Virus record (IMG/VR): IMGVR_UViG_3300041955_000531
From: a virus
Reading direction: 5' to 3' (one strand)
DNA length: 64,000 nucleotides
Shown: positions 1 to 64,000 of the stretch, piece by piece
Position numbering within the stretch: the stretch's first letter is position 1
Layout of the letters: every line of letters starts with the position of its first letter
The notes under the pieces: model-generated
Databases searched by the model: none
What the model was told of the DNA's origin: nothing
Seen by the model: only the letters and a program-made list of their open reading frames with translations
Program-made: the position numbers and the translations under genes

Positions 1-292
1 AGGCCAGGCTGTATCAGTGGGAGACTTCACCTTCACTGATGCACGCGTGCGTGGTGGCGGATTATCATCACTCTACCAGCACATTCCTCAGGCAGTCAAC
101 TTCTGGGATCTTGGGTTCTGGGATGGCAAGCCCTTCCCGGCCGGCGGAGCAATGATGCTATATCTGCCAGTCACACTCCTATCGACATTCACTTCCGCGG
201 AAGTATCACAGATCGTAAACGCCGTTGTGCCTATGGGCACAATACCAGTCATAGTCTACTATGATTCGGAAGGCAATGAGACGACAGTATAA
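1..292 (+). CDS. C-terminal end of a virion structural (baseplate-region) protein, 5' truncated
   Basis: Frame is open from the window start; stop overlaps the next ATG (TAATG); structural operon context. Confidence 0.6.
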   Translation, partial: GQAVSVGDFTFTDARVRGGGLSSLYQHIPQAVNFWDLGFWDGKPFPAGGAMMLYLPVTLLSTFTSAEVSQIVNAVVPMGTIPVIVYYDSEGNETTV

Positions 293-804
293 TGACTACC
301 CTACCCACTCCTGGAGTTTATCTGAACTGGACACAAGGTACAGCCGTCCTAATCGGACTGATGAACACTGTCTTCCAGGAAAATCAATGTGTCCAGGGAA
401 TCACTTTCCCTAGCAATGCTACAACTCCAATCAACGTACGTATGTCCTCTAGTTCCCACGATTTGCAGACATTTGATACGTTCCGCAACGTGAAGCTATA
501 TCTTACTGGGGACCCTGCTCAGATTGCCATAGTTCAAGGCCTCTGGCCTACTCAGGGTGGCGGCCTCTTCATCAGTTATGATGGTGGCAAAACGTACACC
601 CCTTTTACTACAAGTTATGGCTATGAATCTAATCCTGCGACCTGGGTGCTTTTGCCAGCGGTAGCCATAGGATTGGGTGGATTGGATGGTATTCTTGGTC
701 CTTTTGATTCGGCGAACTTGGTGCTTAAGTACATCATCCCCGAGCAAGCGAACCAGTATCAGATCTACAACGTGTCTCTAACAGCGGACTTTGACGTGGC
801 CTAA
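292..804 (+). CDS. Putative virion structural protein
   Basis: 170-aa ORF, translationally coupled to both neighbours, T/G/P-rich beta-strand composition. Confidence 0.6.
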   Translation: MTTLPTPGVYLNWTQGTAVLIGLMNTVFQENQCVQGITFPSNATTPINVRMSSSSHDLQTFDTFRNVKLYLTGDPAQIAIVQGLWPTQGGGLFISYDGGKTYTPFTTSYGYESNPATWVLLPAVAIGLGGLDGILGPFDSANLVLKYIIPEQANQYQIYNVSLTADFDVA

Positions 805-2828
805 TGCAACTACTTGGAAACTATCAATCGAACCTTACTGCTTATCTATATGAGCAGTTACTGGGTCAGCTCGAGACCGACATCGCAGCCGGCGAGTATG
901 GTGGTGGAACTCTGTTTGATACGTCGGCAGCCCAGACTATCCAGGCTGAAGGCCAGAGTTTCTCTACTCTTACTCTCCCATCGGCGGGCAATACTGCCTA
1001 TGTGACGGACGTCAATACACCAGTGCAGACTCTGCAAGCGCGCTACAACGCAATCACAAGTGAAGTGGCGAACATGCAGACAACAATCACAGCTCTGCTT
1101 GCCACCATCCAGAAAGAATCTGATCTGATTGACAAGACCATCGCCGCGGCTGAGATAGAGGTGTGGGGCTCTCAACAGCCATACTTGCCAACTGCTCAGG
1201 TCAACCTTTGGAACTTTGAATCAGGTCATGGCGCCACCAGCAAAACTTATCCCACTACAGGTGGGGCTACTTACCAGACAGACCCTACTAATGGTGTAGC
1301 TTGTCTTACTGCGGTGCCAGACGTATCCTACGTCTTCAGTGAATATCTGACACCCGCAGGCACAGGAGTAGCTACGCAAGGTATTGGCTCCCCAACGATT
1401 CATCGTAGTATTCCAGTGAAGGATATTTCCTGGAGCTTTACTCCTAACTCAGGACAGACACAGTTCGAGACTATCTATGCTAACGACCAGACTTGGGCGT
1501 ATCTCTCTACTCTGGAGCCCTCTGCGATACTTACGTTTGGGGCGCCTGTTATCGCAGTGCAACTGCCGGTGGGCGGCTCGGCCGTGGGGCTCTATACTAC
1601 CACAGGCTCAGTGGCAGGCGGCAGTCTTCCAGTCTATGTTAGGATCCTATTCTACCCTCGTCAACAAAATATCTTCGTCAATAACCTCGTATCCGCCCAG
1701 GTCATCCAGCTCTCTGCTTACAATGTAACCGCGGATACTGTCCAGGTATTTACTGCAACCAAGGTCTTTACTCAAGGTATTGACTTCACCGTCAATGATA
1801 CCTCTGCTCTTACTGTGCTGCCTACGGGCGCGCTGCCAGGTCAGAGTGTCACGATCATGTTCGAAGAGTACTACCCAGCCTATCAGTGTTCAATCGACCA
1901 GACGCACTGGAGTCCTATCTTCATGCTGGATCAGAGTCGTCCATATCCAGATGACACTACGGACTTCATTCCGATCGATATACAGAATGGTAACTTCCCT
2001 CTCTTTGATGAACTGGGAGTGCCTCTGGGGCTTTATCTGCAGGTGGTTGGTAGCCCAACAAATCTAGCTGCTGCAGGAGAGATGGTTCTACTTGTCACTA
2101 CTCCAGGCTCAGGAACTTTTGGTGAGATTGCTCAGCTGACTATTACACTAGAGCAAACTGTCTACATGAGTGGGTTGCACTTTGAGCCATTCACCAACTT
2201 CCCTGCAACTATCACTAGCATTGTTGCTTACGGCTTTACGGATGTAGCTCAGACTACGATAGTAGATATACCATTCATTCTCGATCGCGCTGTTACTTTC
2301 AAGTTCCCGCGCCAGCTAGCAAGAACTTTTGTTGTGACCTTCGCCCAGACAAACTATGCGTTGAAGGAATACTTGGTACAACAGCCAGACTCACTGCGCC
2401 GTGATACCTTGGCTCAACTCCAATCTAGTTTGCCTTTCTCTGTGCAACGTCCACAGCCTGGTATTCCGCAGCACTATGAAGGTGCCCTCTATGAGTTTGG
2501 TATTCAAAACATTGCAGCGTATGATGACCTCCCTAATCTCCCTGGTGTATTTAGTAGCGGACCTTATCTTGTCCAAGGTACACCGGAAGTCATTCGCCTA
2601 GATTGCGAACTGACGAATATGCCGACGAACGCAGTCTATCTCGGCTATATTTCATACGATGCCAACGACGCAGTTCTCGAGCAGAGTGAGATTGCATTCA
2701 CACCTGGAACTACGATCTTGTATCCAGGTGCTTTTGTCGCCGACCACGTCGACTTCTTTGTTAAGCTTGTATTCCGTGAGGAGCTGTCAGTAGCACAAGC
2801 CCTGCAGCTACAGGTTACCACACGCTAA
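804..2828 (+). CDS. Putative baseplate/tail structural protein
   Basis: 674 aa; N-terminal helical/coiled-coil segment then beta-rich region; coupled operon. Confidence 0.6.
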   Translation: MQLLGNYQSNLTAYLYEQLLGQLETDIAAGEYGGGTLFDTSAAQTIQAEGQSFSTLTLPSAGNTAYVTDVNTPVQTLQARYNAITSEVANMQTTITALLATIQKESDLIDKTIAAAEIEVWGSQQPYLPTAQVNLWNFESGHGATSKTYPTTGGATYQTDPTNGVACLTAVPDVSYVFSEYLTPAGTGVATQGIGSPTIHRSIPVKDISWSFTPNSGQTQFETIYANDQTWAYLSTLEPSAILTFGAPVIAVQLPVGGSAVGLYTTTGSVAGGSLPVYVRILFYPRQQNIFVNNLVSAQVIQLSAYNVTADTVQVFTATKVFTQGIDFTVNDTSALTVLPTGALPGQSVTIMFEEYYPAYQCSIDQTHWSPIFMLDQSRPYPDDTTDFIPIDIQNGNFPLFDELGVPLGLYLQVVGSPTNLAAAGEMVLLVTTPGSGTFGEIAQLTITLEQTVYMSGLHFEPFTNFPATITSIVAYGFTDVAQTTIVDIPFILDRAVTFKFPRQLARTFVVTFAQTNYALKEYLVQQPDSLRRDTLAQLQSSLPFSVQRPQPGIPQHYEGALYEFGIQNIAAYDDLPNLPGVFSSGPYLVQGTPEVIRLDCELTNMPTNAVYLGYISYDANDAVLEQSEIAFTPGTTILYPGAFVADHVDFFVKLVFREELSVAQALQLQVTTR

Positions 2829-2829
2829 T

Positions 2830-4344
2830 ATGTTCAATCCAGTCTTCAACTCCGTTCAGACCAGCCAGCTAATCCTTAACAGGATCGCGCGCGTTGCTAA
2901 TCAACTGCGTTCATTCAAGGCTTATACTCAGGTTGACTACCAGGCAGAGGTTTACAGCGCTGTTAATGGCGTGCTGAATCTTGGAAATAAGATGACTCCG
3001 CCTGCTTACTTCGCTGGACAGACGCCAGCTACAGTAGGAAATATAACTACCTATCTAGGTAACCTGAATAATGATGGGAATGACGTCGCCGCGGAAGTGA
3101 CTTCTATCGAGACTCAGATCGCCCAGTATTATAACCTATCCGCCGGGGTTCAGAATACCCTGCGTCAAACAGTCCGTGAGCAGGTATACGCTTCGATCGC
3201 CAATCAATACATTGAAGCGTTCGTCAATGATGCTCAGATGCAGCCAGGTTATACAGCCAACCTGGACTTTAATGCTGGTGTGGCTACATGCCCTCTGACT
3301 TCGGATACTACAATCAATCCGACCACCGTTATTACAGGACCATCGAGTATTAGCTCAACAGCTACAGCAAACAATAACTACGATCCGATGCAGCTGCTGA
3401 ATCCTACAAACTCTGTAACAAATGTAGTGGTATGGAATGGCTCCCAGCTTGAGCTGCAACTACAGTTCTCTACTCCTACGCCACTGAACCGACTGATTAT
3501 TCACCAGGACAACTATGAGGGTCTGGAGATCATAAGCCTGACTAGTTCGCCTGATGGGATCTACTTCGATGAGATCGATGCGGAACTCTTCCCGTCGGAT
3601 CTTACACTTGATGCGCAGTCTGGCAAGTATAGTGGTGACGCGATCATCGACTTCAACCCGCGCACTGTCAGCGTTCTTAAGCTTGTGGTTGCTGACTTGA
3701 TTGGACAAGGCTACGTCGCTCTTCGCGGCATCGAAACACACCAGCGAGTCTTCGCTTCCTCGGGGCAGTTCACTTCCAACCCGATATACACTCCTACAGG
3801 GCTCGTGAACTTCTCGACTTTGCAGCGTATCTATCCTCAGCTGACACAGATCACTCACCAGCTCTCCTATGACGGAGTCCACTTCTCAGTGATACAACCC
3901 GGGCAGGCTATCTCCCTGGTTAGCTCCCCGTTCTGGTACCGTGCACAGCTGGACGTCGTCACTACGGCTTTCAACTCGGCCGCCAGCCCGCTAGCACAAG
4001 GCAATGGGGACCCTGGGACATCTCCGAACTATACCCTGGGTAATATAACCAGTACTAATCTTAATGGCGGGGTATTACAACGTAATATAGTATTCACTTC
4101 GGTGACCGGCCCGATCGTTTTGAATGAAACCCCGATCCCGAACACCTTGGCTGTCTACTACGGTTCTACCTTGCAACCCTCGACGGCTTATGTATTTACG
4201 AACAATACCCTTACTCTGGCAGTGTTGCCGCAGAGCAACGTAACGGTCCGCTATCAGACCTCCACCTTTGGTACGGCCGGCCTGGCATCCCTGCAGAACA
4301 ACTTTACGCCCTATCTATTCCAAGCATCATTCGAGCAAGCATAA
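2830..4344 (+). CDS. Putative baseplate/tail structural protein
   Basis: 504 aa; similar architecture to neighbours (helical N-terminus, discoidin-like beta segment around TSSPDGIYF). Confidence 0.6.
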   Translation: MFNPVFNSVQTSQLILNRIARVANQLRSFKAYTQVDYQAEVYSAVNGVLNLGNKMTPPAYFAGQTPATVGNITTYLGNLNNDGNDVAAEVTSIETQIAQYYNLSAGVQNTLRQTVREQVYASIANQYIEAFVNDAQMQPGYTANLDFNAGVATCPLTSDTTINPTTVITGPSSISSTATANNNYDPMQLLNPTNSVTNVVVWNGSQLELQLQFSTPTPLNRLIIHQDNYEGLEIISLTSSPDGIYFDEIDAELFPSDLTLDAQSGKYSGDAIIDFNPRTVSVLKLVVADLIGQGYVALRGIETHQRVFASSGQFTSNPIYTPTGLVNFSTLQRIYPQLTQITHQLSYDGVHFSVIQPGQAISLVSSPFWYRAQLDVVTTAFNSAASPLAQGNGDPGTSPNYTLGNITSTNLNGGVLQRNIVFTSVTGPIVLNETPIPNTLAVYYGSTLQPSTAYVFTNNTLTLAVLPQSNVTVRYQTSTFGTAGLASLQNNFTPYLFQASFEQA

Positions 4345-5645
4345 TGGCTACCTCAATCATACCTCTCGTAGACGGCACAACTGGAAGTGCTTCCGCGGTC
4401 CAGGCGAACTTTGATGTCCTGATCAACCAAGGTCAAGCTGCCATAAATGAGTGTGTTGTCCTGCGTGAAAACACCCTTCTCCTGTTTAATAACGCACTGT
4501 CGGAACTGAATGGGAAGAAGGTCCGTGCCAACCGCCTGGCTCAGATAGGAGTACCTGTCAAGTTCCTGACCACAGATGACAAGGATATCAACCAGCCGAT
4601 CACCACAGCCACCCTCCGGTGCGATGCGGGCAATGTCACCCTTCGCGAACGACAGGCTCCAGGAGAGGCGATCGTCTCCCAGGTAAGGTTCTCTGCCAGC
4701 CAGGGCACGATCCAGGCTCTACAGGTCCCCCAGACGGGTTCTAGTGGCAATCTAGGAGCCCTTTACAGGGTCGCCACCCAGAATGGGGCCGTACCGGTAG
4801 GCACCTTCGATATCCAGCTTGTCAACCCTGTTACGACCGGGCTAATCATCTTTGATATGATGGATATGCCCGCAGGTCCAACGGTCCAGCCTTATATTTC
4901 ATTAAATGGAATAAACTTCGCTCCAGCCGTCACCTTGACTCAGAATGGGTACCGTCTGGCTGCCTGGTTCGCGCCGGCTGAGACACAGTATATTCGCCTG
5001 GCTATCACTCCAGCCCTCCCTGACGTCCTGGGTGGAGATGTCTTTACCTTCGGACTAACCGACTTCCATGCCTTCTCGGTACAATACCATCTGCAGTCAG
5101 ATGTTTATACTAATCAGATACAGCTGACACCCCAGTCTGCCTTTTTGGAGTTTGACACGGATACGGTCTCGGGTGTTACTTACTTCCTGTCCTTGGGAGG
5201 TAATCCTGCCCTCGAGGTATTCCCTGGCGCCATAGTCCCAGTCCCTGGCGCCACAGTGGTAACCTCCACATCAGTGCCTTTAGACTCGGGAACGGGCCAG
5301 CTACAACTACCTAGCCCAGCTGTGACTTACCAGCTGCCGTCCGATGCCTATCCTTCTTCTTTGGTAATAACCGACGTAACAAATCCAGCAGCTCCTGTAG
5401 AAATGAGGATTGCTCCTGGGTTGTCTGCTGCAGCTACACCCCCATCGAATCAATACTTTACATTGGATGGCTCGGGGAATATGTATCTGGTGACGTACCA
5501 TTCAGGGCCAGATGCTTCGCGAGTATTCGATGTGTCTTATACGACTGGGCCAGCACAACTCACAGCTCAGCTTCATGTGCAGCTTACAACTTCAGATCTT
5601 AACACTACGCCGGTCTACTCTGGCGCCCAGCTTGTAGAGGTATAA
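4344..5645 (+). CDS. Putative baseplate/tail structural protein
   Basis: 433 aa; ISLNGINF segment resembles discoidin-like folds; coupled operon. Confidence 0.55.
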   Translation: MATSIIPLVDGTTGSASAVQANFDVLINQGQAAINECVVLRENTLLLFNNALSELNGKKVRANRLAQIGVPVKFLTTDDKDINQPITTATLRCDAGNVTLRERQAPGEAIVSQVRFSASQGTIQALQVPQTGSSGNLGALYRVATQNGAVPVGTFDIQLVNPVTTGLIIFDMMDMPAGPTVQPYISLNGINFAPAVTLTQNGYRLAAWFAPAETQYIRLAITPALPDVLGGDVFTFGLTDFHAFSVQYHLQSDVYTNQIQLTPQSAFLEFDTDTVSGVTYFLSLGGNPALEVFPGAIVPVPGATVVTSTSVPLDSGTGQLQLPSPAVTYQLPSDAYPSSLVITDVTNPAAPVEMRIAPGLSAAATPPSNQYFTLDGSGNMYLVTYHSGPDASRVFDVSYTTGPAQLTAQLHVQLTTSDLNTTPVYSGAQLVEV

Positions 5646-6865
5646 TGAGTAACCTTAACGTACCTACGGTAGAACTAGTCTCGACTCTCCGCGCCGCTCC
5701 TTTGAATGGCGCCGCAAGTTCGCAAGACTACAACGACTCATGGACCGAGTCGTTGGCAGACCTGGCTTCTTTGGCTGGATTCATCAATGATATCTTGATC
5801 CCGATGCTCAATGGTTTGAGCTCGAACATTCAGCCTACGTTGGTGGCTACACCTAATGGACTGGAAGGTCGTTTTATATTCAGTGATACGACAGATACCT
5901 CTCAGGTCTTCTTTGATAACCTGTCCAATACACCGAATACGATCGCGGACTCACTGCGAGTGCTGGAAGGAATCGTAAATGCTGTACAGGTAACGATCGG
6001 GAACCTGAACATCGAAGTCACTGCGTTGCAGACGGCGCTGTCTTCCACCAACCAGAATGATGTAGCTCAAGCATTGCAGAACTTTGCGGCTGCTTTGGAA
6101 AGTTTGACTGCCCAGGTAAATGCGAACACAGCTGCTATTGCTGCCATCTCGCTTACCTTGATGACAGATGGTGTGCCTAACGGTACGCAGAATATCTTGA
6201 ATCTGACGTCTGGCACAGGTATTTCCCTTGTTGCTGGTGCTGGTGGTCTTGTAACGATTGCTTGTACCGTAGCCTTAGCCTCGCTAAAAACTAACTCAGT
6301 TACTAACTCCACCCAGACTTTGCTGAATCTGACTGGTGGAACAGATATCTCATTGGTTGAAAGTGGCGGTACTGTTACGATTGCTTATACGGGCTCGGCT
6401 GGTGCTCTCAGTCTTAAAACTAATGGCACTACCAACTCAACCCAAGCTCTGTTGAATATAGCTGATGGACTTGGGATTCACGCTTCGGAAGCTGCAGGTA
6501 CAGTTACATTAGGTTTGTTGACTCCTCCGTTTGATGTGCCTGTCTTTGCTCCTGGGTTGGGTTCCGCCAGTCAGACGCTGCTGCGTATTCCTATCGCGCG
6601 CAATGTATTGTTCCCGTCTGGTGCTACTAACTCTTTTGCCACAGCATCCGCGGTTGCAGCAGCAAGTACAACATTCACTTTCTCTCACGCTGGAACTCCT
6701 TTTGCCACTGTGAACTTTGCTCTTGGCTCCTCGACTGGGGTATTTACGCAAGCATCCGATCAAGCTTTTGCTCCTGGCGATCTTCTGGAGATCGACGGAC
6801 CTGCCACACCAGATACAACTCTTGCTGATGTAGGCATTGTGCTGTGGGGATATAGAACAAGCTAA
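5645..6865 (+). CDS. Tail fibre protein 1
   Basis: Coiled coil plus repeated LNLTxGTxISL...VTI fibre motifs; N-terminal ~200 aa nearly identical to ORF 9624. Confidence 0.7.
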   Translation: MSNLNVPTVELVSTLRAAPLNGAASSQDYNDSWTESLADLASLAGFINDILIPMLNGLSSNIQPTLVATPNGLEGRFIFSDTTDTSQVFFDNLSNTPNTIADSLRVLEGIVNAVQVTIGNLNIEVTALQTALSSTNQNDVAQALQNFAAALESLTAQVNANTAAIAAISLTLMTDGVPNGTQNILNLTSGTGISLVAGAGGLVTIACTVALASLKTNSVTNSTQTLLNLTGGTDISLVESGGTVTIAYTGSAGALSLKTNGTTNSTQALLNIADGLGIHASEAAGTVTLGLLTPPFDVPVFAPGLGSASQTLLRIPIARNVLFPSGATNSFATASAVAAASTTFTFSHAGTPFATVNFALGSSTGVFTQASDQAFAPGDLLEIDGPATPDTTLADVGIVLWGYRTS

Positions 6866-9615
6866 TGAGTATAGCTCTCGTCCAAGCCGTTAACGGATTC
6901 TGGGTAAGCAGTAGTGTTGTCTCTAACACTTTTACTTCTCCTGTCACGGCTGGGAACTTGCTGATTGCTCATGTTGTTGGAGAGTGGACATACACTCGTC
7001 AACTGACGATTATAGATACACTCGGTAATGCTTGGATTCCTATCTTCGTTACTCAAGATAGTCTGTCGGGTGAACAAAGCAATGTCTGGTATACTTTCTC
7101 ACAGGCTTCTGGTGCTAATACTGTCACGGTCTATGGAGCTAATAACTCTTTTAATGGAGTAGCTCTGGCTGAGTTCTCGGGTGTTATCGGCATTGATCAG
7201 GTCACTAGACCCGTAACTCAAAGTGGAGGTGGCTCTTCCCCGTTATATACAAATACTTCCAATCCTGTAACTACTCTATATGTTCATGAGTTGCTAATCT
7301 CATTTGGATGTATTGCTGTAGGTGGTTATGGGGGAGGTGCTGGTGGAACCGTCGTAGCTCCAATGAGCCTTCTGGCGAATATAGAGTGGACGGGTGGTCC
7401 TGACTGGTTCGGTCAGATGGGCTATCAGATAGTAAGTTCTATCCAGACTGGCTATACAGCACAGATGGGGATTGGTAGCAACAACGCCGACATCCAACTG
7501 ACTACTTTCTATGGTGATGCTTCGTTACCGTTGACGGTGAAGCAACCATATCAACTAACTAGCTACCATGTCGATGTTGTAGGTGGGGTCACAAACCCGA
7601 TTATTGAAGCTGCTTTGATGCCTGACATAGCAGATATGTATGCTGTGTTTGCTTATGCTGCCAACGGACAAAGCTCTCATGCTATTCCCACTTCTACAGT
7701 GCCTGTAGCCACCTATGAGAATCTCAGTGCTACTACGATAACGGCTTCTCTTACGCCAGCTGCTGCTAATGAGTGGGCTCTCTTTTCTTATGCTTCCCAT
7801 AATCAGAGTACGAACTTTGGTCCTGGCGCCGGCTGGACGAAACTCGATGATGGTTATAACGGTCAATCTATCTATTCACAGTTCTTGCCCAGCACTTCTC
7901 CTATTACAGCGACAGTAACTCTTGATAACCCAGGACAGGCTGGAGCTGGCATTCTAGCACTCTTCAAGACTAACGGAAGCACGCCTGTTATGGTGCAGAA
8001 AGGAGTTGGTGGTGGGGCTTGGGGTACTATCACTCCCACATTTTCTGGTCCTATAACTCCGGGTAATGCTTTGATTGCGGTTGCTTCAACAAATACTACA
8101 TTTCAAGGCGCGATTGTCACAACGGCTTCGGATCCAACATATGGAAATGTCTGGGTGCCTATTGGTTTCATTCAAACTGGTGGACTAACTGGTGTCGCAA
8201 CTGCGGTCTTTGTTTGCTATGACCCGAATCCCAGCACCTTAGATGTAACGTTAACTCAATCTCCATCTGCCAGTTCGTCTGATGCCTGGATCTTTGAAGT
8301 CACCAATATTGTGCCTGGACTTGTAGGCTGGACAGAGATTGGTCCTACAGTTGCAGGTCAGGGTATATTCTCTCAAACTATTAGTGCTATTGCTCCTGTT
8401 GGAGCTGTAGTCACTCTGGGAACTCCAAGCGTTTCTGCATCAGCAACGATAGCTCTTATACCTACTGCTAGCACGCCAGCAATCGTTCAGAGTGCTTCAA
8501 GTGCCACTCCCATTACAGGTGCTAATGGTGGGTTTGGATGGAGAACAGTTTTTACCAGTCCTGTTTCAACCAGCAATAGTGTGATTGCTGTGCTGACTAT
8601 AAGTGATGCTGTTCATGGTGGTGTGTTGTGGGCTAATCCAGTCGATGATGCTAATCAATGGTATCAGGTGGGTATAGCTCCAAACACAAACCTGAGTGCT
8701 CTACTAGCAGACTCGGCATCTGTATTTGTGTGGTGGTGTCCGTCGCCACAGAGTGGAACTCAGACGCTTGATGTAATGGCATTCAATGGTCCTACTGGTG
8801 GATTCACAGGTACTTGGTCTATCTATGAAGTCTCTGGTTTGAAGATACCTACTATACCAAAGCTTGTAGAAAAGATTGTGACGGCTGTATCACCTGCTGG
8901 TACGATTGGACCGGATCTTGGACAGCAAGGGACGGCTCCGATCTCGATTACAGGGACGCCAGCACAAGGGAACGAGTGGTTAATCTATCTTGGTTCTGGT
9001 CAGAACTCTCACCAGGAAAACAATAGTGTGCCCTCAGGCTTCACAGCATTTCCTAATGGGCCATCATTTTATCAAGGGATAATGGCGTGGTTGGATCAAG
9101 CTTCTCCTTCTCCTGTAACAGCTGTTTCAACTATTGGAACTCATACAGCTAACTGGGCTGCAATGCTGGCAATGTTCTATACCCAGCCGACAGTGATACA
9201 AGGGAGTAACCCAGGTGGACAGGGTGGTGGTTCTACGAGCTTCAGCAGCACGACACCAGGAAATGCGCTTATTCTTGGTCTCACGATAGGGCAGACAAAC
9301 TTTACATTTGCACCTCCTATCAGTATCTGGGATTCACAGAACAATGCTTATCAGTTGCTGGGAGTAGTTAACAATCCGAATAACGATGTTAACTATGGCT
9401 TCTATTCAAATGCTGTGTATCTCTATATTGCACAAGATATTGTAGGTGGTCCAGTAGAAATCCACACCCAGTATACCTATAACTACGATGGTGGGGGACC
9501 TCCTTATTACTACTTCCCGGAGTATCCGGAGATTCAAGGTTGGGTTGCAGAAATCACTCCCTTGCTGGCTCCATTGCTGTCAGGTTTTGTTGTGATCCCG
9601 ACATTCTTTCAATAA
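6865..9615 (+). CDS. Large repeat-domain virion/adhesin-like protein
   Basis: 916 aa with recurring modules (FTSPVTAGNLLIA / FSGPITPGNALIA / FTSPVSTSNSVIA / FSSTTPGNALIL). Confidence 0.6.
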   Translation: MSIALVQAVNGFWVSSSVVSNTFTSPVTAGNLLIAHVVGEWTYTRQLTIIDTLGNAWIPIFVTQDSLSGEQSNVWYTFSQASGANTVTVYGANNSFNGVALAEFSGVIGIDQVTRPVTQSGGGSSPLYTNTSNPVTTLYVHELLISFGCIAVGGYGGGAGGTVVAPMSLLANIEWTGGPDWFGQMGYQIVSSIQTGYTAQMGIGSNNADIQLTTFYGDASLPLTVKQPYQLTSYHVDVVGGVTNPIIEAALMPDIADMYAVFAYAANGQSSHAIPTSTVPVATYENLSATTITASLTPAAANEWALFSYASHNQSTNFGPGAGWTKLDDGYNGQSIYSQFLPSTSPITATVTLDNPGQAGAGILALFKTNGSTPVMVQKGVGGGAWGTITPTFSGPITPGNALIAVASTNTTFQGAIVTTASDPTYGNVWVPIGFIQTGGLTGVATAVFVCYDPNPSTLDVTLTQSPSASSSDAWIFEVTNIVPGLVGWTEIGPTVAGQGIFSQTISAIAPVGAVVTLGTPSVSASATIALIPTASTPAIVQSASSATPITGANGGFGWRTVFTSPVSTSNSVIAVLTISDAVHGGVLWANPVDDANQWYQVGIAPNTNLSALLADSASVFVWWCPSPQSGTQTLDVMAFNGPTGGFTGTWSIYEVSGLKIPTIPKLVEKIVTAVSPAGTIGPDLGQQGTAPISITGTPAQGNEWLIYLGSGQNSHQENNSVPSGFTAFPNGPSFYQGIMAWLDQASPSPVTAVSTIGTHTANWAAMLAMFYTQPTVIQGSNPGGQGGGSTSFSSTTPGNALILGLTIGQTNFTFAPPISIWDSQNNAYQLLGVVNNPNNDVNYGFYSNAVYLYIAQDIVGGPVEIHTQYTYNYDGGGPPYYYFPEYPEIQGWVAEITPLLAPLLSGFVVIPTFFQ

Positions 9616-9623
9616 GGTAATCT

Positions 9624-11558
9624 ATGGCAAATCTCGATCTATCAACGGTAGAACTGGTCTCGACGCTGCGCGCGGCGCCGCTGAACGGATCTCCCAGCTC
9701 GCAGGACTACAACGATTCCTGGACGGAATCTCTGGCTGACCTTGCTGCTCTGGCTGGCTTCATCGATGACATTCTCATTCCTATGTTGAATGGGTTGATC
9801 TCGACTATCCAGCCGAATCCCAGCAATGCTCCGTACGGATTGGAAGGTCGTTTCATCTACGCCGACACAACAGACAGCAGCCAGGTCTTCTACAATAACC
9901 TCTCGCAGACTTCCAACTCGATAGCAGATGCCCTTCGAGTAATCGAAGGGATCATTGATACTACTCAGACTTCGATCAACACTTTGAGTGTTGAAGTGAC
10001 GGCCCTGCAGACAGCGCTATCCAGCACAAATCAGAATGATGTGGCCCAGGCCCTACAGAACTTTGCCTCAGTCCTACAAGCCCTGACAGCTCAGACAGTT
10101 GCCAACACTCAGGCTATTGCCGCTATATCTCTCACGCTCATGACGAATGGTGTGGTGAATGGCACACAGAATATATTGAATCTGACTGCTGGTGCGGGTA
10201 TCTCTGTGGTATCTGGAGCTGGCGGCTTGGTTACAATCGCTGTTACTCCTGTTACTCTAGTGACTAGCATTGCTGGGTTGTCTGGTGTTGTTACATTAAG
10301 CAGTTCGGATAGCTCTGTAACTATCACTCCTGCAGGAAGCAATATAGACTTCGTCGCCGCTGGCGGCGGTGGAGGAACACCTGGACTTCCTGTAGGATCT
10401 CTACAAGGCAATAACGCTGGTGGTTTTGGTGGTGTCCCGGGTACAGTCGTTGACTTTACGAATGGGTTTATTTCTGTAGCCCCGCCGAATACAGGTGTTC
10501 TTGTTCAAGCTGCATTGACTATTACTGGTGACGATGCTCCCAATAATCTGCAGGAATGGTACCAGAACGGTGTTCCAGGTGCTCCTGTTCTATCGGTTGA
10601 TGCTTATGGAGATTTGATCTTCGGTGCAGATGCTGCTTTGTATCTGTCCGCTACTGGTGCTCTTCTTTTTGATTCTGCTTATTCAGCAGGTACTCTTGGT
10701 CAAGTATTGACTAGCACAGGTTCTGGTATACTCTGGGCTTCTGGCGGAGGCGGAGGTGCACCAGGAGGCCCAACAGGATCGGTTCAGTACAACAATGGTG
10801 GAACTTTCACTGGTGACACTGGGATTGCAGTCAACTATCCTAGCCCAGGATGTAAGCTGTGGGTTCAAGATAACGGTTTTGATGCTTCTCTTGCGGTCGG
10901 TGGTAACACTTACGGTTCGGACATTCAAGACTGGTTTATCAATGGTCATACAGGCCAGGCAGATCTTCAGGTAGATCGATATGCCAATCTGATAGCGAAT
11001 GTTGGTTATGTTCAGCCGCTTCATGGTATTAAGGACGGCAATAGTAGTCTTGGAACGGATGGACAGGTTCTTACCAGTCAGACTATAGGCATAAATCGTT
11101 CTGTAGCTTGGGTAACTCTCACTGGGGCTGTTCTATCGATTCAGGTACCTATCTCATCATCGCAAATCCTTAACCTATTTACCAATCCAGTGACCCTCAT
11201 TCCCGCGCCAGGTAATGGTTACTTCATTCAGATTGTTGGTGGGTCTATAGAGTACAAATACAATACTACTCCGTATACACCAGCATCAGGTTCGAACGTC
11301 ATAGGTATTTTTACTGATGGAAGATCCTATGTAGCAGGAGGTCTGTTGGGTGGTATGAGTGTTACAGGTGCTATGGATCAAAGTCAAAGCATGCTTGCTA
11401 ACTGGTTGGCTTTTGCAGGTAATAGTGGGCAGGATGCAAACTTGATTGCAGTTTCAGATGTAAATAATAAAGCTATTGTTCTTAACTGTGACGCCTCCCC
11501 AACTGGTGGGGATGGTACGTTACTTGTTAATGTGCAGTATATTATACTTCCGCTTTAA
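9624..11558 (+). CDS. Tail fibre protein 2
   Basis: Shares N-terminus with ORF 5645; Gly-rich hinges (GGGGGTPG, PGGPTGSVQYNNGG) and GQVLTS repeats typical of phage fibres. Confidence 0.75.
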   Translation: MANLDLSTVELVSTLRAAPLNGSPSSQDYNDSWTESLADLAALAGFIDDILIPMLNGLISTIQPNPSNAPYGLEGRFIYADTTDSSQVFYNNLSQTSNSIADALRVIEGIIDTTQTSINTLSVEVTALQTALSSTNQNDVAQALQNFASVLQALTAQTVANTQAIAAISLTLMTNGVVNGTQNILNLTAGAGISVVSGAGGLVTIAVTPVTLVTSIAGLSGVVTLSSSDSSVTITPAGSNIDFVAAGGGGGTPGLPVGSLQGNNAGGFGGVPGTVVDFTNGFISVAPPNTGVLVQAALTITGDDAPNNLQEWYQNGVPGAPVLSVDAYGDLIFGADAALYLSATGALLFDSAYSAGTLGQVLTSTGSGILWASGGGGGAPGGPTGSVQYNNGGTFTGDTGIAVNYPSPGCKLWVQDNGFDASLAVGGNTYGSDIQDWFINGHTGQADLQVDRYANLIANVGYVQPLHGIKDGNSSLGTDGQVLTSQTIGINRSVAWVTLTGAVLSIQVPISSSQILNLFTNPVTLIPAPGNGYFIQIVGGSIEYKYNTTPYTPASGSNVIGIFTDGRSYVAGGLLGGMSVTGAMDQSQSMLANWLAFAGNSGQDANLIAVSDVNNKAIVLNCDASPTGGDGTLLVNVQYIILPL

Positions 11559-11578
11559 GACTCAAAGGAGAAACACAA

Positions 11579-11809
11579 ATGGCAACAAAATCAAGAGGAG
11601 CTATTCTTTCAACTCCCCCAGCGTCGACTCGGCCGCGTCCTGCAGCTAAGGCCCCTTATATCAAGGGATCTCAGGGCACCAAGCCAACACCGACGACTAT
11701 CCCAAGCAAGCCAGTGAACTTTTCGGTAACTCAGAACACTGGTCTGTTTCCGCCAGCTAAGCCAGTTGCTCCGGCTAAGCCCGCGGCTCCGCCAGCTGCC
11801 AAGAAGTAA
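11579..11809 (+). CDS. Small basic Pro/Ala/Lys-rich protein
   Basis: RBS AAGGAG; low-complexity basic sequence. Confidence 0.6.
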   Translation: MATKSRGAILSTPPASTRPRPAAKAPYIKGSQGTKPTPTTIPSKPVNFSVTQNTGLFPPAKPVAPAKPAAPPAAKK

Positions 11810-11813
11810 GGCA

Positions 11814-12002
11814 ATGGCTGCGAAGCGTACACATACAAACCGCAAGGTGACGAAGTTCAAGCCTGGCGCCGTGATGGCCCAGCCTTCTTCGCCCGCGGGG
11901 AAGATGCGTACTAAGAAGGGGAAGATAGTCAATCTAGGTTTCCCGGATCCGATGGCTCCCAGCTGGCGCAACCCGCCATTTGTGGGCACATTCAAGGTAT
12001 GA
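11814..12002 (+). CDS. Small basic hypothetical protein
   Basis: ATG at 11814 just after the previous stop; overlaps the next ATG. Confidence 0.5.
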   Translation: MAAKRTHTNRKVTKFKPGAVMAQPSSPAGKMRTKKGKIVNLGFPDPMAPSWRNPPFVGTFKV

Positions 12003-12382
12003 GAAAAGGAATCCCGCGATCGGCCGCACGAAAGCATAATCGCAAGCGTCCCAAGACTTCGATTGAGAAGCTAGTGGCTGCTTGGTTGGACGCCGATGGG
12101 ATTCCTTATCGTACTGAGGTTAGGTGTGGTCGCTGCCACATCGATATTGTGATAGGCAAAAAAGGCGCCGTAGAGCTGAATGGCTGCTACTGGCACTGCT
12201 GTCACCGCTGCTATCCGAAGAAGACCCGGAAGCAGCAAATGAAACGATTCCAGGACATCCATAGGTATCAGTACCTGGGACGTAAAGGCTTCAAACTACT
12301 CATCTTATGGGAGTGTGATATCCTCAACCATCCGGATGAGACAAGAGAGACTCTGCGTAAGTACGCGGAGACTGTGAAATGA
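11999..12382 (+). CDS. Vsr/DUF559-like endonuclease
   Basis: TSIE...HIDIVI...VELNGCYWH...D...LLILWECDI motif pattern of the Vsr family. Confidence 0.8.
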   Translation: MRKGIPRSAARKHNRKRPKTSIEKLVAAWLDADGIPYRTEVRCGRCHIDIVIGKKGAVELNGCYWHCCHRCYPKKTRKQQMKRFQDIHRYQYLGRKGFKLLILWECDILNHPDETRETLRKYAETVK

Positions 12383-12933
12383 TTAGAATCAACGTAGCGA
12401 ATACCATGCCTGAACCTATGCCGTTCAGTCCTGTCAACTGGGGCCGTAACAGAGCCATGTCGACAATGAGGGGCTGGAAGAGCTATGCTAGCTTGACTCC
12501 GGCCGCGCGCCTACCTAAGGCTTGGGGATCTGTAGGCAAGGGATCCTTTCCTTTTGCTCTCGGTTTTGGTGTTCAGTCTGCTATCATGGCGCCGCGGCAC
12601 CAGAAGTTGTCTTCTGGCCTGGCAACTGGGTTATCGATCGGAGTAACAACTGCTCTATCTGTTGGAGTTAGCGCTCTTACGGGCTTGCCTCCTATGTTGA
12701 CGGATCTGGCTTTACAAGCCATGGTTCAGCCGACTATGGATAGGATGTTCCAAGGAGCAATCCAACCTCTCGTGGATTTCGGCACCAACCAACGACGAGT
12801 TAACTTCGGTGGGGATTATAGAGATACAGCTACTGCTCATACAATGAGGCAGGTAGCTGCTCGAGAGATGTCAGCATCTTTGATGAACGCGCGCCAATGG
12901 CTCGGCCAGGAAGCGGCCTTCATGGCTCAATAA
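12379..12933 (+). CDS. Hypothetical virion-associated protein with hydrophobic segments
   Basis: 184-aa ORF coupled to the previous gene. Confidence 0.55.
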   Translation: MIRINVANTMPEPMPFSPVNWGRNRAMSTMRGWKSYASLTPAARLPKAWGSVGKGSFPFALGFGVQSAIMAPRHQKLSSGLATGLSIGVTTALSVGVSALTGLPPMLTDLALQAMVQPTMDRMFQGAIQPLVDFGTNQRRVNFGGDYRDTATAHTMRQVAAREMSASLMNARQWLGQEAAFMAQ

Positions 12934-12943
12934 GGGGAATACA

Positions 12944-13351
12944 ATGGCTATACCAGCACAAGTTAGCGCAATCTTCAATAGGCTCACAGCTTTAGATGGT
13001 ATCACTTCGCCTGTTCCGTCCGCCGCGGCCGTCCCAACGATCGAAGCGGATCTGAACGGTATCCATACGACTATCAGTCAGGTAACCCTGACGATCCAAG
13101 CCCAGCTGAATGAAGTAACTCAGCAGGTTGCTACTCTTCAGGCTACTGTTAACCAAATCCTTGGCAACGCTGGTATCCAGCTTCCTGCTTACGCCACGGC
13201 TTTGCTTCCTACTGGGATAGCAGGTCAGATGGCTTATGCTACCGATGGTCGTAAGATAGGTGAGACTACCGGTCACGGAACAGGAGTACCAGTCTACTTT
13301 TCGAATGGTGCTTGGAGAGTATATTCGACGGATGCAGCCGTCCAATCTTAA
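12944..13351 (+). CDS. Short fibre-like protein
   Basis: Coiled coil then LP..G..GQMAYATDG...PVYFSNGAWR, a common fibre tip motif. Confidence 0.65.
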   Translation: MAIPAQVSAIFNRLTALDGITSPVPSAAAVPTIEADLNGIHTTISQVTLTIQAQLNEVTQQVATLQATVNQILGNAGIQLPAYATALLPTGIAGQMAYATDGRKIGETTGHGTGVPVYFSNGAWRVYSTDAAVQS

Positions 13352-13384
13352 TCGGAGAAAAGCGGTTCCGACAAGGAGAATGCA

Positions 13385-13585
13385 ATGAAGTCAGTAACAC
13401 TATCAGCAGCACAGCAGACGCAGGCTCTTGCTCTCAAAGCAACGTTCACTGCGGCGCAGCAAAACGCACGTACAGCTCACACAGCTTATGTGAACTTCTT
13501 GGCTACGGCAGCAGGAGTTACCGTGAGACCGGGTCAGAGACTTCAACTGACCGATGATGGTTCCTCGGTGGTGGTCATTCCATAA
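13385..13585 (+). CDS. Hypothetical protein
   Basis: RBS AAGGAG; last gene of the + strand operon. Confidence 0.65.
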   Translation: MKSVTLSAAQQTQALALKATFTAAQQNARTAHTAYVNFLATAAGVTVRPGQRLQLTDDGSSVVVIP

Positions 13586-13600
13586 CCGAGTCTTATACAG

Positions 13601-13649
13601 ATAAAAAAAGGGGCCTATTTCCATTCTTGGAGATAGGCCTTTGCTTTTT
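13601..13649. terminator. Bidirectional terminator (left copy)
   Basis: A-run, GGCCTATTTCC/GGAGATAGGCC hairpin, T-run, between convergent genes. Confidence 0.7.
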
Positions 13650-14115
13650 CTATGAGTTCGGGATGCTTTTCAACCATTGCGATTATCTGATTGTTGCATT
13701 TTGAATGAAGAATACTACGAGGTTTTCCAGTTTCATGATTGTGATCCCAATGACATTTTTCAAGATTGACTGGTAACTCTTTCCCGCATAATCCACATAT
13801 ACCTTTTTGCTTCTGGTATTGTTTTAGCTTGGCTTCGTGCGTAAAATACGTGTTTGAAGCAGATGTTATTCCTTCTGAACGGAATCGTTTCCCTTTGCGT
13901 TCTTTGCTTTGACGTTCCCCACAACATCTTGGGCAGCCTTTTGATGTCCCCGAACGTAAAGAATGTCCGAATACTTCTTTCGTTGTATGTTCACACACTA
14001 CTTTCCAAGTTTGTAGTCGAACTTTCTTTCCTTTGAAGATGTAAGTTCGCTTGCGTCCTTTTCCAATAACAAGCCAGTTCCCAAATACTTGTCCTTTCAA
14101 ATCAATCTGTCTCAT
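13615..14115 (-). CDS. Endonuclease VII-like HNH homing endonuclease
   Basis: Start MRQIDLKGQVFG after RBS GAGAGG; CGLC...WDHNHETGKPRSILHSKCN EndoVII motif. Confidence 0.85.
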   Translation of the reverse strand: MRQIDLKGQVFGNWLVIGKGRKRTYIFKGKKVRLQTWKVVCEHTTKEVFGHSLRSGTSKGCPRCCGERQSKERKGKRFRSEGITSASNTYFTHEAKLKQYQKQKGICGLCGKELPVNLEKCHWDHNHETGKPRSILHSKCNNQIIAMVEKHPELIEKAKAYLQEWK

Positions 14116-14130
14116 GATAGCCTCTCGAGA

Positions 14131-14143
14131 CTGATTAGTATAG
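14131..14143 (-). promoter_or_regulatory. Conserved phage promoter motif TATACTAATCAG
   Basis: Same motif recurs upstream of genes at 25170, 30896, 42422 and 55711. Confidence 0.7.
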
Positions 14144-14145
14144 AC

Positions 14146-14188
14146 ATAAAAATAGGGCCTCCATTGCTGGAGGCCCTTGTTTTGTTTT
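14146..14188. terminator. Bidirectional terminator (right copy)
   Basis: AGGGCCTCCA-ttgc-TGGAGGCCCT hairpin flanked by A and T runs. Confidence 0.75.
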
Positions 14189-14374
14189 ATAATCTTATCT
14201 TTGCGCCTTCCCACGAGACCAACAAGCTGAATGCTCTCTTGAAGATCTTCTATAGCTCCTGCCGTTGTGTCGGATGCTTGGGTTAGCTCGGCCGTCGTAT
14301 AGTATTACGTTTTTAGCCGCCGACTCGATGTGCCTCGTAAAATAGACACACCCGCGGCAAGCTATCATGTACTA

Positions 14375-15130
14375 TTATTTGAAAGCCACAATCTCAACTG
14401 CTTCGTTTTGATTGAAGTCGAATGCATTTAGGCAGATAACCTTGGTTCCTTCCCTTTCCTGAACGTCTTTCAAATGCATGTGTCCGTAGAAATGGTATGT
14501 AGGTTTGAACTTGTTGAGCAGCTGTGTAAATCCAGGACATCCTGGAGGTACTGTCTCATCGTGATCTAGTCCCAGGACTCCGCGCAAACCTTCTGGTACT
14601 GGTTTGCCTGCGAACTTCCATGGCACAACAGCCGTCGAACAATCATGTGTAACTAAGACATCTACCGGCCCATCGTACCTGAGAAGCTCAAGGACGTGAG
14701 GACGATAGATATGCAGTGCTTTCAAACTACCTGGAACCGAGTGATTCCTTGCGCACTTAACTATATCAGGATTCATCCAGCTCCGAGGACTGTAGTTACC
14801 CCAGACGGATGCAACCTTTATTCCAGCGATGTCAGTGACACCGCCATCTGGCAGGAGATGCAAGCGAGCGATTCTATCTGGCTCGGCTTGCCACTTCTTG
14901 ATAGACTCATGATTCTCATGGTTGCCCATGTTGACATAAGTCTCTATTGGAACTTGCTTGTCGACTTCCCAGAGATGTTTCCACTGGGTGCCGAACTGAT
15001 CAACTCCAAAATCACCTACGTGAACTACCGCGTCCAGCAAACTGCTCGTACGTAGTTGCCAGGCAGCCAACGCGACATACATCTCATAGAAATGGTAGTG
15101 ACAATCACCAACGAACGCTATGAGAGACAT
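14375..15130 (-). CDS. Calcineurin-like metallophosphoesterase
   Basis: GDCH, GDFG, GNHE, LVTHD and GHMH motifs. Confidence 0.9.
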   Translation of the reverse strand: MSLIAFVGDCHYHFYEMYVALAAWQLRTSSLLDAVVHVGDFGVDQFGTQWKHLWEVDKQVPIETYVNMGNHENHESIKKWQAEPDRIARLHLLPDGGVTDIAGIKVASVWGNYSPRSWMNPDIVKCARNHSVPGSLKALHIYRPHVLELLRYDGPVDVLVTHDCSTAVVPWKFAGKPVPEGLRGVLGLDHDETVPPGCPGFTQLLNKFKPTYHFYGHMHLKDVQEREGTKVICLNAFDFNQNEAVEIVAFK

Positions 15131-15149
15131 TACTTCCTTCCTTTACACT

Positions 15150-15500
15150 TGGTGGAGGCGCGGGGAGTTGAACCCCGGTCCAAAAAGCATCACAACTGCG
15201 GTACTACATGCGTAGTCCTATCACTTCTATCGTCGGCCACAGTAAGCAAGGACAACTCTCTGTAGCCCCGTTCCCTATTGTTTTAAGCACTCATAGTTAG
15301 AGCAGCACTATGAATCACCGAGCCTGCTAGTTTACGCCCTAGCCCAGTCAGCAGACATCGCCAGGTAGGACGTGGCTGCATTAAGCAGCCAACGGCAGTT
15401 CAAAAGCTTCTGCAGTTAAAGTTTTCCATTCTCTTACGGTGGTATGGGCACCGGCATGCACCTAGGTCGATCAGGCTTCTGTCGAAACCAAGTCGCCCCC
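15150..15500 (-). ncRNA. ssrA: tmRNA
   Basis: 5' GGGGGCGACTTGGTTTCGAC; 3' T arm plus CGCCTCCACCA with G3:U; tag ORF at 15381-15413 reads AEAFELPLAA*. Confidence 0.95.
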
Positions 15501-15705
15501 AAGATCAAAAGTTCGGGATAGCAGGCTTGAAGATCTTCTTCGATCTTGTTAGCCTGTAGAACAACCCGCTGATAGACATCTGGCCGTAGTCTACTCCGTA
15601 TGCATACTGCAGACTACAGAAGGATACCCGATGATACGGGTGCGCTCCTTGTTTGTACATCGATGTACATACTTCCAGAATGCCATCATAATCATTATAA
15701 CACAG

Positions 15706-16479
15706 TTACCCTGCTACGGAAAGCAAATCGGCCTTAAGTTGTGCCGCATCGAAGCCGGCAGGATCCCAAGCAGCGCCCAGCAAAGTGTGGGATTCATCAC
15801 AATACTTATCCCAGAAGGCCACGGTCATCTTCTGGAGCTGGCCCCAAGTGATGCAAGTAATGGTTGTAGCTCCGCCGGCATTAGTGTCCTTGACGTGGTA
15901 GGCTGGGCAATAAACAGCGTGACCGCCAACTATACCACCATCATGCTTGACAACGTCCCAGATCTTACCATTCTGATTCTGGATGATGGCCGAATAGGGA
16001 ACCTGCAAACCAATATAGACACCACCGAACTCTGCAACCGAGTGCATGATGTGTCCGAAGTTCTGAGGCTGTGGGCTAACATAAGCCTCCAGCACATGAC
16101 CGCCAAACGTCTGCTGATACCATCTCTTGAGGACTGTGCTCTCGTCGCCGCCGTTATCTGTATTGGGGTTACCAAGAACATAACCATCCCACTCTTCGTA
16201 CTTAGCCAGGATGAGGCTGTCTGGAGGAGTGATTTTACCCTTTGTCCAGACTTGAATAGCATGGCCTGGAGCGGCGATGGTGCAGTCTCCTATACCATCC
16301 GTGGGGACGTTCTCCCCGTAGTTGTTCGGACCGTTGAGCATCATGCCCCAGCTTGTAATGCCGTAAGTATTCTGGGCATAAGGCGGTGGGGTGTAGGAGG
16401 ACTTGATATAGTCCTTCATGCGTGGCTCGTAAGGGTCGAACTTAGCAGCTGTCTTACCGAGTTTGGGGATGAATGTCAT
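15706..16479 (-). CDS. Papain-like cysteine peptidase
   Basis: IGDCTIAA (Cys), GGHAV (His) and ITWG motifs. Confidence 0.75.
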   Translation of the reverse strand: MTFIPKLGKTAAKFDPYEPRMKDYIKSSYTPPPYAQNTYGITSWGMMLNGPNNYGENVPTDGIGDCTIAAPGHAIQVWTKGKITPPDSLILAKYEEWDGYVLGNPNTDNGGDESTVLKRWYQQTFGGHVLEAYVSPQPQNFGHIMHSVAEFGGVYIGLQVPYSAIIQNQNGKIWDVVKHDGGIVGGHAVYCPAYHVKDTNAGGATTITCITWGQLQKMTVAFWDKYCDESHTLLGAAWDPAGFDAAQLKADLLSVAG

Positions 16480-16490
16480 ATTGTCTCCTA

Positions 16491-17432
16491 TTAGACTGAT
16501 GGTCGATGGTGATGATGGTGATGGTGATGCTCGTGATGATGATGTCGATGATCATGGCATTCTGGATTCTTGCAATGCCATTCATCAACCAGCGCGCGCA
16601 TCTGAGGTGGCTTGTTTTGTGCGGCGTAATAGCGATGCGAGAGGGTGTTGTTCACACCTGATGTGGTTTGATTTTCCCACATACGCTCTTTCCAATGGAC
16701 CCAGTCTTGTATCCCTTGGGGTCCAATCTGTGGGTGCCACATGTGCAGAACCTGTCCAGGCATAGTCTTGTGCATTCCATAGAGTGTATCCATGGCACGC
16801 ATAGCGGCATGATCCTCACCGCCCCAGCCGCGGAAGCGAACATCCCAACCACCTACCAGCTCAAAAGCCTCACGAGGTACGATCTGAATCATTGCCCCAT
16901 AGTAATGACCGACTCCTGGATCAGTATCTCCCAGGATATACTCTGCATCTGGGGGAGAAGAGAATGTTGATGGTGATGCAGGATCAGATTGTAGCAAGTG
17001 CTTCGATGCTGTCTCTGTCAGACGATAGAACTTGCGATAAGGAACGAACCAGAGCTTATGCCCACGCTTACGGGCGTGGCGAATCTCCTCTACGCAATGT
17101 ATAACTACATCAGCAGTAACATATCCGTCTGCATCCACGATGACAAATACATCACCGCTAGCTTTGGATGCTGCAGCGTTCACTGCAACTGACTTGGAGA
17201 ATGGTTCTATATTAGGCTCGTCGCCAATAATGATCTCGGCGCCTGGAAGCTGAGTAGCCCAATATCTCTTAAGCCATGCAATGTTTCTTATGCGGGGACT
17301 TGATTGGTCGGTGCAACGGAATGGAATCAAGATACTTACTCCATGTCCCTTACGCAGCCGCCATGCAGCCAGGTATGCGAGGCCACTCGCAGCCAAGACT
17401 GACATAGCTGTGATGAGCATAACTGGGGTCAT
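16491..17432 (-). CDS. GT-A glycosyltransferase (GT2/GT7-like) with N-terminal TM and poly-His tail
   Basis: SILIPFR, DAD and GGWDVRFRGWGGED motifs. Confidence 0.85.
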   Translation of the reverse strand: MTPVMLITAMSVLAASGLAYLAAWRLRKGHGVSILIPFRCTDQSSPRIRNIAWLKRYWATQLPGAEIIIGDEPNIEPFSKSVAVNAAASKASGDVFVIVDADGYVTADVVIHCVEEIRHARKRGHKLWFVPYRKFYRLTETASKHLLQSDPASPSTFSSPPDAEYILGDTDPGVGHYYGAMIQIVPREAFELVGGWDVRFRGWGGEDHAAMRAMDTLYGMHKTMPGQVLHMWHPQIGPQGIQDWVHWKERMWENQTTSGVNNTLSHRYYAAQNKPPQMRALVDEWHCKNPECHDHRHHHHEHHHHHHHHRPSV

Positions 17433-18205
17433 TTCAACTCCCTTCCAAGCGCTCTGAAGGCATCATAGACGGCGAACTTGACATCTTCAACAAAGAACCT
17501 GTTAGGTGTTGTTACTTTCCCTGTAATGAATGGTGTCTTGATCGAGGCGCTGTAGTCCCTGAACTTGAAATCCCCACCATCTTTTGTCAGCTTTGGGCAC
17601 ATCTCCACTCTGCGTGGAATGGCGAAGCCATCTGCTACAATCATACCGTGTAGCGAAGAGGTTACAATCTTGCGGCATGCACCGATCTGGCGTATGACTT
17701 CCAGTGGGTCACCAGTCGGGTCAATAACTTTAGTGGTATAAGGCTTTTGAATCAGAGGAATGAATCGTGCTGCCAGCTCTTTGTCTTGCCAGTGCGGCAC
17801 GATGCCTAGGTCCCATTGCTTCTCTTGTAGTCCTACAAGTTCATCGGCTAGTATGCCTGGATCGCCGATAGCAAAGCTACCTGGTATTCCTTTTGCTGAT
17901 AATGGGCCACGAATGGCGAGTATCTTGGCTGTTACGCCAGACTTAAGTTGTTGCAGTTGCAGGCGGGAGTTTTCAATCAGCCTGCCAGATCCAAGAATAT
18001 AGCCGTCCCACAATGGCGGGATGTGTTCAAGTATCGAACCGACTGATGCTATTGAAGAATGAGAAATCGTATCCCACTCCACCTTGACTTCGGCGAAGTG
18101 TTCGAGCAATAAAGGCGCCATCGTATCGCCAAAGTTAGGAACTTGATTCCACCAATACGCTTTGACTGTATGATCTGCGAAGGGGTTTTGAAACCTGAAC
18201 TTCAT
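17429..18205 (-). CDS. Polysaccharide pyruvyl transferase (ExoV-like)
   Basis: PNFGD, GSIL, AIRGPLS, GDPG, IVPH and SSLHGMIVAD motifs. Confidence 0.85.
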   Translation of the reverse strand: MKFRFQNPFADHTVKAYWWNQVPNFGDTMAPLLLEHFAEVKVEWDTISHSSIASVGSILEHIPPLWDGYILGSGRLIENSRLQLQQLKSGVTAKILAIRGPLSAKGIPGSFAIGDPGILADELVGLQEKQWDLGIVPHWQDKELAARFIPLIQKPYTTKVIDPTGDPLEVIRQIGACRKIVTSSLHGMIVADGFAIPRRVEMCPKLTKDGGDFKFRDYSASIKTPFITGKVTTPNRFFVEDVKFAVYDAFRALGRELK

Positions 18206-18225
18206 TTAGGCCGTCTTCCAGAATG

Positions 18226-18654
18226 TTATTTCGATAAACTCAGTGCCTTCAACAGTACTGCAACACGGGCTAATGCTCTTTCGAGATCGCCCGAAGCTGC
18301 CTGAGGACCGTGCTGAGGTTGAAAGCCATTCAGCCACAGGTCCATCAGCTTGCCCCATAACTTACCAGCTACCTTCGCGCGCCAGGCATGAGTAGACATC
18401 GTCTCATCCTGCGCTCCCCATAAGACTACCACGTTCAGGAAGATATCCAAAGCTACCAGCGCTCTGTGCCAGTATGGTTCTGCTGCTGCCTTGGCTTCTG
18501 CCAGAGGTACATCATCAGGATAGACAAACGGCTTGGCGCCCTTATCTATCCAGTGTCTAACGGATCCTATTGCTACTGAAAGGAATACAAGTCCTGCTAC
18601 AGCGCTGCCGAATATCTCGCCGCCCAGTAGGAACTTGTGCAACAGATCCATCAT
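18226..18654 (-). CDS. Membrane protein
   Basis: Two hydrophobic segments; DETMS motif. Confidence 0.7.
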   Translation of the reverse strand: MMDLLHKFLLGGEIFGSAVAGLVFLSVAIGSVRHWIDKGAKPFVYPDDVPLAEAKAAAEPYWHRALVALDIFLNVVVLWGAQDETMSTHAWRAKVAGKLWGKLMDLWLNGFQPQHGPQAASGDLERALARVAVLLKALSLSK

Positions 18655-18669
18655 TGTGTTTCTCCAAAA

Positions 18670-18748
18670 TGGTCGGAGAGGAGAGATTTGAACTCTCGAT
18701 CTCGTGCGCCCAAGGCACGCGCCTTAAACCGGACTAGGCCACTCTCCG
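18670..18748 (-). tRNA. tRNA-Pro(TGG)
   Basis: Cloverleaf; loop CT TGG GC; encoded CCA. Confidence 0.9.
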
Positions 18749-18749
18749 T

Positions 18750-18823
18750 TGGTACCCGAGCAGAGACTTGAACTCTGTTCTCCAGCTTGAAGGGCTGGTG
18801 TCTTACCCATATACGACTTGGGC
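18750..18823 (-). tRNA. tRNA-Glu(TTC), C33 variant
   Basis: CCAGC-CCTTCAA-GCTGG; CCA. Confidence 0.85.
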
Positions 18824-18825
18824 AC

Positions 18826-18984
18826 TTAAGACTTTGTTGTACCTGGCAGGATGTTCTTGATCCATGCTAGGATACTATCAACGCGCGCGATGAAGTTAGG
18901 ATAGTGCTGCTGGAACTTCATGCCGCCAAAGAAAACAAGAAGGGTAAGAATCCCTTCCACTACAACCTTGAGAAGTGTGAACAT
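18826..18984 (-). CDS. Small membrane protein
   Basis: MFTLLKVVVEGILTLLVFF after RBS GGAG. Confidence 0.6.
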   Translation of the reverse strand: MFTLLKVVVEGILTLLVFFGGMKFQQHYPNFIARVDSILAWIKNILPGTTKS

Positions 18985-19070
18985 AACGTCTCCTAAACTC
19001 TGGCTACGCTTCGGCTCGAGGCGCCCACGTAGCCATGCGATGTGTCCTCGCTTAGACACATCTAAACTGT

Positions 19071-19145
19071 TGGTAGTCTCGGCGAGATTCGAACTCGCGT
19101 GACCAGCTTGAGAAGCTGGCATCCTCGCCACTAGATGACGTGACC
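19071..19145 (-). tRNA. tRNA-Glu(CTC)
   Basis: CCAGC-TTCTCAA-GCTGG; CCA. Confidence 0.9.
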
Positions 19146-19154
19146 ACCGAAAAC

Positions 19155-19190
19155 TGGCGGGACCAACGGGATTTGAACCCGTGATCCTGC
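19155..19190 (-). pseudogene. Orphan 3' half of a tRNA-Asp-like gene
   Basis: GCAGG-ATC-ACGGG TTCAAAT CCCGT-TGGTCCC-GCCA; no 5' half adjacent. Confidence 0.75.
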
Positions 19191-19197
19191 TAAATCT

Positions 19198-19272
19198 TGG
19201 CGGAACCAGCGGGAATCGAACCCGCATCCCACCCGTGACAGGGGTGCGTCATAGCCATTAGACCATGGCTCC
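19198..19272 (-). tRNA. tRNA-Asp(GTC)
   Basis: CACCC-CTGTCAC-GGGTG; CCA. Confidence 0.92.
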
Positions 19273-19593
19273 GTGATGTTTCATTCGGTGATGGTTAGCA
19301 CACAGGATGTCACACTTAGCTATTTCTTCCTGGATGCGTTTCAACGACCATCCCTTACGATTAAAGGAGCCGATCTCGAAAGACTTCTGCGCAGGATTTC
19401 TGTGATGGAAATCCAAGGCACTTGGGTGTTCTTTGAAACCACATACCTTGCAGCCTCTCTCGAGTTTATAGTCTTCGATCCACTTCTTGTTCCGAGCTAT
19501 CCGTAGCTTATCACACTTGCGGACGGCTTTCAAATGCTTCTTGCGATTCGCTGGATTACTATACCACTTCTTCCAAGCTTCTTGATTACTCAT
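19258..19593 (-). CDS. HNH endonuclease
   Basis: CKVCG...LDFHH...CDILCANHHR; 3' end overlaps tRNA-Asp. Confidence 0.9.
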   Translation of the reverse strand: MSNQEAWKKWYSNPANRKKHLKAVRKCDKLRIARNKKWIEDYKLERGCKVCGFKEHPSALDFHHRNPAQKSFEIGSFNRKGWSLKRIQEEIAKCDILCANHHRMKHHGAMV

Positions 19594-19612
19594 TGCTGCT
19601 CCTCGGATAGAG

Positions 19613-20005
19613 GAGTCAGCCTATCAACATCCCGCCATCGGCTAACCGCCGCGGTTTACCATCACGATTGCTTTGTCAAGGCAACCGATAAATACGAGGA
19701 TCTAACTGCAACACTCAAAGGCGACGCCAGCTCTCCCCCGTAATATGAGGGGGCACCAGCTTATGCAGTGGTGTCTGCAGCTCCTGCAGATCCAAGATGG
19801 GCGCGAGCAAGCCCGAAGCCTGACACTGTTCGGCTTTGGCCTCGGTAAGAGCGAGCAAAACAGTAAAAGGAACGCTCACTTACCCGCAAAGAACAACTGA
19901 CCTGAGTGATAAGTCTCACTCTATCCCGCGAGCGCTTTCCCAAACATCGGGCCGATGTAACGTCGCTTGCCGCTTTCCAAAGCGGCCAGGATAGAAGGAC
20001 TACTC
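19613..20005 (-). ncRNA. Candidate ~390-nt structured RNA
   Basis: Ends pair (GAGT..CTATC / GATAG..ACTC); several hairpins; no convincing ORF. Confidence 0.5.
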
Positions 20006-20171
20006 ACTTACTACAGGTCAAACTCTTCAATCTTTCAATCTCGTTTGCTGCTTCTTCCAGAAGATCGGCGATACGATCAGGCTTGCCTTCCTGTACGCTC
20101 TTGCGTGTAGTTATCTGCCTTCGTATCTCGGCGCGCTTGCGCAGCCTGCTAATCAGATCTTCCGTACTCAT
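20004..20171 (-). CDS. Small hypothetical protein (55 aa)
   Basis: MSTEDLISRLRKRAEIRRQITTRKSVQEGKPDRIADLLEEAANEIE...; below the ORF-track cutoff. Confidence 0.65.
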   Translation of the reverse strand: MSTEDLISRLRKRAEIRRQITTRKSVQEGKPDRIADLLEEAANEIERLKSLTCSK

Positions 20172-20176
20172 AAACT

Positions 20177-20250
20177 TGGTCCCTTGGGATGGGCTCGAAC
20201 CATCATCTCCTGATCTTCAGTCAGGGGTCCTACCATTGAACGACCGCGGG
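20177..20250 (-). tRNA. tRNA-Phe(GAA), atypical
   Basis: CCTGA-CTGAAGA-TCAGG; two acceptor-stem mismatches; G37. Confidence 0.7.
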
Positions 20251-20252
20251 TT

Positions 20253-20341
20253 TGGAGGAAGGCCAGAGAATCGAACTCTGTCTCGCCTTTCGACGAGTCT
20301 CGGTTTTCGGGACCGTTGCCGACCATTCAGCGCTGCCCTCC
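20253..20341 (-). tRNA. tRNA-Ser(CGA), C33 variant
   Basis: CGGT-CCCGAAA-ACCG; long variable arm; CCA. Confidence 0.8.
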
Positions 20342-20347
20342 TAAACT

Positions 20348-20437
20348 TGGCGGAGGGTGTAGGATTTGAACCTACGCTGGCTTTCACCAGGCCTCAGGTT
20401 AGCAACCTGGCGCCTTTCCAAACTCAGCCAACCCTCC
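20348..20437 (-). tRNA. tRNA-Ser(GCT)
   Basis: Loop TT GCT AA; long variable arm; CCA. Confidence 0.92.
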
Positions 20438-20506
20438 GAATACACGGGTAGATCGTGATGAGTTTCTACTACTCGAGTTGGCTGTTGCGTTCATCATACT
20501 AATCCT

Positions 20507-20584
20507 TGGCAGGCCAGGATGGATTTGAACCACCGTCATCGGTTTTGGAGACCGAGGTCCTGGGCCAGACTAAACGACCGGCCT
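20507..20584 (-). tRNA. tRNA-Trp(CCA)
   Basis: TCGGT-CTCCAAA-ACCGA; CCA. Confidence 0.92.
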
Positions 20585-20588
20585 GCGA

Positions 20589-20801
20589 TTAAACTATACC
20601 ACCGAATGGCGGCTGGCCAGCATCCACCAGCTTCTGTTCGAGAACCCTGATAGCGCATACGAGAGTCTTGATCAGATTCTCGTTATCGGTATCCTTGAAG
20701 GGTATGTCCAACAGTACTTCGCCACCAACTACACCGACAAAAGCTCTCTTCTGCTTTGTGTCGGGGTCTACTATTTCAGTTACGTATGATTCGATGATCA
20801 T
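20589..20801 (-). CDS. Hypothetical protein
   Basis: 70-aa ORF with RBS AAGGA. Confidence 0.6.
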   Translation of the reverse strand: MIIESYVTEIVDPDTKQKRAFVGVVGGEVLLDIPFKDTDNENLIKTLVCAIRVLEQKLVDAGQPPFGGIV

Positions 20802-20811
20802 TGTCAGTCCT

Positions 20812-20853
20812 TGGTGGAGCAGATGGGAATCGAACCCTCTCTCAAAACCTTAT
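20812..20853 (-). pseudogene. 3' half of a split tRNA-Ala
   Basis: GGG TTCGATT CCC AT-CTGCTCC-ACCA; acceptor strand complements GGGGCAG at 21493-21499. Confidence 0.85.
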
Positions 20854-20886
20854 AGCTCCTATACTATTCAAATATAGAGGAGCTTT

Positions 20887-20962
20887 TGGTGGAGCATGCG
20901 AGATTTGAACTCGCCGCCTCCGCATTGCAAGTGCGGCGCTCTCCCAAATGAGCTAATGCCCC
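20887..20962 (-). tRNA. tRNA-Ala(TGC), intact replacement copy
   Basis: G3:U70; CCGCA-CTTGCAA-TGCGG; CCA. Confidence 0.95.
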
Positions 20963-20963
20963 A

Positions 20964-21455
20964 ATGAAAACTATAACACGAACCTGCTTAAATCCAAAAT
21001 GCAAGAAACAGTTTGAAGCTGAACTCCGAGAAGTACATCGCGGTAATGGTAAATATTGCTGTTTACAATGCTGCCTTAATCACATAAGACCAGTAGGTCG
21101 CACTTTACATACACTAACTTGTTCCTACTGCTTCAAAGAGTTTAAAGATGATCGACCCCTTGTGCCAGGTTTGCCTGATATTGTAGTGCCAGATATACTG
21201 CCTCGTCGATACTGTAGTCGGCAATGTAAGGATCTGAATCATAGAAATGATTGTCATGATGCTCGAACACTGGCGTTTCGCAACTTTCCACATAAATGCA
21301 ATCGCTGTAACTGGGATACAGAACCAGCGGTTCTGGAAGTTCATCACAAAGACCGCAACAGAGAAAACAATGAGCTATCTAATCTTGAACTACTTTGCCC
21401 AACTGATCATTGTTTAGATCACTTTCTTGCAAAAGATGGCAAGTGGCGCAAGTAA
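20964..21455 (+). CDS. HNH endonuclease with N-terminal zinc-binding repeats
   Basis: CxxC/YCSxxC repeats; CNRC...LEVHHKDRNRENNELSNLELLCPTDH. Confidence 0.9.
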   Translation: MKTITRTCLNPKCKKQFEAELREVHRGNGKYCCLQCCLNHIRPVGRTLHTLTCSYCFKEFKDDRPLVPGLPDIVVPDILPRRYCSRQCKDLNHRNDCHDARTLAFRNFPHKCNRCNWDTEPAVLEVHHKDRNRENNELSNLELLCPTDHCLDHFLAKDGKWRK

Positions 21456-21499
21456 CTTATGCTTGCAAAGCATCTGCGCTCCCGTTGCGCCACTGCCCC
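21456..21499 (-). pseudogene. 5' half of a split tRNA-Ala(TGC)
   Basis: GGGGCAG TG GCGC AACGGGA GCGC A GATGC TTTGCAA GCATA AG, then breaks off. Confidence 0.85.
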
Positions 21500-21510
21500 A
21501 CGGAAAATCT

Positions 21511-21621
21511 AATCCTAGATTGACAGCCGGACCAGCGGCGATAAGGTATGTCCGGATTGTGCGCGGCTTTTCTGGTTAGTATCCTGCGTCTAACCATCCT
21601 ATTGACCGCCAATCTAGGGTT
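21511..21621 (-). ncRNA. Candidate ~110-nt structured RNA
   Basis: 15-bp closing stem with G:U pairs on the - strand enclosing internal hairpins. Confidence 0.5.
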
Positions 21622-21652
21622 GATGACCAACTCAACTTGAGTTTGTCAAACT

Positions 21653-21730
21653 TGGTCGGGGAGGGAGGATTCGAACCTCCGTTCTCCTGAATCCGAATCA
21701 GGCGCCTTGGACCAGCTAGACCACTCCCCG
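21653..21730 (-). tRNA. tRNA-Pro(CGG)
   Basis: CCTGA-TTCGGAT-TCAGG; CCA. Confidence 0.92.
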
Positions 21731-21780
21731 ATACTAAACCTTTACGGTCGTTCGGGTCGTGGCTCTAGTCCGCGCGTCAT

Positions 21781-22134
21781 TTAGAAACTCATTCCTAGTA
21801 TCTTGCGATTACGGATCACCATAGCGGTTTCTCCGATCGCTACTGCTCCCCAAAAGATGTATGCGGCCGGCATGCTGTAGTAAGCAAAAGCCCCGCCTGC
21901 AAAAGTAACAAAGGCGCCTTCAAGGAAACAAGTCAAAGCTTGTCCTATCTTGCCGAAGAGCCAGCGATTCCAAGGACTCATTTCTTTATCGCCCTTGGAA
22001 AGGCCAATACCAGTATACCAGCAATCACCGAGCATGGCAACTATAGTATACACGTACACCAGGAACAGCCCTAGAGAATCCCAGAAGCCTGGCTGATTAG
22101 GCCACAAACGCGGATCATCGGGTAGTTGAAACAT
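21781..22134 (-). CDS. Membrane protein (DUF5658-like)
   Basis: TM segments with D.wyT..gL.KG.kE.sP pattern. Confidence 0.6.
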   Translation of the reverse strand: MFQLPDDPRLWPNQPGFWDSLGLFLVYVYTIVAMLGDCWYTGIGLSKGDKEMSPWNRWLFGKIGQALTCFLEGAFVTFAGGAFAYYSMPAAYIFWGAVAIGETAMVIRNRKILGMSF

Positions 22135-22155
22135 TGTTTCTCCTTCTATAAACTC

Positions 22156-22245
22156 TGGTGGAGACGATAGGATTTGAACCTATTCTAGTCCCATTGGGAC
22201 CTGGGGTTACGGCCCAGTGCAGATCCCCGTCTCTGCTGCGCCTCC
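22156..22245 (-). tRNA. tRNA-Tyr(GTA), C33 variant
   Basis: CTGGG-CCGTAAC-CCCAG; long variable arm; CCA. Confidence 0.85.
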
Positions 22246-22313
22246 ATGGAAGCGCACCTCTCCGTGCGCTCATTAAGCGCTACGATAACCGACTCCGCTG
22301 CTCTGTCCACCTT

Positions 22314-22631
22314 TCATGGTACATTCCTATAGTTGTTCACTGTGCAGTAGACGTGATAAGCTGCCTGGCACAAATACCCAACTCCAAATCCGTATCCTGC
22401 AGGTGTCCAGTAATGCGCTGCAATACCTGCTACAAGAACCTCGAGTGCTACGGCAATGCTGCTACGAACCCACATCCTCTTCACTGAAGGATCATCGGTG
22501 CCGTAGATCCAGATCATGATTCGATCTGCTTCAGTGTAACCTTTCCTCAGAAAGCGAGCTGTGCTGACTCCATCCGCTGTTGCAGCTGGGATCAGAATAC
22601 CCACTGCGATCTTGAGAAGCGTTGGTATCAT
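22314..22631 (-). CDS. Membrane protein (DUF5658-like), probable paralog of 21781
   Basis: D..ST..FL.KG..E pattern plus TM segments. Confidence 0.6.
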   Translation of the reverse strand: MIPTLLKIAVGILIPAATADGVSTARFLRKGYTEADRIMIWIYGTDDPSVKRMWVRSSIAVALEVLVAGIAAHYWTPAGYGFGVGYLCQAAYHVYCTVNNYRNVP

Positions 22632-22858
22632 TGCGCTGTCTTTCTCCTGTATTGACGAACCTTTTCGAAAACCCAGTTGACCGTTGAGTACGCGTGCTCA
22701 TCTTCTAACTTGTGATCCTCGATTAGGTGCACAGTCATTCGGTTGCACATGCCGCGAATAACACAGTGTTTGCAGAGTTCACAATCACGAAGCATCGGGA
22801 TGTCCGGATCGAACTGGGGTTTCTCTTTGAACCAACACAACAAAAATCCGAATGTCAT
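22628..22858 (-). CDS. Hypothetical zinc-finger-like protein
   Basis: CELC...H...H pattern. Confidence 0.5.
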   Translation of the reverse strand: MTFGFLLCWFKEKPQFDPDIPMLRDCELCKHCVIRGMCNRMTVHLIEDHKLEDEHAYSTVNWVFEKVRQYRRKTAQ

Positions 22859-22877
22859 CGTGCTCTCGCTATAAACT

Positions 22878-22962
22878 TGGTGTACCTGAGAGGATTCGAA
22901 CCTCCACGCCTTGCGGCACGCGGCTCTCAACCGCGGCTGGCTACCAGTTTCAGCACAGGTAC
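22878..22962 (-). tRNA. tRNA-Leu(GAG)
   Basis: CGCGG-TTGAGAG-CCGCG; long variable arm; CCA. Confidence 0.92.
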
Positions 22963-22963
22963 T

Positions 22964-23052
22964 TGGTGCTGAAGGAGAGATTCGAACTCTCACGGCTTTC
23001 TAGGGCCACAGGGGCTTGAGCCCTGCGCGGCTGCCAGTTACGCCACTCCAGC
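22964..23052 (-). tRNA. tRNA-Leu(CAA)
   Basis: CAGGG-CTCAAGC-CCCTG; long variable arm; CCA. Confidence 0.92.
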
Positions 23053-23065
23053 ACATCTATAAACT

Positions 23066-23144
23066 TGGTGCGCTGGGTGGGATTCGAACCCACAAAATCT
23101 CCTCGGTCTGAACGAGGCGGCTTTGCCATTTTGTCCACCAGCGC
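23066..23144 (-). tRNA. tRNA-Leu(CAG), short variable arm
   Basis: CCTCG-TTCAGAC-CGAGG; CCA. Confidence 0.85.
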
Positions 23145-23234
23145 CTTGAACTACAAGGTCCGGGGACGGCAGTCCGCGGGCCTGCTAACTAAGCAGGCCT
23201 AGCAATCGAATACATCCGCCCATTGTATCGTTCA

Positions 23235-23639
23235 TCATGATTCCATTGTATCACACTGCCAGGCGTTCAGGCCATGGAACAGTGACTTACCTTTCTTCCT
23301 CGAACAAAAGACTGCAACCGCGGTTAAGAGGGCTTCTTCTGTCTGATAGTACCCGGGGTTGGTATCGCGAAACTCTTCCCACGGTAGACGCGCGTGTGAG
23401 ATTTGATGACGGACTTTCTCCAGCTCGTTGCTGTCAACGACTTTGAGGATGATGGTTGTGTGCTCTTCATCAGGGTCCAGTTTAAGTCTCAACTTCAGTT
23501 TCGATACTACATGACATGCCTGGGCTATACAACGGCCGCAAGACATCGGAATAATCTCCCTCAGGAACATCGTAGGTGATATTACGAATGAAGGGAGAAT
23601 AACGTAAATCCTTTTTTCAACTACGGTGCCTGGGGCCAA
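23235..23639 (-). CDS. Peptidyl-tRNA hydrolase (Pth2-like)
   Basis: MSCGRCIAQACH, TIILKV and RDTNP...TAVA match the Pth2 pattern. Confidence 0.75.
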   Translation of the reverse strand: MAPGTVVEKRIYVILPSFVISPTMFLREIIPMSCGRCIAQACHVVSKLKLRLKLDPDEEHTTIILKVVDSNELEKVRHQISHARLPWEEFRDTNPGYYQTEEALLTAVAVFCSRKKGKSLFHGLNAWQCDTMES

Positions 23640-23997
23640 GGACTCTACCTCTCAAAGCCATTCCAATCTTGGCTTTGTGTTCCTCAGACATAGGACCGCG
23701 TTTTGTTCCTGTCTGAGAACCACGGATCTTCGCTGCAATCGCTGGACTACCAGCTGTACGAATAGCATGACAGTTAGCGCAAACTAAATCGCACTTATCA
23801 GCCTCTCGTTTCAGTTCTTCAAGAGATCGATGTAATCCCGAGCTAATAGAAAAGAGTTTAGTACTCGGGTCACGATGATCAAAATGAAAGCAACAGTCAG
23901 GAAAGATATGATTGCAATCAAGACACTTGCCACCTTTGTAGAGAACAAGCTGATGTTTCTTCTCTTGGCGTTTACTCTTTAATCCTAACCATGTCAT
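23617..23997 (-). CDS. HNH endonuclease with NUMOD3-like tail
   Basis: CLDC...FDHRDP...CDLVCANCH; SEEHKAKIG. Confidence 0.9.
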   Translation of the reverse strand: MTWLGLKSKRQEKKHQLVLYKGGKCLDCNHIFPDCCFHFDHRDPSTKLFSISSGLHRSLEELKREADKCDLVCANCHAIRTAGSPAIAAKIRGSQTGTKRGPMSEEHKAKIGMALRGRVLGPRHRS

Positions 23998-24028
23998 TGC
24001 GCTTCTCTACTTTGGGCGTCTCTTTCAT
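23972..24028 (-). pseudogene. Probable orphan N-terminal stub of the pth-like gene
   Basis: MKETPKVEKR versus the Pth N-terminus MAPGTVVEKRIYV. Confidence 0.5.
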
Positions 24029-24034
24029 AAGCTT

Positions 24035-24110
24035 TGGCTGGAGCGGAAGGAATCGAACCTTCAAGTGGATGAGTAACAGTCATCTGCTGTACCGGTTGAG
24101 CCACACTCCA
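24035..24110 (-). tRNA. tRNA-Asn(GTT)
   Basis: GATGA-CTGTTAC-TCATC; CCA. Confidence 0.9.
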
Positions 24111-24600
24111 GTAGAATCTTTTAGTTGTAGGGAGCTAGCTCGCCAGGACGGCAAGCCGAAGAGGAGGGTTACTTACTCTTTGGTTGCGGTAATGGCTTCT
24201 GCGGCTTATACATATTGACTGTCGCCGCTGCTAGTCGTGTGGCCCCATGGTTGAACCATGAGGCCTTCCGAACTTTCTTCTTGCCGGCCATTACCGTTTC
24301 CGGTTAGGCTGACTTGACGCCCGAGTTTGCCACCTTCGGCTGAGTCGGCTTGATAGCCTTTGCCTTGTGTGTGGTCGGGGACGCGAAGATCGGGTCGCCT
24401 ATATACGGGGTCTTGCTAAGTTGTGCTGGGGGTGTCTTAGACCCGTTACTATTCTTCATGTTGTTCTCCATTATTCTGTTTTTGCTTCTGTCGCCAGCCA
24501 CAATAGGGACAGACGAACTCGTCTTTCGGTTCCTTCTTTGAGGCTTGCTTATTGCATACAGGACACTTCATAGTACACATAGCATACCTCTTGGATATCA

Positions 24601-24730
24601 ATAGCGCACGGCTTACATGACAACCGCGCTGGCCTTCCGGTGGGCCAACTTCCAAATCGTCCAGCGTCCCGAACGATTCAGCACCTGCCCTCGGTGTACA
24701 GAGGGGCTACCTTGTCACTTTTCGCGCTAC
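24601..24730 (-). ncRNA. Candidate ~130-nt multibranch RNA
   Basis: Nested closing stems plus three hairpins, with G:U pairs favouring the - strand. Confidence 0.5.
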
Positions 24731-24737
24731 CAATCTT

Positions 24738-24849
24738 TGGAGCTCCAGGTGGGTTTTTCACCATACCGATTTTCACCGGCAACAGGAGTTTAGCCTGCCA
24801 CGACCCCCGGATTAGAAGTCCGGTGCTCTAATAACTGAGCTACTGAAGC
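24738..24849 (-). tRNA. tRNA-Arg(TCT)-like RNA with T loop replaced by a structured insert
   Basis: Acceptor, D and anticodon arms and CCA intact; about 45 nt with two hairpins inside GTGG/CCAC. Confidence 0.75.
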
Positions 24850-24868
24850 TAGAAGCCTTCTCAATCTC

Positions 24869-24944
24869 TGGAGCGGCTAATCGGATTCGAACCGATACAT
24901 CCTGCTTGGAAGGCAGGCATGCTGGCCGTTAACATCACAGCCGC
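24869..24944 (-). tRNA. tRNA-Gly(TCC)
   Basis: CCTGC-CTTCCAA-GCAGG; U73 CCA. Confidence 0.92.
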
Positions 24945-25085
24945 TGGTCCCGATTATCCCTTAAGAGGACCCACCGTGTACTTTGGTGATTGGTCGGGTC
25001 GAAAACCTTTCTTGAAGAACGGCGCGAAGTAAACAGCGCCCAGTAAAATAGTGCAAGTTATTGCATAAGCTAGCATAAGATCTCG

Positions 25086-25159
25086 TGGAGCGAAATGCCG
25101 GATTCGAACCGGCGCTCGAACCTTGGCAAGGTTCTGTACTACCACTATACGAATCCCGC
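25086..25159 (-). tRNA. tRNA-Gly(GCC)
   Basis: GAACC-TTGCCAA-GGTTC; U73 CCA. Confidence 0.92.
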
Positions 25160-25169
25160 TCATTCCCTA

Positions 25170-25182
25170 CTGATTAGTATAG
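25170..25182 (-). promoter_or_regulatory. Conserved phage promoter motif TATACTAATCAG
   Basis: Exact motif 10 nt upstream of tRNA-Gly(GCC). Confidence 0.7.
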
Positions 25183-25575
25183 TAGTTGCCTACGTATAAC
25201 TAACCAATAGAACCTACAACACTTATCTGATTTCACCAATCTACAGCGTATCTGAAAGCTTCCATCTCTTTCTATGGTGCGCAGCCGGAAAACAGCGCGC
25301 CACCATTTAGAGCAGGTAGGATAGATTGGATCGAACACAACCCATTATACCATACTTAGATCAGCTTGGATGGCCCAAATGCGAATCTCTTGCCACCATT
25401 GGTTCCTTCGCTGATGGCGGGGCGGCTCATGAACTCCCATTGCTTTGTTGTATGGTTCCACGTTCGATTCACTCTGACGCCAAGCATCATCTTGGTGCCG
25501 CCAGCCAAGGTGACACCCTGACCCACTGATGGGCATTGCTTCGGTGCTGGTCTTCCTTGGTTCATTGTGACCTCG

Positions 25576-25660
25576 TGGAGCAGGGTGGAGGACTCGAACC
25601 TCCGTGGATTTTACTCGCCGCATTACAGGTGCGGTGCTGTCGCCACTGAGCCAACCCTGC
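25576..25660 (-). tRNA. tRNA-Thr(TGT), C33 variant with long variable arm
   Basis: CCGCA-CCTGTAA-TGCGG; 14-nt variable region; CCA. Confidence 0.75.
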
Positions 25661-25671
25661 TAGTAATCTTG

Positions 25672-25745
25672 TGGCTGCCTTCGAAGGACTCGAACCTTCA
25701 TATCCAGCTCCAGAGGCTGGCGTCCTACCATTAAACGAGTAGGCA
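25672..25745 (-). tRNA. tRNA-Gln(CTG)
   Basis: CCAGC-CTCTGGA-GCTGG; CCA. Confidence 0.9.
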
Positions 25746-25752
25746 ACGGTAT

Positions 25753-25899
25753 TTAGAAGTTCGGATTGTTGGCTATCTGGTAGGTGATATAAGCATAATA
25801 GCTTGCTACCACCGCTAGGGTAATCAGAGCAAGTGCAAATGCCCGCCATCCGATCTCTGCTATGTGCTTGACTTCTTTGACTTCTCTTTCTACGCTCAT
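25753..25899 (-). CDS. Small membrane protein
   Basis: MSVEREVKEV... with one TM helix; RBS GAGG. Confidence 0.55.
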   Translation of the reverse strand: MSVEREVKEVKHIAEIGWRAFALALITLAVVASYYAYITYQIANNPNF

Positions 25900-25916
25900 G
25901 TATGCCTCTTTAAACC

Positions 25917-25993
25917 TGGCGGGCCTGGAGAGATTCGAACTCTCTAGTTGGCAGGTTAGAACTCTGCTGCTCGTCCAATCGAGCTTCAAGCCC
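25917..25993 (-). tRNA. tRNA-Arg(TCT)
   Basis: GCAGA-GTTCTAA-CCTGC (G32, 31-39 mismatch); A20; CCA. Confidence 0.8.
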
Positions 25994-26001
25994 GCGAAAC
26001 T

Positions 26002-26081
26002 TGGCGCGCTATGAGAGATTCGAACTCCCGACCCCTCGGTCCGTAGCCGAGTGCTCTTGGTTTCCGCTGAGCTAATAGCGC
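26002..26081 (-). tRNA. tRNA-Arg(ACG)
   Basis: CTCGG-CTACGGA-CCGAG; CCA. Confidence 0.92.
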
Positions 26082-26082
26082 T

Positions 26083-26157
26083 TGGTAGGTTCGGCGGGCA
26101 TCGAACCCGCAACTCCCTGCTTAAAGGGCAGGTACTCTACCATTGAGTTACGAACCT
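26083..26157 (-). tRNA. tRNA-Lys(TTT), C33 variant
   Basis: CCTGC-CCTTTAA-GCAGG; CCA. Confidence 0.85.
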
Positions 26158-26160
26158 ACG

Positions 26161-26235
26161 TGGTTGGTAGACCTGGACTCGAACCAGGATCTTGGGGTTC
26201 AAGGCCCCACGTGCTACCATTTGCACCACCTACCA
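26161..26235 (-). tRNA. tRNA-Gln(TTG), C33 variant
   Basis: TGGGG-CCTTGAA-CCCCA; CCA. Confidence 0.85.
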
Positions 26236-26238
26236 GTG

Positions 26239-27135
26239 TTACTGTGGCAGGTTGGTTCGTTGCTGGTTTGTATCAGCTGTCCTACCTGGTTCATCTTTCA
26301 TGCGATCAACCAAAGTGGACCTCGTTTCTGGCTTGCCTTTCGACTTCTTACAAATAGCTTCGTACGCGGCCAGAGCGCGATCACGGATGTCTTCATCCGG
26401 ATGCATGTATCCTACTATCTCGAGCGCTTCTCGAGTGTGGTGCCGGAAGTGAATAGGCAGGTTGCCCCACTCCGACGGATACATTTCGAATCTGGTCTCC
26501 AAGTTCATGAACTCTCTGTCCTTCATGTAGTGCGTATCTTCTTTCACGTTCTTCATTACAACCCAACGCAACCAGTGTGTAATTCTTCGGACTTCATCTT
26601 CTGTGGCGATGTCCGATCCGCGCATGGCGCAGAATAAAGCCGACTGCATCTTGCCTGTCAGCTGTAGAACCCAGTCCTGTATTACCCATTCGCCGCGGGC
26701 AATAGGACTGTCATCTTTCAGGCGCTGGATTATATCCACACGATCTTCTGGCAGAATACTCTCGTGCTCTGTCAGATCATGATAGGCCTTCAATGCTTTT
26801 GCCTGGGTCCACTCGTCAGGGTGGAAGAAGGCTATGATAGCCAATGACTGTTTCAGGTGATCGTAGAAGTGTGTCTTCAGACGATCCCATTGCCAAGCAT
26901 CTTGATCCATAAGCGCTTTGATATCAATGAACTCTGTGTCTCTCATGAAATGAGATCTCGGATTGTTCAGCTTGATGCACTGCTTACGGATCCAACGTAC
27001 GACTCTCTTCACTTCTGGTGAATCATCTGAGTCGGCGCCACGGAAAGAGGCAACAAGCTCGGACTGCATACGTCCGGACATGCCGACCTCTTTGATCCAG
27101 TCCTTTAGATTGCACTCGCCTGGCTCGATGATCAT
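26239..27135 (-). CDS. Hypothetical protein with tandem duplicated ~140-aa domain
   Basis: GRMQSELVASFRGAD..HF.DHL..L.II.F.HPD repeated as GKMQSALFCAMRGSD..HF.HH...L.IV.Y.HPD. Confidence 0.8.
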   Translation of the reverse strand: MIIEPGECNLKDWIKEVGMSGRMQSELVASFRGADSDDSPEVKRVVRWIRKQCIKLNNPRSHFMRDTEFIDIKALMDQDAWQWDRLKTHFYDHLKQSLAIIAFFHPDEWTQAKALKAYHDLTEHESILPEDRVDIIQRLKDDSPIARGEWVIQDWVLQLTGKMQSALFCAMRGSDIATEDEVRRITHWLRWVVMKNVKEDTHYMKDREFMNLETRFEMYPSEWGNLPIHFRHHTREALEIVGYMHPDEDIRDRALAAYEAICKKSKGKPETRSTLVDRMKDEPGRTADTNQQRTNLPQ

Positions 27136-27473
27136 ACAACTCTCTCAAAGTATTCTATCGCGAACTTCTGTCTTTCTTCTTCTAGCTCGCGTAGTCGTTC
27201 TTTCTCACGCACTAGAGCCTGGGCTTCTGCTATCTTTACAGGATCATGAAACTCCAGCCAGGCTCGCATGTAACAGTCACAGTAGGGAGTACCATTGTGA
27301 TACTCATCTCCTCTCACTGGGAGCATACTCCCTTCGTGGAAGCGATTATCACCTATATGTGCCGTCGCGTGTATCTCAAATGCTCGTTCCCAGATGGGCG
27401 CTGTTTCCTTACGCGCCTGCTCTGTTGGCAGAGGATATCCCTCACCGAGCACTTCTTTTGGGGTCTCTAACAT
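27132..27473 (-). CDS. Hypothetical protein
   Basis: 113-aa ORF coupled to the next gene. Confidence 0.6.
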   Translation of the reverse strand: MLETPKEVLGEGYPLPTEQARKETAPIWERAFEIHATAHIGDNRFHEGSMLPVRGDEYHNGTPYCDCYMRAWLEFHDPVKIAEAQALVREKERLRELEEERQKFAIEYFERVV

Positions 27474-27489
27474 CTGCCCTCTTTAAATC

Positions 27490-27567
27490 TGGTACCGCGT
27501 CAAGGATTTGAACCTCGGACTTCCTCTTTGTAAGAGAGGCACTCTGACCGGACTGAGTTAACACGGC
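27490..27567 (-). tRNA. tRNA-Val(TAC)
   Basis: CCTCT-CTTACAA-AGAGG; CCA. Confidence 0.92.
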
Positions 27568-27639
27568 ACATAAATCCAAGGCCGACCCCAGATACGGCCG
27601 CCAATGTTGCACTGGGACAGCTGTCGGCACTAATCTCAT

Positions 27640-27710
27640 TGCAGGGTGCTGGAATCGAACCAGCGTCTCCGGTCTTCATGGCCGGTATTCTTCCACTGCA
27701 CCAACCCTAC
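27640..27710 (-). pseudogene. Degenerate tRNA, identity undetermined
   Basis: Good acceptor and T arms; 9-nt anticodon loop CCATGAAGA; no CCA. Confidence 0.6.
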
Positions 27711-27722
27711 GGCCTGCAGAAC

Positions 27723-27920
27723 TTATTTCACCTTGATTTCGGTGACGGGATAGTTGCTGTATGGAGTCTTCTGTACCGCGGCGAAGACGTCGCCAGTAAG
27801 GCGATCGATTACGTGCTTCACTTCGTCACGCGTCAGATCACGTCTCTTGTTGTTCACTTCGATTGTGATCCTGGTACGGGTGTTTCCATCATCTGCGACT
27901 ACTGTTGCGACTCGTTTCAT
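27723..27920 (-). CDS. Hypothetical protein
   Basis: RBS AAGGAG; 65 aa. Confidence 0.6.
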   Translation of the reverse strand: MKRVATVVADDGNTRTRITIEVNNKRRDLTRDEVKHVIDRLTGDVFAAVQKTPYSNYPVTEIKVK

Positions 27921-27936
27921 GGTCGTCTCCTTAAAC

Positions 27937-28009
27937 TGATTGGGGAATCCGGTCTCGGTCCGGAATCTCCCGGTACTATCCGGGGCTTTCGATCTTAAGC
28001 TATTCCCCA
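27937..28009 (-). ncRNA. tRNA-like RNA with non-canonical loops
   Basis: All four stems pair; 6-nt anticodon loop ATAGTA; T loop ACCGAGA; ends ATCA. Confidence 0.6.
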
Positions 28010-28018
28010 GGCTTACAA

Positions 28019-28450
28019 CTATTTCTCACGTGTGTAATGTTGACATTCTTTACACAAGTGATGTAATCCATTGAACTCACTTCTGTTCTTATTGAACTGT
28101 GAAATAGGAAGCATCTTCTTATGCCTACTACACCAGTTCATTCCTTCTGGCCTTTTGATAAAAGGTATGCCTTTTGGTGAATGAGGTCGATCAGGTTTAT
28201 TACAAGCAACATGTGAAAATGCTATGTTATTCAAATCCCAAAAGAGATCTGAACTAATATGTAACCACGGCTTTTTGTGCTCAATAGAAAAGTCTTCGAT
28301 CTTTTCTATTCGTGATCCACACTTGTAACACAGATCCTCATTCAATCTTTGTGCCATTCGAAAGAGCAAACTCTTTCTAAGTTTGGCCATTGCTGTACCA
28401 AACGGCATTCCCAACTGTGATGCCTTCACAGTGTTTGAAGTATTTGGCAT
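28019..28450 (-). CDS. HNH endonuclease
   Basis: CYKCG...SIEHKKPW...NNIAFSHVACN plus C-terminal zinc ribbon. Confidence 0.85.
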   Translation of the reverse strand: MPNTSNTVKASQLGMPFGTAMAKLRKSLLFRMAQRLNEDLCYKCGSRIEKIEDFSIEHKKPWLHISSDLFWDLNNIAFSHVACNKPDRPHSPKGIPFIKRPEGMNWCSRHKKMLPISQFNKNRSEFNGLHHLCKECQHYTREK

Positions 28451-28471
28451 GGATACCCTCCTGCCTTTTAC

Positions 28472-28557
28472 TTGCGGAGGCTGGATTTGAACCAGCGGTG
28501 CCCTTTCGGTTCCAGTTTATGAGACTGGCGACATCGGCCTGACTAGTCGACCCCGCA
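28472..28557 (-). tRNA. tRNA with CAT anticodon (Met-like), long variable arm, no CCA
   Basis: CCAGT-CTCATAA-ACTGG; fMet-like acceptor TGCGGGG/CTCCGCA. Confidence 0.75.
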
Positions 28558-28572
28558 ACAGAAAATGAAAAT

Positions 28573-28817
28573 GAAATGAACGGCGTGGATTCCCGTCTCC
28601 ACCACGCAATAGCCTTTTCTCAACCGACGGCCACGGGTTCCGTTGAGTACTGCCCGTGTAGAGCAGCCCGCTTTATCCCCGCGCGTTTACTTTCTCCCGC
28701 CTTGACGCCAGCCCTGAATCAACCTCGCTTGACCGTCCCCTACGGGGCGCAGACATCACGAGGGCCCTGCTGACGTTATTATATAGCAAGAGCGTCCTAT
28801 TCCGCCACGTTCATTTC
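28573..28817 (-). ncRNA. tRNA-shaped ~245-nt RNA with giant variable region
   Basis: 10-bp terminal stem GAAATGAACG/CGTTCATTTC; D-like arm GCG-GAATAGGA-CGC; T-like arm GCGTGG/CCACGC. Confidence 0.6.
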
Positions 28818-28928
28818 GGAGGGCTCATGACAGGATGCGATCCTAACTCATATCCCTCGTTGCCGCGTCTAGTTCGCGGCCATTACCCTCCATCGACAGG
28901 CATTGACGCCTGCTGGAGGGGATTACGA

Positions 28929-29150
28929 TTAAAGCTTTGCCTTGATCTTCGAGATCTCGGCGAGAACCCAGGTCTTGGCGATAGCTACATCAGCCAGGCC
29001 CTTGCTCTCGAGAACAGCCAGGTCAGTCTTGAGCTCAGCTAACAGCTTCTCCGGCTCACCGATGCCCAACTTCACACCAGCGTAGAAACCGCCGCAGAAT
29101 ACTGCGAGCTCTGCAACTGCTACTAATACAAAAACTCCTAAAGTAACCAT
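28929..29150 (-). CDS. Small membrane protein
   Basis: RBS GGAGGA; N-terminal TM helix. Confidence 0.6.
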   Translation of the reverse strand: MVTLGVFVLVAVAELAVFCGGFYAGVKLGIGEPEKLLAELKTDLAVLESKGLADVAIAKTWVLAEISKIKAKL

Positions 29151-29166
29151 TTGATCTTGTTCCTCC

Positions 29167-29634
29167 TTAAGGAATGTAAGACTTTGTTCTTGAGGGCTCT
29201 GTGCCCAGGTAAACCTTCCGACCTCTGTAAATAGCCACGGGCCTGATATTAGTATAACACGAACTCTCATTGAACAGCAGCTCTAGGCACTTGCCTGGCG
29301 AGCCATACTGATCCAAAGGAGGCTTACTAGCATCGGCACTGAATAACATACTATCACACTTTGTGCTTAAGTCAAAGAGTATAGTCCGGGCTGCTCTTAT
29401 ACCAGCCTGGGCATCATCACAGGTGCCAAGAACGTCTACAAAGACGTGCCAAGTGTCCACCCAGACTCCGAGATCGGAGGGTGGCGGACAAACATATTGA
29501 TTAGAGGGGAGGTCGAAGTCGACCACTGAGCAGTCTGGCTGTAAGGATAACAGCGGTTGCACAAGCTTAATCAGCTCGTCCTTACTGTGAGCCTTTGGGA
29601 GGCTCCAACCATTGCAGGATGGCTTCAAGGTCAA
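29167..29634 (-). CDS. Hypothetical protein
   Basis: 155-aa ORF. Confidence 0.45.
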   Translation of the reverse strand: MTLKPSCNGWSLPKAHSKDELIKLVQPLLSLQPDCSVVDFDLPSNQYVCPPPSDLGVWVDTWHVFVDVLGTCDDAQAGIRAARTILFDLSTKCDSMLFSADASKPPLDQYGSPGKCLELLFNESSCYTNIRPVAIYRGRKVYLGTEPSRTKSYIP

Positions 29635-29736
29635 TCTCCAGACCTTTGTCGCTCAGCGCGCCCGGGAAGGGCATCCAAGGCCTATTCTACGCTGGGTCTA
29701 GAGAGGACCTTGGGGCCCTCTATCCCCTAAGTCCTA

Positions 29737-30876
29737 TTATAACAGAGATCGTATGTCCGCCAGGGCTTGCTTTACTGCTGCCAACTGGCCGGCCTGATAC
29801 GGTCCTGCTGTATTCAACTGCTGGTACTGTACTGCCAAGATATTCTGTAGCAAGTTCAAGTCGGCCACCGTCAGGGTCCCGTTCTGCATGTGGGCCACCG
29901 CCGTTTGGATCGCTGTTTGTTGAGTAGTTTCAAATGGTGAAGCCACGCCTTTGATCAAACCAAGGAAGAAGTTCGATATGAAAGTGACATCTGCTGCTGC
30001 GACCGAACCTACTTGAATCGTTGCTGTAGTGGTAAGGGTGCCTACTTCATCTGATGCGGCCGTTATCACTGTCAAGCCAGGTGCTACTGCTGTGACCAGT
30101 CCTGTGTGAGCTCCAACAGTTGCAACACCTGTGACCGAAGAAGACCAATCTGTTACGTTGGTCGTGCCGCCGGTGACCACGCCACCAGCAAGCAGTAATG
30201 TCTGTCCAGCTTCATCGATCTGTGCGCTGGATGGGCTGATAGCAGAGATCGCGAGGATCTTGTATACCGCGGAGCCTACAGCACTATCCAAATAAGTAGC
30301 CGTGCTGTCATAAGCAAGGGCTTTCAGAGTAAGACCGTGTGGTACTTGAACTGTAGTCGCAGCCAGTATTTTGAAGGTGCTTGGGCCAGCTACACCACCT
30401 ACTTCAGTAGGAGTGGTGCCATCAACCGAATAAAAGAAATGAGTTGCATTGGCACTGGTAAGAGTTACTGTCTGTGTTCCAGCGTACAGCCCGGCAACAG
30501 GACTAAACGTCGGTGTGGCCAAAGATGATTGTGTCCCAACGAAGTTGCATGCAAGATCAGTAGTTGTCTCTACTATGTTGACTGGGACAAATGTCCAGCC
30601 AGTCTTGGTTGGTGTTACAGTGACGGTGCCTGTGAGGCCGCCGAAACTGAAAGTTCCAGGTGCGCCTGTGGTTGCACTTGTTTGACCTGTGCAAGCAACT
30701 GTGACACCTGAGATCGGGTTGGTACTGCCGTCAACAATGGTTCCGGAAACGGTATAACCCACAGCCAAATCAACGGGACCAGAATACTGGTAAGAGTCCT
30801 CAGATACAGGAAGATAGACAGCAGGATTGTCTGTCATCTGGACGACTTTCTTGGTGATTACCTTCATGTTAGTCAT
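29737..30876 (-). CDS. Ig-like (Big_2) and FN3/chitobiase-type domain protein, probable virion decoration
   Basis: TPTFSPVAGLY...YSVDGTTPT; WSSSVTGVATV...GLVTAVAPG. Confidence 0.8.
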   Translation of the reverse strand: MTNMKVITKKVVQMTDNPAVYLPVSEDSYQYSGPVDLAVGYTVSGTIVDGSTNPISGVTVACTGQTSATTGAPGTFSFGGLTGTVTVTPTKTGWTFVPVNIVETTTDLACNFVGTQSSLATPTFSPVAGLYAGTQTVTLTSANATHFFYSVDGTTPTEVGGVAGPSTFKILAATTVQVPHGLTLKALAYDSTATYLDSAVGSAVYKILAISAISPSSAQIDEAGQTLLLAGGVVTGGTTNVTDWSSSVTGVATVGAHTGLVTAVAPGLTVITAASDEVGTLTTTATIQVGSVAAADVTFISNFFLGLIKGVASPFETTQQTAIQTAVAHMQNGTLTVADLNLLQNILAVQYQQLNTAGPYQAGQLAAVKQALADIRSLL

Positions 30877-30888
30877 CGGGCTATGTCC

Positions 30889-32040
30889 TCAAGAGCTGAT
30901 TAGTATAGCAGGCGCTGGGGTTGGCACAGGGACCTTAAACTTGGACTTCAGGAACTGAAGGATGTCGTTATGGATCCGTTGAACCTGGTTGATTGACATC
31001 TTCATGGTCTCGGAGATCTGCTTCCAGGGCATCTCCTGGACATAGTACAGGTAGATCAGATGTCTTTCTCTATAGGTCATGTTGGCAAATAGAGGATCTG
31101 TTGTGCCTTCTACCCAGGCCGGCGTGATGGCAGACAGGTCTAAACACTTTGTTACCATCGACATGTCAGCCGCCCAGGAATGACCACTACCGTCTGTGAG
31201 ATCACCATCTGCATGGGGAACATCGCCGGTGTAGTCCATATCTTCTCCGCCCGCGGTTCGATGCTCGAGTTGGAGCATCTTCTCCCACGCGCGCGCTTCG
31301 AGAGTCTTCATCTGTTCATCGATATGTTCCTGTAAGTAGTAACGGAACCATGTCTGAACAAAGTATACGAAGCCGATCGGACCTGAAGAAAGGAACTCTT
31401 TGCTTGGTGGCCACTGTTCAGTGGTCTGGTATCCGATTAGCTTCTTGCCGGCGCCGCGGATGGCATGGATGTAGCCCTTCCGCGCGAGCAAACGAACAGA
31501 GCCAGTTGGATCGTACTTCACTCTCTTCTGGATCTGATCAAGTGTAATGTGCTTGTTCTTCTTGAGCTGGCCGATGAGCTTGACGATCTCTTTGATCTTG
31601 TCGACATAGCTGGGATCATACTTCTTGATGCAGCGGAGGAGCAACGTATTCAGGACGTCATAGACGTCCGTTGCTGTGTGCTGTGGGAATGCCAAGTGCA
31701 AATGCTTTGCCACCCGGGCAAAGGCAGACTTGGCTTGCTCTTGTGTATCCAAGGGCTCGCTGGCTGGTAGGAAATACTTGAGGAAGCGACGCGTATCTCC
31801 ATTGAAATAGTGTTGCTGCGGGAGGTGCCCGGCTACAATCAAGTCAGTATACTTATAGACATAACCATGGAAGTACTTAACTAGCTCGAGGAGTTTATCT
31901 TCCTTGTCTTGGCTATCGTGCATCAACGCATAGTCGATGCCCGCCTGGTTGACGATCTGCAGATCGTTGAACTCACTATCTTTAGGTAGCGGCCACTTGG
32001 CTGCATAGTGAGTGTTGTCTAAGGTTACGTTGTTTGACAT
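30889..32040 (-). CDS. Phage RNA polymerase sigma-factor-like protein
   Basis: C-terminal region-4-like HTH (MTYRERHLIYLYYVQEMPWKQISETMKMSINQV); region-2-like IKKYDP..FVYF. Confidence 0.65.
   Translation of the reverse strand: MSNNVTLDNTHYAAKWPLPKDSEFNDLQIVNQAGIDYALMHDSQDKEDKLLELVKYFHGYVYKYTDLIVAGHLPQQHYFNGDTRRFLKYFLPASEPLDTQEQAKSAFARVAKHLHLAFPQHTATDVYDVLNTLLLRCIKKYDPSYVDKIKEIVKLIGQLKKNKHITLDQIQKRVKYDPTGSVRLLARKGYIHAIRGAGKKLIGYQTTEQWPPSKEFLSSGPIGFVYFVQTWFRYYLQEHIDEQMKTLEARAWEKMLQLEHRTAGGEDMDYTGDVPHADGDLTDGSGHSWAADMSMVTKCLDLSAITPAWVEGTTDPLFANMTYRERHLIYLYYVQEMPWKQISETMKMSINQVQRIHNDILQFLKSKFKVPVPTPAPAILISS
30896..30908 (-). promoter_or_regulatory. Conserved phage promoter motif (TGc)TATACTAATCAG
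   Basis: Exact motif 20 nt upstream of the 30876 start. Confidence 0.7.
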
Positions 32041-32624
32041 TGTTTTTCCAGTTGTTTCAAAGCTTCTTTTTGATAGGTCGTAACATCGGTATCCCAACCG
32101 ATAATAGAACGACCCATACGAGAAAGCCCATAGGCGTCACATATGTTGTCATCACTAAACTCCTGTCCCCAGAGCTTGTATGTCTTGAGGAGCATTACAT
32201 TCTTGTCTATGTTGCCGGCGCCACCCACGAACTTCTTCAGGACAGTCGGCGGCACAAGAATGTAAGGTATCTCTTCTGTCCAGAGCCAGTGCCTAACGAT
32301 GTAGCCCAAGCCGGCGATCTGAAACAGGGACGATCCTTTGCTGGCAAATGAGAAGTCTTCCATTACCACCAGGATCTCACTCGGTAGCCATCCATTAGGC
32401 AGCTCAATGATGTTCATGATCTGCTTGAGGATAGTATCCATGCGATCCAAGCCAACCAGCTTGTCTGTATCGATGAGACCAGAGTCCCACTGATACTCGG
32501 ATCCCCAGCGAACCCAGCCAGTCCCAGTAAGCGACAGGTCTAAACCCAATACTCGCTTAGCTTTGGGAAAACTGAGACAGGTCGACACTTCCGAGTTCTT
32601 CTCTGCTTTCTTTGGTTTTGCCAT
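32025..32624 (-). CDS. ruvC: RuvC-like Holliday junction resolvase
   Basis: VLGLDLSLTGTG, VVMED, LKKFVGG.GN..K and DNICDAY motifs. Confidence 0.85.
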   Translation of the reverse strand: MAKPKKAEKNSEVSTCLSFPKAKRVLGLDLSLTGTGWVRWGSEYQWDSGLIDTDKLVGLDRMDTILKQIMNIIELPNGWLPSEILVVMEDFSFASKGSSLFQIAGLGYIVRHWLWTEEIPYILVPPTVLKKFVGGAGNIDKNVMLLKTYKLWGQEFSDDNICDAYGLSRMGRSIIGWDTDVTTYQKEALKQLEKQCQTT

Positions 32625-33015
32625 CTCTCATCGCCTCTAGTAAACGTATGATCTCTACCAGGTTCTGGAAGTATATATCCGAGGTGATCAATCTAGCCCC
32701 GCCTAGGGTAGGACGTCCACTAGTTTTCCAGTTGTCAGACCATCTCTGAAAGTCCCATGTCACCGGCCAATCAGGAACTTTCGCTTTCAATATCTTCGTA
32801 AGGCATTCCAGATCACTCTTGAGCCAAGCCACGTCATTGGCATAGCGTGTAGGTTTATCTATCTCTTGTGGCGACGGACCCATCTCCCCAGGCTTCGTCA
32901 GATACTTACCTGTGGCGGACACTTTACCCCTGTGATAGTTCCACGCCCAGCGAACGAGAGTATACAATACCCTATCACACTGTCCATGGATCCAAAGAGG
33001 ATCTGGTTTTGCCAT
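32557..33015 (-). CDS. Hypothetical protein
   Basis: MAKPDP... after RBS GGAGG. Confidence 0.55.
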   Translation of the reverse strand: MAKPDPLWIHGQCDRVLYTLVRWAWNYHRGKVSATGKYLTKPGEMGPSPQEIDKPTRYANDVAWLKSDLECLTKILKAKVPDWPVTWDFQRWSDNWKTSGRPTLGGARLITSDIYFQNLVEIIRLLEAMRDGKTKESREELGSVDLSQFSQS

Positions 33016-33016
33016 A

Positions 33017-33595
33017 TTAGACCTCCGGTTCTTTGTAATCAGGCGGTTCAAGAGTAACCAGCCTCATAGTGGTGGGGTGGAGGATTGTGATCGGCTTAGC
33101 GGCTTTCTTGGCTAGTCTCACACAAGAGCCCGTTCCGCCCCAAGAGCGATCCCAGACAGCAAAGATGTGCGTAGAACAGTCTACAATAGCCTGATTACGC
33201 TTCTGCATCTGCTGGAGCTCGGGTTTATACGACTGAGTGCTCACGTATTCGACAGACCCGTGGGCCTGCATAATACGATCTAGCAACTCAGCGTACTTCT
33301 TCTTGGATTCCTCAGGCCACATAGCATCCTGGCCCGCACAAGGGATCAACGCAAGAATGTTGATGCCTCTATCTAAGGCTACTTCCGCAGCCCACTGATC
33401 TACACCCAGGGCCATGCCCGAAACGACGCAGCTAGGGTTAGACTGAGCATAAATCGTTCTCAGTATAGCCTTAATGGCTGTCGACCGGTTCGTAGCATCG
33501 TTATATCCGCCTAGTTTATTAGGCCGATGCCCTGTGATTCCCAGTACCATATCAGGCGACAACGGTAGAACTGGTCCTTTCATCAGATACTGCAT
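33017..33595 (-). CDS. SLOG superfamily protein (YspA/DUF1273-like)
   Basis: ITGHRP, SGMALGVDQWAA, RNQAIVD and GGT motifs. Confidence 0.85.
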   Translation of the reverse strand: MQYLMKGPVLPLSPDMVLGITGHRPNKLGGYNDATNRSTAIKAILRTIYAQSNPSCVVSGMALGVDQWAAEVALDRGINILALIPCAGQDAMWPEESKKKYAELLDRIMQAHGSVEYVSTQSYKPELQQMQKRNQAIVDCSTHIFAVWDRSWGGTGSCVRLAKKAAKPITILHPTTMRLVTLEPPDYKEPEV

Positions 33596-34175
33596 GTGTC
33601 CTACTATACTCGAGGCATCTCCGCGCGCGGGCAACAAAATCCCACTGGGCTAGATCCCCTTCGTGAATCCCCCAAGCATGAACTTTATACTTGGAGAGAT
33701 ATTCCTTCAGTCGATCGATGTCTTTGTTGATATGTTTATACCAACCATTTTTGATTCCATCGTCGACCAATCCTGGAGGGCCGATCAGAGCTGCCTCAGC
33801 ACAGAGGGCTCGTATATCGGCTTGCTTGATAACATGATGAGCATAAGGTGTAGGTATGGGCAGATCGAAGTGCTTCCAGATCCGCTCTTCCAGCATGTCT
33901 TCAACACCACGCATCTCATCTGATTTGAATGGCTTAGGGATATCACCCACACACGACTCCGTCCCATCATGAAGAAGGGCTGGGAACTCGAATAGAGGGC
34001 ACCCCATCTCAACTACAATGTCGGCGACCAACATAGAGTGGATACCAACCGTATAGTTGACACGGCAAGCTCCCGCATAGCGACATACATGCAGGAGCTG
34101 CCAGGCAATATCTTCCAGGATCGGAGAGCCACCTTCTGGAGTGACTTTCTGTCCTGTGTAAGTAAGGTAAGCCAT
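33552..34175 (-). CDS. HD-domain 5'-deoxynucleotidase-like protein
   Basis: DIA..L...CRYAG...YTVG.HS...LLHD..E..VGDIPKP.K. Confidence 0.85.
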   Translation of the reverse strand: MAYLTYTGQKVTPEGGSPILEDIAWQLLHVCRYAGACRVNYTVGIHSMLVADIVVEMGCPLFEFPALLHDGTESCVGDIPKPFKSDEMRGVEDMLEERIWKHFDLPIPTPYAHHVIKQADIRALCAEAALIGPPGLVDDGIKNGWYKHINKDIDRLKEYLSKYKVHAWGIHEGDLAQWDFVARARRCLEYSRTHAVSDERTSSTVVA

Positions 34176-34177
34176 GA

Positions 34178-34372
34178 TTACTCCGGTGCTTTCTCGACCG
34201 GAATACCCCAGACGTCACCAACAGCATCCTGCATGACGACATAAGGAGTCCCAGTTGCGATGACCCAGGTCTGATCTTCCGTTGGGTCTATGCAGTGAAA
34301 GATATCACCGAGCTTCAGATCCTGCATCAGCACAGGAGTTCCATCTTTCTTTTCGAACGTCTTTCTTTCCAT
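34178..34372 (-). CDS. Hypothetical protein
   Basis: 64-aa ORF in operon. Confidence 0.55.
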   Translation of the reverse strand: MERKTFEKKDGTPVLMQDLKLGDIFHCIDPTEDQTWVIATGTPYVVMQDAVGDVWGIPVEKAPE

Positions 34373-34376
34373 GTTC

Positions 34377-34682
34377 TTAGCGCAAACCTTCGGTCAACAA
34401 TCGACCAGATTCACCTGCGCGCTCCAATATACGAACTGCAATCGCAGCAATCTTGGCGACTTGCTGAAGTGCCGGCAGACTATCTGCCTTACGATCGTTA
34501 GTCCAGGCATCTTCAGCCTTGCGGACATAAGTCGAAAGCATCATGATACCTACAGCACATTCCTTATCGCGCTCGGCGCGCGTTAGACCACTACTCGTCA
34601 CCTTATTTGGATCAAAAGTTGTGTCCTGATAGTCGCGTTCGTCATTAACGATCTTAAGAGCTTGTTCACGTGTTAGGGCCAC
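34377..34682 (-). CDS. MazG-like all-alpha NTP pyrophosphatase-like protein
   Basis: ER.YQD...KIAAIAVRILE pattern. Confidence 0.5.
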   Translation of the reverse strand: MALTREQALKIVNDERDYQDTTFDPNKVTSSGLTRAERDKECAVGIMMLSTYVRKAEDAWTNDRKADSLPALQQVAKIAAIAVRILERAGESGRLLTEGLR

Positions 34683-34691
34683 GGTTCCTCC

Positions 34692-34898
34692 TTAGTCCCA
34701 GCTTGCTAGATAAACACCAGTAACACGATGACTACCATCAATGTAGTCACCTTGAATCTCAACGAAGTCCTGGACATCTTTGTCCTTTGACATCGCGAGC
34801 GCTTCGTCCAGGTCGTGAGCCGAGACCTCTATTGAGACCATCAGCTTAAGCTGGGCCTGGATGCAATACGTTTCCACTTTCTTGGATTTGTCGGCCAC
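34692..34898 (-). CDS. Hypothetical protein
   Basis: RBS GGAGG; 68 aa. Confidence 0.6.
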   Translation of the reverse strand: MADKSKKVETYCIQAQLKLMVSIEVSAHDLDEALAMSKDKDVQDFVEIQGDYIDGSHRVTGVYLASWD

Positions 34899-34909
34899 GA
34901 GGACCTCCT

Positions 34910-35206
34910 TTAGGCGGGGTTGTCTTGTCCTTCCGCGAGGATCTCTGCTTGGTTGTCGTTGATTTCACTCAACTCAGCGTGCATATCTTCAAGTACTTCT
35001 ATTTCCTGCTCAGCCTTGGCGGCTAGAGCTTTATGAAGAGCTTCCAACACCTCAGTCATCTTCTTTGACTGTTCCTTTGCTTCCTTGTGCCTTATTCTTT
35101 CTTCTCTGGAGTGCAAGGCACTATCCCGCAGCTCCACAATAAAGAATATCACAATGAGAAAGTCAGCCAAACACTGAAAGACATCTACTAACAACTGTGC
35201 TGGCAT
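34910..35206 (-). CDS. Membrane-anchored coiled-coil protein
   Basis: N-terminal TM helix plus acidic coil. Confidence 0.55.
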   Translation of the reverse strand: MPAQLLVDVFQCLADFLIVIFFIVELRDSALHSREERIRHKEAKEQSKKMTEVLEALHKALAAKAEQEIEVLEDMHAELSEINDNQAEILAEGQDNPA

Positions 35207-35910
35207 TACTCACTCCGTGCTTCTACCTCTCTGTCGGCGAATATGGTCTTCATCAGGAAGTCATCAAAGGATGAGCAACGTACGTCATCCAAATCCGTAT
35301 ACTGCCTGTTCCACGGCCGGTCCATAAGGAAAGCCTTGGTCTTGCCAAGCTTGTTGATCTCTTCCACGTGCTTGTGGAAGTCATCCAAATGGAAGTCTAC
35401 TCCTAGTTGTTCAAGGAGGGCAGGACGGTCGTCTCCGCCGGCGTTGCAGCCGGTAATCAGGGGAACTCCTTGGTTGCGAATCCAACGCGAAAGGAGCTGA
35501 GTGGTATCCTGAATACCCTCCTTGGCTAGGAGATTAACACGAACGGTGACAGCGTACAGGTTGTACAGCGCATCGTCCAAATCGTTGTTAATAGCAACGA
35601 AGTCCACGTTATGATAAGACTCGAGATTCAAATAGAACTCGGGGATCTTAAGCATAGCGTCGAAGGCAGTCTCAAACTGGTCCTTCGTCATGATCGGATT
35701 CTCAGCCTTCCAGGGCTCATCATTCACCCATTGGTCTTCAGTCAGCTGGGTACCGTTCAGTTCGTTGAAGACTCCCAGAAAGCCCGCCACCCAGTTACAT
35801 ATAACCCCGTCGACGTCGGTACTAACAACATAGAGCTTGTCCTTAGGGTTATCTGTTTCTGGTCTGCCGTGCTTGTTATACTTGAGAGTCTTGTCCATCC
35901 ATGGTTGCAT
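35206..35910 (-). CDS. HAD-family 5'(3')-nucleotidase
   Basis: DVDGVI, VTVR, HLDD and DRPWN motifs. Confidence 0.85.
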   Translation of the reverse strand: MQPWMDKTLKYNKHGRPETDNPKDKLYVVSTDVDGVICNWVAGFLGVFNELNGTQLTEDQWVNDEPWKAENPIMTKDQFETAFDAMLKIPEFYLNLESYHNVDFVAINNDLDDALYNLYAVTVRVNLLAKEGIQDTTQLLSRWIRNQGVPLITGCNAGGDDRPALLEQLGVDFHLDDFHKHVEEINKLGKTKAFLMDRPWNRQYTDLDDVRCSSFDDFLMKTIFADREVEARSE

Positions 35911-36547
35911 TGTTATTCACCTCTACAGGCTCCACTTGCACAGATCCCGGTACTTCAGTACCAGCGGGTAGTTGTGCTTGAGCGGGTTCAGCCACAGGTA
36001 TCGGTGTATCAGCCACTGCCGGCAGTTCAAAATGAACTTGGTCTGGACGGACACAGAGCGAACCACGGCTTCCCTCTTGAAACCCATACATGACTCCTAT
36101 CCCAGGGTAAAACGTTGCTGAATCCAGGGTGATATGATCACCCTTCTTAAAGCCTGGGCGGCGGACACGCATCTTGGTCTCGCGACCTTCAACAGATACG
36201 TATTCTATGTCGCCCACATAGCACTGGCGTTCCATTCTCCGCGGCAAGTCCTCCAATAGAGTAGCGTCTATAACCTTTGGCACAGGGATCGGAAAGGACC
36301 TCTGCCTTGCTGGCCGGTGGAACTTATAACTGACCGGTGGGGGCCCTGGCGTTGGGGCTTCCACCGGTGCTTCTTGTGCTACTTCAGGTGGACTAACCGG
36401 TCCACCTTCAGAAATCATATCCTGTACTTCTTGCACAGCCTCATGGAACGCAGCTTCCAAGACCGCATCTGGCAGCTTGGGCGCCTGAGGAACCGGGCTA
36501 AACTTTGGATCCCACTCTGGATCTCCGGGCTTGATGATCTTATTCAT
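35876..36547 (-). CDS. Hypothetical protein
   Basis: 223-aa Pro-rich ORF. Confidence 0.6.
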   Translation of the reverse strand: MNKIIKPGDPEWDPKFSPVPQAPKLPDAVLEAAFHEAVQEVQDMISEGGPVSPPEVAQEAPVEAPTPGPPPVSYKFHRPARQRSFPIPVPKVIDATLLEDLPRRMERQCYVGDIEYVSVEGRETKMRVRRPGFKKGDHITLDSATFYPGIGVMYGFQEGSRGSLCVRPDQVHFELPAVADTPIPVAEPAQAQLPAGTEVPGSVQVEPVEVNNNATMDGQDSQV

Positions 36548-36632
36548 TTCTTTCTTCCTTTGGAGGTTATTCCCTCTCTATTCCTTTCCAGTAACTGCAG
36601 GAAAATAATAGGAATCATGTGGCCGTCAGAAT

Positions 36633-37211
36633 CTAAGACAGGCTCGCCATACAAAACTTGAAACTAGTATCAAGTTTGATAGGCCCACCGTTCTTGCCAA
36701 CCACATATAACTGATCCTCAGCGCGCGATTTAGCCTGAATCTTCTGAACTACTTGATTCCAAGGATCATCTGTAACAAAGAGATCTTTCCCGGTGTACTC
36801 GTCTTTCAAACTACCAGCTTCTTGTACAGTAAAACCTTTGTCTTTAAAGTACCGAGCTGTGATTGTCTCTCCACACATCCCAAGCCATTCTTCAGTCACA
36901 GGATTTGGCCGCGTAGACAGGAGCAGTTGATATGTCTGCTCCATAGACTCAGTGAACGGAATGATTTGTATACCTTCAACTTTAGTAGGATCGATCAGAT
37001 AGCCAAAAGCTCTTACATATTGCTCTTCAGGCTTACCTATCGTTTTCCTGATTGCCATTACTTTGCTACGATGTAGCTTAGGAGTTCGAGCATTCGCATT
37101 GATATGCTCTTCATCCATGATTTTTACCAACGAGGTCCGTGGCATCAAATACATTATACGCCGGCCAGCAGACAAATCCAAACACACATGTGATAGATAA
37201 TGATAGTCCAA
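36633..37211 (-). CDS. Hypothetical protein
   Basis: 192-aa ORF; start uncertain. Confidence 0.5.
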   Translation of the reverse strand: MDYHYLSHVCLDLSAGRRIMYLMPRTSLVKIMDEEHINANARTPKLHRSKVMAIRKTIGKPEEQYVRAFGYLIDPTKVEGIQIIPFTESMEQTYQLLLSTRPNPVTEEWLGMCGETITARYFKDKGFTVQEAGSLKDEYTGKDLFVTDDPWNQVVQKIQAKSRAEDQLYVVGKNGGPIKLDTSFKFCMASLS

Positions 37212-37278
37212 CTTACGGGGCTCTGTTCAGTGAGCCCCCATGAGTTGATTTCTTTGCTACCGTAGAGCTTAAGACTCA

Positions 37279-38562
37279 TTACTCAACCTCAACGAAGTTG
37301 ATGTCATTCGTTGCGGTGAGACCCGTCTTCTTGTTCGTACGGAACAAGGTATAACCGCGGGTCAGAGGACGCGGAGCACCAGCAAGCTTGGGCTGCGCAT
37401 CATAGTCTGGAGTCAGACACATACAACCATTCTCGATTCCGATTACCTGGTAATCGTTCCAAGTCTTGCCTGCCATGTGGGTATGACCCATCACGGCTGC
37501 GGAGACGGGAAGATGAACCAGGCCTACTGGGATAGCTTTCTTGTAGACCCAATCAATGAACCCACCGACACTCTTGTTGGGAATGCGCGAGTAGAGTTCT
37601 GGATGACCGATGACGATATCGCCGCACTGATAGACGAATCGATACTCGGCGAAGCCATCCTTTGGCACTTCAGGAATGACAATGTTCTCAAACTGCTTGG
37701 TTTGCAGCTCGGCGAAGTCGAATGTGTCAGGTCCATGGAAGTCCAATAGACTCTGATAGAGATCCGCGGGCAATAGCTGAGCGAACTTCTTTCGAGTGCG
37801 CTCGTCATGATTCCCGGGCATCATAATGACTTCGGGATAGGCTGCAGAAAGCTTCTTGAGAATCAGCAAGAAGGCCTTGTGCTCTTCCCGAACAGAGAAG
37901 TGTTGGCCATACTTCATGTACTTGCTGTAGTTATGGTAATCAGGACCGTCACCAGCAAGGATACAAATATCCACCTTGCCAGCGGTGTCAGCGATCATCT
38001 TATCGAAGCGAGCTTCATCGTGGAATGGAGCATGGATGTCGCTAACGATCAAACCTTCTAGGTAATCAGGATTCCCAGGGCCCTTACCTGTTTCAGTGCC
38101 GGCCGGCCAGCTATGCCAGCCTACCCAATCACGATACTCCGTTAGGATCTCGTCAAAGTTCTTGGCGTACATCGTCTTCATGGGAGATACTTCAACGACT
38201 TTAGGGCTCACAACACTTGTATCCATGTTGTTCACTGTATTGAAGATATCCCAGCACTTCTTACAACCAGATCCACCACAACAGGTTGGCGCCACGCTAC
38301 CTTGATAGGTATGCGAGCTACCACAATCCTCTGGGAGGACGGAACTAATCACAGGCTCTGGAACAGCAACCTCGACTATGATTCCCTTCCACGCTTCCTT
38401 CACTTCTTCAACCGTACGGCCGACCTCGTATGCGATCTCCGTGAACTTCATTCGATGACCCAGCAAGGAATAAATCAAATCCTTCTTGGTCTTGGGAGCA
38501 ATAACGTCCCAGTCGTTCTTAAGGTTGAAGATAGCTTCGTCCTTGTTCATGCCTTTCGACAT
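37279..38562 (-). CDS. Metallophosphoesterase with N-terminal HTH
   Basis: SDIHAP, GDGPD, PGNHD and GHTH motifs. Confidence 0.85.
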   Translation of the reverse strand: MSKGMNKDEAIFNLKNDWDVIAPKTKKDLIYSLLGHRMKFTEIAYEVGRTVEEVKEAWKGIIVEVAVPEPVISSVLPEDCGSSHTYQGSVAPTCCGGSGCKKCWDIFNTVNNMDTSVVSPKVVEVSPMKTMYAKNFDEILTEYRDWVGWHSWPAGTETGKGPGNPDYLEGLIVSDIHAPFHDEARFDKMIADTAGKVDICILAGDGPDYHNYSKYMKYGQHFSVREEHKAFLLILKKLSAAYPEVIMMPGNHDERTRKKFAQLLPADLYQSLLDFHGPDTFDFAELQTKQFENIVIPEVPKDGFAEYRFVYQCGDIVIGHPELYSRIPNKSVGGFIDWVYKKAIPVGLVHLPVSAAVMGHTHMAGKTWNDYQVIGIENGCMCLTPDYDAQPKLAGAPRPLTRGYTLFRTNKKTGLTATNDINFVEVE

Positions 38563-38573
38563 GTAGCCTCCTC

Positions 38574-39041
38574 TTAGCTCGTTCTATGTTGATATAGAAA
38601 ATAAGCTAAGGTATCGTATGTTTTGTCGTCGAGGTCCCCGCCAAGCCAGCTACGATCGTAGCGACCTTCAGGAGCCCTTAACATCTCATTGATGCGAATC
38701 GACCTCTCGTTTTGCTTGCGCGGGTCGTCCATCAACCACTTGGGGTATTTCTTGGTGTCCTGACTCTCTAGGAATAGAGCGTCAACCGTGTCACGGTAAA
38801 CGACGAAGACACGCGCGCTCGATTTGTGCCGTATCGTTGCAAGGTGTTCTGCAAGAACGAGCTCATCAGACGTCCGCGCCACATTGGAGCTAAGATTGAT
38901 ACGCGGATCACCTGGGTTTTTACAGATTGCCCCGGGCATTGCATACTGACGCTCATCTGTTATCTCGAGTTGAGACAGGAACTCCTGGTCGATCTTGCGA
39001 CCGGCCAGGAGTGGATTGATTTTAACTTCCTGATTTTGCAT
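38574..39041 (-). CDS. Hypothetical protein
   Basis: MQNQEV... coupled to upstream gene. Confidence 0.55.
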   Translation of the reverse strand: MQNQEVKINPLLAGRKIDQEFLSQLEITDERQYAMPGAICKNPGDPRINLSSNVARTSDELVLAEHLATIRHKSSARVFVVYRDTVDALFLESQDTKKYPKWLMDDPRKQNERSIRINEMLRAPEGRYDRSWLGGDLDDKTYDTLAYFLYQHRTS

Positions 39042-39483
39042 TGGCCTTGACATACAAGTCGTTCTCGATCTTGTCGACACGCTGAATAACAGCTTCGACA
39101 CGACCTTCAACAAACTTGCCCGCAACTGCCTCAAGCACATTACCCTTGACAGAATCAAGCGTCTGAGCGTTCAGGTAGGCTTGGGCCTTGCCGATGGACT
39201 CACGTAGGAGTTTCTGTGAGGTCTCATAGATACCACCAGCACGACGTCCAACTGCCGGCTTGGGTAGTATTGGGAAACCACACGGGCAAATCAAAAGAGG
39301 GAACACCTGCTCATTGGGATCTGCCAAGATCTCAACAGAGCCGGAACCTCCAGCTAGATACTTGGTAACTTGCACTTCATAGAAGTGCCCGCCACCACAG
39401 CGTTCGCAGACAACATCTTTGCCTGCCATTGCTCGTTGCTGGGCTTGTATTCGCGCAGCAGCATTACTTGGACTGTTGCTCAT
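39022..39483 (-). CDS. Zinc-ribbon hypothetical protein
   Basis: CERCG...CPCG. Confidence 0.6.
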   Translation of the reverse strand: MSNSPSNAAARIQAQQRAMAGKDVVCERCGGGHFYEVQVTKYLAGGSGSVEILADPNEQVFPLLICPCGFPILPKPAVGRRAGGIYETSQKLLRESIGKAQAYLNAQTLDSVKGNVLEAVAGKFVEGRVEAVIQRVDKIENDLYVKANAKSGS

Positions 39484-39727
39484 GATTATCGTCCTCCTCG
39501 GGATCGATGATTATGGGGATGCGAACCCTAGTGAGATCGGTGTCTTCTGCGATGAAATCGCCCAGAGTCTTTCCACATATTACACACTTGTCGTTCACGT
39601 CCAGACCATTACGATGGTCGCCGTGAAACTCACATTCGTGTGCTTCGTGGACTACATTTTCAGAGTCCACAAATCCTTTGTTCTTACCCGTTTCGGGATT
39701 GATGATTTCCATCTCGTCGGCTGTCAT
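39464..39727 (-). CDS. Hypothetical protein
   Basis: 87 aa; CVICG. Confidence 0.55.
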   Translation of the reverse strand: MTADEMEIINPETGKNKGFVDSENVVHEAHECEFHGDHRNGLDVNDKCVICGKTLGDFIAEDTDLTRVRIPIIIDPEEDDNHEQQSK

Positions 39728-39750
39728 ATTCCACCTACCTCATTATACCA

Positions 39751-42411
39751 TTAGAACGGTTCCTTATGAGCCGCATGGCTGCCTATGCCAGGAGTTGGGT
39801 CAGTATTCTTGGCAGCAGCCTTATATTCATTGGCGAGCTGATGATACTTAGCCTGATCATTCAGGCTGCACTCATCCATTCGCCCTGACCTGGGCTCGAA
39901 CTTGTAATAGATCGTGCCGTCAAAGGAGTTGATCTTCGACTTGTCGAACACCAGCTCTAAGACAGGCACACGATAAGGCGGAGCGTTGGTGATAGGATCC
40001 TTATGATCCTGATCGGGATCAATCAATGTAGCATCATCCCCAAAGTCCTTGATGTCGTTGTAAACACCGATGTTAAGAGATGAATCGTAGGAGATACCAC
40101 CCGTGCCTTTGATATTCCTTACGCGCGGGCGAACCCCGGGCTGAAGAGAAGTCTTAGGCAGCTCCATGGTCATGATGATCGTTGCATGGTACTTGTTTGC
40201 AAGACCTTTAACAAACGAAGACATGTGGCGCGTCTTAGCCTCTCCGTCTTGAAAGCCTGGGAAATCATAGAGATGAAAGTTATCTCCAATGACGACAAGC
40301 TTTCGTTCGGGGAACTTCTGACGAAGTGCCTTAATGCGGTTCTCCAAAGCTGGCAGCGAAGCAGCCAGTGTCGAAACGTCTTCTGGGATGAATAGCTCAC
40401 GTTCGATCTTCTCCTGTGTCCAGGCCATGGCTTGCTGATAGACTTCATGGAACTCCGGCCAGCGTTCTAATGCGAAGCCAGCCTTCTTGAAGTCATTCGA
40501 ATACCAGCCAGACTTGAATCCGTCGTCATTGAGCTTGGCATCACAGTAGTTAACCTGCTCGAACTTGGATCCCCACAGACGTGGGAGAAAGATAGGCAGG
40601 GAATCATCCACCGTATGGTAGAGAACCATGCATTCATTCGGATTGTTATCGATCAGGCGCCACGCCAGGTTAGCAAGGAAAGAAGACTTGCCCTGGTTCA
40701 TTTTGCCTGGGATGGTAACGAAGCACTCCGACCGCGGAATGCCACCAACCCACTTGTTGAAGAGAGGCCAGTCATTACCCACAGAAAGCTCGACCATGTT
40801 AGAGTCTGCTTCCTGAATGGTCTTGATCTCATCGAGATAGCGCATCGTCGCCGATACACTGTATCCAGCCCTACGCTGTTGGGCTTTCTCGATCTTGTCC
40901 ATCGTAGTGGACAATATGGTCAAAGCTTCTAACGGCTTTAGTTGCAGTTGCTTAGCTGCTTGTTGGGACAGGAGAGTAGTCTCTTCATTAACCTGAGCTA
41001 CCTCACTGTCAACTAGCCTTGTGATCTCACGCCATACCACATCCTGCGCGATCCCAGTAGCTTTAGCAAGCTGTTCTGCTTTACGAAGCCGAACGAAGTT
41101 TGATTGATCATTAACGATAAGTGGTACCATCCTCTCGGCGAGTACCGTCGGATCTTCTCCATTCTTCACCGCCTTATGTAATGACCAGCCAAATATGTCT
41201 ACCTTCTCAAGTTGACGGAAGGCTTTCAGTCCGCCCATCTTGCGGATATAGTTGTCTGGATCGTCGGTGCCTTCTGGCATAGCTACGATTTCAACGCGGA
41301 GGCCAATGTTTCCTCCAACAGACTCCTCCAAAAGCTTGACAAACCGATCAGTGCCAGCTTCTCCTGCGTTGTCAGCGTCGAGAACAAAGACAATGTGCTT
41401 GATACCAAGACCGAGAATAAGTTCGAGATGGTCTCGCGTGAACGACGTCGACCCAATCGAACAGCTGTTCTGTAGTCCTGCGTTGACAGCTGTGACGCAA
41501 TCGGAATACCCCTCAAAGACGTACAGCGGAGGAGTATACTTCCGGGCCCGGTGCAGGCCGAATAGTCTCTTCGACTTCTGATAAATCCTGTTCCGAATGG
41601 CAGTCTCTTCACCAGCATACTCCATCGAGTTTATGTACTTCGCTGGCCGTTTGAGTTCCAATAGTCCCAGCTTACGCTCGTCGCTATCTTCCGCAGTCGT
41701 AGCCAATACATTAGCCTTAGCAGATTCGTACTGTTTGGCTTCTTCTTCGTATAATAGGTTGCGACATGCAAAACCAACTGGGTTGGCATTCTCATCCTTA
41801 ACAGTAAAGACGAGATTGTTTTCATTGAACATACTCCTACGGTGCAGATCGACTTCCTTCATGAAGGCGTCTGTCCAACCATGCTGCTTCTTCATACGCT
41901 CGATGAACTTTTCGTACGACTCCACAGAGCCGACTCCAAGTCCCACGCGCGTCTCTTTCGACCAGCCGTAGTCAGTAAGCTTCGACTCAACGCGGTCGCT
42001 AAACTTGGAGAAGAGAAGGATCTGCGCAGCGTCGCGATAGGCACGATACGTATCCATCTCATACTGTTCCTCAGGATTGGGTTCCTCAATAGGAACCTCA
42101 ACTCCAAAGGTATCAGCGAGATACTTCAAGTTGTCATGGATAAATGCGGCGCCAGACAGCGCTCGCTGTTCGAGGAAGTAGGCCGCGGTAAAGATATCGC
42201 CCGTGCAATCGCAGCCAAAGCAGTGGAAATAACGTCCCTGAGAGTCAGGAACTATCCCACAAGAGGGATCGCTATCCTCATGTTCAGGGTTCAGACAGCT
42301 GAACAGTTTGCCGCTCTTGATGTGGCGGCCCTGGGATTCCAGGTACTGAACGAGATACTCACGCAACTGATCTTTAGCTGCGCTGTACTTACTCAGAATG
42401 TTGTTTGTCAT
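39751..42411 (-). CDS. Fused DNA primase-helicase (DnaG-DnaB type)
   Basis: CHC2 zinc finger, KYINS, EGYSD, TOPRIM LDADNAG/DPD, then Walker A GKMNQGKSS and IKGTGGISYD. Confidence 0.92.
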   Translation of the reverse strand: MTNNILSKYSAAKDQLREYLVQYLESQGRHIKSGKLFSCLNPEHEDSDPSCGIVPDSQGRYFHCFGCDCTGDIFTAAYFLEQRALSGAAFIHDNLKYLADTFGVEVPIEEPNPEEQYEMDTYRAYRDAAQILLFSKFSDRVESKLTDYGWSKETRVGLGVGSVESYEKFIERMKKQHGWTDAFMKEVDLHRRSMFNENNLVFTVKDENANPVGFACRNLLYEEEAKQYESAKANVLATTAEDSDERKLGLLELKRPAKYINSMEYAGEETAIRNRIYQKSKRLFGLHRARKYTPPLYVFEGYSDCVTAVNAGLQNSCSIGSTSFTRDHLELILGLGIKHIVFVLDADNAGEAGTDRFVKLLEESVGGNIGLRVEIVAMPEGTDDPDNYIRKMGGLKAFRQLEKVDIFGWSLHKAVKNGEDPTVLAERMVPLIVNDQSNFVRLRKAEQLAKATGIAQDVVWREITRLVDSEVAQVNEETTLLSQQAAKQLQLKPLEALTILSTTMDKIEKAQQRRAGYSVSATMRYLDEIKTIQEADSNMVELSVGNDWPLFNKWVGGIPRSECFVTIPGKMNQGKSSFLANLAWRLIDNNPNECMVLYHTVDDSLPIFLPRLWGSKFEQVNYCDAKLNDDGFKSGWYSNDFKKAGFALERWPEFHEVYQQAMAWTQEKIERELFIPEDVSTLAASLPALENRIKALRQKFPERKLVVIGDNFHLYDFPGFQDGEAKTRHMSSFVKGLANKYHATIIMTMELPKTSLQPGVRPRVRNIKGTGGISYDSSLNIGVYNDIKDFGDDATLIDPDQDHKDPITNAPPYRVPVLELVFDKSKINSFDGTIYYKFEPRSGRMDECSLNDQAKYHQLANEYKAAAKNTDPTPGIGSHAAHKEPF

Positions 42412-42421
42412 TGGTATCCTT

Positions 42422-42434
42422 CTGATTAGTATAA
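42422..42434 (-). promoter_or_regulatory. Conserved phage promoter motif (TGt)TATACTAATCAG
   Basis: Exact motif 10 nt upstream of the primase start. Confidence 0.7.
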
Positions 42435-42468
42435 CACATTAGCGACCGCTCAACCGCACAAAATAAGG

Positions 42469-44370
42469 CTATATCTCACAATAACCTGCAGTGCACGCAA
42501 GCTCTTGTGCGCCCAATGTGCGGTCGTCCTTCTCATACTTAGTGAGAAGGAGCCAGTCAATATTCGGGAAGGCAGCGACCGCTTTGTCGTATGCCTCCTT
42601 ATCGATGGGCGTGTATGGCGCCTGCTTATAGATGTGATCACTGTAAGGCAGGAATGAGATCCCACCGATCTCATCGAAATGTTCATAGACCCAGGCGCCT
42701 ACAGCCAGCCATTCGCTCTCTTTCACGTAGACCGTACACGACGGGTTATGCTCACACCACCATTGCCTATACTTGAGATACACCTCAAGCTGTTGCAATG
42801 CAGTAAGCTGTAAACGTGTGATAGCATGTGCCGGACTCTTAAGCGGGAAGTAGAAAACGTCCACGTCGTTGGCTTGTGTAATATCACTCTCATTGGGGAC
42901 CTTGGAGTCTCTCAGAAGAGCGGAGATAGGATCTCGCTTATCTTGCCTGACCGCGCGCGTGAAGTACTGGTCGTACCGCGGATGTATCCCAGAGCTCGAG
43001 TTAACCAGCTGTGAGACTGTTCCTGACGGCTTGACACAAGTGACAGCCGCAGCCTGGTTAATCCCAAGTCGTTTTGCCCACTCTGCGTTGGTAGCAATCG
43101 CCACCTTTTTGAGTGAGCGTAGAAGCGCTTCATGAGGATTAGCCGTAAGCGGGTTGTCCATGATACCGGTAAGCGATACACCCAGGAGCCTTTCTTCTTC
43201 GGCATTCTTCTTCCATCCTGCCCGCAAATAGCGGAAGTTCGTTAAGGTTGATTGTAAGGTTCCGAGTATCGTAGCGATACGTACCTTCTTCCGTAGGCTT
43301 CCCGGCGTGTCGTCAGGACGGATGACAACTTCAGTAAGGTTGCAAAAGCCCATATCACGCAGGATGATTTCCCCACAGGGATTCGTACCAAACTCAATCT
43401 TCTCTGTCTTTCGTCTAGTAGACGCTTTTGCTTTAAGAACTGCAGCCTGTCTATTAAATATTCCTCGCTCACCACTTTTGGATTCATATAGTGATAGCCA
43501 CTCCTTCATGAAGATTCCCATTTCGGGGCGCTCGGTATAGACAGCAGAGTTGTTAGCCAGGCGCCGATGAGGATTACTGTTGTACCACTCACCAGTCTTG
43601 GCACCACGCATACGATCGTCGGATAGATTGGACAGGGATATCATAGCAGAACGGCGGACGCCGCCGACTACCACGATGTCACCTACTTTGCACATGATGT
43701 CATGGCATTCGATTGATGTAAGTTTACGTCCAGCCGCTCGTTTAAAAGTTTCGACAGTAAACTTAAAGAGTTCGTCCAAAGGAGCTGGCCCTGAGGATCG
43801 ACCGCCGAAGGTCCTGAGCGGGGCCCCCGCCGGACGAAGTTCACTAAGGTCCCATTTCGGGACCATGCCAGTATATAATAGCGCAATGAGCTCTTTAAAC
43901 GATGTCGCCCAGCCAATCTTGCTATCCTTGACCTTAAGAGTAACGTTGGAAGGATAGAAGTTTTCTGCCACCGCGGGTAACTCGTTGACATACTGCCTCT
44001 CCACAGAGAAGCCCACGCCTGTGCCGCACATAGAAATGTACATAGCTTCGTCGAAGGCTCTTTGATTGTTCACAGCAATGTAACTACAGTTGTAGCCTGC
44101 GCAGTTGTCCTTATCGAGTGCCTCGCCGGCAGTCATGATAGCCCTCATAGAGGGCATCACTTCGAAGTTGAAGATCGCATCCCGCAGTTCCTCCGAAATC
44201 TCTTTACGAAACCGCTTCGGAATACGTACCGAGAAGAACTTAATATACCTGTCGACAGTTTCACTCCAGTTTTCCCTTCGCTCGAGGTCATAAAGCCACC
44301 TTGAATAACGAGATTTGTACATGAAATCAGAATACAGACGGCTCACATCAACAACAGGGATTGGACCCAT
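42469..44370 (-). CDS. nrdJ: Class II (B12-dependent) ribonucleotide reductase
   Basis: NCSY, VGGVRRSA, TNPCGEI, CNLTEV, KPSGTVSQL, EHNPS and C-terminal CTAGYCEI. Confidence 0.95.
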   Translation of the reverse strand: MGPIPVVDVSRLYSDFMYKSRYSRWLYDLERRENWSETVDRYIKFFSVRIPKRFRKEISEELRDAIFNFEVMPSMRAIMTAGEALDKDNCAGYNCSYIAVNNQRAFDEAMYISMCGTGVGFSVERQYVNELPAVAENFYPSNVTLKVKDSKIGWATSFKELIALLYTGMVPKWDLSELRPAGAPLRTFGGRSSGPAPLDELFKFTVETFKRAAGRKLTSIECHDIMCKVGDIVVVGGVRRSAMISLSNLSDDRMRGAKTGEWYNSNPHRRLANNSAVYTERPEMGIFMKEWLSLYESKSGERGIFNRQAAVLKAKASTRRKTEKIEFGTNPCGEIILRDMGFCNLTEVVIRPDDTPGSLRKKVRIATILGTLQSTLTNFRYLRAGWKKNAEEERLLGVSLTGIMDNPLTANPHEALLRSLKKVAIATNAEWAKRLGINQAAAVTCVKPSGTVSQLVNSSSGIHPRYDQYFTRAVRQDKRDPISALLRDSKVPNESDITQANDVDVFYFPLKSPAHAITRLQLTALQQLEVYLKYRQWWCEHNPSCTVYVKESEWLAVGAWVYEHFDEIGGISFLPYSDHIYKQAPYTPIDKEAYDKAVAAFPNIDWLLLTKYEKDDRTLGAQELACTAGYCEI

Positions 44371-44376
44371 GGTAGA

Positions 44377-45030
44377 TTACCTCGGTTTAGATAGAGCTTC
44401 GCTTTGCTTTTGCTCTGGAATGATGTCATCGTACAAGATTGGAATACGTTGCTGCATTTCGGCGAGCAATGGAATCATTACTCGCCTAAAGTCTGGATGT
44501 GTCTCCTTCGTAGTGCGCATAATCAATAGATGACGCCAGTTACGAAGATTGCCTGTTACTGCTATCGTGGAGGCAAGGGCGTTAGGTAATACAGCCCTTG
44601 CAACTTGAGGTGGCCGGCCAACTTGAAGCTGCGCGAGATACTCTCCTTCAGCACTTTCAAAGGCCAACCGGAAGTCGGGATCGTTCGGATCGATTCCCAC
44701 TGGGACGATGAAATCCATATTGCCCTTCTTTCCATAGTTGACGAAGCGAGTACTCTCTTGCGTGAAGCTAAAGAGGCGGTGTCGAACCAACTCGTGAGTA
44801 ACCCCTCGATCGACCCGGAAAAGAATGGTCGCATAAGCATGTTCCACCACACTCCAATCACCTTTATCCATCACTACAAACTTAACGAAGCGCTTCCAGC
44901 TGTCAGCTGTCTGCCCTTCTTCCGATCGATGACTGATACGTGCCATGCTTTCAATGAAGCGCAGCCGCTCGATGCCATCTTCCTGATCTTTAGGGGTAAT
45001 GATGGTAAACGTAGGTTCTATGATTCTCAT
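44377..45030 (-). CDS. thyX: FAD-dependent thymidylate synthase
   Basis: SVVEH, HELVRHRLFSFTQESTRF, ARAVLP and NLRNWRH motifs. Confidence 0.95.
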   Translation of the reverse strand: MRIIEPTFTIITPKDQEDGIERLRFIESMARISHRSEEGQTADSWKRFVKFVVMDKGDWSVVEHAYATILFRVDRGVTHELVRHRLFSFTQESTRFVNYGKKGNMDFIVPVGIDPNDPDFRLAFESAEGEYLAQLQVGRPPQVARAVLPNALASTIAVTGNLRNWRHLLIMRTTKETHPDFRRVMIPLLAEMQQRIPILYDDIIPEQKQSEALSKPR

Positions 45031-45269
45031 TTTCGTCCTGGGCCTGGCGCAAAACCAGCAAACTTGCCATCCTTGATCACCAGCTCATCCATATCACCTT
45101 CACTGTCGATATAGTAGAGTTTGCGCCCAGCTAAAAGAGGCATCAACTCTTCCACTACACGCTCAGCATCGTTCGTCACTGTCAGATGGATAGTCCATGG
45201 ACCTAAGTCCATGATAGTCACATCCCAGTTTGTCTGATCGATTACCTGATACCTAGCTGGTAGTCCCAT
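45027..45269 (-). CDS. Hypothetical protein
   Basis: TVTNDAERVV...YYIDSEG pattern; coupled to neighbours. Confidence 0.6.
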   Translation of the reverse strand: MGLPARYQVIDQTNWDVTIMDLGPWTIHLTVTNDAERVVEELMPLLAGRKLYYIDSEGDMDELVIKDGKFAGFAPGPGRK

Positions 45270-45721
45270 TAGCTCACTGTCTCCCGCGGGACTTCCTCCC
45301 ACTCGGCTCCGCACTCCGTAATATACTTCTTCGTCTTCACGAAGGCTTCCGCCCAGCGAGTAAGAGCATCTGCTGTAGGCTCTGGGAATATGAACCTGAC
45401 TATACCAGCCTGTAGCATCTGCACGACGCAGCGGTCGCACGGCGCAAAGGGAAAGGTATAGAGAGTATAACCCTTCAGATTTTCATAAGAGTGGATCATC
45501 GCGTTGATTTCACAATGAACCACGCGGGAATACTTCTCTTCCCGGTTGGCATACCACTCTGGGTTGTCTGGCATGTTCTTTGGAAAGCCATTGAATCCCA
45601 CTGACACAACTGTGCGGTCAGGACGGATGATTACTCCGCCTGCTTTGGTGCTTGGGTCTTTCGACCAGCTCGCAACCAGGCTGGCTAGCTCCAGGTACCT
45701 ACGATCCCACTTTGTTATCAT
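45269..45721 (-). CDS. dCMP deaminase
   Basis: SKDPST, GFNG, HCEINA and PCDRC motifs. Confidence 0.92.
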   Translation of the reverse strand: MITKWDRRYLELASLVASWSKDPSTKAGGVIIRPDRTVVSVGFNGFPKNMPDNPEWYANREEKYSRVVHCEINAMIHSYENLKGYTLYTFPFAPCDRCVVQMLQAGIVRFIFPEPTADALTRWAEAFVKTKKYITECGAEWEEVPRETVS

Positions 45722-45998
45722 CTGCTAGCTCCGCTAATACGTCTCCATGACACGACAAGGGCTTGCAAAAGCAGCCCAATCTCTTGCCCTTCAGTTCTTT
45801 CAGGGCAGCCATCAGCTCAGGCTTCGACTTGACATACTCGCGATACCTGGCTATGGCTTCTTCTCGGGTTGCCACCATCACCACATCTTTGAACGCCGAC
45901 TTCTTGTGGGTATAGGGATTCCCCCACTTCGATCCGCGGCCGATGTAAACATCATAAGGCTGCGTATGAAGGTTAACTGCTACTGTTTTGGTTTGCAT
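45699..45998 (-). CDS. DUF4326 family protein
   Basis: YIGRGSKWGNPY...LKGKRLGCFCKPLSCHGDVL. Confidence 0.85.
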   Translation of the reverse strand: MQTKTVAVNLHTQPYDVYIGRGSKWGNPYTHKKSAFKDVVMVATREEAIARYREYVKSKPELMAALKELKGKRLGCFCKPLSCHGDVLAELADDNKVGS

Positions 45999-46219
45999 TC
46001 GAATCTCTTGAGGATCTGTTGTGCTTTTGCTCGCGCGCAGTTGGACCAAAGTCCTATGCTATCCTCGTTATCCTCGGCAGTCTTCTGCACATGGGGCTCC
46101 ATTAGAATAGCAGTGAGTTGATCTTCAATCTTATCACTCTTCTGGAGCTCTTGCAAAAGCTTATCTTCGGCTTCGAAGATGTCTGTCTTGAAAGGAATAG
46201 GTTCCTTTTCCTTCTTCAT
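45980..46219 (-). CDS. Hypothetical protein
   Basis: Coupled ORF. Confidence 0.55.
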   Translation of the reverse strand: MKKEKEPIPFKTDIFEAEDKLLQELQKSDKIEDQLTAILMEPHVQKTAEDNEDSIGLWSNCARAKAQQILKRFECKPKQ

Positions 46220-46755
46220 ATCTCTCGCTCCTCAATCAGGTCTGGCAGTGGTGCTTCCTCTGGCTTTTTAGGGCTCACGACTGGCCCAGGCAGAGTAATA
46301 ATAGGCTGGATTGAGAGAGGGAATCCACAATCCACCCAAGCTAAACCACCATCATGGGTGATAGAGCCATATTGGTTATGCCACATAGGCTCATACTGCC
46401 CAGATACTCCATACTGGCTACAGTGCTGTAGCCTGTTGAAGAAATCCATGATCATGTCCCCTATCTTATAGATAGTGTAAGGCATCCATCTCTTCGGTTC
46501 GGTCGGCTGCTCAAACACAGGAGCGTTCTGGAACTTGAACGTGTACTTTGGATCCTGAGCTTTCTGAAGCACGCCGTTTGGATCAACTACATACGTGCCT
46601 GGATCATCTCCTGCGCTCGTCGAGTTAGGCAGATCCTGGTACTGACCGTATGAAAGATCTACCTTATACTGAACTGGCTCATTATAGGTTTTGAAATCTG
46701 ATGCATGTCCGTCACTGAGGGCCTCTGACAGATTACCTTCGAACTCCCCGTTCAT
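46216..46755 (-). CDS. Hypothetical protein
   Basis: 179 aa; WMPYTIYKIGD...DGGLAW resembles a small carbohydrate-binding module. Confidence 0.55.
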   Translation of the reverse strand: MNGEFEGNLSEALSDGHASDFKTYNEPVQYKVDLSYGQYQDLPNSTSAGDDPGTYVVDPNGVLQKAQDPKYTFKFQNAPVFEQPTEPKRWMPYTIYKIGDMIMDFFNRLQHCSQYGVSGQYEPMWHNQYGSITHDGGLAWVDCGFPLSIQPIITLPGPVVSPKKPEEAPLPDLIEEREI

Positions 46756-47126
46756 ACTTCCCTCTCTTCAAACAGAGGTGGCATGTACTTAGGAGTAGCT
46801 TCCTTGGCCTTCACAGGCATGCTGATAGGTTCTCCTGCTAGAGTATAAGCTCCGTCGTCTCTAAGCGCCGACTCTAAGGTAGATGCATGCGGCTTGTCGA
46901 CCTCGACATACTCACAACTGTACAACCAGTCGGCCGTCACTGGAAACCAATCCTGACTACCGATACGCCGAACCCAATAGCGATCGGGATCGTCAGAGGC
47001 CTTTTTGATCCAGATTGAGGCCGCGGGTGAGCGCAGCAAAATCGGCTGCGTCGACCACAATAACGCCTCTTCCAGTCTTGTTTTGTAGGCAAAGAGCCCC
47101 GCAACACCTGCCATTTCGTCTAGCAT
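46752..47126 (-). CDS. Hypothetical protein
   Basis: Coupled ORF; start uncertain. Confidence 0.45.
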   Translation of the reverse strand: MLDEMAGVAGLFAYKTRLEEALLWSTQPILLRSPAASIWIKKASDDPDRYWVRRIGSQDWFPVTADWLYSCEYVEVDKPHASTLESALRDDGAYTLAGEPISMPVKAKEATPKYMPPLFEEREV

Positions 47127-47622
47127 CTTGTCTTACCTTGTCCAACTCCCTGAGATGAATCACGGGTTCCGTGGCCGTTGATTGCAGTTTCGTATCCACC
47201 ACGACAGAATCAAACAACAGATGATCACCGTCACGATTTACTCTCCCAGAGTTCCTGGTAGCCTTGATGATTCTGGCATTGGTGTTTCGTTCAGCTTTGG
47301 CAGCCGCGCGAACACGGGCCTGCTTGGCGGGATCTTTGGCCTTACGTGCTTCGGCACGAGCAATGGTTTCCTCACGCTTCGCATGCCTCTTTTCTTCTTC
47401 CAGTTTTCGGTGCTTAAACCTTGGATCGACAGGCTTCCAGTGATGCGTACGAATAAAGTACGGCGCCCTAGGTGAAAACCTGCAATCGTTACACTTAGAT
47501 TTGTGATCGAAAGAATGAGAGGGGGAGTTAACACACTTCTCCCCCTCGATGCATGCCACAGGTTCGGTTGTTATAGCAAAGACCGAGAGTGGGTTATCCT
47601 TCTGTGATTCCGGCTGCGCCAT
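46993..47622 (-). CDS. PD-(D/E)XK-like endonuclease/resolvase
   Basis: AE..T...NSG....GD......VDTK pattern. Confidence 0.55.
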   Translation of the reverse strand: MAQPESQKDNPLSVFAITTEPVACIEGEKCVNSPSHSFDHKSKCNDCRFSPRAPYFIRTHHWKPVDPRFKHRKLEEEKRHAKREETIARAEARKAKDPAKQARVRAAAKAERNTNARIIKATRNSGRVNRDGDHLLFDSVVVDTKLQSTATEPVIHLRELDKVRQDARRNGRCCGALCLQNKTGRGVIVVDAADFAALTRGLNLDQKGL

Positions 47623-48658
47623 GACTAGCCAGCTCCTCACCAATAGCCTTCTTGATTCCACTGAAGAGTTCTTCGTTCTTCTTCATGGCTTTGTAGAAGT
47701 TCAGGTCGCCCTGAATCTTGGCATCGCCAAACTGATACCAGCCACCCTTCTTAGCAATGACACCGAGTTTCAAACCCAGTTCAAAGTAATCATAGTGGAC
47801 TGAGAACCCTTCACCTAGGACGTAAGTCAGGATTGCCTGCTTGTAGGGCGGCGAGACTTTGTTCTTCGTGGTGTAGACCTTCGTCTTCAACGCGTAGACA
47901 TTCTCTTCACCGTCCTCTTCCTTCTTCAGCTTCTCGATGATCGAGATATCCAAACGGATAGTGCCGAAGAAAGGTAGAGCACGGCCACCCATAGTCTGAT
48001 ATCGAATCTGTCCTGTGGGGTTGTAGCCGCCTACCACCTGTCGAGTCTGGTTGATCCAGATGACAGTAGCGCGCTTAGCAACGTTCTTACGCAGGAAGTT
48101 GGACATCAATAGAGCTACAGCTCCAATCTTAGCATTCTCATCGGTGTCCTTCTCAAGGTTAGCCTTGATATCCATTGCGGCTATAGAGTCCACCACAACG
48201 AGGTCGAACACTTTTGAGGCGTCCCGTACCAAATCCAGGACTTGCTCTGCAGTAAACGCATCAGGCGGTCGGGAAACACGAACTGGTATAACTCCCGGGT
48301 TGCCCGGCGTCGTAACAATCCCCAGTTGCGCGAGGAACTCGATTGTGATTGTCCGCTCAACGTCAATGATGAGTGTTCTTTTGCCCAGGCTCTGCCAATG
48401 CTGGAGAATCTGAAGACCAAGAGATGTCTTGCCCACTTCAGGTTCCTTAGAAAATACCTCGATGTCACGTCCATGTGGTAATCCGTTGAGTTGTGCATGA
48501 AGGATCTTATCCAGCTGCGGAAATCCAGTGGGAGTACACTCGACTGACATGTCTGTGATATTCTCGGCGAGTTCCAGCATGTCGCCGAAGTTGTACTGTG
48601 CGAGTTCCGTTTCCAGCTCCTCGTTTAGATCGACTTGCTCTTCTTTCTTGGCCATCAT
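47594..48658 (-). CDS. recA: RecA/UvsX-like recombinase
   Basis: PTGFPQLD, GKTSL, VVDSIAA, WINQTR, GGRALPF and KNKVSPPYK motifs. Confidence 0.95.
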   Translation of the reverse strand: MMAKKEEQVDLNEELETELAQYNFGDMLELAENITDMSVECTPTGFPQLDKILHAQLNGLPHGRDIEVFSKEPEVGKTSLGLQILQHWQSLGKRTLIIDVERTITIEFLAQLGIVTTPGNPGVIPVRVSRPPDAFTAEQVLDLVRDASKVFDLVVVDSIAAMDIKANLEKDTDENAKIGAVALLMSNFLRKNVAKRATVIWINQTRQVVGGYNPTGQIRYQTMGGRALPFFGTIRLDISIIEKLKKEEDGEENVYALKTKVYTTKNKVSPPYKQAILTYVLGEGFSVHYDYFELGLKLGVIAKKGGWYQFGDAKIQGDLNFYKAMKKNEELFSGIKKAIGEELASHGAAGITEG

Positions 48659-49011
48659 AACCCCTTTAGTTGTAGCGCACTACGGACATCGGCGGATGAA
48701 ATGTAAATCCGCTTGGCCAGCCAGGAACCAACACTGGTCCTGGGCTTAGGCTCGACATCTTGTGCTCTAATAGGAAGTATAACATACTTCCCCTTTGTTA
48801 GTGCATCAAACTTTTGGATCCTATCCTCATCCTTGAGGAAGTGGAAGGCCGATCGATACATCTTTTGTCTGCTGCCGTCCGTTACCCAAGGGCGGGTGGT
48901 CTCAATCCAAGTATCTAAAGGCACAACACTTGTGCCATTATGAGAGTGGAACAGGAACCGCAAGTTGCCCTTCTTGTCCACTCGGAATGCTTTCATCCCT
49001 TGTATTGGCAC
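48655..49011 (-). CDS. Hypothetical protein
   Basis: Coupled ORF. Confidence 0.55.
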   Translation of the reverse strand: MPIQGMKAFRVDKKGNLRFLFHSHNGTSVVPLDTWIETTRPWVTDGSRQKMYRSAFHFLKDEDRIQKFDALTKGKYVILPIRAQDVEPKPRTSVGSWLAKRIYISSADVRSALQLKGL

Positions 49012-49465
49012 TCACTTCCTCCTTATCGAACTCGAGCTTGAGTTTGTTATAAACTTCACGACGTTGATCTTTGTCGCGCGCCTCCGTCAGAAGACCAAGT
49101 CTCTTAGCTTCTTCCTGCTGCTTCCGCGCGTCTTCGTCGAAGAAATCGTTCACAGCTTTCGTGCCTGCGAGCGCCGCATGTAAAGGAATAGTATAAGAGT
49201 TTTGCTCCATTTCTCCGATGCGGTTTTCGAACCATTCTATCGTGATGACAACGTTGTAGTTAATGTTGTCCTTCGAATGGAGCTCTGTATCTCCCCACCG
49301 CACGATCGCCGGCTGACGCTGAAAGAACCGTTGCTTAATAGCATCGGTCGTAGGCGCCAGGACCACCTCGAGCTGCTTCATAGCAGCCAGATGCTTCTTC
49401 CAAATCTTGAGGAAGTCCTCAGACTTGAGGGTAACATCCCCAACTTCAGGCTTCACTACTTTCAT
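48938..49465 (-). CDS. Hypothetical protein
   Basis: Coupled ORF. Confidence 0.55.
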   Translation of the reverse strand: MKVVKPEVGDVTLKSEDFLKIWKKHLAAMKQLEVVLAPTTDAIKQRFFQRQPAIVRWGDTELHSKDNINYNVVITIEWFENRIGEMEQNSYTIPLHAALAGTKAVNDFFDEDARKQQEEAKRLGLLTEARDKDQRREVYNKLKLEFDKEEVSANTRDESIPSGQEGQLAVPVPLS

Positions 49466-49917
49466 ACCGTCTTCTTCCTCGGCGCATCGACTTCGATGCC
49501 TAGCATCTTCTTGGCAAGGTTGACTCGCGAGTCAACGCAATCAATCAAACCTTCTAGGTATGATTGGATTGCCGCAAATCCTCCAGACAGCTTACGACGA
49601 AAAGCGTCACGTTCAATCTCGGGGATTCTTTTGGCTTCGCCTGCACTATCCGTAGTCTTTGATGACAGAAAAGTGCTGTCTTTCGCATGGTCGGTGAATG
49701 CGGACGCGAAAGAGTGGAATCTAACCAGTCTTGCTCGCCAGGATTCAACATAGGCCATATGCTGTTCAAGGCTTGCCACGTCAGAGGACAGAACATTCTT
49801 CTCGAGTGCAGCCACCAACGGGCTGATCTTTTCATTGATCTCTCCTTCGAACTGATCGCGGGCAGCATTGAGCTCCTCGACTGTATTGATCTTGAATATC
49901 TCTTTAATGCTTTGCAT
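49462..49917 (-). CDS. Helical hypothetical protein (possibly a recombination mediator)
   Basis: All-helical 151 aa upstream of recA; RBS GGAGG. Confidence 0.45.
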   Translation of the reverse strand: MQSIKEIFKINTVEELNAARDQFEGEINEKISPLVAALEKNVLSSDVASLEQHMAYVESWRARLVRFHSFASAFTDHAKDSTFLSSKTTDSAGEAKRIPEIERDAFRRKLSGGFAAIQSYLEGLIDCVDSRVNLAKKMLGIEVDAPRKKTV

Positions 49918-49918
49918 A

Positions 49919-50350
49919 CTAACCTCCACGATGTCCTTTGTATGAGTCCGAAGAAGAGTTCTCAAGAACCTCTCCGTCCTTCACTACTAGTTTACCACGA
50001 AAACCCATTCCACCCTCCCAATATTTCAGAGTGAAAGTGTTGTTCTGGAACAGGTCAGATAACCGTCCAACGATAGGTGCTGGCGGCGCCCAAGCCGTGT
50101 CGAAACATAGCTTTACAGCGCCCCTGGACATAGGAACCGTTCGAACTTCTTCACCTACGTTCCACTTGGTACCCCAATGAATAACCCGCCGGTCGAACCA
50201 ATAGTTTGGCTTCTTGAAAGGCCACCACTTTTTCACTTGGCGGACGACCTTGTTGAAATCCAAGGCGCCCTGGCTGCCTTTAAGGAACTCAACTACTTTG
50301 TCAGCTCCCTTACCGCGGATAGTTAGTTCGTTCTCACACCAGTTAGGCAC
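49919..50350 (-). CDS. DUF1281/Api92-like ferredoxin-fold protein
   Basis: PNWCEN, WGTKWN, FDTAWAPP and YWEGGMGFRG motifs. Confidence 0.8.
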   Translation of the reverse strand: MPNWCENELTIRGKGADKVVEFLKGSQGALDFNKVVRQVKKWWPFKKPNYWFDRRVIHWGTKWNVGEEVRTVPMSRGAVKLCFDTAWAPPAPIVGRLSDLFQNNTFTLKYWEGGMGFRGKLVVKDGEVLENSSSDSYKGHRGG

Positions 50351-50741
50351 CGTGAGCATCTCCTGACATAAAGCTGACGCTATTGATATGCTCCCAACGT
50401 TCCCCGAGATTGCCGATATCGTACGGCAGGCATCCTTGACCAACCTTGAGCTTGACATACTTGGATACTCGCTCCCACAGGTCTTTGTTCTTGCGAATAA
50501 GCTGTACGCCTTTGTAGTGAGGGCTGAGCTCTATGATGTAGCCGCCGGCTATAGCGGCAAATATGTGAGCCAGGTCCCAAGTAATAGGAAGCTCTCGATT
50601 CTTGTTAATAGGCTGATTGCTATGCCCATAAGAACCCTGGTTGTAACTCTTACCACTGGCCTGACATCCTGTCCAGTTGTAGATCTCCCATATTAGATGG
50701 AGCCTTTCCGCTTCCTGGGTCGGTCGGAACGGGTAGGGCAT
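50343..50741 (-). CDS. Hypothetical protein
   Basis: 132-aa ORF. Confidence 0.5.
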   Translation of the reverse strand: MPYPFRPTQEAERLHLIWEIYNWTGCQASGKSYNQGSYGHSNQPINKNRELPITWDLAHIFAAIAGGYIIELSPHYKGVQLIRKNKDLWERVSKYVKLKVGQGCLPYDIGNLGERWEHINSVSFMSGDAHGA

Positions 50742-50938
50742 ATGTTACCTCCCTTCTTATCAAGGACCTTGCGGGCAGCATCTCGTACGAGCTCTGCGAT
50801 CTTCCAGGTCTTGTCATTCAAACAACTGTATCCCTTTGAAGTAAAGTAAGAATGCTTCAAACGGATTAGGTATGCCCCAGGCAAGTCAGCAATAGGTGCT
50901 ACACGATCGACTTTGATACGAGGAATCTTAATCATCAT
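50693..50938 (-). CDS. Hypothetical protein
   Basis: 81-aa ORF. Confidence 0.5.
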   Translation of the reverse strand: MMIKIPRIKVDRVAPIADLPGAYLIRLKHSYFTSKGYSCLNDKTWKIAELVRDAARKVLDKKGGNICPTRSDRPRKRKGSI

Positions 50939-51151
50939 CTACTCCCTGTTAGGACACCACGAATAACACATACAATCACCACCACACTGGAGACAGCGTT
51001 CACTGTGATCTCGAAAGCCTCCGCCTAGATGAATCCTCAGGCGGACGCCATTGCGCAGCTTCTTCTGACATCCTTTGCAGATGATCCACTCAACTTTCTT
51101 ATTGCCAATCCACTGGCTGGCTTGCTTATAAAAGACGCAGAGCCGCTTCAT
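50939..51151 (-). CDS. Cys-rich hypothetical protein
   Basis: CKGC...CLQC. Confidence 0.5.
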   Translation of the reverse strand: MKRLCVFYKQASQWIGNKKVEWIICKGCQKKLRNGVRLRIHLGGGFRDHSERCLQCGGDCMCYSWCPNRE

Positions 51152-51152
51152 G

Positions 51153-51419
51153 TTAGTCCCTAAATAGCTTCTTGAACTTAGGGAACTGATCTACAAACTC
51201 AGCAGCGTCAGTATCATCCAACCAGCTGGCGCTATGCAATAGCTCCCAGCCGTTGATGCCACTCAAAGAGTGGGCGAACCTGACAAACACGCCGGCGTCA
51301 GACCATCCCATATTGGGATGATGCCACTCAACGATCACTATCTTAGTGGTGTGGGTGCCACATCGCCGCGCGCGAGTGTAGTAGTCATCGCCTTCATTGA
51401 CTGTAACCCAGTCGCTCAC
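51153..51419 (-). CDS. Hypothetical protein
   Basis: 88-aa ORF. Confidence 0.55.
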   Translation of the reverse strand: MSDWVTVNEGDDYYTRARRCGTHTTKIVIVEWHHPNMGWSDAGVFVRFAHSLSGINGWELLHSASWLDDTDAAEFVDQFPKFKKLFRD

Positions 51420-51799
51420 AGAATGATATCTCCTTTCTCTAACGGCTGAAAGTTACCAATGCGAGTCTTGATAACCGTCGGCCAGTTATTACACTCCATA
51501 TTACTCGCCAAGATGGAGAAGTCCTTCCCCATCTTCTTGACTTGTTCTATGGTATAAGGAGTAGCTCCAGGATAGTACTTCCCCGACTTGTTCTTCTCTT
51601 TCCCGAAGACAGTCTCCTGCTCTCCATCGATCGTAACTTCTTTCGATGTCATATCATAGAACCGAAAGCAGAATGCTCCCTTCGGCATGATCTTCAGAAC
51701 CTTCTTGACATCCCTGGTTATGATCTCCTTGTCTTCAGTCTCCGCAAACAGCGCTCCTGGATAACTGAACTCGACATAGGTCTTGGTTATTTCTTTCAT
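51416..51799 (-). CDS. Hypothetical protein
   Basis: RBS AGGAG; 127 aa. Confidence 0.7.
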   Translation of the reverse strand: MKEITKTYVEFSYPGALFAETEDKEIITRDVKKVLKIMPKGAFCFRFYDMTSKEVTIDGEQETVFGKEKNKSGKYYPGATPYTIEQVKKMGKDFSILASNMECNNWPTVIKTRIGNFQPLEKGDIIL

Positions 51800-51820
51800 G
51801 AGTCTCTCCTAAAAGACTAA

Positions 51821-52410
51821 CCCCAGTTATCAGGTCTGATAACTGGGGCTATGAACTACCACTATAGACTAAGGGTAACATCGGCGAAGCGACGCAGCCC
51901 GTGGTGAGCATTCGATTTTTCCAGACATTTGCTCCAAATGTCTGGAAAGCGCTCCCCACAATCGAAGCGGAACAGGGCGAGAATGGAACTACTAGATAAC
52001 AGCGTAGCCGATTCCCAGCCAGACTACCCCTGTAGGCATACTGAGGAATGGCGTAACGGGCGGTAGCGTTGGGTCAATCGATTGAAAAGCGATTGACCCA
52101 GAGCGGACGCCGTGGAGCGAGTCCGAAGTACTAGGTCATTCTTCTGTAGGGCGCCTGCCAAGATCTCATCCTGAGCCACCAATGCCAAGATAAGATATTA
52201 GTCATGCATCCCCAGAATCTTTCCCTGATTGCATACGGTTTATCTGTTAGCTCGCGAATGACTTCTTTCATAAGGCCTCGAGTCGCTGCCAAGAAAGGAG
52301 GATCCGAGTAGGACCGGGCGGGCAGAAGCAGTGAAGCCGCCCATCGGCGAGCTGCGGTGCCCGCGAAGGGAGTATGAGGATACGAGTTTCGCAGGCTGCA
52401 GGGAGAGGAC
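51821..52410. ncRNA. Candidate ~590-nt structured non-coding region
   Basis: No ORF of 60 aa or more in any frame; three perfect 11-14 bp hairpins and more stems. Confidence 0.55.
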
Positions 52411-52412
52411 TC

Positions 52413-52700
52413 TTACTTATCGTAGTGACGCTTGGCAATCCCATTGCGATCCAGAGTCTGGATGGCTGATATAGCCAGGCCTGCCACCTTCAACATATCC
52501 GTACGGAATCGGATAGGATTGAAGAGACGAGTCGTGCGATCCATTTCCACTGCCCGGCCGGCGTAGATCATGAGATAAGATGCCCAGTCATTGGCTGTGT
52601 TCTTATCATCGAACTCAGTACCCCAAAGGTTCTCGGCATACTCTTTCTCTGCCTTGATCTCAGCCACGATACTTTCGAACTGCTTTTCATCAAATGGCAT
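52413..52700 (-). CDS. MazG-like all-alpha protein
   Basis: E..Y....WG.EFDD.N...DW..Y...MLKVAGLAISAI. Confidence 0.55.
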   Translation of the reverse strand: MPFDEKQFESIVAEIKAEKEYAENLWGTEFDDKNTANDWASYLMIYAGRAVEMDRTTRLFNPIRFRTDMLKVAGLAISAIQTLDRNGIAKRHYDK

Positions 52701-53953
52701 TATACTTTCCTCTCAGCCTCTTCCGTTTCTTCTTCTTCCTGGGCTGCCAACATGTCGTTGACCATGGGCGCCAGGTCTGGGTACTCCAGAGCAATACAAG
52801 GGAACTTATAAGGGCAGTATCGGCACTGCCAGTCCCCAATAATAGGTCCGACCTTAGAGTCCTTCCACTTACGGCTCTTGCCGTTCTTCCAGGACTTCCA
52901 TTCGGCGAACTTAACCTTGCCAATGAAGCCCTTTTCAGCGAAGCTTTCGATAGCTATGTCGGTATAACGGTAGCGGTAGTCTGCTGGGGGTAGGTATGAC
53001 GTCGGTAGGCGTCTCATCTCCTCCCCAACCCTCTCCCAGAATGCCTTTTCCTGCTGTTTCCAGGCGATTACAGCCTCTTCCGGCGCTTCCGCGGGCAAGG
53101 AGGCTGGACGGACTGTCCCCTGCTCCTGGAGCCTCCGGATCGCTTCAGCCTGTGATCGGTTAAAGTAACCCTGGATCTGTTCGAAGCGTTCATAAATCGA
53201 CTCCACCGTGAAAATGCGCCAAACATCTCCGTTGACTTGAGGATAGTGGAGGCCATCATAATCCTCGTAGATTTCGATATCGAACTCCGCTGTGAGGCAG
53301 GTGTCTCGTGTCTCGTAGCAAATCTTTCCATACACGGGCGAATCATCTTTGATCATCCCTAGGTTGACGTCGGTGACACGGACTCGGTTGCGCGGATTAG
53401 TTGGTTTATCCGCTTGCGCAGTTGCAATGATTTGCTTGAGCAGGGCACCATTACGTATCTCGTTGATATAGATGAGTGTCTGGAGAACATGCTCGAGCTT
53501 TGGCTTCCCCTTCTGATAAGGGCCACCAATGATTTCCTTCTGGGCCATATAGCCGTAGATTGATTTGTTTTCACATATCACCGGTTGTCCTGACTGAGGG
53601 TCTATGACAATAAGGTCCAACTCAAAGGCCAGATCAATGTTCGGGACGTAGTGCCTGACCCCACTGGCAATATGCAGACCGGCCTCCATAGCCTGAAGCG
53701 TGGTATCTTCCTCAACGGCTTTACCAGTTCGAACTCGACGCGCACCGACGGGGTCCATCTGACTTGTAGTCTTCTCCCCTGTGAGCCTGTAATATACCTT
53801 TCGTCCACAGCCCCCGGCAAAACCCGCAACTGTGGGTTCGAGGAGGACAGCCGAACTCTCTGAAGGCCAGAGTCTGGCAGACTTGCTTGTCCAGTCATCA
53901 CGCTTCTCCATTCCAACTAGTGCTTTGTCGAGGTGCTCAAACAACTTAAACAT
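52700..53953 (-). CDS. Cas4-like PD-(D/E)XK exonuclease with Fe-S cysteines
   Basis: PSES..CGRKVYY, ELD, ENKS, QTLIY and CRYCPYKFPC. Confidence 0.8.
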   Translation of the reverse strand: MFKLFEHLDKALVGMEKRDDWTSKSARLWPSESSAVLLEPTVAGFAGGCGRKVYYRLTGEKTTSQMDPVGARRVRTGKAVEEDTTLQAMEAGLHIASGVRHYVPNIDLAFELDLIVIDPQSGQPVICENKSIYGYMAQKEIIGGPYQKGKPKLEHVLQTLIYINEIRNGALLKQIIATAQADKPTNPRNRVRVTDVNLGMIKDDSPVYGKICYETRDTCLTAEFDIEIYEDYDGLHYPQVNGDVWRIFTVESIYERFEQIQGYFNRSQAEAIRRLQEQGTVRPASLPAEAPEEAVIAWKQQEKAFWERVGEEMRRLPTSYLPPADYRYRYTDIAIESFAEKGFIGKVKFAEWKSWKNGKSRKWKDSKVGPIIGDWQCRYCPYKFPCIALEYPDLAPMVNDMLAAQEEEETEEAERKV

Positions 53954-54089
53954 CGGTAGGCCTCCACTTCTTGTCGTGCTTTAGCCTCTGCATCTTCTGG
54001 ATAGCCTCGATGCGAGTAAGCTTTTCTTGCTTCATTAGTTCGGCGATTTTTGCTTCTTCTTGCTCTGACCAACCTTTGGTTGTGTCCAT
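53946..54089 (-). CDS. Small helical protein
   Basis: MDTTKGWSEQEE...; RBS GAGG. Confidence 0.55.
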   Translation of the reverse strand: MDTTKGWSEQEEAKIAELMKQEKLTRIEAIQKMQRLKHDKKWRPTDV

Positions 54090-54107
54090 ATTACCTCTTG
54101 AAAGGGT

Positions 54108-54211
54108 GTCTCCCGGGGAGGGATTCGAACCCTCCCCTTCGGTATTCAGGACCGACGTGCTCCGTCGACGGCCTACTATTTTATCGAACTCCAATACACC
54201 ACCCAAGAGAC
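54108..54211 (-). ncRNA. tRNA-like RNA with 35-nt D loop and 10-bp acceptor stem
   Basis: GTCTCTTGGG/CCCGGGAGAC; TCGGT-CCTGAAT-ACCGA; GAGGG-TTCGAAT-CCCTC. Confidence 0.7.
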
Positions 54212-54360
54212 GAGATGTTAGGGCAAGGTGAGAGGATCAAAAGCGGTCCAATGATTAGTATTGTCACCACTAAATCGGGCGCCGACGCTTAATGGGCAAT
54301 CGGACTTCATATTAGATATGGACAGTGCAGTGTCCAGTCTCACCTACTGCTGCCCTAATG

Positions 54361-55152
54361 TTATTCAACCTGTGGGACGGCGTCGCTCACAGCAACAACG
54401 TGAGACTTCTCGCCTTCAATATACTCCACAGGCTTTTGTAACTTGTCTTGGACAGCTTCCCAGACCATCTGGAAGACCTGTCCCGGAGTCTGTTCGGGAT
54501 AGACAGTGATCACGATCGTGCGATCCTGACCTACTAGTCTTTCCAGATACTCCTGCTGGATTCGAATCTGGTCTTGGGTGTGAGCCCAGGCCTTTCCAGC
54601 TTGTTTGTTGTTGTCGCCGCGCCGTTGACGCGCGCGGTCGAGAAAAGCATCCACATCTGATGCTACGAACAGCACGGTGATGTCTGGCAGTGGTCCGTAG
54701 AACTCCTGGAAAGCATCCAGTATAACACCTGGCGTCTTCTTTATGGGTGCGTAGGCCCACTCGGAGTCGGAGTAACGGTCGGACAATACCACCAAGCCTT
54801 TTTCAAGGGCCGGCTCAACCACCTTTGCCACATGCTGAATGTGATCGGCGAGGAAGAGACAGTCAGCCACTCCACGGGCCATGTTGTGTGTCGTGACCGT
54901 GTGGAACAAGATTTGGCGTATCGCAGAGCCCAAGTCAGTTGGGTCGACTGGGCTGCCAGGTTCCTTTGTAACCACAACCCCATAACCTTCCTCCCTCATG
55001 CGGGCAGCAAGCATCTCCAACTGCGTGGACTTACCCGTTCCATCTACTCCCTCGAAGGTTATGAGACGTCCCTTCCGTACTGGCTTATGAAGCTCTGGGT
55101 AAAGAGGATCTCCAAAAATCCGCTTATAGTTTTCTTTCGTCTCTTCCGACAT
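54361..55152 (-). CDS. tmk: Thymidylate kinase
   Basis: ITFEGVDGTGKSTQ, KEPG, LSDRY and PDIT motifs. Confidence 0.95.
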   Translation of the reverse strand: MSEETKENYKRIFGDPLYPELHKPVRKGRLITFEGVDGTGKSTQLEMLAARMREEGYGVVVTKEPGSPVDPTDLGSAIRQILFHTVTTHNMARGVADCLFLADHIQHVAKVVEPALEKGLVVLSDRYSDSEWAYAPIKKTPGVILDAFQEFYGPLPDITVLFVASDVDAFLDRARQRRGDNNKQAGKAWAHTQDQIRIQQEYLERLVGQDRTIVITVYPEQTPGQVFQMVWEAVQDKLQKPVEYIEGEKSHVVAVSDAVPQVE

Positions 55153-55672
55153 TTATGCTCCTCATCCATTCTGCCACTTTCATTACTTCTTCAGGGGTGG
55201 CATCGTTCTTGATTACATTAGCCCGCTGGCTAATAACTTGAATATTTCCTGGGACATAACCCTTATTAGGAACAATCCTATCAAGAGTTGGACTCGACGC
55301 AATAGAACCTGGCTTCCCAACCCCTTTCTTCAATACTATTCCAAGAATAGGACAGACCAAAGGTATTTTGGGGACGTCGGCGGGCTTAATAGAAAAAGGT
55401 AAGTGCTTCTTTATTGCCCTCTTCCTCGCCCCATTCCATAAAGCATACTCTGGGGTGTTGAAAAGACCATGCTTCAAACCACTATGCCCTTTCTTATAAC
55501 ACCCGCAACTTTTGCTTCTTCCGTTCTCAAGGTTGGAACCAATAACGTTTACTACCTTGCCACATTTACATTCACATTGCCAACGAGTAGCACCCCATCT
55601 GGCGTTCTCAACCTGCTTGATAACCTTGAGCCAAGTGAATGTCTTTCCAACAAGATCCAGTATCTTTCCCAT
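55124..55672 (-). CDS. HNH homing endonuclease
   Basis: DLVGKTF..L.V...W.C.C.CG...SCGC; SPTLDRIVPNKGYVPGNIQVISQRANVIK. Confidence 0.9.
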   Translation of the reverse strand: MGKILDLVGKTFTWLKVIKQVENARWGATRWQCECKCGKVVNVIGSNLENGRSKSCGCYKKGHSGLKHGLFNTPEYALWNGARKRAIKKHLPFSIKPADVPKIPLVCPILGIVLKKGVGKPGSIASSPTLDRIVPNKGYVPGNIQVISQRANVIKNDATPEEVMKVAEWMRSINVGRDERKL

Positions 55673-55710
55673 ACTTCACCTCAGTTGAGTAGATTTACAA
55701 GCCTACTCTT

Positions 55711-55723
55711 CTGGTTAGTATAG
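55711..55723 (-). promoter_or_regulatory. Conserved phage promoter motif TATACTAACCAG
   Basis: One-mismatch copy upstream of the HNH gene. Confidence 0.65.
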
Positions 55724-55762
55724 TAAATCAACGCCTTCGAACGTGATGAAATGTCCTTTCAT
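55715..55762 (-). pseudogene. Orphan N-terminal stub of the original tmk
   Basis: RBS GGAG then MKGHFITFEGVD-LLY*. Confidence 0.9.
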
Positions 55763-55801
55763 TCTAATCTCCTGACATGTTGTATGTAAATCAGTTTACC
55801 C

Positions 55802-56278
55802 TTACCGCCCTGTCGAGCCAAAGCCTTGTGCACCCCGAGAACTCTCACCCAAAGTGGTAGCTTCTTGAACAGTGCCGGGAAACACCGGAACCAATACCAG
55901 TTGAGCAATCTTGTCTCCATGGTTGTAAATGACCGTGGGATCCGAGACCGAGTAGTTTGGCCCAAGGCAACCTCCTGAGCCATGATACTCTACCGGCTCG
56001 TTCGAGTTGTACAACAGGACAGTGATTTCACCCCGGTAACCACTGTCAACCACGCCTCCGAAGACATCGATGCCAGCCTTCCCTTGTGAGCTACGAGCTT
56101 TAATGATTGCGCCCCAGCCTTCCGGAAACTCGCAAGCAATGCCTGTCTTGACCGCAACAGTTTGACCGGGCTGTACAGCCACCGTCTCGATGGCGAAAAG
56201 ATCAAACCCGAGATCCCCAGGATGCGCTCTCTGGGGCAGCTTCGCGTCCGCCTGTAGTTTCTTGACATACAGTTCCAT
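55802..56278 (-). CDS. dut: Trimeric dUTPase
   Basis: GFDL, ARSS, GVVDSGYRGEI, KIAQLV and RGAQGFGSTG motifs. Confidence 0.95.
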   Translation of the reverse strand: MELYVKKLQADAKLPQRAHPGDLGFDLFAIETVAVQPGQTVAVKTGIACEFPEGWGAIIKARSSQGKAGIDVFGGVVDSGYRGEITVLLYNSNEPVEYHGSGGCLGPNYSVSDPTVIYNHGDKIAQLVLVPVFPGTVQEATTLGESSRGAQGFGSTGR

Positions 56279-56288
56279 GATTCTCTCC

Positions 56289-56462
56289 TTATAGAGGATA
56301 GCTAGAGTGAGTCTTCACAGGCTTCTTCGTGGTGAAACCGCGAGAGGCCTTGCTAGTAGTCACTTGCTTGGCTCGAATGAGTTCCTTTCCAGGGCTCTTT
56401 GAGCTGCCGGCGATGTTGAACTTCTTCTTCTTCGCCTTCTTCTTATCTTCTGCTTCCATCAT
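56289..56462 (-). CDS. Small basic protein
   Basis: MMEAEDKKKAKKKKF... after RBS AAGGAG. Confidence 0.5.
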   Translation of the reverse strand: MMEAEDKKKAKKKKFNIAGSSKSPGKELIRAKQVTTSKASRGFTTKKPVKTHSSYPL

Positions 56463-56463
56463 A

Positions 56464-57561
56464 TTACTCCTTAGGTGGGCTCGCGAACACTTTCTCGCGC
56501 GCGAACTCATAGTTCTTTTGAACACGTTCCTTCTCAGAGTCAGGAAGGTGTTGACCTTCCTTCACTCCCATTAATAGAGACGCCCACGTATTGGCTGCCT
56601 CATGAAATCGTCCAGTGAAGAAAGCAGCCAAGGCATATTCATCCCTGTTCCGCCACTCATAGTAACTTCGATCTACGAAGAGCTTGTCATCAGGGAGAGG
56701 AATCTGGCATGCCTTCTCAGCCGCCATGTATGCCAGGTGATACATCTTCCTCTCCCGACAGTATCGTGCGAGAGCACCCAAGGACTCAGACCTATTTGGA
56801 TTGTTATCATAAGCATGCAGGAAATCTGCAATGATTATGTTCCAAGTGTCCCCTCTCTTCATCTCCAGAACCGCGACCTGAAACAAAGAATACCATACTT
56901 CTTCGTACCAACCACCCATAGCAGCTCTCTTCAAATAGAGCTCTATAGCTTTGCTATAGGAACCCGCGTCCCTATAGCTCTGAGCTAAGTAGAATATATT
57001 GCGGGCATTATCCGGATCTTTCTTCAGCTCCGCCTCGAGAATCTCGGCGTCCTTAAGAAAATACTCCGTCGTTTTTACCCGCCCAGACTCCTGGACAACA
57101 ACAGGCAACGTCTCCATCTTAGGCTTATCAGGCTCAGGCGTAAGATACTCATGCGTGGCTCCCACATGATGCCAGTTGTACTTGGGTGGCAGAAGGAAAG
57201 GCTTCTTAAACTCTGTGGATCCCTGCTTATGAATAGCCCAATAGGCTACATCAGGATCGAGCTTCAAGGCGAGCTTGCTCTGTGGAACGATAACCTGATC
57301 ACCGTCCAAAAGCAACAGGAAGTCTGGCTTGCTCACTCGACCGAGTTCAATAAGCTCATTCCGATTCGCTGTCCAGCCGACCCACGGTCGATCAATAAGA
57401 TTACCAGGGATATCAGCCATCTCTTCTAGGACGATGTCCTTGGTGTTGTCTGTAGACCCAGTGTCTATGACTAACCAGCGTTGTATGAAGGGCTTAGCTG
57501 ACTTCAAAGCCTCACGGATCCTCTCGGATTCGTTCTTGACCATCATACACAGACAGATCAT
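56464..57561 (-). CDS. GT2 glycosyltransferase with TPR repeats
   Basis: CLCMMVKNE, DTGSTD, LLDGD, THEY, then FYLAQSYRD TPR helices. Confidence 0.9.
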   Translation of the reverse strand: MICLCMMVKNESERIREALKSAKPFIQRWLVIDTGSTDNTKDIVLEEMADIPGNLIDRPWVGWTANRNELIELGRVSKPDFLLLLDGDQVIVPQSKLALKLDPDVAYWAIHKQGSTEFKKPFLLPPKYNWHHVGATHEYLTPEPDKPKMETLPVVVQESGRVKTTEYFLKDAEILEAELKKDPDNARNIFYLAQSYRDAGSYSKAIELYLKRAAMGGWYEEVWYSLFQVAVLEMKRGDTWNIIIADFLHAYDNNPNRSESLGALARYCRERKMYHLAYMAAEKACQIPLPDDKLFVDRSYYEWRNRDEYALAAFFTGRFHEAANTWASLLMGVKEGQHLPDSEKERVQKNYEFAREKVFASPPKE

Positions 57562-58013
57562 TCTGACCCCTTGGTACCATACTCATCCAACCACTTCTTC
57601 CAACACTCCGGCCGATGGAAGTAATCGTAGACGTTATAGATATTCCACAAAGGGTTCCAGGTAATGTTCTGCCACGGCCATACAATCTTGTGGCAGTAAT
57701 GACAGATGTGAGGAGGTTCCACTTTCTTAGCCCGCGGCTTCCTCTTCTTCTTTGGCTTAGGCGCCGGCTTAGGCTTGGGCTTAGGCATAGGCAGATACGG
57801 AACCTTCTTCTTTGCCTCTTTCTCTTCCATCTCATCGAGGAACTTCTTATACTGATCCACCAAGTCTTTGTCAGGCTTGTATGGAATGGTAGGAGGAATG
57901 GCCGGGAACTTAGGGGACTTAGGACTGGGAGCTGGAGTAAAGGGTACGTCATCATAAGTCTCCCAATACTTCTGCTGCCAGGTCTTCCCTTCATAATGTT
58001 GCCAGTCAGTCAT
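57558..58013 (-). CDS. Pro/Lys-rich hypothetical protein with zinc finger
   Basis: CHYC...HRPEC. Confidence 0.55.
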   Translation of the reverse strand: MTDWQHYEGKTWQQKYWETYDDVPFTPAPSPKSPKFPAIPPTIPYKPDKDLVDQYKKFLDEMEEKEAKKKVPYLPMPKPKPKPAPKPKKKRKPRAKKVEPPHICHYCHKIVWPWQNITWNPLWNIYNVYDYFHRPECWKKWLDEYGTKGSE

Positions 58014-58663
58014 CAGACATCTCTCTCGACGTCGAGTACGTGTCCTTGATCTCCAACCTCGGCGATCTTTGTCGTGGCTTGGTCCAACAGAGTTGGATCC
58101 ATCGGTATCTCTTCCATTCCAGGAATGCCAGGCTTGTCAGGCATAATATTCAGGTCACTGTCTTCCTTGACTTGCGTCACGCCGTCAGACAAGACCTTCG
58201 TCACTTCCGTGACTGTCCACTCGACTCCGTCGACCAGGACCACATCACCAACGATATACTCTTTGTTGGATGTGATGGTCGACTTCATGCCGTTCTCTTC
58301 GTTCTCGAGCACATAAGCTGGGACGCCAGAGACCCCAGCAGGAGCCTTCTGAACGTTCTGCATACCGATACCACCCAAGCCTTGATGCCAGGGCTTAAGA
58401 GCGGCAGCAGCTTTCACCAGCGTAATACCATCCACCGCGGCGCCCAAATGCTGTTGGGAGCAGGCCGCCAGGAGCTTGCATGCGTGCATTGGATACATGA
58501 CACAGACACTAGTCGCATTCGGCTCGTAATCTATGTCATCAGGATCCGGACCAGGCTTGGTAAAACTAATCATCACTGGAAACTGCCCAGGCAGCGAAGT
58601 GACAATCTTATACTTCTTGCACGCAGCATTCCAAGCAGCAATGTTTGAAATGAGCAATACCAT
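58013..58663 (-). CDS. Hypothetical protein
   Basis: 216-aa coupled ORF. Confidence 0.55.
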   Translation of the reverse strand: MVLLISNIAAWNAACKKYKIVTSLPGQFPVMISFTKPGPDPDDIDYEPNATSVCVMYPMHACKLLAACSQQHLGAAVDGITLVKAAAALKPWHQGLGGIGMQNVQKAPAGVSGVPAYVLENEENGMKSTITSNKEYIVGDVVLVDGVEWTVTEVTKVLSDGVTQVKEDSDLNIMPDKPGIPGMEEIPMDPTLLDQATTKIAEVGDQGHVLDVERDV

Positions 58664-58978
58664 TTAGACCTCTCTCGATTCTACTATATCAGGCACAGGT
58701 TCCGAAATCATCTCGAGCTTCACTTCCACTTCCTGAGTGCTCAGGCCTAAGGCCGTGAGCAAAGCATCCTTGGATACAAACGTATGATTGACAAGCCACT
58801 CTCTTTCATGATAGCAAGTGACATTGTCAATCAAAGTAATAGCCAAGCCAGGAAATGTAGGTTGATCAGGGTGGGTACGTTGATTGATCTTCCAGCCCTC
58901 AGGGACTGCATCAACGATCCACTTCTTGTACCTCTCGAAGCTCTCTTTACTGCTACATCCGCCATGTACGAAGATCAT
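58664..58978 (-). CDS. Hypothetical protein
   Basis: 104-aa ORF. Confidence 0.55.
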   Translation of the reverse strand: MIFVHGGCSSKESFERYKKWIVDAVPEGWKINQRTHPDQPTFPGLAITLIDNVTCYHEREWLVNHTFVSKDALLTALGLSTQEVEVKLEMISEPVPDIVESREV

Positions 58979-59023
58979 AAATAGTAGGAGCCCAGGCTCG
59001 ATTCTTCCTGGGCCCCTTTCCTA

Positions 59024-61003
59024 TTAGACGTCTCTATCCGAGATCGTCCCGTCTTCGTAGCCCGACTTGATCGAGCTCATGATCTCACCCTTCTTCTGCG
59101 CACGTTCACGCCAATCTTCTGGACAGTAGCCCAGATGGTTCACGAACAGAAGCGACAGGTCGATCATCTTTTCCACTTCACGTGTAGATGGCAGCACATC
59201 ATGGAAGGCCTGATTCCAATCGGCGAGGCCGACGGCCCCACGATTGTCGAAGCATGCGTTGTCGATGGCCTCTTTCAGGACCACCTCCATCTCAGCTCCA
59301 GTCCATATCCGTTGATCATGCAGCATCTTTCCAATACCATCCTCATGAGACTCCAGAGTCTTCTGAAGCTCGGGGGCAAACTTGAATCCTTGTTTCTTCG
59401 TCAAGGCTTTTAAGATCTCCAGCCGCCCTTTGGCATCGCCAGCTGCAGGTGGCAGCGCGGGCAGAATGGCATCGAAACGACCAGAACGAATCAAGGCGGA
59501 GTCCAATAGATCCGGACGGTTCGTGGCGCCAACAACGACGATACGCCCCGAGCGGGATTCATCAGACAACCAAGTCATAATGCTATTAAATACGCGCGAT
59601 GACGTCCCAGAATCTCCCACGCTCGTTCGTCCAGCGGAGAGAACCGATTCCAGTTCATCAATAAATACGATGACAGGAGCCGCACTGTCAGCGGCTTCGA
59701 TGAACTTCTGAGTATTACTTTCCGTCTCGCCAACGAGACCTCCGAACAATCGCGCGAGGTGCGCGATCATGAAGTTTACACCAGCTTCCTTCGCCATAGC
59801 CAGAGTGATGGCTGTCTTTCCAGTGCCCGGAGGCCCGGTAAGCAGTACCCCTCGACTACATATTCGTTTGTCACCCTTCTTAAGCGGAGCGATAATCTTC
59901 CGCTGAAAGTAGCGCTTGAGATGTTCGTGTCCGCCAACCTTATCAAACCCGTGTTCGGGTTCGCGGAAGTCCACCAGACCACCATACTCTTCCTCCAATG
60001 CCTTGGTCTTCAAAGCCCTGACCAATGGGAAGTCAATGGGTTCATGATCCAACTGGGCACGCATGAAGATGTTTTCCATCTGCTTGCGCGAAAGCCCTGC
60101 CGATTGAATAGCAAACGTATGGGCATCAAACCCAGGTGCGTATTCAATACAGGTCACTTCCTTGCCGCCTAGCTTCTGAGGAGATCCCTTCTGAGCACGC
60201 TCTTTCAGGCTAGCATCAAAGTTCGTCAGCCACTCTTCACGGTCTTTCAAGATGGGCTTGGGAATCAGGATAGCCCTGACACCAGACTCTCCGCCGCGGA
60301 TACTCTCATGGATATCAGAGAGGTGGCGGGTAACTATGATGACGCGATTCTTGTTGCCAAGCGCCTCATCTCGAGCCCAACTTCGAATGTTCACGATAGC
60401 TCCGCGATCGCTTGCCAGTGTAGACATCTGACCAGACGGGAAGACGGCGTCGCCATCAAAGAACACGATCGTAAACAAGGGATCAGGGAGCTTGCTCCCC
60501 TTCTTGGTGGCATCAACCTTCTGATTGTGTTGATGCAATCTCTTGGAAGCAGTGAACCAGATGTTCAAGGTGTTCAAAGCCATGTCAAAGTTCGATGGCT
60601 TTTCCAGATCCTTGATCTGATCATCAAGGGCTGCATCGGCTGTGCCGGGCATCAGGTCCTTGATGTACTGCTTCATGACTTGGCGCCAGAGATTGTTGCT
60701 CTCTGGGCTAGCAAACTCAAGGCCATTGGACATCGTATAATACGCCAGAATACGAGCCACCTTGTTCACTTCCTTCTTCTGCTCGTCGTCCTTACACTCC
60801 AGCATCATCGTGGGAGTGTCACAAGACAGAGCAAGGGCCCTGCGCAAATCACCGCGCCGCCCAGAGTTATTCGGGAAGTCATTCACGTTTCCATGGAAAA
60901 TGAAGACGTGAGATTCCTTCGCGCGATAGCTATCGAAGAAGGTCTGAATAAATGCAGGATGTTCAGACGCTCCGTTCGTCGGCTGCGTTGTTGCTTCCGC
61001 CAT
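59024..61003 (-). CDS. AAA+ ATPase (Ycf46-like)
   Basis: GVLLTGPPGTGKT, FIDELE, ATNRPDLLDSALIRSGRFD and TGAE motifs. Confidence 0.9.
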   Translation of the reverse strand: MAEATTQPTNGASEHPAFIQTFFDSYRAKESHVFIFHGNVNDFPNNSGRRGDLRRALALSCDTPTMMLECKDDEQKKEVNKVARILAYYTMSNGLEFASPESNNLWRQVMKQYIKDLMPGTADAALDDQIKDLEKPSNFDMALNTLNIWFTASKRLHQHNQKVDATKKGSKLPDPLFTIVFFDGDAVFPSGQMSTLASDRGAIVNIRSWARDEALGNKNRVIIVTRHLSDIHESIRGGESGVRAILIPKPILKDREEWLTNFDASLKERAQKGSPQKLGGKEVTCIEYAPGFDAHTFAIQSAGLSRKQMENIFMRAQLDHEPIDFPLVRALKTKALEEEYGGLVDFREPEHGFDKVGGHEHLKRYFQRKIIAPLKKGDKRICSRGVLLTGPPGTGKTAITLAMAKEAGVNFMIAHLARLFGGLVGETESNTQKFIEAADSAAPVIVFIDELESVLSAGRTSVGDSGTSSRVFNSIMTWLSDESRSGRIVVVGATNRPDLLDSALIRSGRFDAILPALPPAAGDAKGRLEILKALTKKQGFKFAPELQKTLESHEDGIGKMLHDQRIWTGAEMEVVLKEAIDNACFDNRGAVGLADWNQAFHDVLPSTREVEKMIDLSLLFVNHLGYCPEDWRERAQKKGEIMSSIKSGYEDGTISDRDV

Positions 61004-61250
61004 TATTCACCTCAACTGTCACAGAGTATATATCAGCAGGCCCACAGGACCACGGGACTTCGCTAAGCAAGTTCTCATGGCGCAGGTAGGCTGAAATGTA
61101 GTTCGAGATCGCCTGTTGGAACTGAATCTTATCAGTTAAGTCCAGACCTTTTACGGACTGGTCCCACCAGGGATCTTCCATTGCGCGGTCAGTGTCTAAC
61201 TTGACACGACCGACGATCGTAAATGAAACATCTACGATTGGAACGTTCAT
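60963..61250 (-). CDS. Hypothetical protein
   Basis: 95-aa ORF. Confidence 0.55.
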   Translation of the reverse strand: MNVPIVDVSFTIVGRVKLDTDRAMEDPWWDQSVKGLDLTDKIQFQQAISNYISAYLRHENLLSEVPWSCGPADIYSVTVEVNNGGSNNAADERSV

Positions 61251-61582
61251 GTTAGGTTCTTATTCAGCCACTCGACTTCTCGTCTGAGGGCTGCCTCCCT
61301 TAGGATCGTGGCGCCAGGCAGAATAGGACCACCTACAGGAGTAAGATTCACTCTCCATAGTACATCCCAGCTCCTGGTCCAGTCTGATACTCGCCCTTGA
61401 TCCCCGAAAATCCATCTCAGTAGGTGGAAGCTCATACGATAACCTCTCGTATAAGGTTCCACATGGCTGGCTCTCCGAGTCTTTACAGATCCCATTTCCC
61501 TAAAGCATTTGCATTCAGGGTGATCCAAGCAGACCACCGTCCCGTCATCACGAATGACGACGCTAACTTCTTGGTTGGACAT
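61247..61582 (-). CDS. Hypothetical protein of the AAA module
   Basis: I..DGTV...RASHVEP...GPIL...RE.AL..EV.WL. Confidence 0.6.
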   Translation of the reverse strand: MSNQEVSVVIRDDGTVVCLDHPECKCFREMGSVKTRRASHVEPYTRGYRMSFHLLRWIFGDQGRVSDWTRSWDVLWRVNLTPVGGPILPGATILREAALRREVEWLNKNLT

Positions 61583-61763
61583 GGCTTCGGATCTTAGGAG
61601 CCCGAGATAGCAAAAGATTGCTCAGGTAATCGATCGCAATCTCGACTTCCTTCTCATCAAGCATATCAATCATGCGGTCCAGCTCTTCTTTGCCTGTGCC
61701 GCGGCGACTGAATACAGAAACGGTCTCCATAAATCCACGAGCTGGATCCACTACGCTATTCAT
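61563..61763 (-). CDS. Hypothetical protein
   Basis: 66 aa; RBS GAGG. Confidence 0.5.
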   Translation of the reverse strand: MNSVVDPARGFMETVSVFSRRGTGKEELDRMIDMLDEKEVEIAIDYLSNLLLSRAPKIRSHVQPRS

Positions 61764-61784
61764 GTCCCACCTCTTTGACGGGAC

Positions 61785-61973
61785 TTATCGTCCCGTCTTA
61801 ATGACGTTCTGATTCGGCTGCTTGTAATACTCGGGCTTCTTGACGTCCTTGGTCACCTTGCCGATCTTCTTGAAAGCATCAGCAACGTGTTTACAGGTCC
61901 CATCAATAGCTCCGATGATGTCGACGGATACATTCCCATCTTCATCGATGTCGACGTTGATAGTCTTAGCCAC
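61785..61973 (-). CDS. DUF2997 family protein
   Basis: I.IDEDGNV.V...G..G.C.....KPEYY. Confidence 0.75.
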   Translation of the reverse strand: MAKTINVDIDEDGNVSVDIIGAIDGTCKHVADAFKKIGKVTKDVKKPEYYKQPNQNVIKTGR

Positions 61974-62490
61974 GGCGCTCCTCCAGTTGGGGATTCAAAA
62001 TGCGGTCCAATATCTCCACACTGTCATCCAGCGTGGGCACTCTCCAGCCAGCGATCTCTCGGATCATCGGATAGTCATGCAGGTTATCCTTCGGCTCCAT
62101 AACAATGACGCAGGGCTTGCGATAAGCATCTGCCCAACCAACCTCAATACAGGTCCCGATCGATACTCTTTCGGCGCCTAGGAAGTTGAACAGGACAGCA
62201 TCTGAAGTCATGACGTCAAAGCGATCGCGATGAGTAATCCCGCGGTCGGATGACAGACAAGACAACGGCTGATCTTTCGTCTGGTAAGACTGCTCGAGCT
62301 TACCATACTCCTTGAGGTAAGCTTTGGCTCTCAGTGGAGAGTAACCCAGGATACCTCGATTCATCAGCTCTCTGCTTATTCGAATCCTCCAGTCCTGGCC
62401 TTCATCATACGTCAAGCCAGAGATAGGTCCGGCTAAGTAGACCTTTGGAAGGCTCTTAGCAAACGGATAGGTAGTAGCTGGTAGACTCAT
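61966..62490 (-). CDS. Nucleoside 2-deoxyribosyltransferase-like protein
   Basis: VYLAGPI, RD..DV..SDAVL and SIGTCIEVGWA motifs. Confidence 0.85.
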   Translation of the reverse strand: MSLPATTYPFAKSLPKVYLAGPISGLTYDEGQDWRIRISRELMNRGILGYSPLRAKAYLKEYGKLEQSYQTKDQPLSCLSSDRGITHRDRFDVMTSDAVLFNFLGAERVSIGTCIEVGWADAYRKPCVIVMEPKDNLHDYPMIREIAGWRVPTLDDSVEILDRILNPQLEERRG

Positions 62491-62909
62491 CGGGTCGTCA
62501 CAAACTGCAGACGCTGCACAGGCTTGCCAGTCTTCTGGTCGGTGACCTGCTTCTTGCCGATGAACTTCAGGCCGTTCTTCTTAGCCTGCTTCATGGCAAC
62601 CTTCTCGGCATACTTCGCCTTGAGCTCTTTCTGCCGCTTCATATTGAAGTTCGTGCTCTTATCATAGTCACTGATAATAGCAGTGAACGTCCCATCGGCA
62701 TTCTTCTTGAACCCAACGTCATTGCTCGCTCCGCCAACCTGGCGACGCGGAATGATAATCTCGGCTCGCTGTTCGCGCTTGTCGCCGTGATAGCCTTCCA
62801 GCTGCTGAGGCTTCTCACTGACCTGCGGTTGATAGCCCATCTCTTTGAGGGCTTCAACTAAACAGTCTTGATCCGAGAACTGTGTTTCGATCTCGTTATA
62901 TGCACTCAC
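62487..62909 (-). CDS. DUF1257 family protein
   Basis: L..AL..MGY...L.GY.G....AEI.I......NDVGF....DG.F..I.SDYD. Confidence 0.8.
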   Translation of the reverse strand: MSAYNEIETQFSDQDCLVEALKEMGYQPQVSEKPQQLEGYHGDKREQRAEIIIPRRQVGGASNDVGFKKNADGTFTAIISDYDKSTNFNMKRQKELKAKYAEKVAMKQAKKNGLKFIGKKQVTDQKTGKPVQRLQFVTTR

Positions 62910-63038
62910 GTGTGTCTCCTTAGAGTTTATCCAAATACCCAAAGGTATGATCAAAAAACCAATCGGCTCCACGACCTAGCTTTTCGCATAGCCATCGAGC
63001 CCACTTGAAGTTCAAAATGAACGTATCATAGTCTGGGG

Positions 63039-63710
63039 TCATGGTTTCACAGGGGGTTGATACGGCTTGTAATACTTGATGCATGCTTCGTCCATGAACC
63101 ATCCATATGCGGTTCGCGAAATCAGCACTAACTCCGGGCCATTGCCAACGGCCGGCTCAAAAGCGTACTGATCCTTACCTGCATACTTATTCAATAGGCT
63201 ATTCTTGATGCCCTCGTAGTGCTCATCCTTTATAGCATATTGTATAGGATTCTTGCCCAAAGCCAAAAGCATGTCATACACCCGGTACTCGGGAATAGTC
63301 GAGCTTATCGCCATGAAGTTACAGATATTACCATTGATGACGTCCTCCCTCCGGTCAAAGTGTTCGCCGAAGCGTATCAGCTCGGCGTTGACGGAGGACC
63401 CTCGTCCAATGGTCTGGATCGTGTAACGGCTACGGAACCTGTCGGACCGACCAGGTATAATCCTCTTGTACTTCCCGTCCTTATCTAGTTGATGGGTAAG
63501 GATTTCCTCCCAAGGCTTGGGATCAATCCACTTATCCGTCATGAACAAGGCCTGTACCAGATTACCACACTTGGGACAGGTATGTGCATAGACAAGAGGG
63601 AACTCTAACTCTTGCTCGTGGCTCCCCTCATAAGGGATGAACCAAAGCTTGGTACCATCCTTACTTGGTTTGATCACTTGTAGCCTCCGCGACGCTAGCA
63701 GCAAAATCAT
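63039..63710 (-). CDS. Hypothetical protein
   Basis: 223-aa ORF. Confidence 0.55.
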   Translation of the reverse strand: MILLLASRRLQVIKPSKDGTKLWFIPYEGSHEQELEFPLVYAHTCPKCGNLVQALFMTDKWIDPKPWEEILTHQLDKDGKYKRIIPGRSDRFRSRYTIQTIGRGSSVNAELIRFGEHFDRREDVINGNICNFMAISSTIPEYRVYDMLLALGKNPIQYAIKDEHYEGIKNSLLNKYAGKDQYAFEPAVGNGPELVLISRTAYGWFMDEACIKYYKPYQPPVKP

Positions 63711-64000
63711 GACCGCTCTTCACAGCAAAAGATAGGTTTCGACCATGATACTTGTCCTTTCTGCCGCTGAACGTCTTAGCTGGTTGTATAGCGTCTTCAT
63801 ATAAAGCCCAATCAATAGTGATGGGCAACATCGGATCCTTCAAATCCCAAATCTTGAACTCCCAGTCAGAATGCTTTGGCTTCCAACATCCAATCGTATA
63901 CTTGGCATCCTTAAGACCATCAACTTTGATAGGTCCGGTGCCAAGATTACTGTATGCCTTCTCAGACGACCAGAAGTATTGTGTCTCATTCGGTCGCACG
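63661..64000 (-). CDS. Hypothetical protein, possibly 5' truncated
   Basis: Frame open to the window end. Confidence 0.45.
   Translation of the reverse strand, partial: VRPNETQYFWSSEKAYSNLGTGPIKVDGLKDAKYTIGCWKPKHSDWEFKIWDLKDPMLPITIDWALYEDAIQPAKTFSGRKDKYHGRNLSFAVKSGHDFAASVAEATSDQTK

Follow-up and report, generated by a model that had tools for sequence, protein, structure and literature searches.

Nuclease Genes and the Elements They Disrupt

The window analyzed here, a stretch of 64,000 nucleotides from the IMG/VR virus record IMGVR_UViG_3300041955_000531, belongs to a large wetland phage of ~200-kb that carries several nuclease genes within or adjoining useful genes. The elements disrupted or flanked are two tRNAs (Asp and Ala), tmk, pth, and one terminator. 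At each site the nuclease came with a diverged functional copy of the element and the original remains as a dead stub, the Asp site being the weaker case. Comparisons were made with a 215-kb IMG/VR phage (85-92% identical) and with near-isogenic metagenome contigs (95-99.9%), namely L080/L083, L078, and also a pond-metagenome contig; the X4 contig and G001 were among the nuclease-free comparisons. The insertions, native stubs, foreign working copies, empty alleles, and co-conversion tracts described below are all directly observed.

The inserts span 375-652 nt and the nuclease gene is the only gene inside. G001 is without positions 13616-14171, 20838-21455, 23623-23997, and 55076-55727, and the Ala, pth, tmk, and Met inserts are missing from L080/L083, L078, and the pond-metagenome contig. 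Presence and absence among collinear close relatives (G001, L078, L080, L083, and the X4 contig) is thus seen at tmk, pth, Ala, Met, and the terminator. At all but the Asp site the nuclease-free relatives hold one uninterrupted element. An earlier sequence-only reading had claimed that a stub or older copy and a diverged working copy accompany each nuclease, and this was borne out when each site was read and checked against relatives, with a 3' stub alone at Asp. Its expectation that the stub joined to the distal gene body would rebuild the relatives' uninterrupted allele also proved correct at tmk, pth, tRNA-Ala, and the terminator. The arrangement named beforehand as refuting it, stub and replacement together in a nuclease-free relative, did not occur, as these relatives have a single copy.

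The stubs are 97-100% identical to native alleles and the carried copies 60-72%. This bears on the idea that a nuclease caused a local tandem duplication after which one copy diverged, for which there is a precedent in SegB, which drives tandem amplification of a tRNA-segB unit via microhomology (PMC13096335). However, flanking sequence in these genomes diverges by just 0.6-5%, and given this asymmetry between stub and working copy, divergence in situ cannot explain the structures; we consider such a duplication very improbable. The window is metagenomic and both allele types occur together in related samples, which would suit a chimera of strain variants merged during assembly, but the same junctions recur in ENA, JGI, and Logan assemblies of different samples, and L081 and L082 are 100% identical to the window over the Ala cassette, making a chimera scarcely credible. 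The cassettes are not an assembly artefact, because the tmk allele is identical in at least seven contigs from several samples and assemblers.

Replacement of tmk and the pth Gene Start

At tmk, a native 5' stub on the minus strand, MKGHFITFEGVD (55762->55727), lies directly after dut and ends at the P-loop codons. It is identical in 7 independent contigs and matches the L078 empty allele at 35/36 nt. Next comes a gene for an HNH/EndoVII-like nuclease of 182 aa (55124-55672, minus strand; PHROG 3322, 1.4e-30), with CTATACTA at 55716-55723 plus a hairpin in its leader. The working tmk (54361-55152, minus strand; 263 aa; Pfam Thymidylate_kin, 6e-30) then restarts at ..KGRLITFEGVDGTGKST with a 26-aa N-terminal extension, its SD sequence and start codon being located within the nuclease gene. 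When the stub peptide was compared with the working copy, 0/300 shuffles scored equally well. Identity to L078 is 72.5% in the downstream working tmk vs 95.0% upstream, and the replaced tract covers at least 440 nt. What had been taken for a replacement of the 5' end only is a swap of the whole gene.

Homologues of this nuclease (50-56% identity) lie directly upstream of tmk in the unrelated contigs L064 and L065. L065 has a tmk stub of its own, MNKGKLITFEGV, at the same P-loop position, and L064 has the nuclease and tmk with the stub absent. Here, as at the Ala site described below, the nuclease lineage remains tied to its target across unrelated phages.

The pth site has a similar order. The native pth2 5' stub (MKETPKVEKR..; 23998-24028, minus strand) is identical over 31/31 nt to the pth start of G001 and L080, and its reading frame continues out of frame to a stop at 23972. 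The start codon of an HNH gene (23617-23997, minus strand; 126 aa; PHROG 3106/2255) sits exactly at the left junction; the protein has one NUMOD3-like motif (E=0.027), and PF07460 is found on its homologues. The working pth2 (23235-23639, minus strand; Pfam PTH2) has a TTG start within the 3' end of the HNH gene. Its foreign tract comprises the first ~120 nt (23640->~23521), which are ~68% identical to the native allele vs 99.4% upstream, and mismatches to L080 per 30 nt run 16, 8, 9, 5, and then 0-1 (38 in the first 120 nt). Within the genome itself the likeness of stub and copy is weak, being confined to VEKR and equaled in 15/300 shuffles; it is against relatives that the VEKRI codons of the working pth are seen to be all recoded. 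Co-conversion beside the nuclease gene is thus found at both pth and tmk. Homologues of the pth-type HNH occur in other contexts, with no stubs.

Split and Flanked tRNA Genes and a Duplicated Terminator

The native tRNA-Ala is split (21499->21456 / 20837->20812) by a 618-nt insert holding an HNH gene and an intact tRNA-Ala. The 5' stub, tRNA positions 1-45 (21456-21499, minus strand), scores 27.4 bits for Rfam tRNA, under the gathering score, and matches tRNA-Ala of L080 and G001 exactly over their opening 44 nt; the 3' stub (20812-20837, minus strand; T-arm, acceptor strand, CCA) equals the last 26 nt. The native gene is the 44-nt 5' stub, GTTGT, and the 26-nt 3' stub, so that GTTGT alone is missing, and in the X4 contig 20837 is joined to 21456 with ACAAC between. 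Inside the insert, an HNH_3 gene of 163 aa (20964-21455, plus strand; Pfam 4.7e-6) runs antisense to the tRNA array. The working tRNA-Ala(UGC) with G3:U70 (20887-20962, minus strand; Rfam 67.1 bits) lies 1 nt from the HNH start and is 67% identical to the native tRNA-Ala. A spacer (20838-20886) holds a weak hairpin and CTATACTA (20859-20866, plus strand) upstream of the HNH gene. Homologues of the Ala HNH in L071/L072 (37% identity) likewise abut tRNA-Ala(UGC). A further 146-nt insert adjoins the Ala insert, and homing gives no account of these 146 nt.

At the Asp site, the last 15 nt of an HNH gene (19258-19593, minus strand; 111 aa; PHROG 2255/3106, 1e-28 to 3e-24) form the 5' end of the working tRNA-Asp(GTC) (19198-19272, minus strand; ARAGORN; Rfam tRNA 62.2 bits). 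Beyond it is a 27-nt tRNA 3' stub (19155-19181, minus strand; T-arm, acceptor strand, G73, CCA), identical at 23/27 positions to the end of the working tRNA-Asp. Neither an empty allele of this site nor a parent gene of the stub was found in searches for them, the former among the relatives. The earlier claim of an older copy here holds as far as the 3' stub goes, with nothing else of that copy present; it is plausible that the stub is an old tRNA-Asp.

The terminator site contains two hairpins in the window vs a single one in G001 (L016 9952-9985). The insert (13616-14171, minus strand) comprises the promoter-like CTATACTA (14136-14143), an EndoVII-type nuclease gene, and a new terminator arm; G001 holds 18 nt in its place. 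The nuclease runs from an ATG at 14114 to a stop at 13615, is called at 166 aa by gene callers, and is likewise called in L088/L091; the ORF at 13615-14214 matches Pfam Endonuclease_7 at 2.4e-12. The upstream hairpin (14154-14177, minus strand; -21.4 kcal/mol, z -4.9) is one copy of a duplicated terminator/promoter module. The downstream hairpin (13609-13642, minus strand; -17.9 kcal/mol) overlaps the stop codon of the nuclease gene, and from its T-run onward the window continues as in G001. Of the view that the nucleases insert inside essential genes, the insertion inside tRNA-Ala, tmk, and pth stands, but these tRNAs, tmk, and pth2 are auxiliary phage genes that may not be essential, and the terminator is intergenic.

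Nuclease Proteins and Promoter-Like Motifs

Nuclease domains are found in six ORFs, as Endonuclease_7, HNH_3, or HNH in Pfam together with PHROG HNH/endonuclease families, to which 19258-19593, 23617-23997, and 55124-55672 are assigned at 1e-23 to 1e-30. The sequence-only reading had listed five unrelated HNH/EndoVII genes. All five are nucleases, but those at 19258 and 23617 are related (BLASTP 1e-9, same PHROGs) and a sixth had been missed. This HNH gene (28019-28450, minus strand; 143 aa; Pfam HNH 3.2e-5) lies directly after tRNA-Met with no stub, and is missing from G001 and the X4 contig.

As had been noted, the replacement overlaps the nuclease 3' end at four sites (by 15, 23, and 29 nt, plus the terminator arm) and lies at the nuclease 5' end in the Ala case. 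The further claim that three cassettes bring their own promoter motif agrees with the distribution of CTATACTA, an 8-mer that occurs 6 times vs 1.1 expected (0/100 shuffles) and of which 3/6 copies fall within inserts, in sense orientation and upstream of the nuclease gene.

The HNH proteins of 111 aa and 126 aa are short and could be decaying; the first lacks a DNA-binding tail and the second has one NUMOD3 motif (homologues have up to three). One L080 HNH is frameshifted. Such features would fit relics of old invasions, or nucleases now serving the phage (for example by excluding competitors), with homing ended in either case. We think this unlikely, as six of six nuclease ORFs in the window are intact and presence/absence varies between genomes with 99.4-99.9% identical flanks, which indicates recent movement.

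Proposed Route of Insertion

Judged by these comparisons, the inserts are probably free-standing homing endonuclease genes, each linked to a diverged version of its own target that is presumably immune to cutting. Rather than a purpose-built rescue, the replacement may be a target allele that belonged to the donor and was co-converted with the linked nuclease in the course of ordinary intronless homing. What we infer is that the nucleases are active, where exactly they cut, that the replacement is immune, and how the break is repaired. During mixed infection, the nuclease would cut a nuclease-free allele at conserved functional sequence (the tmk P-loop codons, the first pth2 codons, the variable-loop/T-stem border of tRNAs, or the terminator), and the break would be repaired with the nuclease-bearing genome as template. 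On the flank opposite the nuclease gene, donor sequence would replace resident sequence because repair crosses over by homology inside the target (~120 nt in pth and at least 440 nt in tmk). Where the donor copy is too diverged to cross over (tRNA-Ala at 67%, the Asp site, and the terminator), the entire donor copy would be inserted. The resident sequence up to the break would survive as a stub because the nuclease side originally had no homology. Once formed, the allele of stub, nuclease, and replacement could home into close relatives that have the empty allele, through ordinary homologous repair on both sides. No intron or intein would be needed to preserve host function, since nuclease gene and working copy move together, the copy often overlapping the 3' end of the nuclease gene. 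The Ala insert requires two non-homologous junctions, which counts against homing, and no donor genome with nuclease and target and without a stub was found for the phage group of the window.

Reciprocal cases exist in L080, which has a stub, HNH, and tRNA-Trp arrangement and an HNH beside a diverged hairpin copy, the window being empty at both sites. The tRNA-Trp that the event left in L080 is a chimera whose acceptor stem has mismatches, so that an insertion need not be harmless.

Comparison With Known Systems

Free-standing endonucleases of T-even phages, such as SegB in the tRNA cluster, SegF, and MobE, spread by intronless homing (PMC2330249, PMC2988022, PMC13096335), and SegB cuts tRNA genes at a T-arm motif (PMC13096335). 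Shared with the window are free-standing HNH/EndoVII-type genes between or beside conserved phage genes and variable among close relatives, flank co-conversion, conserved functional targets including the tRNA T-arm, and the elements' own phage promoters, which are predicted here. However, the nuclease genes of T4 occupy intergenic positions with no target piece left over, whereas in the window the inserts lie inside tRNA-Ala, tmk, and pth, with a native stub and a foreign working copy around the nuclease gene. For T4, a source citing the original work describes homing that is one-sided and has illegitimate junctions (PMC2988022, citing Parker et al. 1999). In such homing, homology on one side suffices and the second junction arises at the break with no homology, which is the origin proposed here for the stubs. 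The T4 case as relayed there is experimental, with an intron in engineered substrates, whereas ours is read from natural alleles. In phage Aeh1, mobE is inserted in nrdA, and other nuclease-split phage genes exist (PMC2988022). This too is a free-standing nuclease gene inside a phage gene with no intron or intein, but there both gene halves are functional and the polypeptides reassemble, whereas in the window one part no longer functions and a carried copy takes its place.

Our literature search found no report of the same layout in phages, although it is known from fungal mitochondria. Mobile endonuclease ORFs with carried gene ends occur in atp6 of Allomyces macrogynus and in atp6, atp9, cox2, and nad3 of Glomus (PMC3630166; PMC6279837). 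The cleave-and-rescue idea thus has a precedent in these ORFs, with their foreign ends and native stubs (PMC3630166). As in the window, an endonuclease ORF lies in a gene with a diverged foreign end joined and an unused native end nearly identical to relatives, and the arrangement was read as endonuclease-driven horizontal transfer. The mitochondrial cases have the 3' (C-terminal) end replaced, upstream of a LAGLIDADG or GIY-YIG ORF; in the window a 5' end or whole tRNA is replaced, downstream of or overlapping an HNH/EndoVII ORF, in a phage host and with tRNA and terminator targets. The cassettes work like gene-end replacement of the Allomyces atp6 type but are not members of it, because 5' ends (tmk, pth) or whole tRNAs are carried, downstream of the ORF, in a phage.

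The cassettes do not fit three other known families. An Rfam scan of 19100-22400 found no group I or group II intron family (E<=1), the tmk and pth stub ORFs end in stops, and each nuclease ORF reads in a different frame or from the opposite strand. The nucleases are therefore not borne by introns or inteins, and the reading of them as intron-less, intein-less units that bring a replacement stands. An integrase element with tRNA 3'-end duplication does not match inserts of 375-652 nt with a nuclease gene only, nor repeats that are diverged and include 5' halves. SegB-type segmental amplification does not match a single nuclease copy with flanking copies 60-79% identical.

Two synthetic designs, ClvR and the homing drive with a recoded rescue (home-and-rescue), combine a nuclease with a recoded copy of the gene it disrupts, the copy being resistant to cleavage. 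ClvR does not home and places the rescue at another locus; home-and-rescue would be the nearer synthetic analogue, by analogy only.

Implications for Phage Biology

It is possible, if doubtful, that the cassettes are evolved home-and-rescue elements, in which the nuclease gene has co-adapted with the recoded gene start or tRNA as a single mobile unit, under selection for invading the inside of genes in unrelated phages. Such a unit would be more than the repair scar of ordinary intronless homing. The 15-29 nt overlaps of nuclease ORFs with the replacement start, the tmk start signals within the nuclease gene, and the CTATACTA motif in three inserts are consistent with this, as is the tmk nuclease lineage, found with tmk in three unrelated contexts, two of them with independent stubs at the same codon. 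However, one-sided repair yields the same structures without selection for rescue, pth-type HNH homologues elsewhere are stubless, as are the L064 nuclease with its tmk and the sixth HNH, and the "rescued" tRNA-Trp of L080 is a mismatched chimera.

More broadly, and tentatively, splicing-free homing elements might form a general class in phages, with a nuclease gene and a recoded gene start or tRNA that overlaps it evolving together as one unit that invades inside genes. If true, a homing endonuclease could reside in a gene by a third means besides introns and inteins, and home-and-rescue gene drives would have a counterpart in nature. The clearest example would be the tmk lineage, with independent stubs in two unrelated phages at one and the same P-loop codon.

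Genomic Context of the Cassettes

The window belongs to a large environmental phage, since it is collinear throughout, at 82–94% nucleotide identity, with G001 (a nuclease-free IMG/VR relative of 215 kb, judged complete), since its sequence is present in public runs from wetland, peat, and pond metagenomes, and since no close relative was found among GenBank phages (megablast with 12 kb; tblastn with the primase-helicase gave distant matches only). Its G+C content is approximately 50%, most genes lie on the minus strand, and 25 tRNA genes are present in addition to an aberrant tRNA call and a phage-encoded tmRNA (15150-15500, minus strand) with the tag AEAFELPLAA; G001 has a tmRNA at the same place with the tag AEFEELPLAA. 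Two sub-threshold Rfam matches in the tRNA array (19805-19885 and 20257-20341, both minus strand), one to CyVA-1 RNA (38.1 bits; gathering score 41.4) and one tRNA-Sec-like (33.9 bits; gathering score 47), could represent additional tRNA-like genes. A recurring GTTTA motif opens many of the tRNA spacers, right after the CCA end of the tRNA, and two spacers hold small-ORF inserts (22632-22870 and 25749-25916), both of which are missing from G001 and the first also from the metagenome contigs L080 and X4. A three-gene module of 2.5 kb (15690-18225) is shared with near-isogenic relatives and absent from G001. One of its genes matches a PHROG galactosyl transferase family, and precomputed Pfam assignments on matching contigs (L080, L089) are Glycos_transf_2 (weak) and PS_pyruv_trans.

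Nuclease Cassettes and Their Empty Alleles

The sequence-only reading had described five nuclease genes, each accompanied by a stub and a diverged working copy of the element that it disrupts, and reading of the minus strand bears out this layout at each site. All five ORFs match nucleases in Pfam or PHROG: an Endonuclease_7 ORF at the terminator site (13615-14214), an HNH_3 ORF at the tRNA-Ala site (20964-21455), and PHROG HNH/endonuclease ORFs at the tRNA-Asp, pth, and tmk sites (19258-19593, 23617-23997, and 55124-55672, respectively; matches 1e-23 to 1e-30). They are not all unrelated, as had been supposed, since the Asp and pth enzymes share PHROGs and 40% identity (E = 1e-9). In the tmk cassette, dut is followed by the stub ORF MKGHFITFEGVD-LLY*, the 8-mer CTATACTA with a hairpin, the nuclease gene, and a working tmk that begins within the nuclease gene and picks up again at KGRLITFEGVDGTGKST. 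The pth cassette runs from tRNA-Asn through the stub MKETPKVEKR.. to an HNH gene, whose ATG lies exactly at the junction and whose 3′ end contains the start of pth2. At the tRNA-Ala site, the 5′ half of the tRNA gene is followed by an antisense HNH gene, an intact tRNA-Ala, a 49-nt spacer, and the 3′ end of tRNA-Ala. The Asp HNH gene ends inside an intact tRNA-Asp, with a 27-nt tRNA 3′ stub 16 nt further on, and the EndoVII gene lies between two terminator hairpins, each followed by similar T-run/promoter-like sequence.

The 8-mer CTATACTA occurs six times against 1.1 expected and may be a phage promoter element. Of these copies, three fall within inserts, upstream of the nuclease gene and in sense orientation; the other three are found outside the nuclease inserts, at 1592 (plus strand), 25175, and 30901 (both minus strand). 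A 146-nt segment between tRNA-Pro(CGG) and the old tRNA-Ala 5′ stub (21507-21652), which begins with TTGACA and contains a hairpin, is present in all nuclease-bearing contigs and in none of G001, L080, L083, and X4, which are nuclease-free.

Alignment with relatives, the check suggested in that reading, recovered empty alleles both in G001 and in closer nuclease-free relatives. G001 lacks window positions 13616-14171, 20838-21455, 23623-23997, and 55076-55727, with a single, uninterrupted element there in each case. The contig L078, whose dUTPase protein is identical to that of the window and which is 95.0% identical over 1,964 nt upstream, has tmk directly after dut. L080, L083, and X4, the last from an independent pond metagenome, are 97–99.9% identical to the window and lack the Ala and pth inserts. 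Joining the stubs rebuilds the native tRNA-Ala, with L080 reading, letter for letter, as the 44-nt 5′ stub of the window, GTTGT, and the 26-nt 3′ stub; in X4, 20837 is joined to 21456 by exactly the same five letters. The tmk stub agrees with L078 at 35 of 36 nt, and the pth stub with both L080 and G001 at 31 of 31. A stub together with a replacement, the arrangement that the sequence-only reading had named as counter-evidence, occurs in none of the nuclease-free relatives compared.

An exact look-up of the phosphoesterase adjacent to the EndoVII gene gave nuclease-bearing contigs only, and so yielded no near-isogenic empty allele for this site. At the Asp site, an apparent deletion in L080 is a scaffold gap of 100 Ns, X4 has 120 unseen letters in place of 18751-19689, and the 27-nt stub has no exact match in IMG/VR or JGI metagenome contigs. 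Assembly chimerism is ruled out as the source of the cassettes by a tmk allele that is identical in at least seven independent contigs, from different samples and assemblers, and by the exact reproduction of the Ala cassette in two further contigs (L081 and L082).

Foreign Working Copies

The stubs are near-native and the working copies diverged. Across 1.6 kb upstream of the pth insert the window and L080 are 99.4% identical, whereas downstream the mismatches per 30 nt number 16, 8, 9, and 5 before falling to 0–1, a sharp foreign tract of approximately 120 nt in which the V-E-K-R-I codons are all synonymously different. For tmk, identity to L078 is 95.0% upstream of the stub vs. 72.5% over the next 443 nt of the gene, therefore at least most of tmk arrived with the nuclease gene and not its 5′ end only, as had been proposed. 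The window tmk resembles the G001 type and its stub the type found in L078 and the contigs L004 and L005, while the new tRNA-Ala and the native one share 67% identity. Amplification in situ followed by divergence is excluded by this contrast between near-native stub and diverged working copy, and duplication of tRNA ends by an integrase was also rejected as the origin of the cassettes. The asymmetry is characteristic of co-conversion from a diverged donor.

Nuclease Lineages and Probable Recent Movement

Nuclease lineages keep company with their targets. Homologues of the tmk nuclease (50–56% identity) lie directly upstream of tmk in two unrelated contigs, L064 and L065. L065 has a tmk stub of its own, MNKGKLITFEGV, between an RNR gene and the nuclease gene, broken at most one codon from the tmk break of the window, and its working tmk begins MQKVVGKFLTIEGAEG. 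The stub test found none in L064 and L067-L069. A fourth homologue, in L066, is without tmk and has CTATACTA and a hairpin in its leader, as in the window; the homologues that the tmk and pth enzymes have in IMG/VR are without a nearby tmk, pth, or dut. The Ala HNH has homologues (37% identity) adjoining an intact tRNA-Ala(UGC); those of the Asp HNH lie in tRNA arrays, and those of the pth HNH occur in other contexts without stubs and contain NUMOD3 motifs, one of which is kept in the window copy.

L080 in turn carries two cassettes at sites that are empty in the window. At 5265-5786, corresponding to the empty tRNA-Trp at window 20507-20584, a 46-nt tRNA-Trp 5′ stub and a TATAAT-like box precede a 144-aa HNH gene (PHROG 2255) with the PHROGs of the Asp and pth enzymes. 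At its 3′ end the gene overlaps a tRNA-Trp that is a chimera, native in its 3′ part and foreign in its 5′ part, with acceptor-stem mismatches. The second (3873-4313) is a frameshifted HNH (73 + 88 aa), flanked by native and diverged copies of a small hairpin, just upstream of a type II tRNA; the window counterpart of this tRNA (22159-22245, minus strand; Rfam 39.4 bits) was overlooked by ARAGORN and has, by eye, a GUA (Tyr) anticodon loop. The Asp/Glu site is a hot spot, with different nucleases and tRNA alleles in the window and in G001, where an HNH gene (6609-7244 of its sequence, L016; 148 aa, PHROG 23251) follows tRNA-Asp and tRNA-Glu(CTC) alleles that do not align with those of the window. 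That nuclease content differs between genomes with almost identical flanks argues for recent movement of the nuclease genes.

The window also holds a sixth HNH gene (28019-28450, minus strand; 143 aa, Pfam HNH 3.2e-5), directly after tRNA-Met within an insert at 28022-28473 that is missing from G001 and X4. Because the site has no stub, it looks like classic intronless homing. The adjacent tRNA-Met has the T-stem GCTGG/CCAGC, vs. GTGGG/CCCAC in G001 (compensatory changes), and has lost its encoded CCA.

A Possible Route of Entry

The nuclease-side junction is always abrupt, and its position is the presumed break: the P-loop codons of tmk, codon 11 of pth, and tRNA position 45-50, at the variable-loop/T-stem border. 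The last adjoins the T-arm, the region in which SegB of T4 and T6 cuts tRNA genes (PMC13096335). The stubs would place the probable cuts within a few bases, near ..GGCGTTGAT^GGGACAGG in tmk, ..AAGCGCA^TATATG in pth, and ..GCATAAG^GTTGT^GGGTTCG in tRNA-Ala. The far junction would be a homologous crossover where the donor copy was similar enough (pth, tmk, and tRNA-Trp), and otherwise a second abrupt junction leaving a 3′ stub (tRNA-Ala, Asp, and the terminator). The pattern is consistent with repair of a double-strand break in which only one side has homology and the other is joined illegitimately, a pathway shown for T4 intron homing (PMC2988022, citing Parker et al. 1999). The finished allele could then spread among close relatives by ordinary two-sided homing.

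The ORF overlaps, together with the position of the tmk SD and start codon within the nuclease gene, show that each nuclease gene and its target allele have long been linked, but are no proof that a “rescue” was selected for. Since the genes hit are auxiliary ones of the phage, the term “essential” is not established. The interpretation of the cassettes as homing units that supply a cleavage-resistant replacement is partly supported, by empty alleles, native stubs, and foreign working copies, while nuclease activity, cut sites, and replacement immunity are features that we infer from sequence.

Known Systems and Significance

In how they work, the cassettes resemble Seg and Mob, the free-standing endonucleases of T-even phages, but they differ from these in lying inside their target and leaving a stub (PMC2330249; PMC2988022). 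In fungal mitochondria, the foreign gene end brought in by a mobile endonuclease ORF is the C-terminal one, and the native end stays as a remnant (PMC3630166; also PMC6279837), as in Allomyces atp6 and Glomus atp6, atp9, cox2, and nad3 (PMC3630166). This layout of stub and carried end is common to both, however, the polarity in the window is reversed, with a 5′ end or a whole tRNA downstream of the ORF. Further differences are the HNH/EndoVII type of the nucleases, the phage host, and a target range that takes in tRNAs and a terminator. Our literature searches found no phage report of a nuclease with partial target duplication, the matches being fungal mitochondria, nor do the papers on nucleases of ICP1 and Skunavirus describe any stub of a target.

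The original observation is confirmed, with corrections. For annotation, it means that tRNA stubs, short leader ORFs, and chimeric genes beside HNH genes are the scars of such events and not genes, and tmk, pth, or tRNA phylogenies from such phages mix donor and resident sequence. With at least six nuclease cassettes in one clade, and with empty alleles available from near-isogenic relatives, the entry of homing endonucleases into genes can be studied here in a clean natural setting, in which co-conversion tracts can be measured. Direct tests become feasible of the routes by which free-standing homing endonucleases reach new genomes and gene interiors, of the way in which they exchange tRNA and nucleotide-metabolism alleles among phages, and of whether immunity is really conferred by the carried copy. 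The value of the finding lies in providing an unusually complete and directly testable natural system.

What the first reader, a model, noticed from the sequence alone, without database searches (positions are those of the whole stretch)
20812..21499. A tRNA-Ala gene split in two by an insert containing an HNH gene and a second, intact tRNA-Ala of the same anticodon
Seen: the 5' half (21456-21499, through the TGC anticodon arm) and 3' half (20812-20853) have complementary acceptor strands (GGGGCAG/CTGCTCC, G3:U70). ATAAG appears at both junctions. The ~600-bp insert holds an opposite-strand HNH gene, a full tRNA-Ala(TGC) of quite different sequence, and a hairpin (20854-20884) containing TATACTATTCAA facing the HNH gene. 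No group I intron core is visible. Inference: a tRNA nested in a tRNA, left by a homing cassette that destroys and replaces its target.
Basis: partly seen in the sequence, partly recalled or inferred. Interest (0 to 1): 0.85.

Follow-up and report, generated by a model that had tools for sequence, protein, structure and literature searches.

The report
Nuclease cassette replaces phage alanine tRNA
In a wetland phage, a small piece of selfish DNA made of a DNA-cutting-enzyme gene and its own alanine tRNA gene sits inside the phage's original alanine tRNA gene and breaks it; close relatives still have the unbroken gene, and the same enzyme family does this to alanine tRNA genes in many other phages.

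Summary
Confirmed. A 602-bp insert (20854-21455) splits a tRNA-Ala(TGC) gene. It holds an antisense zinc-finger HNH gene, a different intact tRNA-Ala(TGC) and a hairpin with a -10-like box. The empty site exists as DNA: two IMG/VR phage contigs (L210, L211) and a near-identical strain in two pond metagenomes carry the uninterrupted 75-nt gene, identical to the window's outer 44 and 26 nt, with no HNH or inner tRNA. The HNH family is tied to this tRNA: 42 of 73 non-redundant members lie within 100 nt of an intact tRNA-Ala (background 11/327), and 10 are clearly nested in a split tRNA-Ala whose acceptor strands pair (permutation p about 1e-5). Most 5' pieces end just after the anticodon loop. 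ATAAG is not a fixed target-site duplication, and joining there would not restore the wild-type tRNA, which argues against an intron. Best reading: a free-standing homing-type endonuclease that carries a whole replacement gene; cleavage and homing are inferred, not shown. I found no paper describing it; closest are T4 SegB, the Allomyces atp6 element and Lak-phage 'tRNA in a tRNA intron'. This scan has reported the same layout several times on other DNA.

The parts
21456..21499 (-). 5' piece of the resident tRNA-Ala(TGC): acceptor 5' strand, D arm, whole anticodon arm and 2 nt of the variable loop (nt 1-44)
   Evidence: Identical to the first 44 nt of the intact gene in L210
20964..21455 (+). 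HNH endonuclease gene, 163 aa, antisense to the tRNA cluster: N-terminal Cys-rich (zinc-finger-like) modules and a C-terminal HNH motif; stop codon abuts the 5' piece, ATG lies 1 nt from the inner tRNA
   Evidence: Pfam HNH_3, PHROG HNH families, H127/H128/N140/H149/H153 invariant in 31 homologues, model mean pLDDT 89
20887..20962 (-). Intact replacement tRNA-Ala(TGC) with encoded CCA
   Evidence: ARAGORN, Rfam 67.1 bits, best-scoring tRNA in the window; absent from the empty allele
20854..20884 (.). Hairpin (inverted repeat) between the inner tRNA and the 3' piece
   Evidence: hairpins holding TATACT at the same place in L009, L011 and L015
20860..20865 (+). TATACT, -10-like box facing the HNH gene (promoter inferred; no -35 found)
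   Evidence: Sequence; present in 4 of the 5 closest loci, absent in L014; not called by the consensus scan
20838..20853 (-). Inner, altered part of the 3' piece: 8 nt matching the intact gene (nt 40-47, including the second ATAAG), then 8 nt that stand where the intact gene has 2
   Evidence: L009 has a related alteration beginning with the same four bases
20812..20837 (-). Outer part of the 3' piece: most of the T arm, acceptor 3' strand and CCA
   Evidence: Identical to the last 26 nt of the intact gene; joint at 20837 in runs X5 and X7

Best explanation
This is a free-standing homing-type cassette that travels with a complete spare copy of the gene it breaks. SHOWN: the cassette (HNH + tRNA-Ala + hairpin) sits inside the resident tRNA-Ala(TGC) gene at the 3' side of the anticodon arm; relatives have the intact gene and no cassette; the family is tied to tRNA-Ala and repeatedly nested in it. 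INFERRED: (1) the HNH is transcribed from the box in the hairpin, across the antisense of its own tRNA, and is kept low by lying antisense to the tRNA operon; (2) in a mixed infection it cuts or nicks the other phage's tRNA-Ala gene near the 3' strand of the anticodon stem; (3) the phage's recombination system repairs the break from the cassette-bearing genome; with good flanking homology the whole gene is swapped and no remnants are left, while with a diverged partner the crossovers fall inside the conserved tRNA sequence and leave the recipient's two halves around the cassette; (4) the carried tRNA keeps alanine decoding, so no splicing is needed, and the halves are pseudogene scars that decay from the inside and can serve as short homology arms for the next jump.
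For: Empty site in L210/L211 and as a 618-bp DNA joint in runs X5 and X7 of two studies; no family member in the 215-kb relative, while two positive controls rang. 42/73 members next to an intact tRNA-Ala versus 11/327 other tRNAs; about 12 more lie next to atypical tRNA-Ala genes that ARAGORN missed. Ten clear nested loci with different old and inner tRNAs; 35/36 acceptor pairs at positions 4-7 in nine independent loci, reached by 4 of 362,880 permutations. 5' pieces next to 8 of 41 cassettes versus none in 157 kb farther away. Eight of ten 5' pieces end at about positions 39-46. Six of seven broken genes share a C-TTTGCA-(A/C)-G anticodon arm versus 1 of 10 inner tRNAs (Fisher p 0.004, post hoc). 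Nested cases fall at seven separate places of the protein tree. Catalytic residues conserved. The phage encodes a UvsX-like recombinase. Precedents: SegB cuts inside tRNA genes (PMC2330249); one-sided break repair at microhomologies is known in T4 (PMC2988022); endonuclease plus replacement gene end in Allomyces atp6 (PMC3630166).
Against: No cleavage, expression or inheritance data. The target motif is post hoc and not strict: L109's inner tRNA and L014's tRNA (62% identical HNH) carry it themselves, so self-immunity is not explained there. Two of ten 5' pieces end in or just after the D arm. The window's subclade has Asp in place of the second Cys of the last CxxC, with unknown effect. The window's box lacks a -35 and the gene has no evident Shine-Dalgarno site. 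Family members are related, so counts are not independent; the tree backbone is unresolved.
Confidence: 0.77

Rival explanations
1. Passenger model: tRNA-Ala alleles move between phage tRNA clusters by ordinary or illegitimate recombination at conserved tRNA sequence. The HNH is linked to tRNA-Ala by ancestry and is carried along, or cuts some other site nearby (as SegB cuts the T arm of many tRNAs); it did not cause this split.
For: tRNA alleles in this cluster are swapped often without this HNH (Pro, Asp, Asn differ among window, L009, L210, L202). L202 has a tRNA-Ala 64/76 identical to the window's inner tRNA at the same site with no HNH. Most family members show no remnants.
Against: The split gene is tRNA-Ala in every clear nested case. 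The link survives changes of side and strand (four layouts) across proteins only 30-45% identical, which simple linkage would not keep. Breaks cluster 3' of the anticodon, and broken genes share an anticodon-arm motif.
Confidence: 0.13
2. The insert is an intron of unknown type, or the halves work as a two-piece tRNA: the old tRNA is rejoined or assembles after RNase P and 3' processing release the inner tRNA.
For: The halves keep full acceptor pairing, CCA and the whole anticodon arm, and the outer parts are unmutated in both the window and L009 although their HNH proteins are only 64% identical. Joined at ATAAG, ARAGORN still draws an 81-nt tRNA.
Against: No intron family matches. Joining would not restore the wild-type sequence: it gives an 11-nt variable region and an A.A mismatch in the T stem. 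Break points vary among loci, and remnants are decayed in L042, L044, L015 and L052. A redundant same-anticodon tRNA would not be needed if splicing worked. The unmutated outer parts are explained by recent gain: the empty strain differs by 0 of 300 and 5 of 548 bases in the flanks.
Confidence: 0.06
3. A non-autonomous integrative or transposable unit inserted by a recombinase acting in trans, with ATAAG as crossover core or target-site duplication.
For: ATAAG is once in the empty allele and twice in the window; integrative elements commonly target tRNA genes (general knowledge).
Against: No fixed duplication across loci: none in L009, about 3 nt in L011, and breaks from the D loop to the variable loop elsewhere. 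No integrase or terminal repeats in the insert. Integrative elements rebuild the target by duplicating part of it and do not bring a whole divergent gene.
Confidence: 0.04

Closest known systems
Phage T4/T6 SegB, free-standing GIY-YIG homing endonuclease of the tRNA cluster (PMC2330249; PMC13096335)
   Same: Free-standing nuclease gene in a phage tRNA cluster; cuts inside tRNA genes; spreads together with neighbouring tRNA genes; a hairpin is proposed to limit expression.
   Different: SegB is GIY-YIG, recognises the T-arm motif shared by many tRNAs, shows no isotype preference (PMC13096335) and lies between tRNA genes. Here the nuclease is HNH, tied to one isotype, antisense, and found inside a broken gene with its own copy.
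Allomyces macrogynus atp6 mobile element and related fungal mitochondrial mORF gene hybrids (described in PMC3630166; the original paper, Paquin et al. 1994, was not held)
   Same: An endonuclease gene inserts into its target gene and stays neutral by bringing foreign replacement sequence; the displaced native part matches the empty relative.
   Different: There the element supplies only the 3' part of a protein gene and makes a hybrid. Here a whole tRNA gene is supplied and both native halves are abandoned, in a phage.
Lak megaphage 'tRNA introns', one predicted to encode a tRNA (tRNA-Thr(TGT); PMC6784885)
   Same: A tRNA-like gene nested in another tRNA gene, with alleles with and without the insert.
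   Different: Reported as enigmatic introns; the passages read mention no nuclease or mechanism. Whether they are nuclease-less versions of such cassettes was not tested here.
Fractured genes: split inteins with a free-standing endonuclease between the halves (PMC2677866)
   Same: A phage gene broken in two by a free-standing endonuclease gene that brings its own control elements.
   Different: Function is rescued by trans-splicing of protein halves, not by a spare gene; the main nuclease family there is Vsr-like.
Group I introns in tRNA anticodon loops with encoded homing endonucleases
   Same: Insertion near the anticodon of a tRNA gene with a nuclease ORF inside.
   Different: No ribozyme core, no fixed insertion point in the loop, and joining would not restore the tRNA.

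Membership tests
Free-standing homing endonuclease (intronless homing) | Nuclease gene of a known homing family outside any intron or intein | tested here: met
   Pfam HNH_3, PHROG HNH; no intron match
Free-standing homing endonuclease (intronless homing) | Optional presence: cognate alleles lacking the gene exist | tested here: met
   L210/L211 and runs X5/X7; no family member in G001 while controls rang
Free-standing homing endonuclease (intronless homing) | Intact catalytic motif | tested here: met
   H127, H128, N140, H149, H153 invariant in 31 sequences; one Cys-to-Asp change in the last CxxC of this subclade
Free-standing homing endonuclease (intronless homing) | Site-specific cleavage of the empty allele | not testable with these tools
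   Only indirect: clustered break points and a shared anticodon-arm motif
Free-standing homing endonuclease (intronless homing) | Donor allele resistant to cleavage | tested here: inconclusive
   9 of 10 inner tRNAs lack the motif of the broken genes, but L109 and L014 carry it
Free-standing homing endonuclease (intronless homing) | Nuclease-dependent biased inheritance in mixed infection | not testable with these tools
   No cultured phage or host
SegB family | GIY-YIG catalytic domain | tested here: not met
   Only HNH families match
SegB family | No tRNA isotype preference | tested here: not met
   42/73 next to tRNA-Ala versus 3.4% background
Group I / group II tRNA intron | Ribozyme core | tested here: not met
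   No Rfam intron match at gathering or at E up to 5
Group I / group II tRNA intron | Removal restores the exact exon sequence | tested here: not met
   Join gives 81 nt with altered variable loop and T stem versus the 75-nt intact gene
Group I / group II tRNA intron | Spliced RNA detected | tested here: inconclusive
   RNA run X4 contigs do not span either junction
Integrative element or transposon at a tRNA att site | Recombinase gene and fixed core or target-site duplication | tested here: not met
   No such ORF in the insert; overlap is 5 nt in the window, none in L009
Allomyces-type endonuclease plus replacement gene end | Inserted element carries divergent replacement sequence; displaced native part matches the empty relative | tested here: met
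   Inner tRNA 50/74 identical to the old gene; outer halves identical to L210
Allomyces-type endonuclease plus replacement gene end | Function restored as a hybrid of native 5' part and foreign 3' part | tested here: not met
   A complete separate tRNA is carried; both native halves are left aside

The most novel reading that the evidence does not exclude
A widespread, undescribed family of zinc-finger HNH endonucleases reads the anticodon arm of tRNA-Ala(TGC) genes as DNA, carries a resistant isoacceptor, and uses the scars of earlier targets as portable homology arms. It could then home into tRNA-Ala genes of unrelated phages without synteny, with a TGCA-containing site near its promoter acting as an autorepression operator. 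Such cassettes, after losing the nuclease, would explain published 'tRNA inside a tRNA intron' cases.
Probability: 0.35. Interest if true: 0.82.

Novelty: new variant of a known kind. Interest (0 to 1): 0.63.

Why it matters
Homing endonucleases are known to stay harmless inside genes by splicing (introns, inteins, split inteins) or by sitting between genes. Carrying a whole spare gene is a further solution, practical only for a target as small as a tRNA. It gives a concrete driver for the rapid allele turnover and mosaicism of phage tRNA clusters, which is usually read as adaptation to codon use or to host anticodon nucleases. It warns that predicted 'tRNA introns' in phages can be insertion scars. 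Here both alleles are known to the base, so the cleavage test needs only a 163-aa protein and two short DNA substrates.

Tried and rejected
The corrected pattern found L210/L211. The ARAGORN parse failed and was redone. The first acceptor test picked wrong 3' strands for L011 and L066 by a regular expression (32/36, p 6e-4); it was repeated with the profile-defined strands. L070 was wrongly taken into the cassette list and is left out of the counts. Neighbour-gene searches with 17429-18205 (L016-L033: no tRNAs) and with P0106, P0110, P0111 gave non-syntenic phages. RNA run X4 covers parts of the HNH gene and the flank but neither junction, so it says nothing on splicing or expression. A family-wide excess of -10 boxes on the HNH strand was not convincing (14/26 versus 9.6 expected, 13/26 on the other strand). 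I looked for a -35 box in the altered part of the 3' piece in either direction and found no fitting spacing. Sequence and fold searches of the PDB gave only weak HNH-domain matches, none at E 0.001. Matches in bacterial genomes were nearly all weaker relatives, mostly in Patescibacteria, and were not analysed further; two passed my family threshold (L122, L136). The huge-phage paper PMC7162821 has no main-text mention of introns. Literature searches for nested or split tRNA with endonuclease in phages found no description; the library lacks most subscription papers. No whole genome or host could be assigned.

Full report
Setting. The window is part of a large phage genome (primase-helicase, ribonucleotide reductase, UvsX-like recombinase) with 25 ARAGORN tRNA calls and a tmRNA on the minus strand. 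The best-matching runs are wetland metagenomes. No whole genome or host is held. A relative that is 83-94% identical in DNA is a 215-kb contig estimated complete.

Observation. Six contigs from ENA, JGI and Logan carry both halves and the inner tRNA at 100% identity, so this is not a misassembly. Rfam shows no intron in the insert at E up to 5.

Empty site. IMG/VR contigs L210 and L211 have the same gene order (Leu, Leu, Leu, Pro, Ala, small ORF, Trp, Ser, Phe) with one uninterrupted 75-nt tRNA-Ala(TGC). Its first 44 and last 26 nt are identical to the window's halves. Independently, contigs of two pond metagenomes from two studies join window position 20837 to 21456, skipping 618 bp with five other letters between, which rebuilds the same tRNA; one flank piece differs by 0 of 300 bases and another by 5 of 548. 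The 215-kb relative has no member of this HNH family, while two positive controls were found. A more distant syntenic phage (L202-L204) has a single tRNA-Ala at this site that is 64/76 identical to the window's inner tRNA, also with no HNH, so the inner tRNA is an ordinary allele of this phage group that the nuclease travels with. Direction: the intact gene is canonical and shared by several relatives, so the insert is the derived state; recent gain in the window's lineage is simplest, but a return to the intact allele by recombination in the pond strain is not excluded.

Junctions. ATAAG is nt 40-44 of the intact gene (standard positions 41-45) and appears on both sides in the window. In the sister phage L009, which has the same old tRNA but a 64% identical HNH and a quite different inner tRNA, the 5' piece stops at nt 41 and the 3' piece starts at nt 42, with no overlap. 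ATAAG is therefore not a fixed target-site duplication; both loci fit a break near standard position 42/43. In both, the inner part of the 3' piece is altered in a related way while the outer part matches the intact gene exactly. I infer that the inner part came with the donor cassette as an old scar and the outer part from the latest recipient, with the crossover in the conserved T arm. Joining the window's halves at ATAAG gives an 81-nt molecule with an 11-nt variable region and a T-stem mismatch, not the wild-type tRNA.

Family. The four closest homologues (61-64% identical) all start within 0-3 nt of the 5' end of an intact tRNA-Ala(TGC) on the opposite strand, a different tRNA each time; three of them (L009, L011, L015) are also nested in a split tRNA-Ala with a TATACT hairpin after the inner tRNA. 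Profile searches gave 73 full-length members under 90% identity; 42 lie within 100 nt of an intact tRNA-Ala (41 with TGC), whereas only 11 of 327 other tRNAs in the same loci are Ala. About 12 more lie beside atypical tRNA-Ala genes missed by ARAGORN. The commonest layout is the window's (26 of the 43 listed, one of which, L070, was mis-assigned), but all four combinations of side and strand occur. Ten loci are clearly nested (window, L009, L011, L015, L042, L044, L052, L062, L066, L109), and L051, L256 and L080 look so too. In nine independent loci the variable acceptor positions 4-7 pair in 35 of 36 cases; 4 of 362,880 permutations do as well, so the two pieces come from one gene each time. 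5' pieces flank 8 of 41 cassettes and none occur in 157 kb farther away; 3' pieces flank 10, with 0.13 expected. Stray tRNA 3' ends follow 14 of 39 cassettes but 8 of 193 other tRNAs. Nested cases fall at seven places of the protein tree, whose backbone is unresolved. These counts are not fully independent, because members are related.

Target. Eight of ten 5' pieces end at about positions 39-46. Six of seven independent broken genes with an anticodon arm share C-TTTGCA-(A/C)-G, against 1 of 10 inner tRNAs and 10 of 40 cassette tRNAs in all (p about 0.004 each; motif chosen after seeing the data). The window's old gene has the motif and its inner gene lacks it. L109 and L014 are exceptions. 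The protein folds confidently (mean pLDDT 89, low pTM 0.49, as expected for small linked modules), keeps the HNH catalytic residues and has no close solved relative.

Mechanism. Shown: insertion into the tRNA gene, replacement by a whole divergent copy, isotype-specific recurrence. Inferred: expression from the hairpin box across the antisense tRNA, cleavage near the anticodon stem, repair from the donor, and use of remnants as homology arms. T4 work shows that free-standing nucleases cut inside tRNA genes and spread with neighbouring tRNAs (PMC2330249) and that breaks can be repaired one-sidedly at microhomologies (PMC2988022). I put the whole model at 0.77, a passenger model at 0.13, an intron or two-piece tRNA at 0.06 and a recombinase-driven insertion at 0.04.

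Comparison and novelty. It works like a free-standing homing endonuclease and meets the membership features that can be tested from sequence; cleavage and biased inheritance are untested. It is not SegB (wrong nuclease family; SegB shows no isotype preference, PMC13096335) and not an intron. The logic is closest to the Allomyces atp6 element (PMC3630166), but with a whole gene instead of a gene end. The only published nested tRNA I found is the Lak-phage 'intron' predicted to encode a tRNA (PMC6784885). My searches found no description of nuclease-plus-replacement-tRNA cassettes. Earlier agents of this scan reported the same layout for tRNA-Leu, -Ala and -Thr in other phages and in Patescibacteria; I did not check those loci and do not count them as support. 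Verdict: real, a new variant of a known kind, interest 0.63.

Noticed in passing
L009:4473-4975 (minus) and window 20531/20538 in runs X5, X7: A second HNH family (same strand, PHROG 2255/3106-like by resemblance) splits tRNA-Trp(CCA) in L009: the old 5' half is left upstream, and after the HNH a new 5' part is fused to a 3' end like the resident one. The pond strain has 433 letters inserted in the same anticodon loop. This is the closer parallel to the Allomyces hybrid-gene element.
   Followed up: partly
window 19258-19593 and 23617-23997: Two more HNH genes (PHROG 2255/3106). The first runs into tRNA-Asp, the second follows tRNA-Asn. Both are absent at these places in L211/L210, whose Asp and Asn alleles differ from the window's; no split halves seen.
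   Followed up: partly
window 21510-21652 (minus): A 143-bp structured insert between tRNA-Pro and the 5' piece (z -3.0, long closing stem; no Rfam family). Absent from the empty alleles; L009 has an unrelated short ORF there. Possibly a small RNA, possibly co-inherited with the cassette.
   Followed up: partly
L035, L036, L038, L041, L051, L076, L101, L231, L256 next to the HNH gene: Many cassette tRNA-Ala genes have non-canonical T loops and are missed by ARAGORN; annotation undercounts them.
   Followed up: partly
80 nt after the cassette tRNA in the antisense layout (e.g. L039, L042, L091, L244): TGCA, the core of the Ala anticodon loop, occurs in 16 of 25 such regions against 43 of 212 after other tRNAs (post hoc). 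It may be an operator for autorepression, as for I-TevI, or decayed remnants. The window itself lacks it.
   Followed up: partly
window 21442-21451 and 21485-21494: The last codons of the HNH gene form a perfect 10-nt inverted repeat with the D arm of the old 5' piece; not kept in L009, so probably chance.
   Followed up: partly
L264, L271, L288: A long-branch subclade of the family sits among tRNA-Val genes with a stray Val-like 3' end upstream of its start, suggesting a switch of target isotype.
   Followed up: no
L122:2415-3013: A member abuts tRNA-Ala(TGC) in a tRNA array on a Floridaenema flaviceps (cyanobacterium) contig, so the cassette also reaches cellular assemblies or prophages.
   Followed up: no
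L035, about 3038-3125 (minus): ARAGORN calls a long-arm tRNA with anticodon ACT (Ser) right after the HNH stop; unusual.
   Followed up: no
window 23235-23639 and 52700-53953: A PTH2-type peptidyl-tRNA hydrolase inside the tRNA cluster and a Cas4-like nuclease (PHROG 1706).
   Followed up: no

Follow-up and report, generated by a model that had tools for sequence, protein, structure and literature searches.

Phage genome and tRNA array

The analyzed stretch of DNA (IMG/VR record IMGVR_UViG_3300041955_000531; 64,000 nucleotides, hereafter the window) comes from a large uncultured phage. Genes are present for virion proteins, a primase-helicase, ribonucleotide reductase, RecA, ThyX and thymidylate kinase. 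The minus strand between 15.1 and 28.6 kb carries an array of 25 tRNA genes and a tmRNA, and a Pth2-like gene is also present in the array. As the phage carries a tmRNA, its host is bacterial. No close relative of the window phage was found in the GenBank phage collection, in which the neighbouring tRNA-Gly gave the sole match. Metagenomes do hold relatives, including a 215-kb IMG/VR contig assessed as complete by CheckV (G001, the record of locus L001), and the best explanation is that the element described here belongs to uncultured phages of about 215 kb.

The complete relative encodes two proteins of the RNA ligase family (RNA_ligase, PF09414) at 194727-195302 and 214331-214735, and RtcB was not found in this 215-kb genome. 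Together with the tmRNA, the Pth2-like gene and a metallophosphoesterase near the array, the two ligase-family proteins are consistent with tRNA repair. The canonical U34 tRNAs of the array have lost U33, and the U34 tRNAs other than the element carry C33. A second, canonical tRNA-Arg(UCU) gene is situated at 25917-25993 in the window, 1.1 kb from the element, as had been noted in the original prediction.

A protein of 298 aa encoded at 26239-27135 on the minus strand of the window is located inside the tRNA array in all relatives, with 62-94% identity. It has no Pfam or PHROG match. The consensus of its alignment suggests a two-fold repeat within the protein, in which His and Asp motifs are conserved.

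Structure of the tRNA-derived element

The features of the element and of the RNA following it are listed in Table 1. A tRNA-Arg(TCT)-like body with normal acceptor stem, D stem, anticodon arm and CCA had been predicted, and all of these parts are read on the minus strand. The locus L031:6102-6213 possesses the same sequence as the window element. U8 and A9 lie between the acceptor and D stems, A26 follows the D arm, and at the 3' end the acceptor stem is followed by U73 and CCA (24741-24738). The anticodon loop in the window is 7 nt long with U33 and a purine at position 37. A cloverleaf with stems of 7, 4, 5 and 5 bp and a 3' NCCA was found in all nine orthologues. An uninterrupted 17-nt T arm is not present in the window element, in which the 5' strand of the T stem contains 36 extra nucleotides.

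Table 1. Features of the tRNA-derived element and its downstream region in the window
Feature	Position	Strand	Remarks
Whole tRNA-Arg(UCU)-derived RNA, 112 nt, with encoded UCCA 3' end	24738..24849	-	80.6 bits with model R1
Acceptor stem, 5' strand; 7 bp with 24742-24748	24843..24849	-	100% paired in nine orthologues
D arm; 4-bp stem and 8-nt loop AGUUAUUA, without G18-G19 and A20	24825..24840	-	
Anticodon arm; 5-bp stem and loop CUUCUAA, anticodon UCU at 24814-24816	24807..24823	-	
Variable loop GGGUC	24802..24806	-	RGGUC in 9/9; C48 can pair with G15
T stem, proximal three pairs (GUG) with CAC at 24749-24751	24799..24801	-	paired in 3/3 inserted sequences
Insert hairpin 1; 5-bp stem, 7-nt loop CUAAACU	24782..24798	-	predicted by folding
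Insert hairpin 2; 7-bp stem, GNRA tetraloop (GAAA)	24764..24781	-	
Distal T stem (GG/CC), 7-nt T loop UGAAAAA (24754-24760) and T-stem 3' strand CCCAC	24749..24762	-	
Trailer AAGAUUG after CCA	24731..24737	-	
Co-conserved multibranch RNA, 129 nt, downstream of the element	24602..24730	-	seven lineages examined

ARAGORN made no call for the element when run on the window. The tRNA family of Rfam (RF00005) gave 34.2 bits (gathering score 29) and covered only 24778-24849. In the fold proposed by Rfam, hairpin 1 is used as the T arm, the acceptor stem has two mismatches and CCA is absent, and this fold was dropped because the uninserted relatives cannot form it. tRNA was the sole Rfam family obtained for the element or the insert, and no intron family was reported.

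Like the trailer of the element, about 15 of the 26 trailers listed contain an A/U-rich motif (AGUUU, AGAUU or GAUU) a few bases from the 3' end. The motif appears similar to RN|WUU, the sequence preference of RNase E. The common trailer motif suggests that the element would be processed like its neighbours in the array.

Orthologues and covariation

Orthologues were searched for through the 298-aa protein, which lies 1.4 kb upstream of the element, then through a small downstream protein, and by pattern scan. Nine distinct orthologues were obtained from related uncultured phages. Three of them contain the insert, while the six without it are 75-77 nt long (L001, L016, L026, L030, L038 and L077). 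Pattern scans based on the uninserted T arm or on the downstream RNA returned only the two relatives that were already known. Each genome has a single element at a constant position, and the complete relative likewise contains one copy. Its upstream neighbour is tRNA-Gly(UCC) in the window, L001, L021 and L202; in L016 a short ORF intervenes. Duplication from this adjacent tRNA-Gly(UCC) was ruled out because the D and anticodon arms differ. Among canonical tRNAs, the best match is a tRNA-Arg(UCU) of bacterial type, with 70 bits under R1, in line with the predicted derivation from tRNA-Arg(UCU).

The nine sequences were aligned to a covariance model (R1) built here. Standard pairs account for 97.9% of the 189 pair cells, and the three cells scored as 'unpaired' reflect an artefact of the alignment where the insert joins the stem. 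Double-sided changes are found at 13 of the 21 pairs, a level reached by none of 500 shuffles, and slid controls were 25-55% paired. Four of the seven acceptor-stem pairs and all five anticodon-stem pairs show changes on both strands, whereas G1-C72 and C2-G71 are invariant. Outside the stems, U8, A9, A14, G15, A21, GGUC of the variable loop, U34, U36, A37, A38, A57 and CCA are invariant in all nine orthologues. The U-A dinucleotide of the D arm is also kept, and the base 5' of A21 is C or U throughout. A18, G55, A58 and U73 are each found in eight of nine, the discriminator being G in L202.

The divergence of the element is about that of the canonical tRNAs of the array, which fits a gene under selection and not a relic. 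Because the pairing covaries, the shuffles and slid controls fall short and the divergence matches that of canonical tRNAs, a decaying pseudogene is very unlikely and the element is regarded as a selected RNA that derives from tRNA-Arg(UCU).

The T-arm insert

Comparison with the six uninserted orthologues showed that the T arm without the insert reads GUG + GG / CCCAC around a 7-nt loop. In these orthologues the proximal T-stem pairs run on into the distal ones, and their T arms align with the distal T stem and loop of the window element. The insert is 36 nt long (24798-24763) and interrupts the T stem on its 5' strand, with pair 51:63 before it and pair 52:62 after it. The position of the junction is ambiguous by 1 nt. 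With the insert, the T arm is predicted to form a four-way junction. It had been proposed that a two-hairpin domain takes the place of TTCGA. Two hairpins do lie between GUG and CAC, but the T loop is not replaced, as the non-canonical 7-nt loop UGAAAAA persists on a 5-bp T stem in the light of the six uninserted orthologues.

Inserts of 36-38 nt occur in the clade of the window, which comprises the window itself (identical to L031), L021:4917-5029 and L202:918-1031. All 34 pairs hold in the three inserted sequences. The stem of hairpin 1 is identical in all three, with a single loop change in L202. In hairpin 2, four of the eight pairs are changed on both strands and pairing is 100%, with GAAA or GUAA as the loop in the three lineages. 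The homolog search and covariation analysis suggested in the original prediction thus show that the insert is not unique to this genome, since it recurs in three lineages with compensatory changes. On the basis of the neighbouring 298-aa protein, L021 is the closest relative (94%), and the insert is absent from L001 (89%) and from more distant relatives. Its restriction to the window, L021 and L202 makes it look like a derived gain that has been kept since. Exact-pattern scans of IMG/VR for the inserted form gave either no match or only chance matches in coding DNA.

Other readings of the insert were also considered. A long variable arm was ruled out because three T-stem pairs precede the insert. 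A group I intron would need more than 36 nt. Neither a hammerhead core nor a bulge-helix-bulge was seen by eye at the insert, and no other copies of hairpin 1 as a repeated element were found in the window. The hairpins are presumably too short for RNase III-type excision. A T-stem expansion of this type was not found described in the literature searched. The sequence conservation of hairpin 1 suggests a putative binding site, which would be superfluous for a decoder.

The elbow

G18-G19, U55-C56 and A20 are absent from all nine orthologues, and neither GG nor UUC is present. The absence of G18G19 from the D loop had been predicted for the window. The other 24 window tRNAs all keep GG + UUCRA elbows, and A20 is present in both canonical tRNA-Arg genes of the window. 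The one orthologue without A18 has C55. Position 56 is never C in the nine orthologues. With the D loop numbered as A18-K19, a numbering that is ambiguous, L202, L038 and the window have U:A at 19:56, L021 and L077 have G:U, and the remaining four are mismatched or unclear.

The same search pattern identified about 119 variant-elbow tRNA genes from cellular genomes, mostly tRNA-Thr, with C56 in all. In these cellular tRNAs A18 is accompanied by G55 and G18 by C55. The viral matches outside the element family behave likewise and keep C56. The 18:55 change therefore appears to be an alternative elbow that is already found in nature, and the loss of the G19-C56 face seems to be what sets the element family apart. 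A coordinated loss of the elbow had been proposed. The canonical elbow bases are indeed missing in all nine orthologues, but A18 with G55 in eight of them and C55 in the exception point to substitution; we read the elbow as rebuilt by coordinated substitution and not lost, the pairing itself being predicted.

A non-standard, strictly covarying 18:55 combination was observed in many viral and cellular tRNA genes (IMG/VR loci L033-L081; genome loci L082-L161 and later). The carriers are mostly tRNA-Thr and some tRNA-Gly, from Saccharibacteria and other Patescibacteria, Actinobacteria and Chloroflexi. Their T loops read UGCAAAU or GGCAGAG with A18/G55 and UCCAAUU with G18/C55, and C56 is always kept.

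Anticodon and identity elements

The middle base of the anticodon (position 35) varies between C, U and A among the orthologues, giving UCU, UUU and UAU, with U or A in five. Position 33 also varies and is A in four orthologues. The anticodon loop has 7 nt in seven of nine, 6 nt in L016 (seen in three independent contigs) and 8 nt in L077, with perfect stems. UCU, UAU and UUU read AGA, AUA and AAA, the classic rare codons that phages often supply, and U34 with U36-A37-A38 is the set kept by working tRNAs for ANN codons. The L038 orthologue is called tRNA-Lys by ARAGORN. Wherever the array was recovered (window, L001, L016, L021 and L026/L027), a canonical tRNA with the same or the corresponding anticodon is present. 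The acceptor end is nearly constant (G1-C72 and C2-G71 in all nine, U73 in eight) while the meaning of the anticodon switches. A20 is the main determinant for bacterial ArgRS, along with C35 and U/G36 (PMC9976931). The window element possesses C35 and U36, and its position 20 is U, so A20 is lacking.

The downstream RNA and small ORFs

The 129-nt RNA is always located 3' of the tRNA-like RNA and 5' of a tiny zinc-ribbon ORF, and the gap to the tRNA-like RNA is 7 nt in the window and in L202. Further copies were found at L021:5105-5233, L001:12948-13075, L016:11317-11442, L026:11102-11231, L030:9598-9727 and L202:1039-1168. It has 44 predicted pairs with compensatory changes in 26, and conserved unpaired motifs including GAAAAG and UGUAAGCC. 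No Rfam match was obtained for it. In L030 both the element and the 129-nt RNA persist although no canonical tRNA is present within 14 kb, which hints that the two RNAs may belong together.

Three tiny ORFs follow the structured RNA on the minus strand of the window (24449-24580, 24304-24501 and 24169-24291) and are also present in L001 and L016. Their products are a zinc-ribbon peptide of about 43 aa with the pattern CPxC...CPxC, a protein of 65 aa and a basic peptide of 40 aa.

One or more minihelices, each formed by an acceptor-like stem around one or two hairpins and with GCCA or ACCA at its end, were observed in relatives and are absent from the window. They are found at L021:5037-5100, L001:12279-12330, just upstream of 11317 in L016, and at L030:9400-9590. 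They sit between the tRNA-like RNA and the 129-nt RNA, and all are followed by the same spacer of the AGAUU type.

Possible function of the element

We tentatively propose that the element is a non-decoding tRNA mimic, a ligand or decoy which acts through its anticodon loop and acceptor end. It would descend from a tRNA-Arg(UCU) gene and would have kept the tRNA body, namely the four stems, U8, A14, G15-C48, A21 and NCCA, together with the anticodon-loop face (U34, U36, A37 and A38). The elbow would have been rebuilt with non-standard bases, and in the clade of the window a two-hairpin module of 36-38 nt would have been gained in the T stem, where it may serve as a stabilising or protein-binding platform. 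Decoding would have been lost, and the RNA, once expressed and processed, would most likely act off the ribosome as a tRNA-shaped ligand, excluded from EF-Tu and the ribosome. Its most likely role under this proposal would be that of a decoy or competitor for host proteins acting on the anticodon loops of U34-tRNAs for ANA codons, for example anticodon nucleases. The anticodon decoy suggested in the original prediction is thus tentatively favoured, while the aminoacyl donor suggested along with it comes out weaker, as discussed below. The tmRNA, the Pth2-like gene, the RNA-ligase proteins and C33 in the U34 tRNAs form a possible setting of conflict over tRNA cleavage and were counted for the mimic. 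Counted against it, the elbow may be functional in an alternative form, as pairing would still be possible for U19:A56 and G19:U56; tRNA-Thr genes of cells also use A18:G55, seven of the nine loops have 7 nt, and the loop bases are of the ANN type with rare-codon anticodons.

The main alternative is a working elongator tRNA, for AGA here and AUA or AAA in relatives, which would have been hardened. Its elbow, position 33 and T arm would be altered to escape host tRNA-targeting defences or modification enzymes, and the insert would be a tolerated expansion segment or would be removed after transcription. This is somewhat unlikely in our judgement. The loss of U33 also from canonical U34 tRNAs of the array fits the published proposal that changes in the loop allow phage tRNAs to escape anticodon nucleases (PMC10264068). 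The seven 7-nt loops with U34, U36, A37 and A38, the sense anticodons for rare ANA codons, the intact acceptor stem with its NCCA end, the tRNA-Lys call in L038 and the use of A18:G55 by real cellular tRNAs all speak for it as well. On the other hand, A20 is absent, a near-constant Thr/Gly-like acceptor end accompanies an anticodon that changes its amino-acid meaning, loops of 6 and 8 nt occur with perfect stems in two lineages, and the canonical isoacceptor is duplicated. Moreover, the conserved, structured insert lies at T-stem pairs 51-52, in the region bound by EF-Tu in published structures, so that a clash with EF-Tu would be expected, and the sequence of hairpin 1 is conserved with no role in a decoder. 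On these grounds a role other than decoding is favoured, with some reserve, and the element is probably no longer an ordinary tRNA. A tRNA-Arg(UCU) duplicate that drifts without function and has received an insertion by accident would explain why gene finders miss the element and why a canonical copy lies 1.1 kb away. It is hardly credible, as double changes are numerous in every stem and in insert hairpin 2 and yet leave the pairing intact, and the locus is syntenic in nine lineages in which the neighbouring protein is just 62-94% identical.

A decidedly improbable explanation is a processing signal, a tRNA-shaped punctuation that recruits RNase P and 3'-end enzymes and so releases the 129-nt RNA and the small-protein mRNA. 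The CCA end 7 nt upstream of the structured RNA in the window and L202, the minihelices of relatives ending in GCCA or ACCA in the same place ahead of the same spacer motif, the trailer motif common to the real tRNAs of the array and the 14-kb contig L030, which keeps the element and the structured RNA with no canonical tRNA, would agree with such a signal. However, a conserved anticodon arm and four invariant bases in the anticodon loop would be superfluous for punctuation, relatives own simpler minihelices for the job, and the conserved insert would be left unexplained. The element could also be an extraribosomal aminoacyl donor, comparable to the non-proteinogenic tRNA-Gly of S. aureus; it would be charged via the acceptor end, and the changes in its elbow and T stem would bar it from EF-Tu. 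The cell-wall tRNA-Gly species of S. aureus likewise lack G18-G19, having U18U19 or C18U19, and deviate at 55 and 56 (PMC4574755), and invariant G1-C72 and C2-G71, U73 in eight of nine and an encoded CCA would suit charging. This role appears highly improbable, since A20 is absent, the identity of the anticodon differs from one relative to another, neither the Gly determinants C35-C36 and G3-C70 nor the Thr determinant G35 is present, and no homologue of FemAB (PF02388) or Leu/Phe-transferase (Leu_Phe_trans, PF03588) was found in the complete 215-kb relative or among the window proteins scanned. Beyond the mimic proposal itself, two wider schemes can be imagined, which are unlikely. The T-arm-expanded mimic, the 129-nt RNA and the zinc-ribbon and basic peptides might act jointly against host tRNA-directed immunity, or the acceptor end might be charged regardless of the anticodon, so that AGA, AUA and AAA would be read in a non-standard way.

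The element was compared with known systems. It shares the cloverleaf and the encoded CCA with bacterial-type tRNA-Arg(UCU) (RF00005), and its D stem, A26, anticodon arm and GGGUC loop are nearly identical to those of a phage-borne canonical tRNA-Arg(UCU) (L005:9699-9775). In contrast to tRNA-Arg(UCU), it lacks G18-G19, U55-C56 and A20, has U as discriminator and a 36-nt four-way-junction insert in the T stem, and its orthologues vary in the middle base of the anticodon and in loop length. The non-proteinogenic tRNA-Gly of S. aureus, which has a true tRNA body with altered 55/56 and is thought to act off the ribosome (PMC4574755), is by analogy the closest functional precedent for an off-ribosome tRNA without G18-G19. 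It keeps the Gly anticodon and identity and serves FemXAB, whereas in the element the anticodon varies, no transferase was found in the proteins scanned and the T stem carries an insert. Nuclease-resistant phage tRNAs (PMC10264068) likewise belong to phage tRNA arrays and have changes beside the anticodon in a context that suggests cleavage pressure, but they are canonical, working tRNAs with small loop changes, and no rebuilt elbow or expanded T arm is described for them. The plant mitochondrial t-elements and mascRNA resemble the element in having a tRNA shape directly before another RNA, a CCA-type end and a common trailer motif. They need no anticodon arm, while the element retains a complete cloverleaf with invariant bases in its anticodon loop. 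Class II tRNAs, with their long variable arm, and archaeal tRNA introns at non-canonical sites also add structured nucleotides on the side of the T arm. In class II tRNAs these are placed between 44 and 48, whereas the insert of the element starts three pairs into the T stem; in comparison with the archaeal introns, no bulge-helix-bulge was seen by eye and the host is bacterial. The element is classed here as a tRNA-derived RNA or tRNA mimic, and a structured, covarying T-stem insert is present in none of the compared systems.

Phage tRNA arrays are now regarded as weapons in a conflict over tRNA cleavage. To our knowledge, the examples described in this conflict are ordinary tRNAs with small loop changes, and the tRNAs that escape PARIS and retrons are reportedly of this canonical, working kind. 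The family described here would be a tRNA gene pushed much further under strong structural selection, with the outermost elbow pair rebuilt, identity bases lost and the anticodon free to switch, and one clade adds a covarying four-way junction to the T stem. If the decoy reading is true, the element would represent a counter-defence of a new, RNA-based kind. If decoding is still carried out, bacterial translation would tolerate a far larger change of the T arm than assumed, which would be relevant to the design of orthogonal tRNAs.

Other unusual tRNA-like loci

A second odd tRNA-like slot was observed between tRNA-Met and tRNA-Val (window 27940-28009, minus strand; L021:1568-1636; L001:9428-9497; L007:3588-3656). 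The window copy has a 6-nt anticodon loop, a D loop without GG and a non-canonical T loop, and lacks CCA. The copies in relatives possess a canonical T loop, differing anticodon loops (called Gln, Lys or unassigned) and a GCA end. Beside the L038 orthologue, a tRNA-shaped gene at L038:4045-4160 (minus strand) has a canonical T arm, but its D loop is larger by about 22 bases and its anticodon loop, which contains UUA, is unusual. It received no ARAGORN call. Loop inserts in tRNAs seem to be a recurrent feature of these phages.

Follow-up and report, generated by a model that had tools for sequence, protein, structure and literature searches.

What occupies the border between the last translated gene of a phage operon and the tRNA array behind it? 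The 64,000-nt stretch of uncultured-phage DNA analyzed here (IMG/VR record IMGVR_UViG_3300041955_000531; the window) has 25 tRNA genes and one tmRNA, all on its - strand and within 15150-28558. A structured RNA of ∼350 nt (28573-28920, - strand) lies just ahead of the first tRNA of this array, tRNA-Met(CAT), and behind the stop codon of the gene for a small membrane protein. The original prediction, made from this one sequence, described a giant tRNA-shaped RNA with a 155-nt variable domain and three hairpins upstream. We find that the element represents a new family of structured non-coding RNA, that it is expressed and that it is fixed at the border between the translated operon and the tRNA array. 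Its fold, however, is not that of a tRNA: covariation reassigned half of the proposed cloverleaf, illustrating how tRNA-likeness judged from one sequence can mislead.

No known family accounts for the element. A cmscan of the whole window against Rfam 15 at gathering scores assigned it to no family, and a search of 28400-29050 with all 4227 families at E-values up to 10 returned tRNA-Met alone, in agreement with the novelty that had been proposed. The same search included the covariance models for GOLLD, ROOL, raiA and OLE, none of which matched, and RF00023 gave no match either. ARAGORN reported nothing on the element, whether run at default settings, in tmRNA mode (even at an 80% threshold) or allowing introns of 0-300 nt, which upholds the earlier statement that the RNA is not a tmRNA; a normal tmRNA is found elsewhere in the window. 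ARAGORN calls at thresholds of 70-80% were scattered and mutually inconsistent and were discarded as noise, as was a low-threshold 'tRNA-Pyl(cta)' over the upstream hairpins, where acceptor stems were poor and the calls varied among sequences. Among 50,697 GenBank phages, blastn and tblastn detected no relative of either the RNA or the sigma factor encoded nearby. The models in a 2023 catalogue of viral structured RNAs are 29-151 nt long (PMC10690425).

Relatives were reached through the neighboring sigma-factor gene in IMG/VR and in JGI metagenomes from peat, wetland and soil. With blastn and nhmmer we recovered four further distinct versions of the RNA (L001, L012, L007 and L015), and all alignments comprise these four and the window, five distinct sequences from a single clade. 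The L001 version is shared, without a difference, by L002-L006 and L011; one of these copies sits on a 215-kb contig with a completeness rating of 100%. L007 is the same contig as L072. About 30 further relatives, several on 200-kb contigs, are represented by sigma-factor proteins alone (P0001-P0035) and stand outside the alignment. The covariance model R1 finds exactly one copy in each RNA-bearing genome, including the complete 215-kb genome. It finds none on the more distant whole contigs G002 and G003, and no distant member among 65 loci or in filters-off runs on L008, L014 and L016. Motif scans of the viral contig collection, exact as well as gapped, returned the four known contigs and none new; scans of prokaryote genome contigs gave 0 and then 11 chance matches, none of which R1 confirmed. 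The RNA was found solely in one clade of ∼215-kb peat and wetland phages.

Within this clade the gene order is conserved: sigma factor, Ig-like protein, orf155, small membrane protein, RNA, tRNA-Met. The RNA heads the tRNA array, directly 5' of its first tRNA, as the original prediction had it, and a pyrimidine-rich trailer follows the RNA in all relatives; in the window 14 nt separate the element from tRNA-Met. Compared with L007 and L015, the core of the RNA is 79% identical (apex of H4 excluded) versus 64-69% for the flanking genes. These two phages carry an ORF for a Cys-rich protein of 205 aa between the RNA and tRNA-Met, which starts 17 nt past the closing stem, has no visible Shine-Dalgarno sequence and matches nothing in Pfam or PHROG. 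In L014, whose sigma factor is 62% identical, the RNA and tRNA-Met are both missing, and a gene for a ClpB-like AAA+ ATPase (AAA_2 and ClpB_D2-small) directly follows the small membrane-protein gene. The variable arm of tRNA-Met itself is 15 nt long in the window and in the sister phage L001. The window copy has no encoded CCA (it ends ...CCGCAAG) and is followed by an HNH endonuclease gene; the sister copy retains CCA, and the HNH gene is absent there.

The evidence for a conserved fold comes from the five-sequence alignment of the 245-nt core (28573-28817; alignment A5), in which RNAalifold and manual curation define nine helices (Table 1). The 58 pairs are formed in 95.5% of cells, and 20 of them have changed on both sides, compared with 10.1 ± 1.9 in shuffled alignments (0 of 500 reach 20) and 0-4 when the partners are slid by 1-3 columns. 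For the three upstream hairpins, which the original prediction had placed correctly, 92.7% of cells are paired and 13 pairs have changed on both sides versus 7.8 in shuffles (0 of 500). Covariation among homologs was among the checks that had been proposed, and it supports a conserved structured non-coding RNA. Because single-sequence folding energies are no better than those of shuffled sequences (z = -0.9 and -1.2), the case for structure rests on covariation and not on energy. The 28 G-U cells identify the - strand as the folded one, and a conserved ORF is excluded by the one-base indels found along the core. We regard the conserved fold, its strand, its position and its single copy as demonstrated.

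Table 1. Features of the RNA and its surroundings. Positions refer to the window unless a contig is named; strands joined by "with" pair with one another, and "changed" counts pairs changed on both sides.
Feature	Positions	Strand	Sequence or make-up	Remarks
orf155 leader	29635-29745; L001:10287-10390	-	∼110 nt	between Ig-like gene and orf155
orf155	29167-29634	-		upstream of small membrane-protein gene
Small membrane-protein gene	28929-29150	-		upstream neighbor of RNA
hp1	28886-28920	-	13 bp, 3-nt bulge	100% paired, 4 changed (alignment A6)
hp2	28862-28880	-	6 bp	100% paired, 2 changed
hp3	28819-28858	-	variable in sequence and length	80% paired, 7 changed, two segments
H1, closing stem	28808-28817 with 28573-28582	-	10 bp, GAAATGAACG/CGTTCATTTC	100% paired
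Junction J1/2	28793-28807	-	UGGCGGAAUAGGACG	UGGCGGAA invariant within
Long arm	28694-28792	-	H2, H3, H4, two internal loops	
H2	28785-28792 with 28694-28701	-	CUCUUGCU/GGCGGGAG	3 changed
Internal loop H2-H3		-	AUAUAAUA/CAA	
H3	28769-28776 with 28705-28712	-		87.5% paired; U-G to C-A swap
Internal loop H3-H4	28713-28722 (UUGAUUCAGG)	-	AGGGC/UUGAUUCAGG	
H4, apical hairpin	28723-28763	-	variable	base: 2 changed
Conserved junction	28683-28693	-	AAAGUAAACGC	AAGTAAACGC invariant in 5/5
Pseudoknot domain	28611-28682	-	order a-b-a'-c-b'-c'	
a/a'	28678-28682 with 28633-28637	-	GCGGG/CCCGU	1 changed
H6, hairpin	28649-28667	-		2 changed
b/b'	28642-28647 with 28619-28624	-	CUCAAC/GUUGAG	4 of 6 changed
c/c'	28629-28632 with 28611-28614	-	GGCC/GGCU	1 changed
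H8, hairpin	28583-28607	-	GCGUGG/CCACGC, 6 bp, 13-nt loop UGGAGACGGGAAU	100% paired
U-rich trailer	28559-28572	-	AUUUUCAUUUUCUG	separates RNA from tRNA-Met
tRNA-Met(CAT)	28471-28558; L001:11459-11546	-		first tRNA of array; next RNA gene after element in 5/5 genomes
HNH endonuclease gene	28019-28450		PF01844	follows tRNA-Met in window
205-aa Cys-rich ORF	L015:5176-5793; L007:12428-13045			between RNA and tRNA-Met
ClpB-like ATPase gene	L014:4039-5375			
tmRNA	15150-15500	-		
Motif TATACTAATCA	14132, 25171-25181, 30897-30907, 42423, 54252	-		
Motif TATACTAATCA	5106	+		

The closing stem H1, the 10-bp terminal stem of the original prediction, is kept in all five distinct sequences with one compensatory change, a U-A to C-G replacement in L015. 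It encloses a long arm, whose apex varies in length by up to ∼40 nt, a conserved junction, and a pseudoknot domain in which b/b' crosses both a/a' and c/c', making the knot an interleaved one. Short linkers connect its strands (GGAA from b to a', GUCG from c to b' and AAAA from b' to c'), and GAUAAAGCGG, between a and hairpin H6, is invariant. Helices a/a' and c/c' show one compensatory event each and, like the tertiary contacts, are tentative because the five distinct sequences come from one clade. The last hairpin, H8, is the best-supported helix of the RNA: five of its six pairs have changed on both sides and its 13-nt loop is conserved. H8 abuts the 3' strand of H1 directly, with no linker.

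Much of the conservation lies outside the helices. UGGCGGAA, AAUAACG, AAGUAAACGC, GGGGAUAAAGCGGGCU, GGAACCC and AAAAGG are invariant and unpaired, as is GGUUGA-N-UCAGGGC (GGUUGAWUCAGGGC) apart from the position N. UGGCGGAA, AAGUAAACGC, GGGGAUAAAGCGGGCU and GGUUGAWUCAGGGC in particular suggest that the RNA adopts a specific tertiary fold or binds a partner, over and above simple protection. The invariant UGGCGGAA of J1/2 could pair with the equally invariant CCGUCG at 28625-28630. The internal loop strand UUGAUUCAGG contains a UGA-N-UCA palindrome whose central base is free, being U in three of the sequences and A in the other two, a pattern that would be expected of a homodimeric loop-loop contact and could reflect one. 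Three further loop-loop pairings that we considered, CCCGU/ACGGG (with the H8 loop), GAAUC/GAUUC and GACGG/CCGUC, are either invariant or contradicted by variants, and we do not claim them.

The upstream hairpins fill the interval between the message and the core: hp1 starts 9 nt past the stop codon of the gene for the small membrane protein, whereas 1 nt separates the end of hp3 from the closing stem. The 7-nt loop of hp2, AACUAGA, is the same in four of the five sequences. At low threshold ARAGORN takes it for the CUA anticodon loop of a 'cloverleaf', but that cloverleaf is a poor one, and contact with a protein or an RNA is a more probable role for the loop than descent from a suppressor tRNA.

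How much of the tRNA shape survives this comparison? The 'T-like' stem GCGTGG/CCACGC is H8, a real hairpin, and with the closing stem it is the part of the proposed shape that stands. The anticodon and D arms do not hold in the relatives. The 'anticodon-like stem' CTTGCT/AGCAGG has six of six pairs in the window, but 5, 3, 3 and 2 of six in the other sequences, and its 5' strand forms the covarying helix H2 with GGCGGGAG; the stem is an accident of the window sequence. The 'D-like arm' GCG/CGC amounts to 3 bp; they show no covariation, L007 and L015 have a G-A mismatch among them, and the GG resembling that of a D loop occurs in the window only. What had been read as a variable domain of ∼155 nt is the conserved core itself, a three-helix long arm and a three-helix interleaved pseudoknot, rather than an insertion in a tRNA. 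The sole remaining likeness is the linker-free junction of the last hairpin with the closing stem, as between a T arm and an acceptor stem. Measured against tRNA (RF00005), the closing stem has 10 bp instead of 7 and no discriminator base; the sequence behind it is AUUUUC, confirming the reported absence of CCA, in a phage most of whose true tRNAs encode CCA. H8 has a 6-bp stem and a 13-nt loop that does not follow the T-loop consensus, and RF00005 does not match the element at E-values up to 10.

Parts of the region are present in five metatranscriptome runs. In the wetland run X1, a 1240-nt contig with a depth of 228 covers 28585-29823 (-) with zero letters differing from the window, and spans orf155, the small membrane-protein gene, the hairpins and the RNA. 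Neighboring contigs of the same phage in this run have depths of 2.85-8 (27989-28299 at 4.2; 29858-30091 at 2.85). A uniform carry-over of DNA could not produce a 50-fold step within a single genome, so the deep stretch is highly represented as RNA. At its 3' side the contig stops ∼12 nt before the last nucleotide of H1. A strain break there is unlikely because the stop falls in the most conserved part of the element, and the stop fits an RNA end at or just past H1. Contig ends are nevertheless weak hints that could also reflect assembly breaks between strains, and since depth is a single mean per contig it does not resolve the levels of the mRNA and RNA parts or the contig ends. The run thus gives a weak demonstration that the RNA is abundant and that an RNA end lies near the closing stem. 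Runs X3 and X4 contain next to nothing of the stretch and so provide no evidence of habitat.

No intrinsic terminator was found in 27800-29800. The promoter-like motif TATACTAATCA has 10 matches in the window at no more than one mismatch, compared with 1.4 expected, and probably marks a class of phage promoters, judging from copies that mostly lie on the coding strand ahead of gene blocks. None precedes the RNA on the - strand. For a sigma-70-like promoter at ∼29826-29853, only 8 of 12 positions match; its spacing from the start of the contig is poor, it is not conserved in L012, L007 or L015, and we do not claim it. The leader that separates the Ig-like gene from orf155 is almost invariant in all five phages (alignment A7), and this holds for a hairpin, AGAGGGCCCCAAGGUCCUCU, as well as for GAGCGACAAAGGUCUGGAGAUUGACC, extending to the TTG start codon. 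The gene upstream of the leader has been replaced in L012 and L007. The leader may represent a conserved, structured 5' UTR or the promoter region of the abundant transcript.

The explanation that we favor, at a probability of roughly 0.4, is that the RNA is a nuclease-resistant domain that ends an abundant transcript at the border between the mRNA and the tRNA array. Its three hairpins and 245-nt domain, with the terminal hairpin stacked on the 10-bp closing stem, would be transcribed as the tail of the orf155/small-membrane-protein transcript, from no promoter motif of its own and ahead of the untranslated tRNA array. The nucleases that mature the array would cut behind it, with RNase P acting at the tRNA-Met 5' end or an endonuclease acting within the U-rich trailer, and 3'-to-5' exonucleases would then trim back to the closing stem and halt at the blunt 16-bp stack of H1 and H8 and the knotted core. 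The domain would persist as a stable 3' end that marks the border between message and tRNA array, and the RNA upstream of it would accumulate because exonucleases would have no single-stranded landing site. The cutting and trimming steps are those of bacterial RNA decay in general, from which we infer both the nucleases at work and the protective role. Besides the limits of the contig evidence and the small alignment noted above, two observations argue against this reading. In L007 and L015 the RNA is not directly followed by a tRNA, and since the 205-aa ORF begins so close behind it, the RNA is internal to the transcript in these phages. Simple hairpins, moreover, suffice for 3'-end protection, and the pseudoknot and long invariant single strands exceed that need.

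This excess of invariant loops and elaborate knot over a protective role, and the fact that such RNAs are known at tRNA islands, make a role in trans the serious rival, although we consider it somewhat unlikely. The element would then be a stable 245-350-nt RNA of the GOLLD/ROOL kind, excised with the tRNAs and serving as a self-assembling particle or as a scaffold; in the scaffold variant it would bind a phage or host factor of the tRNA and translation world. Long invariant unpaired segments, a complex pseudoknot and abundance in an environmental RNA library speak for this role, as does a position beside a tRNA island and adjoining a tRNA-Met, as described for GOLLD and ROOL (PMC12286853), and the UGAUUCA/UGAAUCA palindrome could support kissing between homodimer partners. 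Against it, no 5' end is seen at hp1 or H1: the contig, the sole RNA evidence, runs on for 900 nt upstream into coding sequence. Neither the GOLLD nor the ROOL model matches, the size is at most half of theirs, and no partner was found: the complete sister genome G001 encodes no TROVE/Ro60 (positive controls for this search responded), RtcB or CCA-adding enzyme. It is also possible, but unlikely, that the element belongs to a new class of ornate phage tRNA-island RNA that acts independently, either as a self-assembling particle or scaffold with contacts through the palindromic UGAnUCA internal loop and other invariant loops, or as a new ribozyme or sensor in control of the passage from message to array.

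The remaining possibilities act in cis or by imitation. Quite unlikely, in our estimation, is control of polymerase read-through into the untranslated tRNA array by a ligand- or factor-responsive switch or by an antiterminator like the put RNAs of phage HK022, which are processive antiterminators. In all five genomes the element sits where translation stops and ∼10 kb of mostly untranslated RNA begins, there is a U-rich trailer behind the closing stem, and competing pairings (b/b' crossing a/a' and c/c', J1/2 possibly with CCGUCG) are what a switch would use; since the crossing helices can coexist in a single pseudoknot without steric conflict, they do not demand a switch. The search that found no terminator in 27800-29800 also revealed no terminator/antiterminator pair, no riboswitch family matches, and constitutive antitermination fits poorly with a ∼50-fold fall in RNA depth past the element. 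A tRNA mimic or decoy, whose closing stem and terminal hairpin would imitate the stack of acceptor stem and T arm and lure a tRNA-binding enzyme or a host anticodon nuclease, could draw on the direct abutment of H8 with H1 and on the resemblance of the window's J1/2 to a class-II D arm. We think it very unlikely: the stack has 10 + 6 bp rather than 7 + 5, the tRNA hallmarks examined above are missing or confined to the window, and none of the tRNA and tmRNA detectors gives a hit. Catalysis, by self-cleavage or otherwise, that would separate message from array seems the most improbable, although the pseudoknot is interleaved, junction nucleotides are invariant and an RNA end lies near the 3' border. 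No ribozyme family matches, the contig end is a weak hint and no cleavage site is marked.

Several known RNAs can be set aside on similar grounds. A bacterial Y RNA (YrlA) is rejected by the absence of TROVE from G001, of a canonical T arm and of an Rfam match. In RNase P RNA the P4 pseudoknot, formed by CR-I with CR-V, lies just inside P1; the helix order a-b-a'-c-b'-c' followed by H8 misfits this P1-P4 layout, and Rfam gives no match. A riboswitch with an intrinsic terminator would need an aptamer and a terminator, neither of which was detected (terminator search, 27800-29800), and in the window a tRNA rather than an ORF follows. A group I intron in a tRNA gene is contradicted by the empty ARAGORN searches with introns of 0-300 nt, by the lack of a match to RF00028 and by flanks that form no tRNA. 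Layouts resembling RNase P RNA, group I introns, HDV and twister ribozymes were also compared by eye, and none fits.

Other systems share individual features with this RNA. The 5' and 3' ends form a terminal helix with the last hairpin stacked on its 3' strand, as in the tRNA/tmRNA domain, whereas G3:U70, CCA and the tag reading frame of tmRNA are all lacking. Protective 3' structures include the terminator and REP hairpins of bacteria, and flavivirus exonuclease-resistant pseudoknots block a 5'-to-3' enzyme. By analogy with these, the element may be viewed as a compact fold that ends an abundant RNA, with a sharp drop in RNA level behind it; known bacterial 3' stabilizers are far smaller, and their sequences less conserved. 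The stable RNAs C and D of phage T4 (species 1 and 2) are non-tRNA species of ∼120-140 nt that are co-transcribed with a tRNA cluster, inside it or at its end, and matured by tRNA-processing nucleases, and their function is unknown. Unlike them, the present RNA is larger, heads its array and has no detectable similarity to either.

The closest comparison is with GOLLD (RF01998) and ROOL (RF03087), large pseudoknotted RNAs of phages and prophages that often lie at tRNA islands; their function is unknown, neither has a known protein partner, and GOLLD env-38 adjoins a tRNA-Met (PMC12286853). Like them, the RNA described here is pseudoknotted, phage-encoded and located at a tRNA island. It differs in its length, 245-350 nt versus ∼580 and >800 nt, in its lack of any cmscan match to their models and in its confinement to one small phage clade. 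The formation of homo-oligomeric cages is a further hallmark of GOLLD and ROOL. GOLLD and ROOL are a standing puzzle in that their structures are solved while their function is not understood. A third, unrelated and much smaller RNA with a defined pseudoknotted fold and signs of high abundance in environmental RNA now occupies the same niche. Its fixed position at the border between operon and tRNA array leads to testable hypotheses of end protection, read-through control or action in trans, and at 245-350 nt it is tractable for chemical probing, crystallography and cryo-EM. Should it prove to be a new class that acts independently, it would be a small and tractable relative-in-kind of GOLLD and ROOL.
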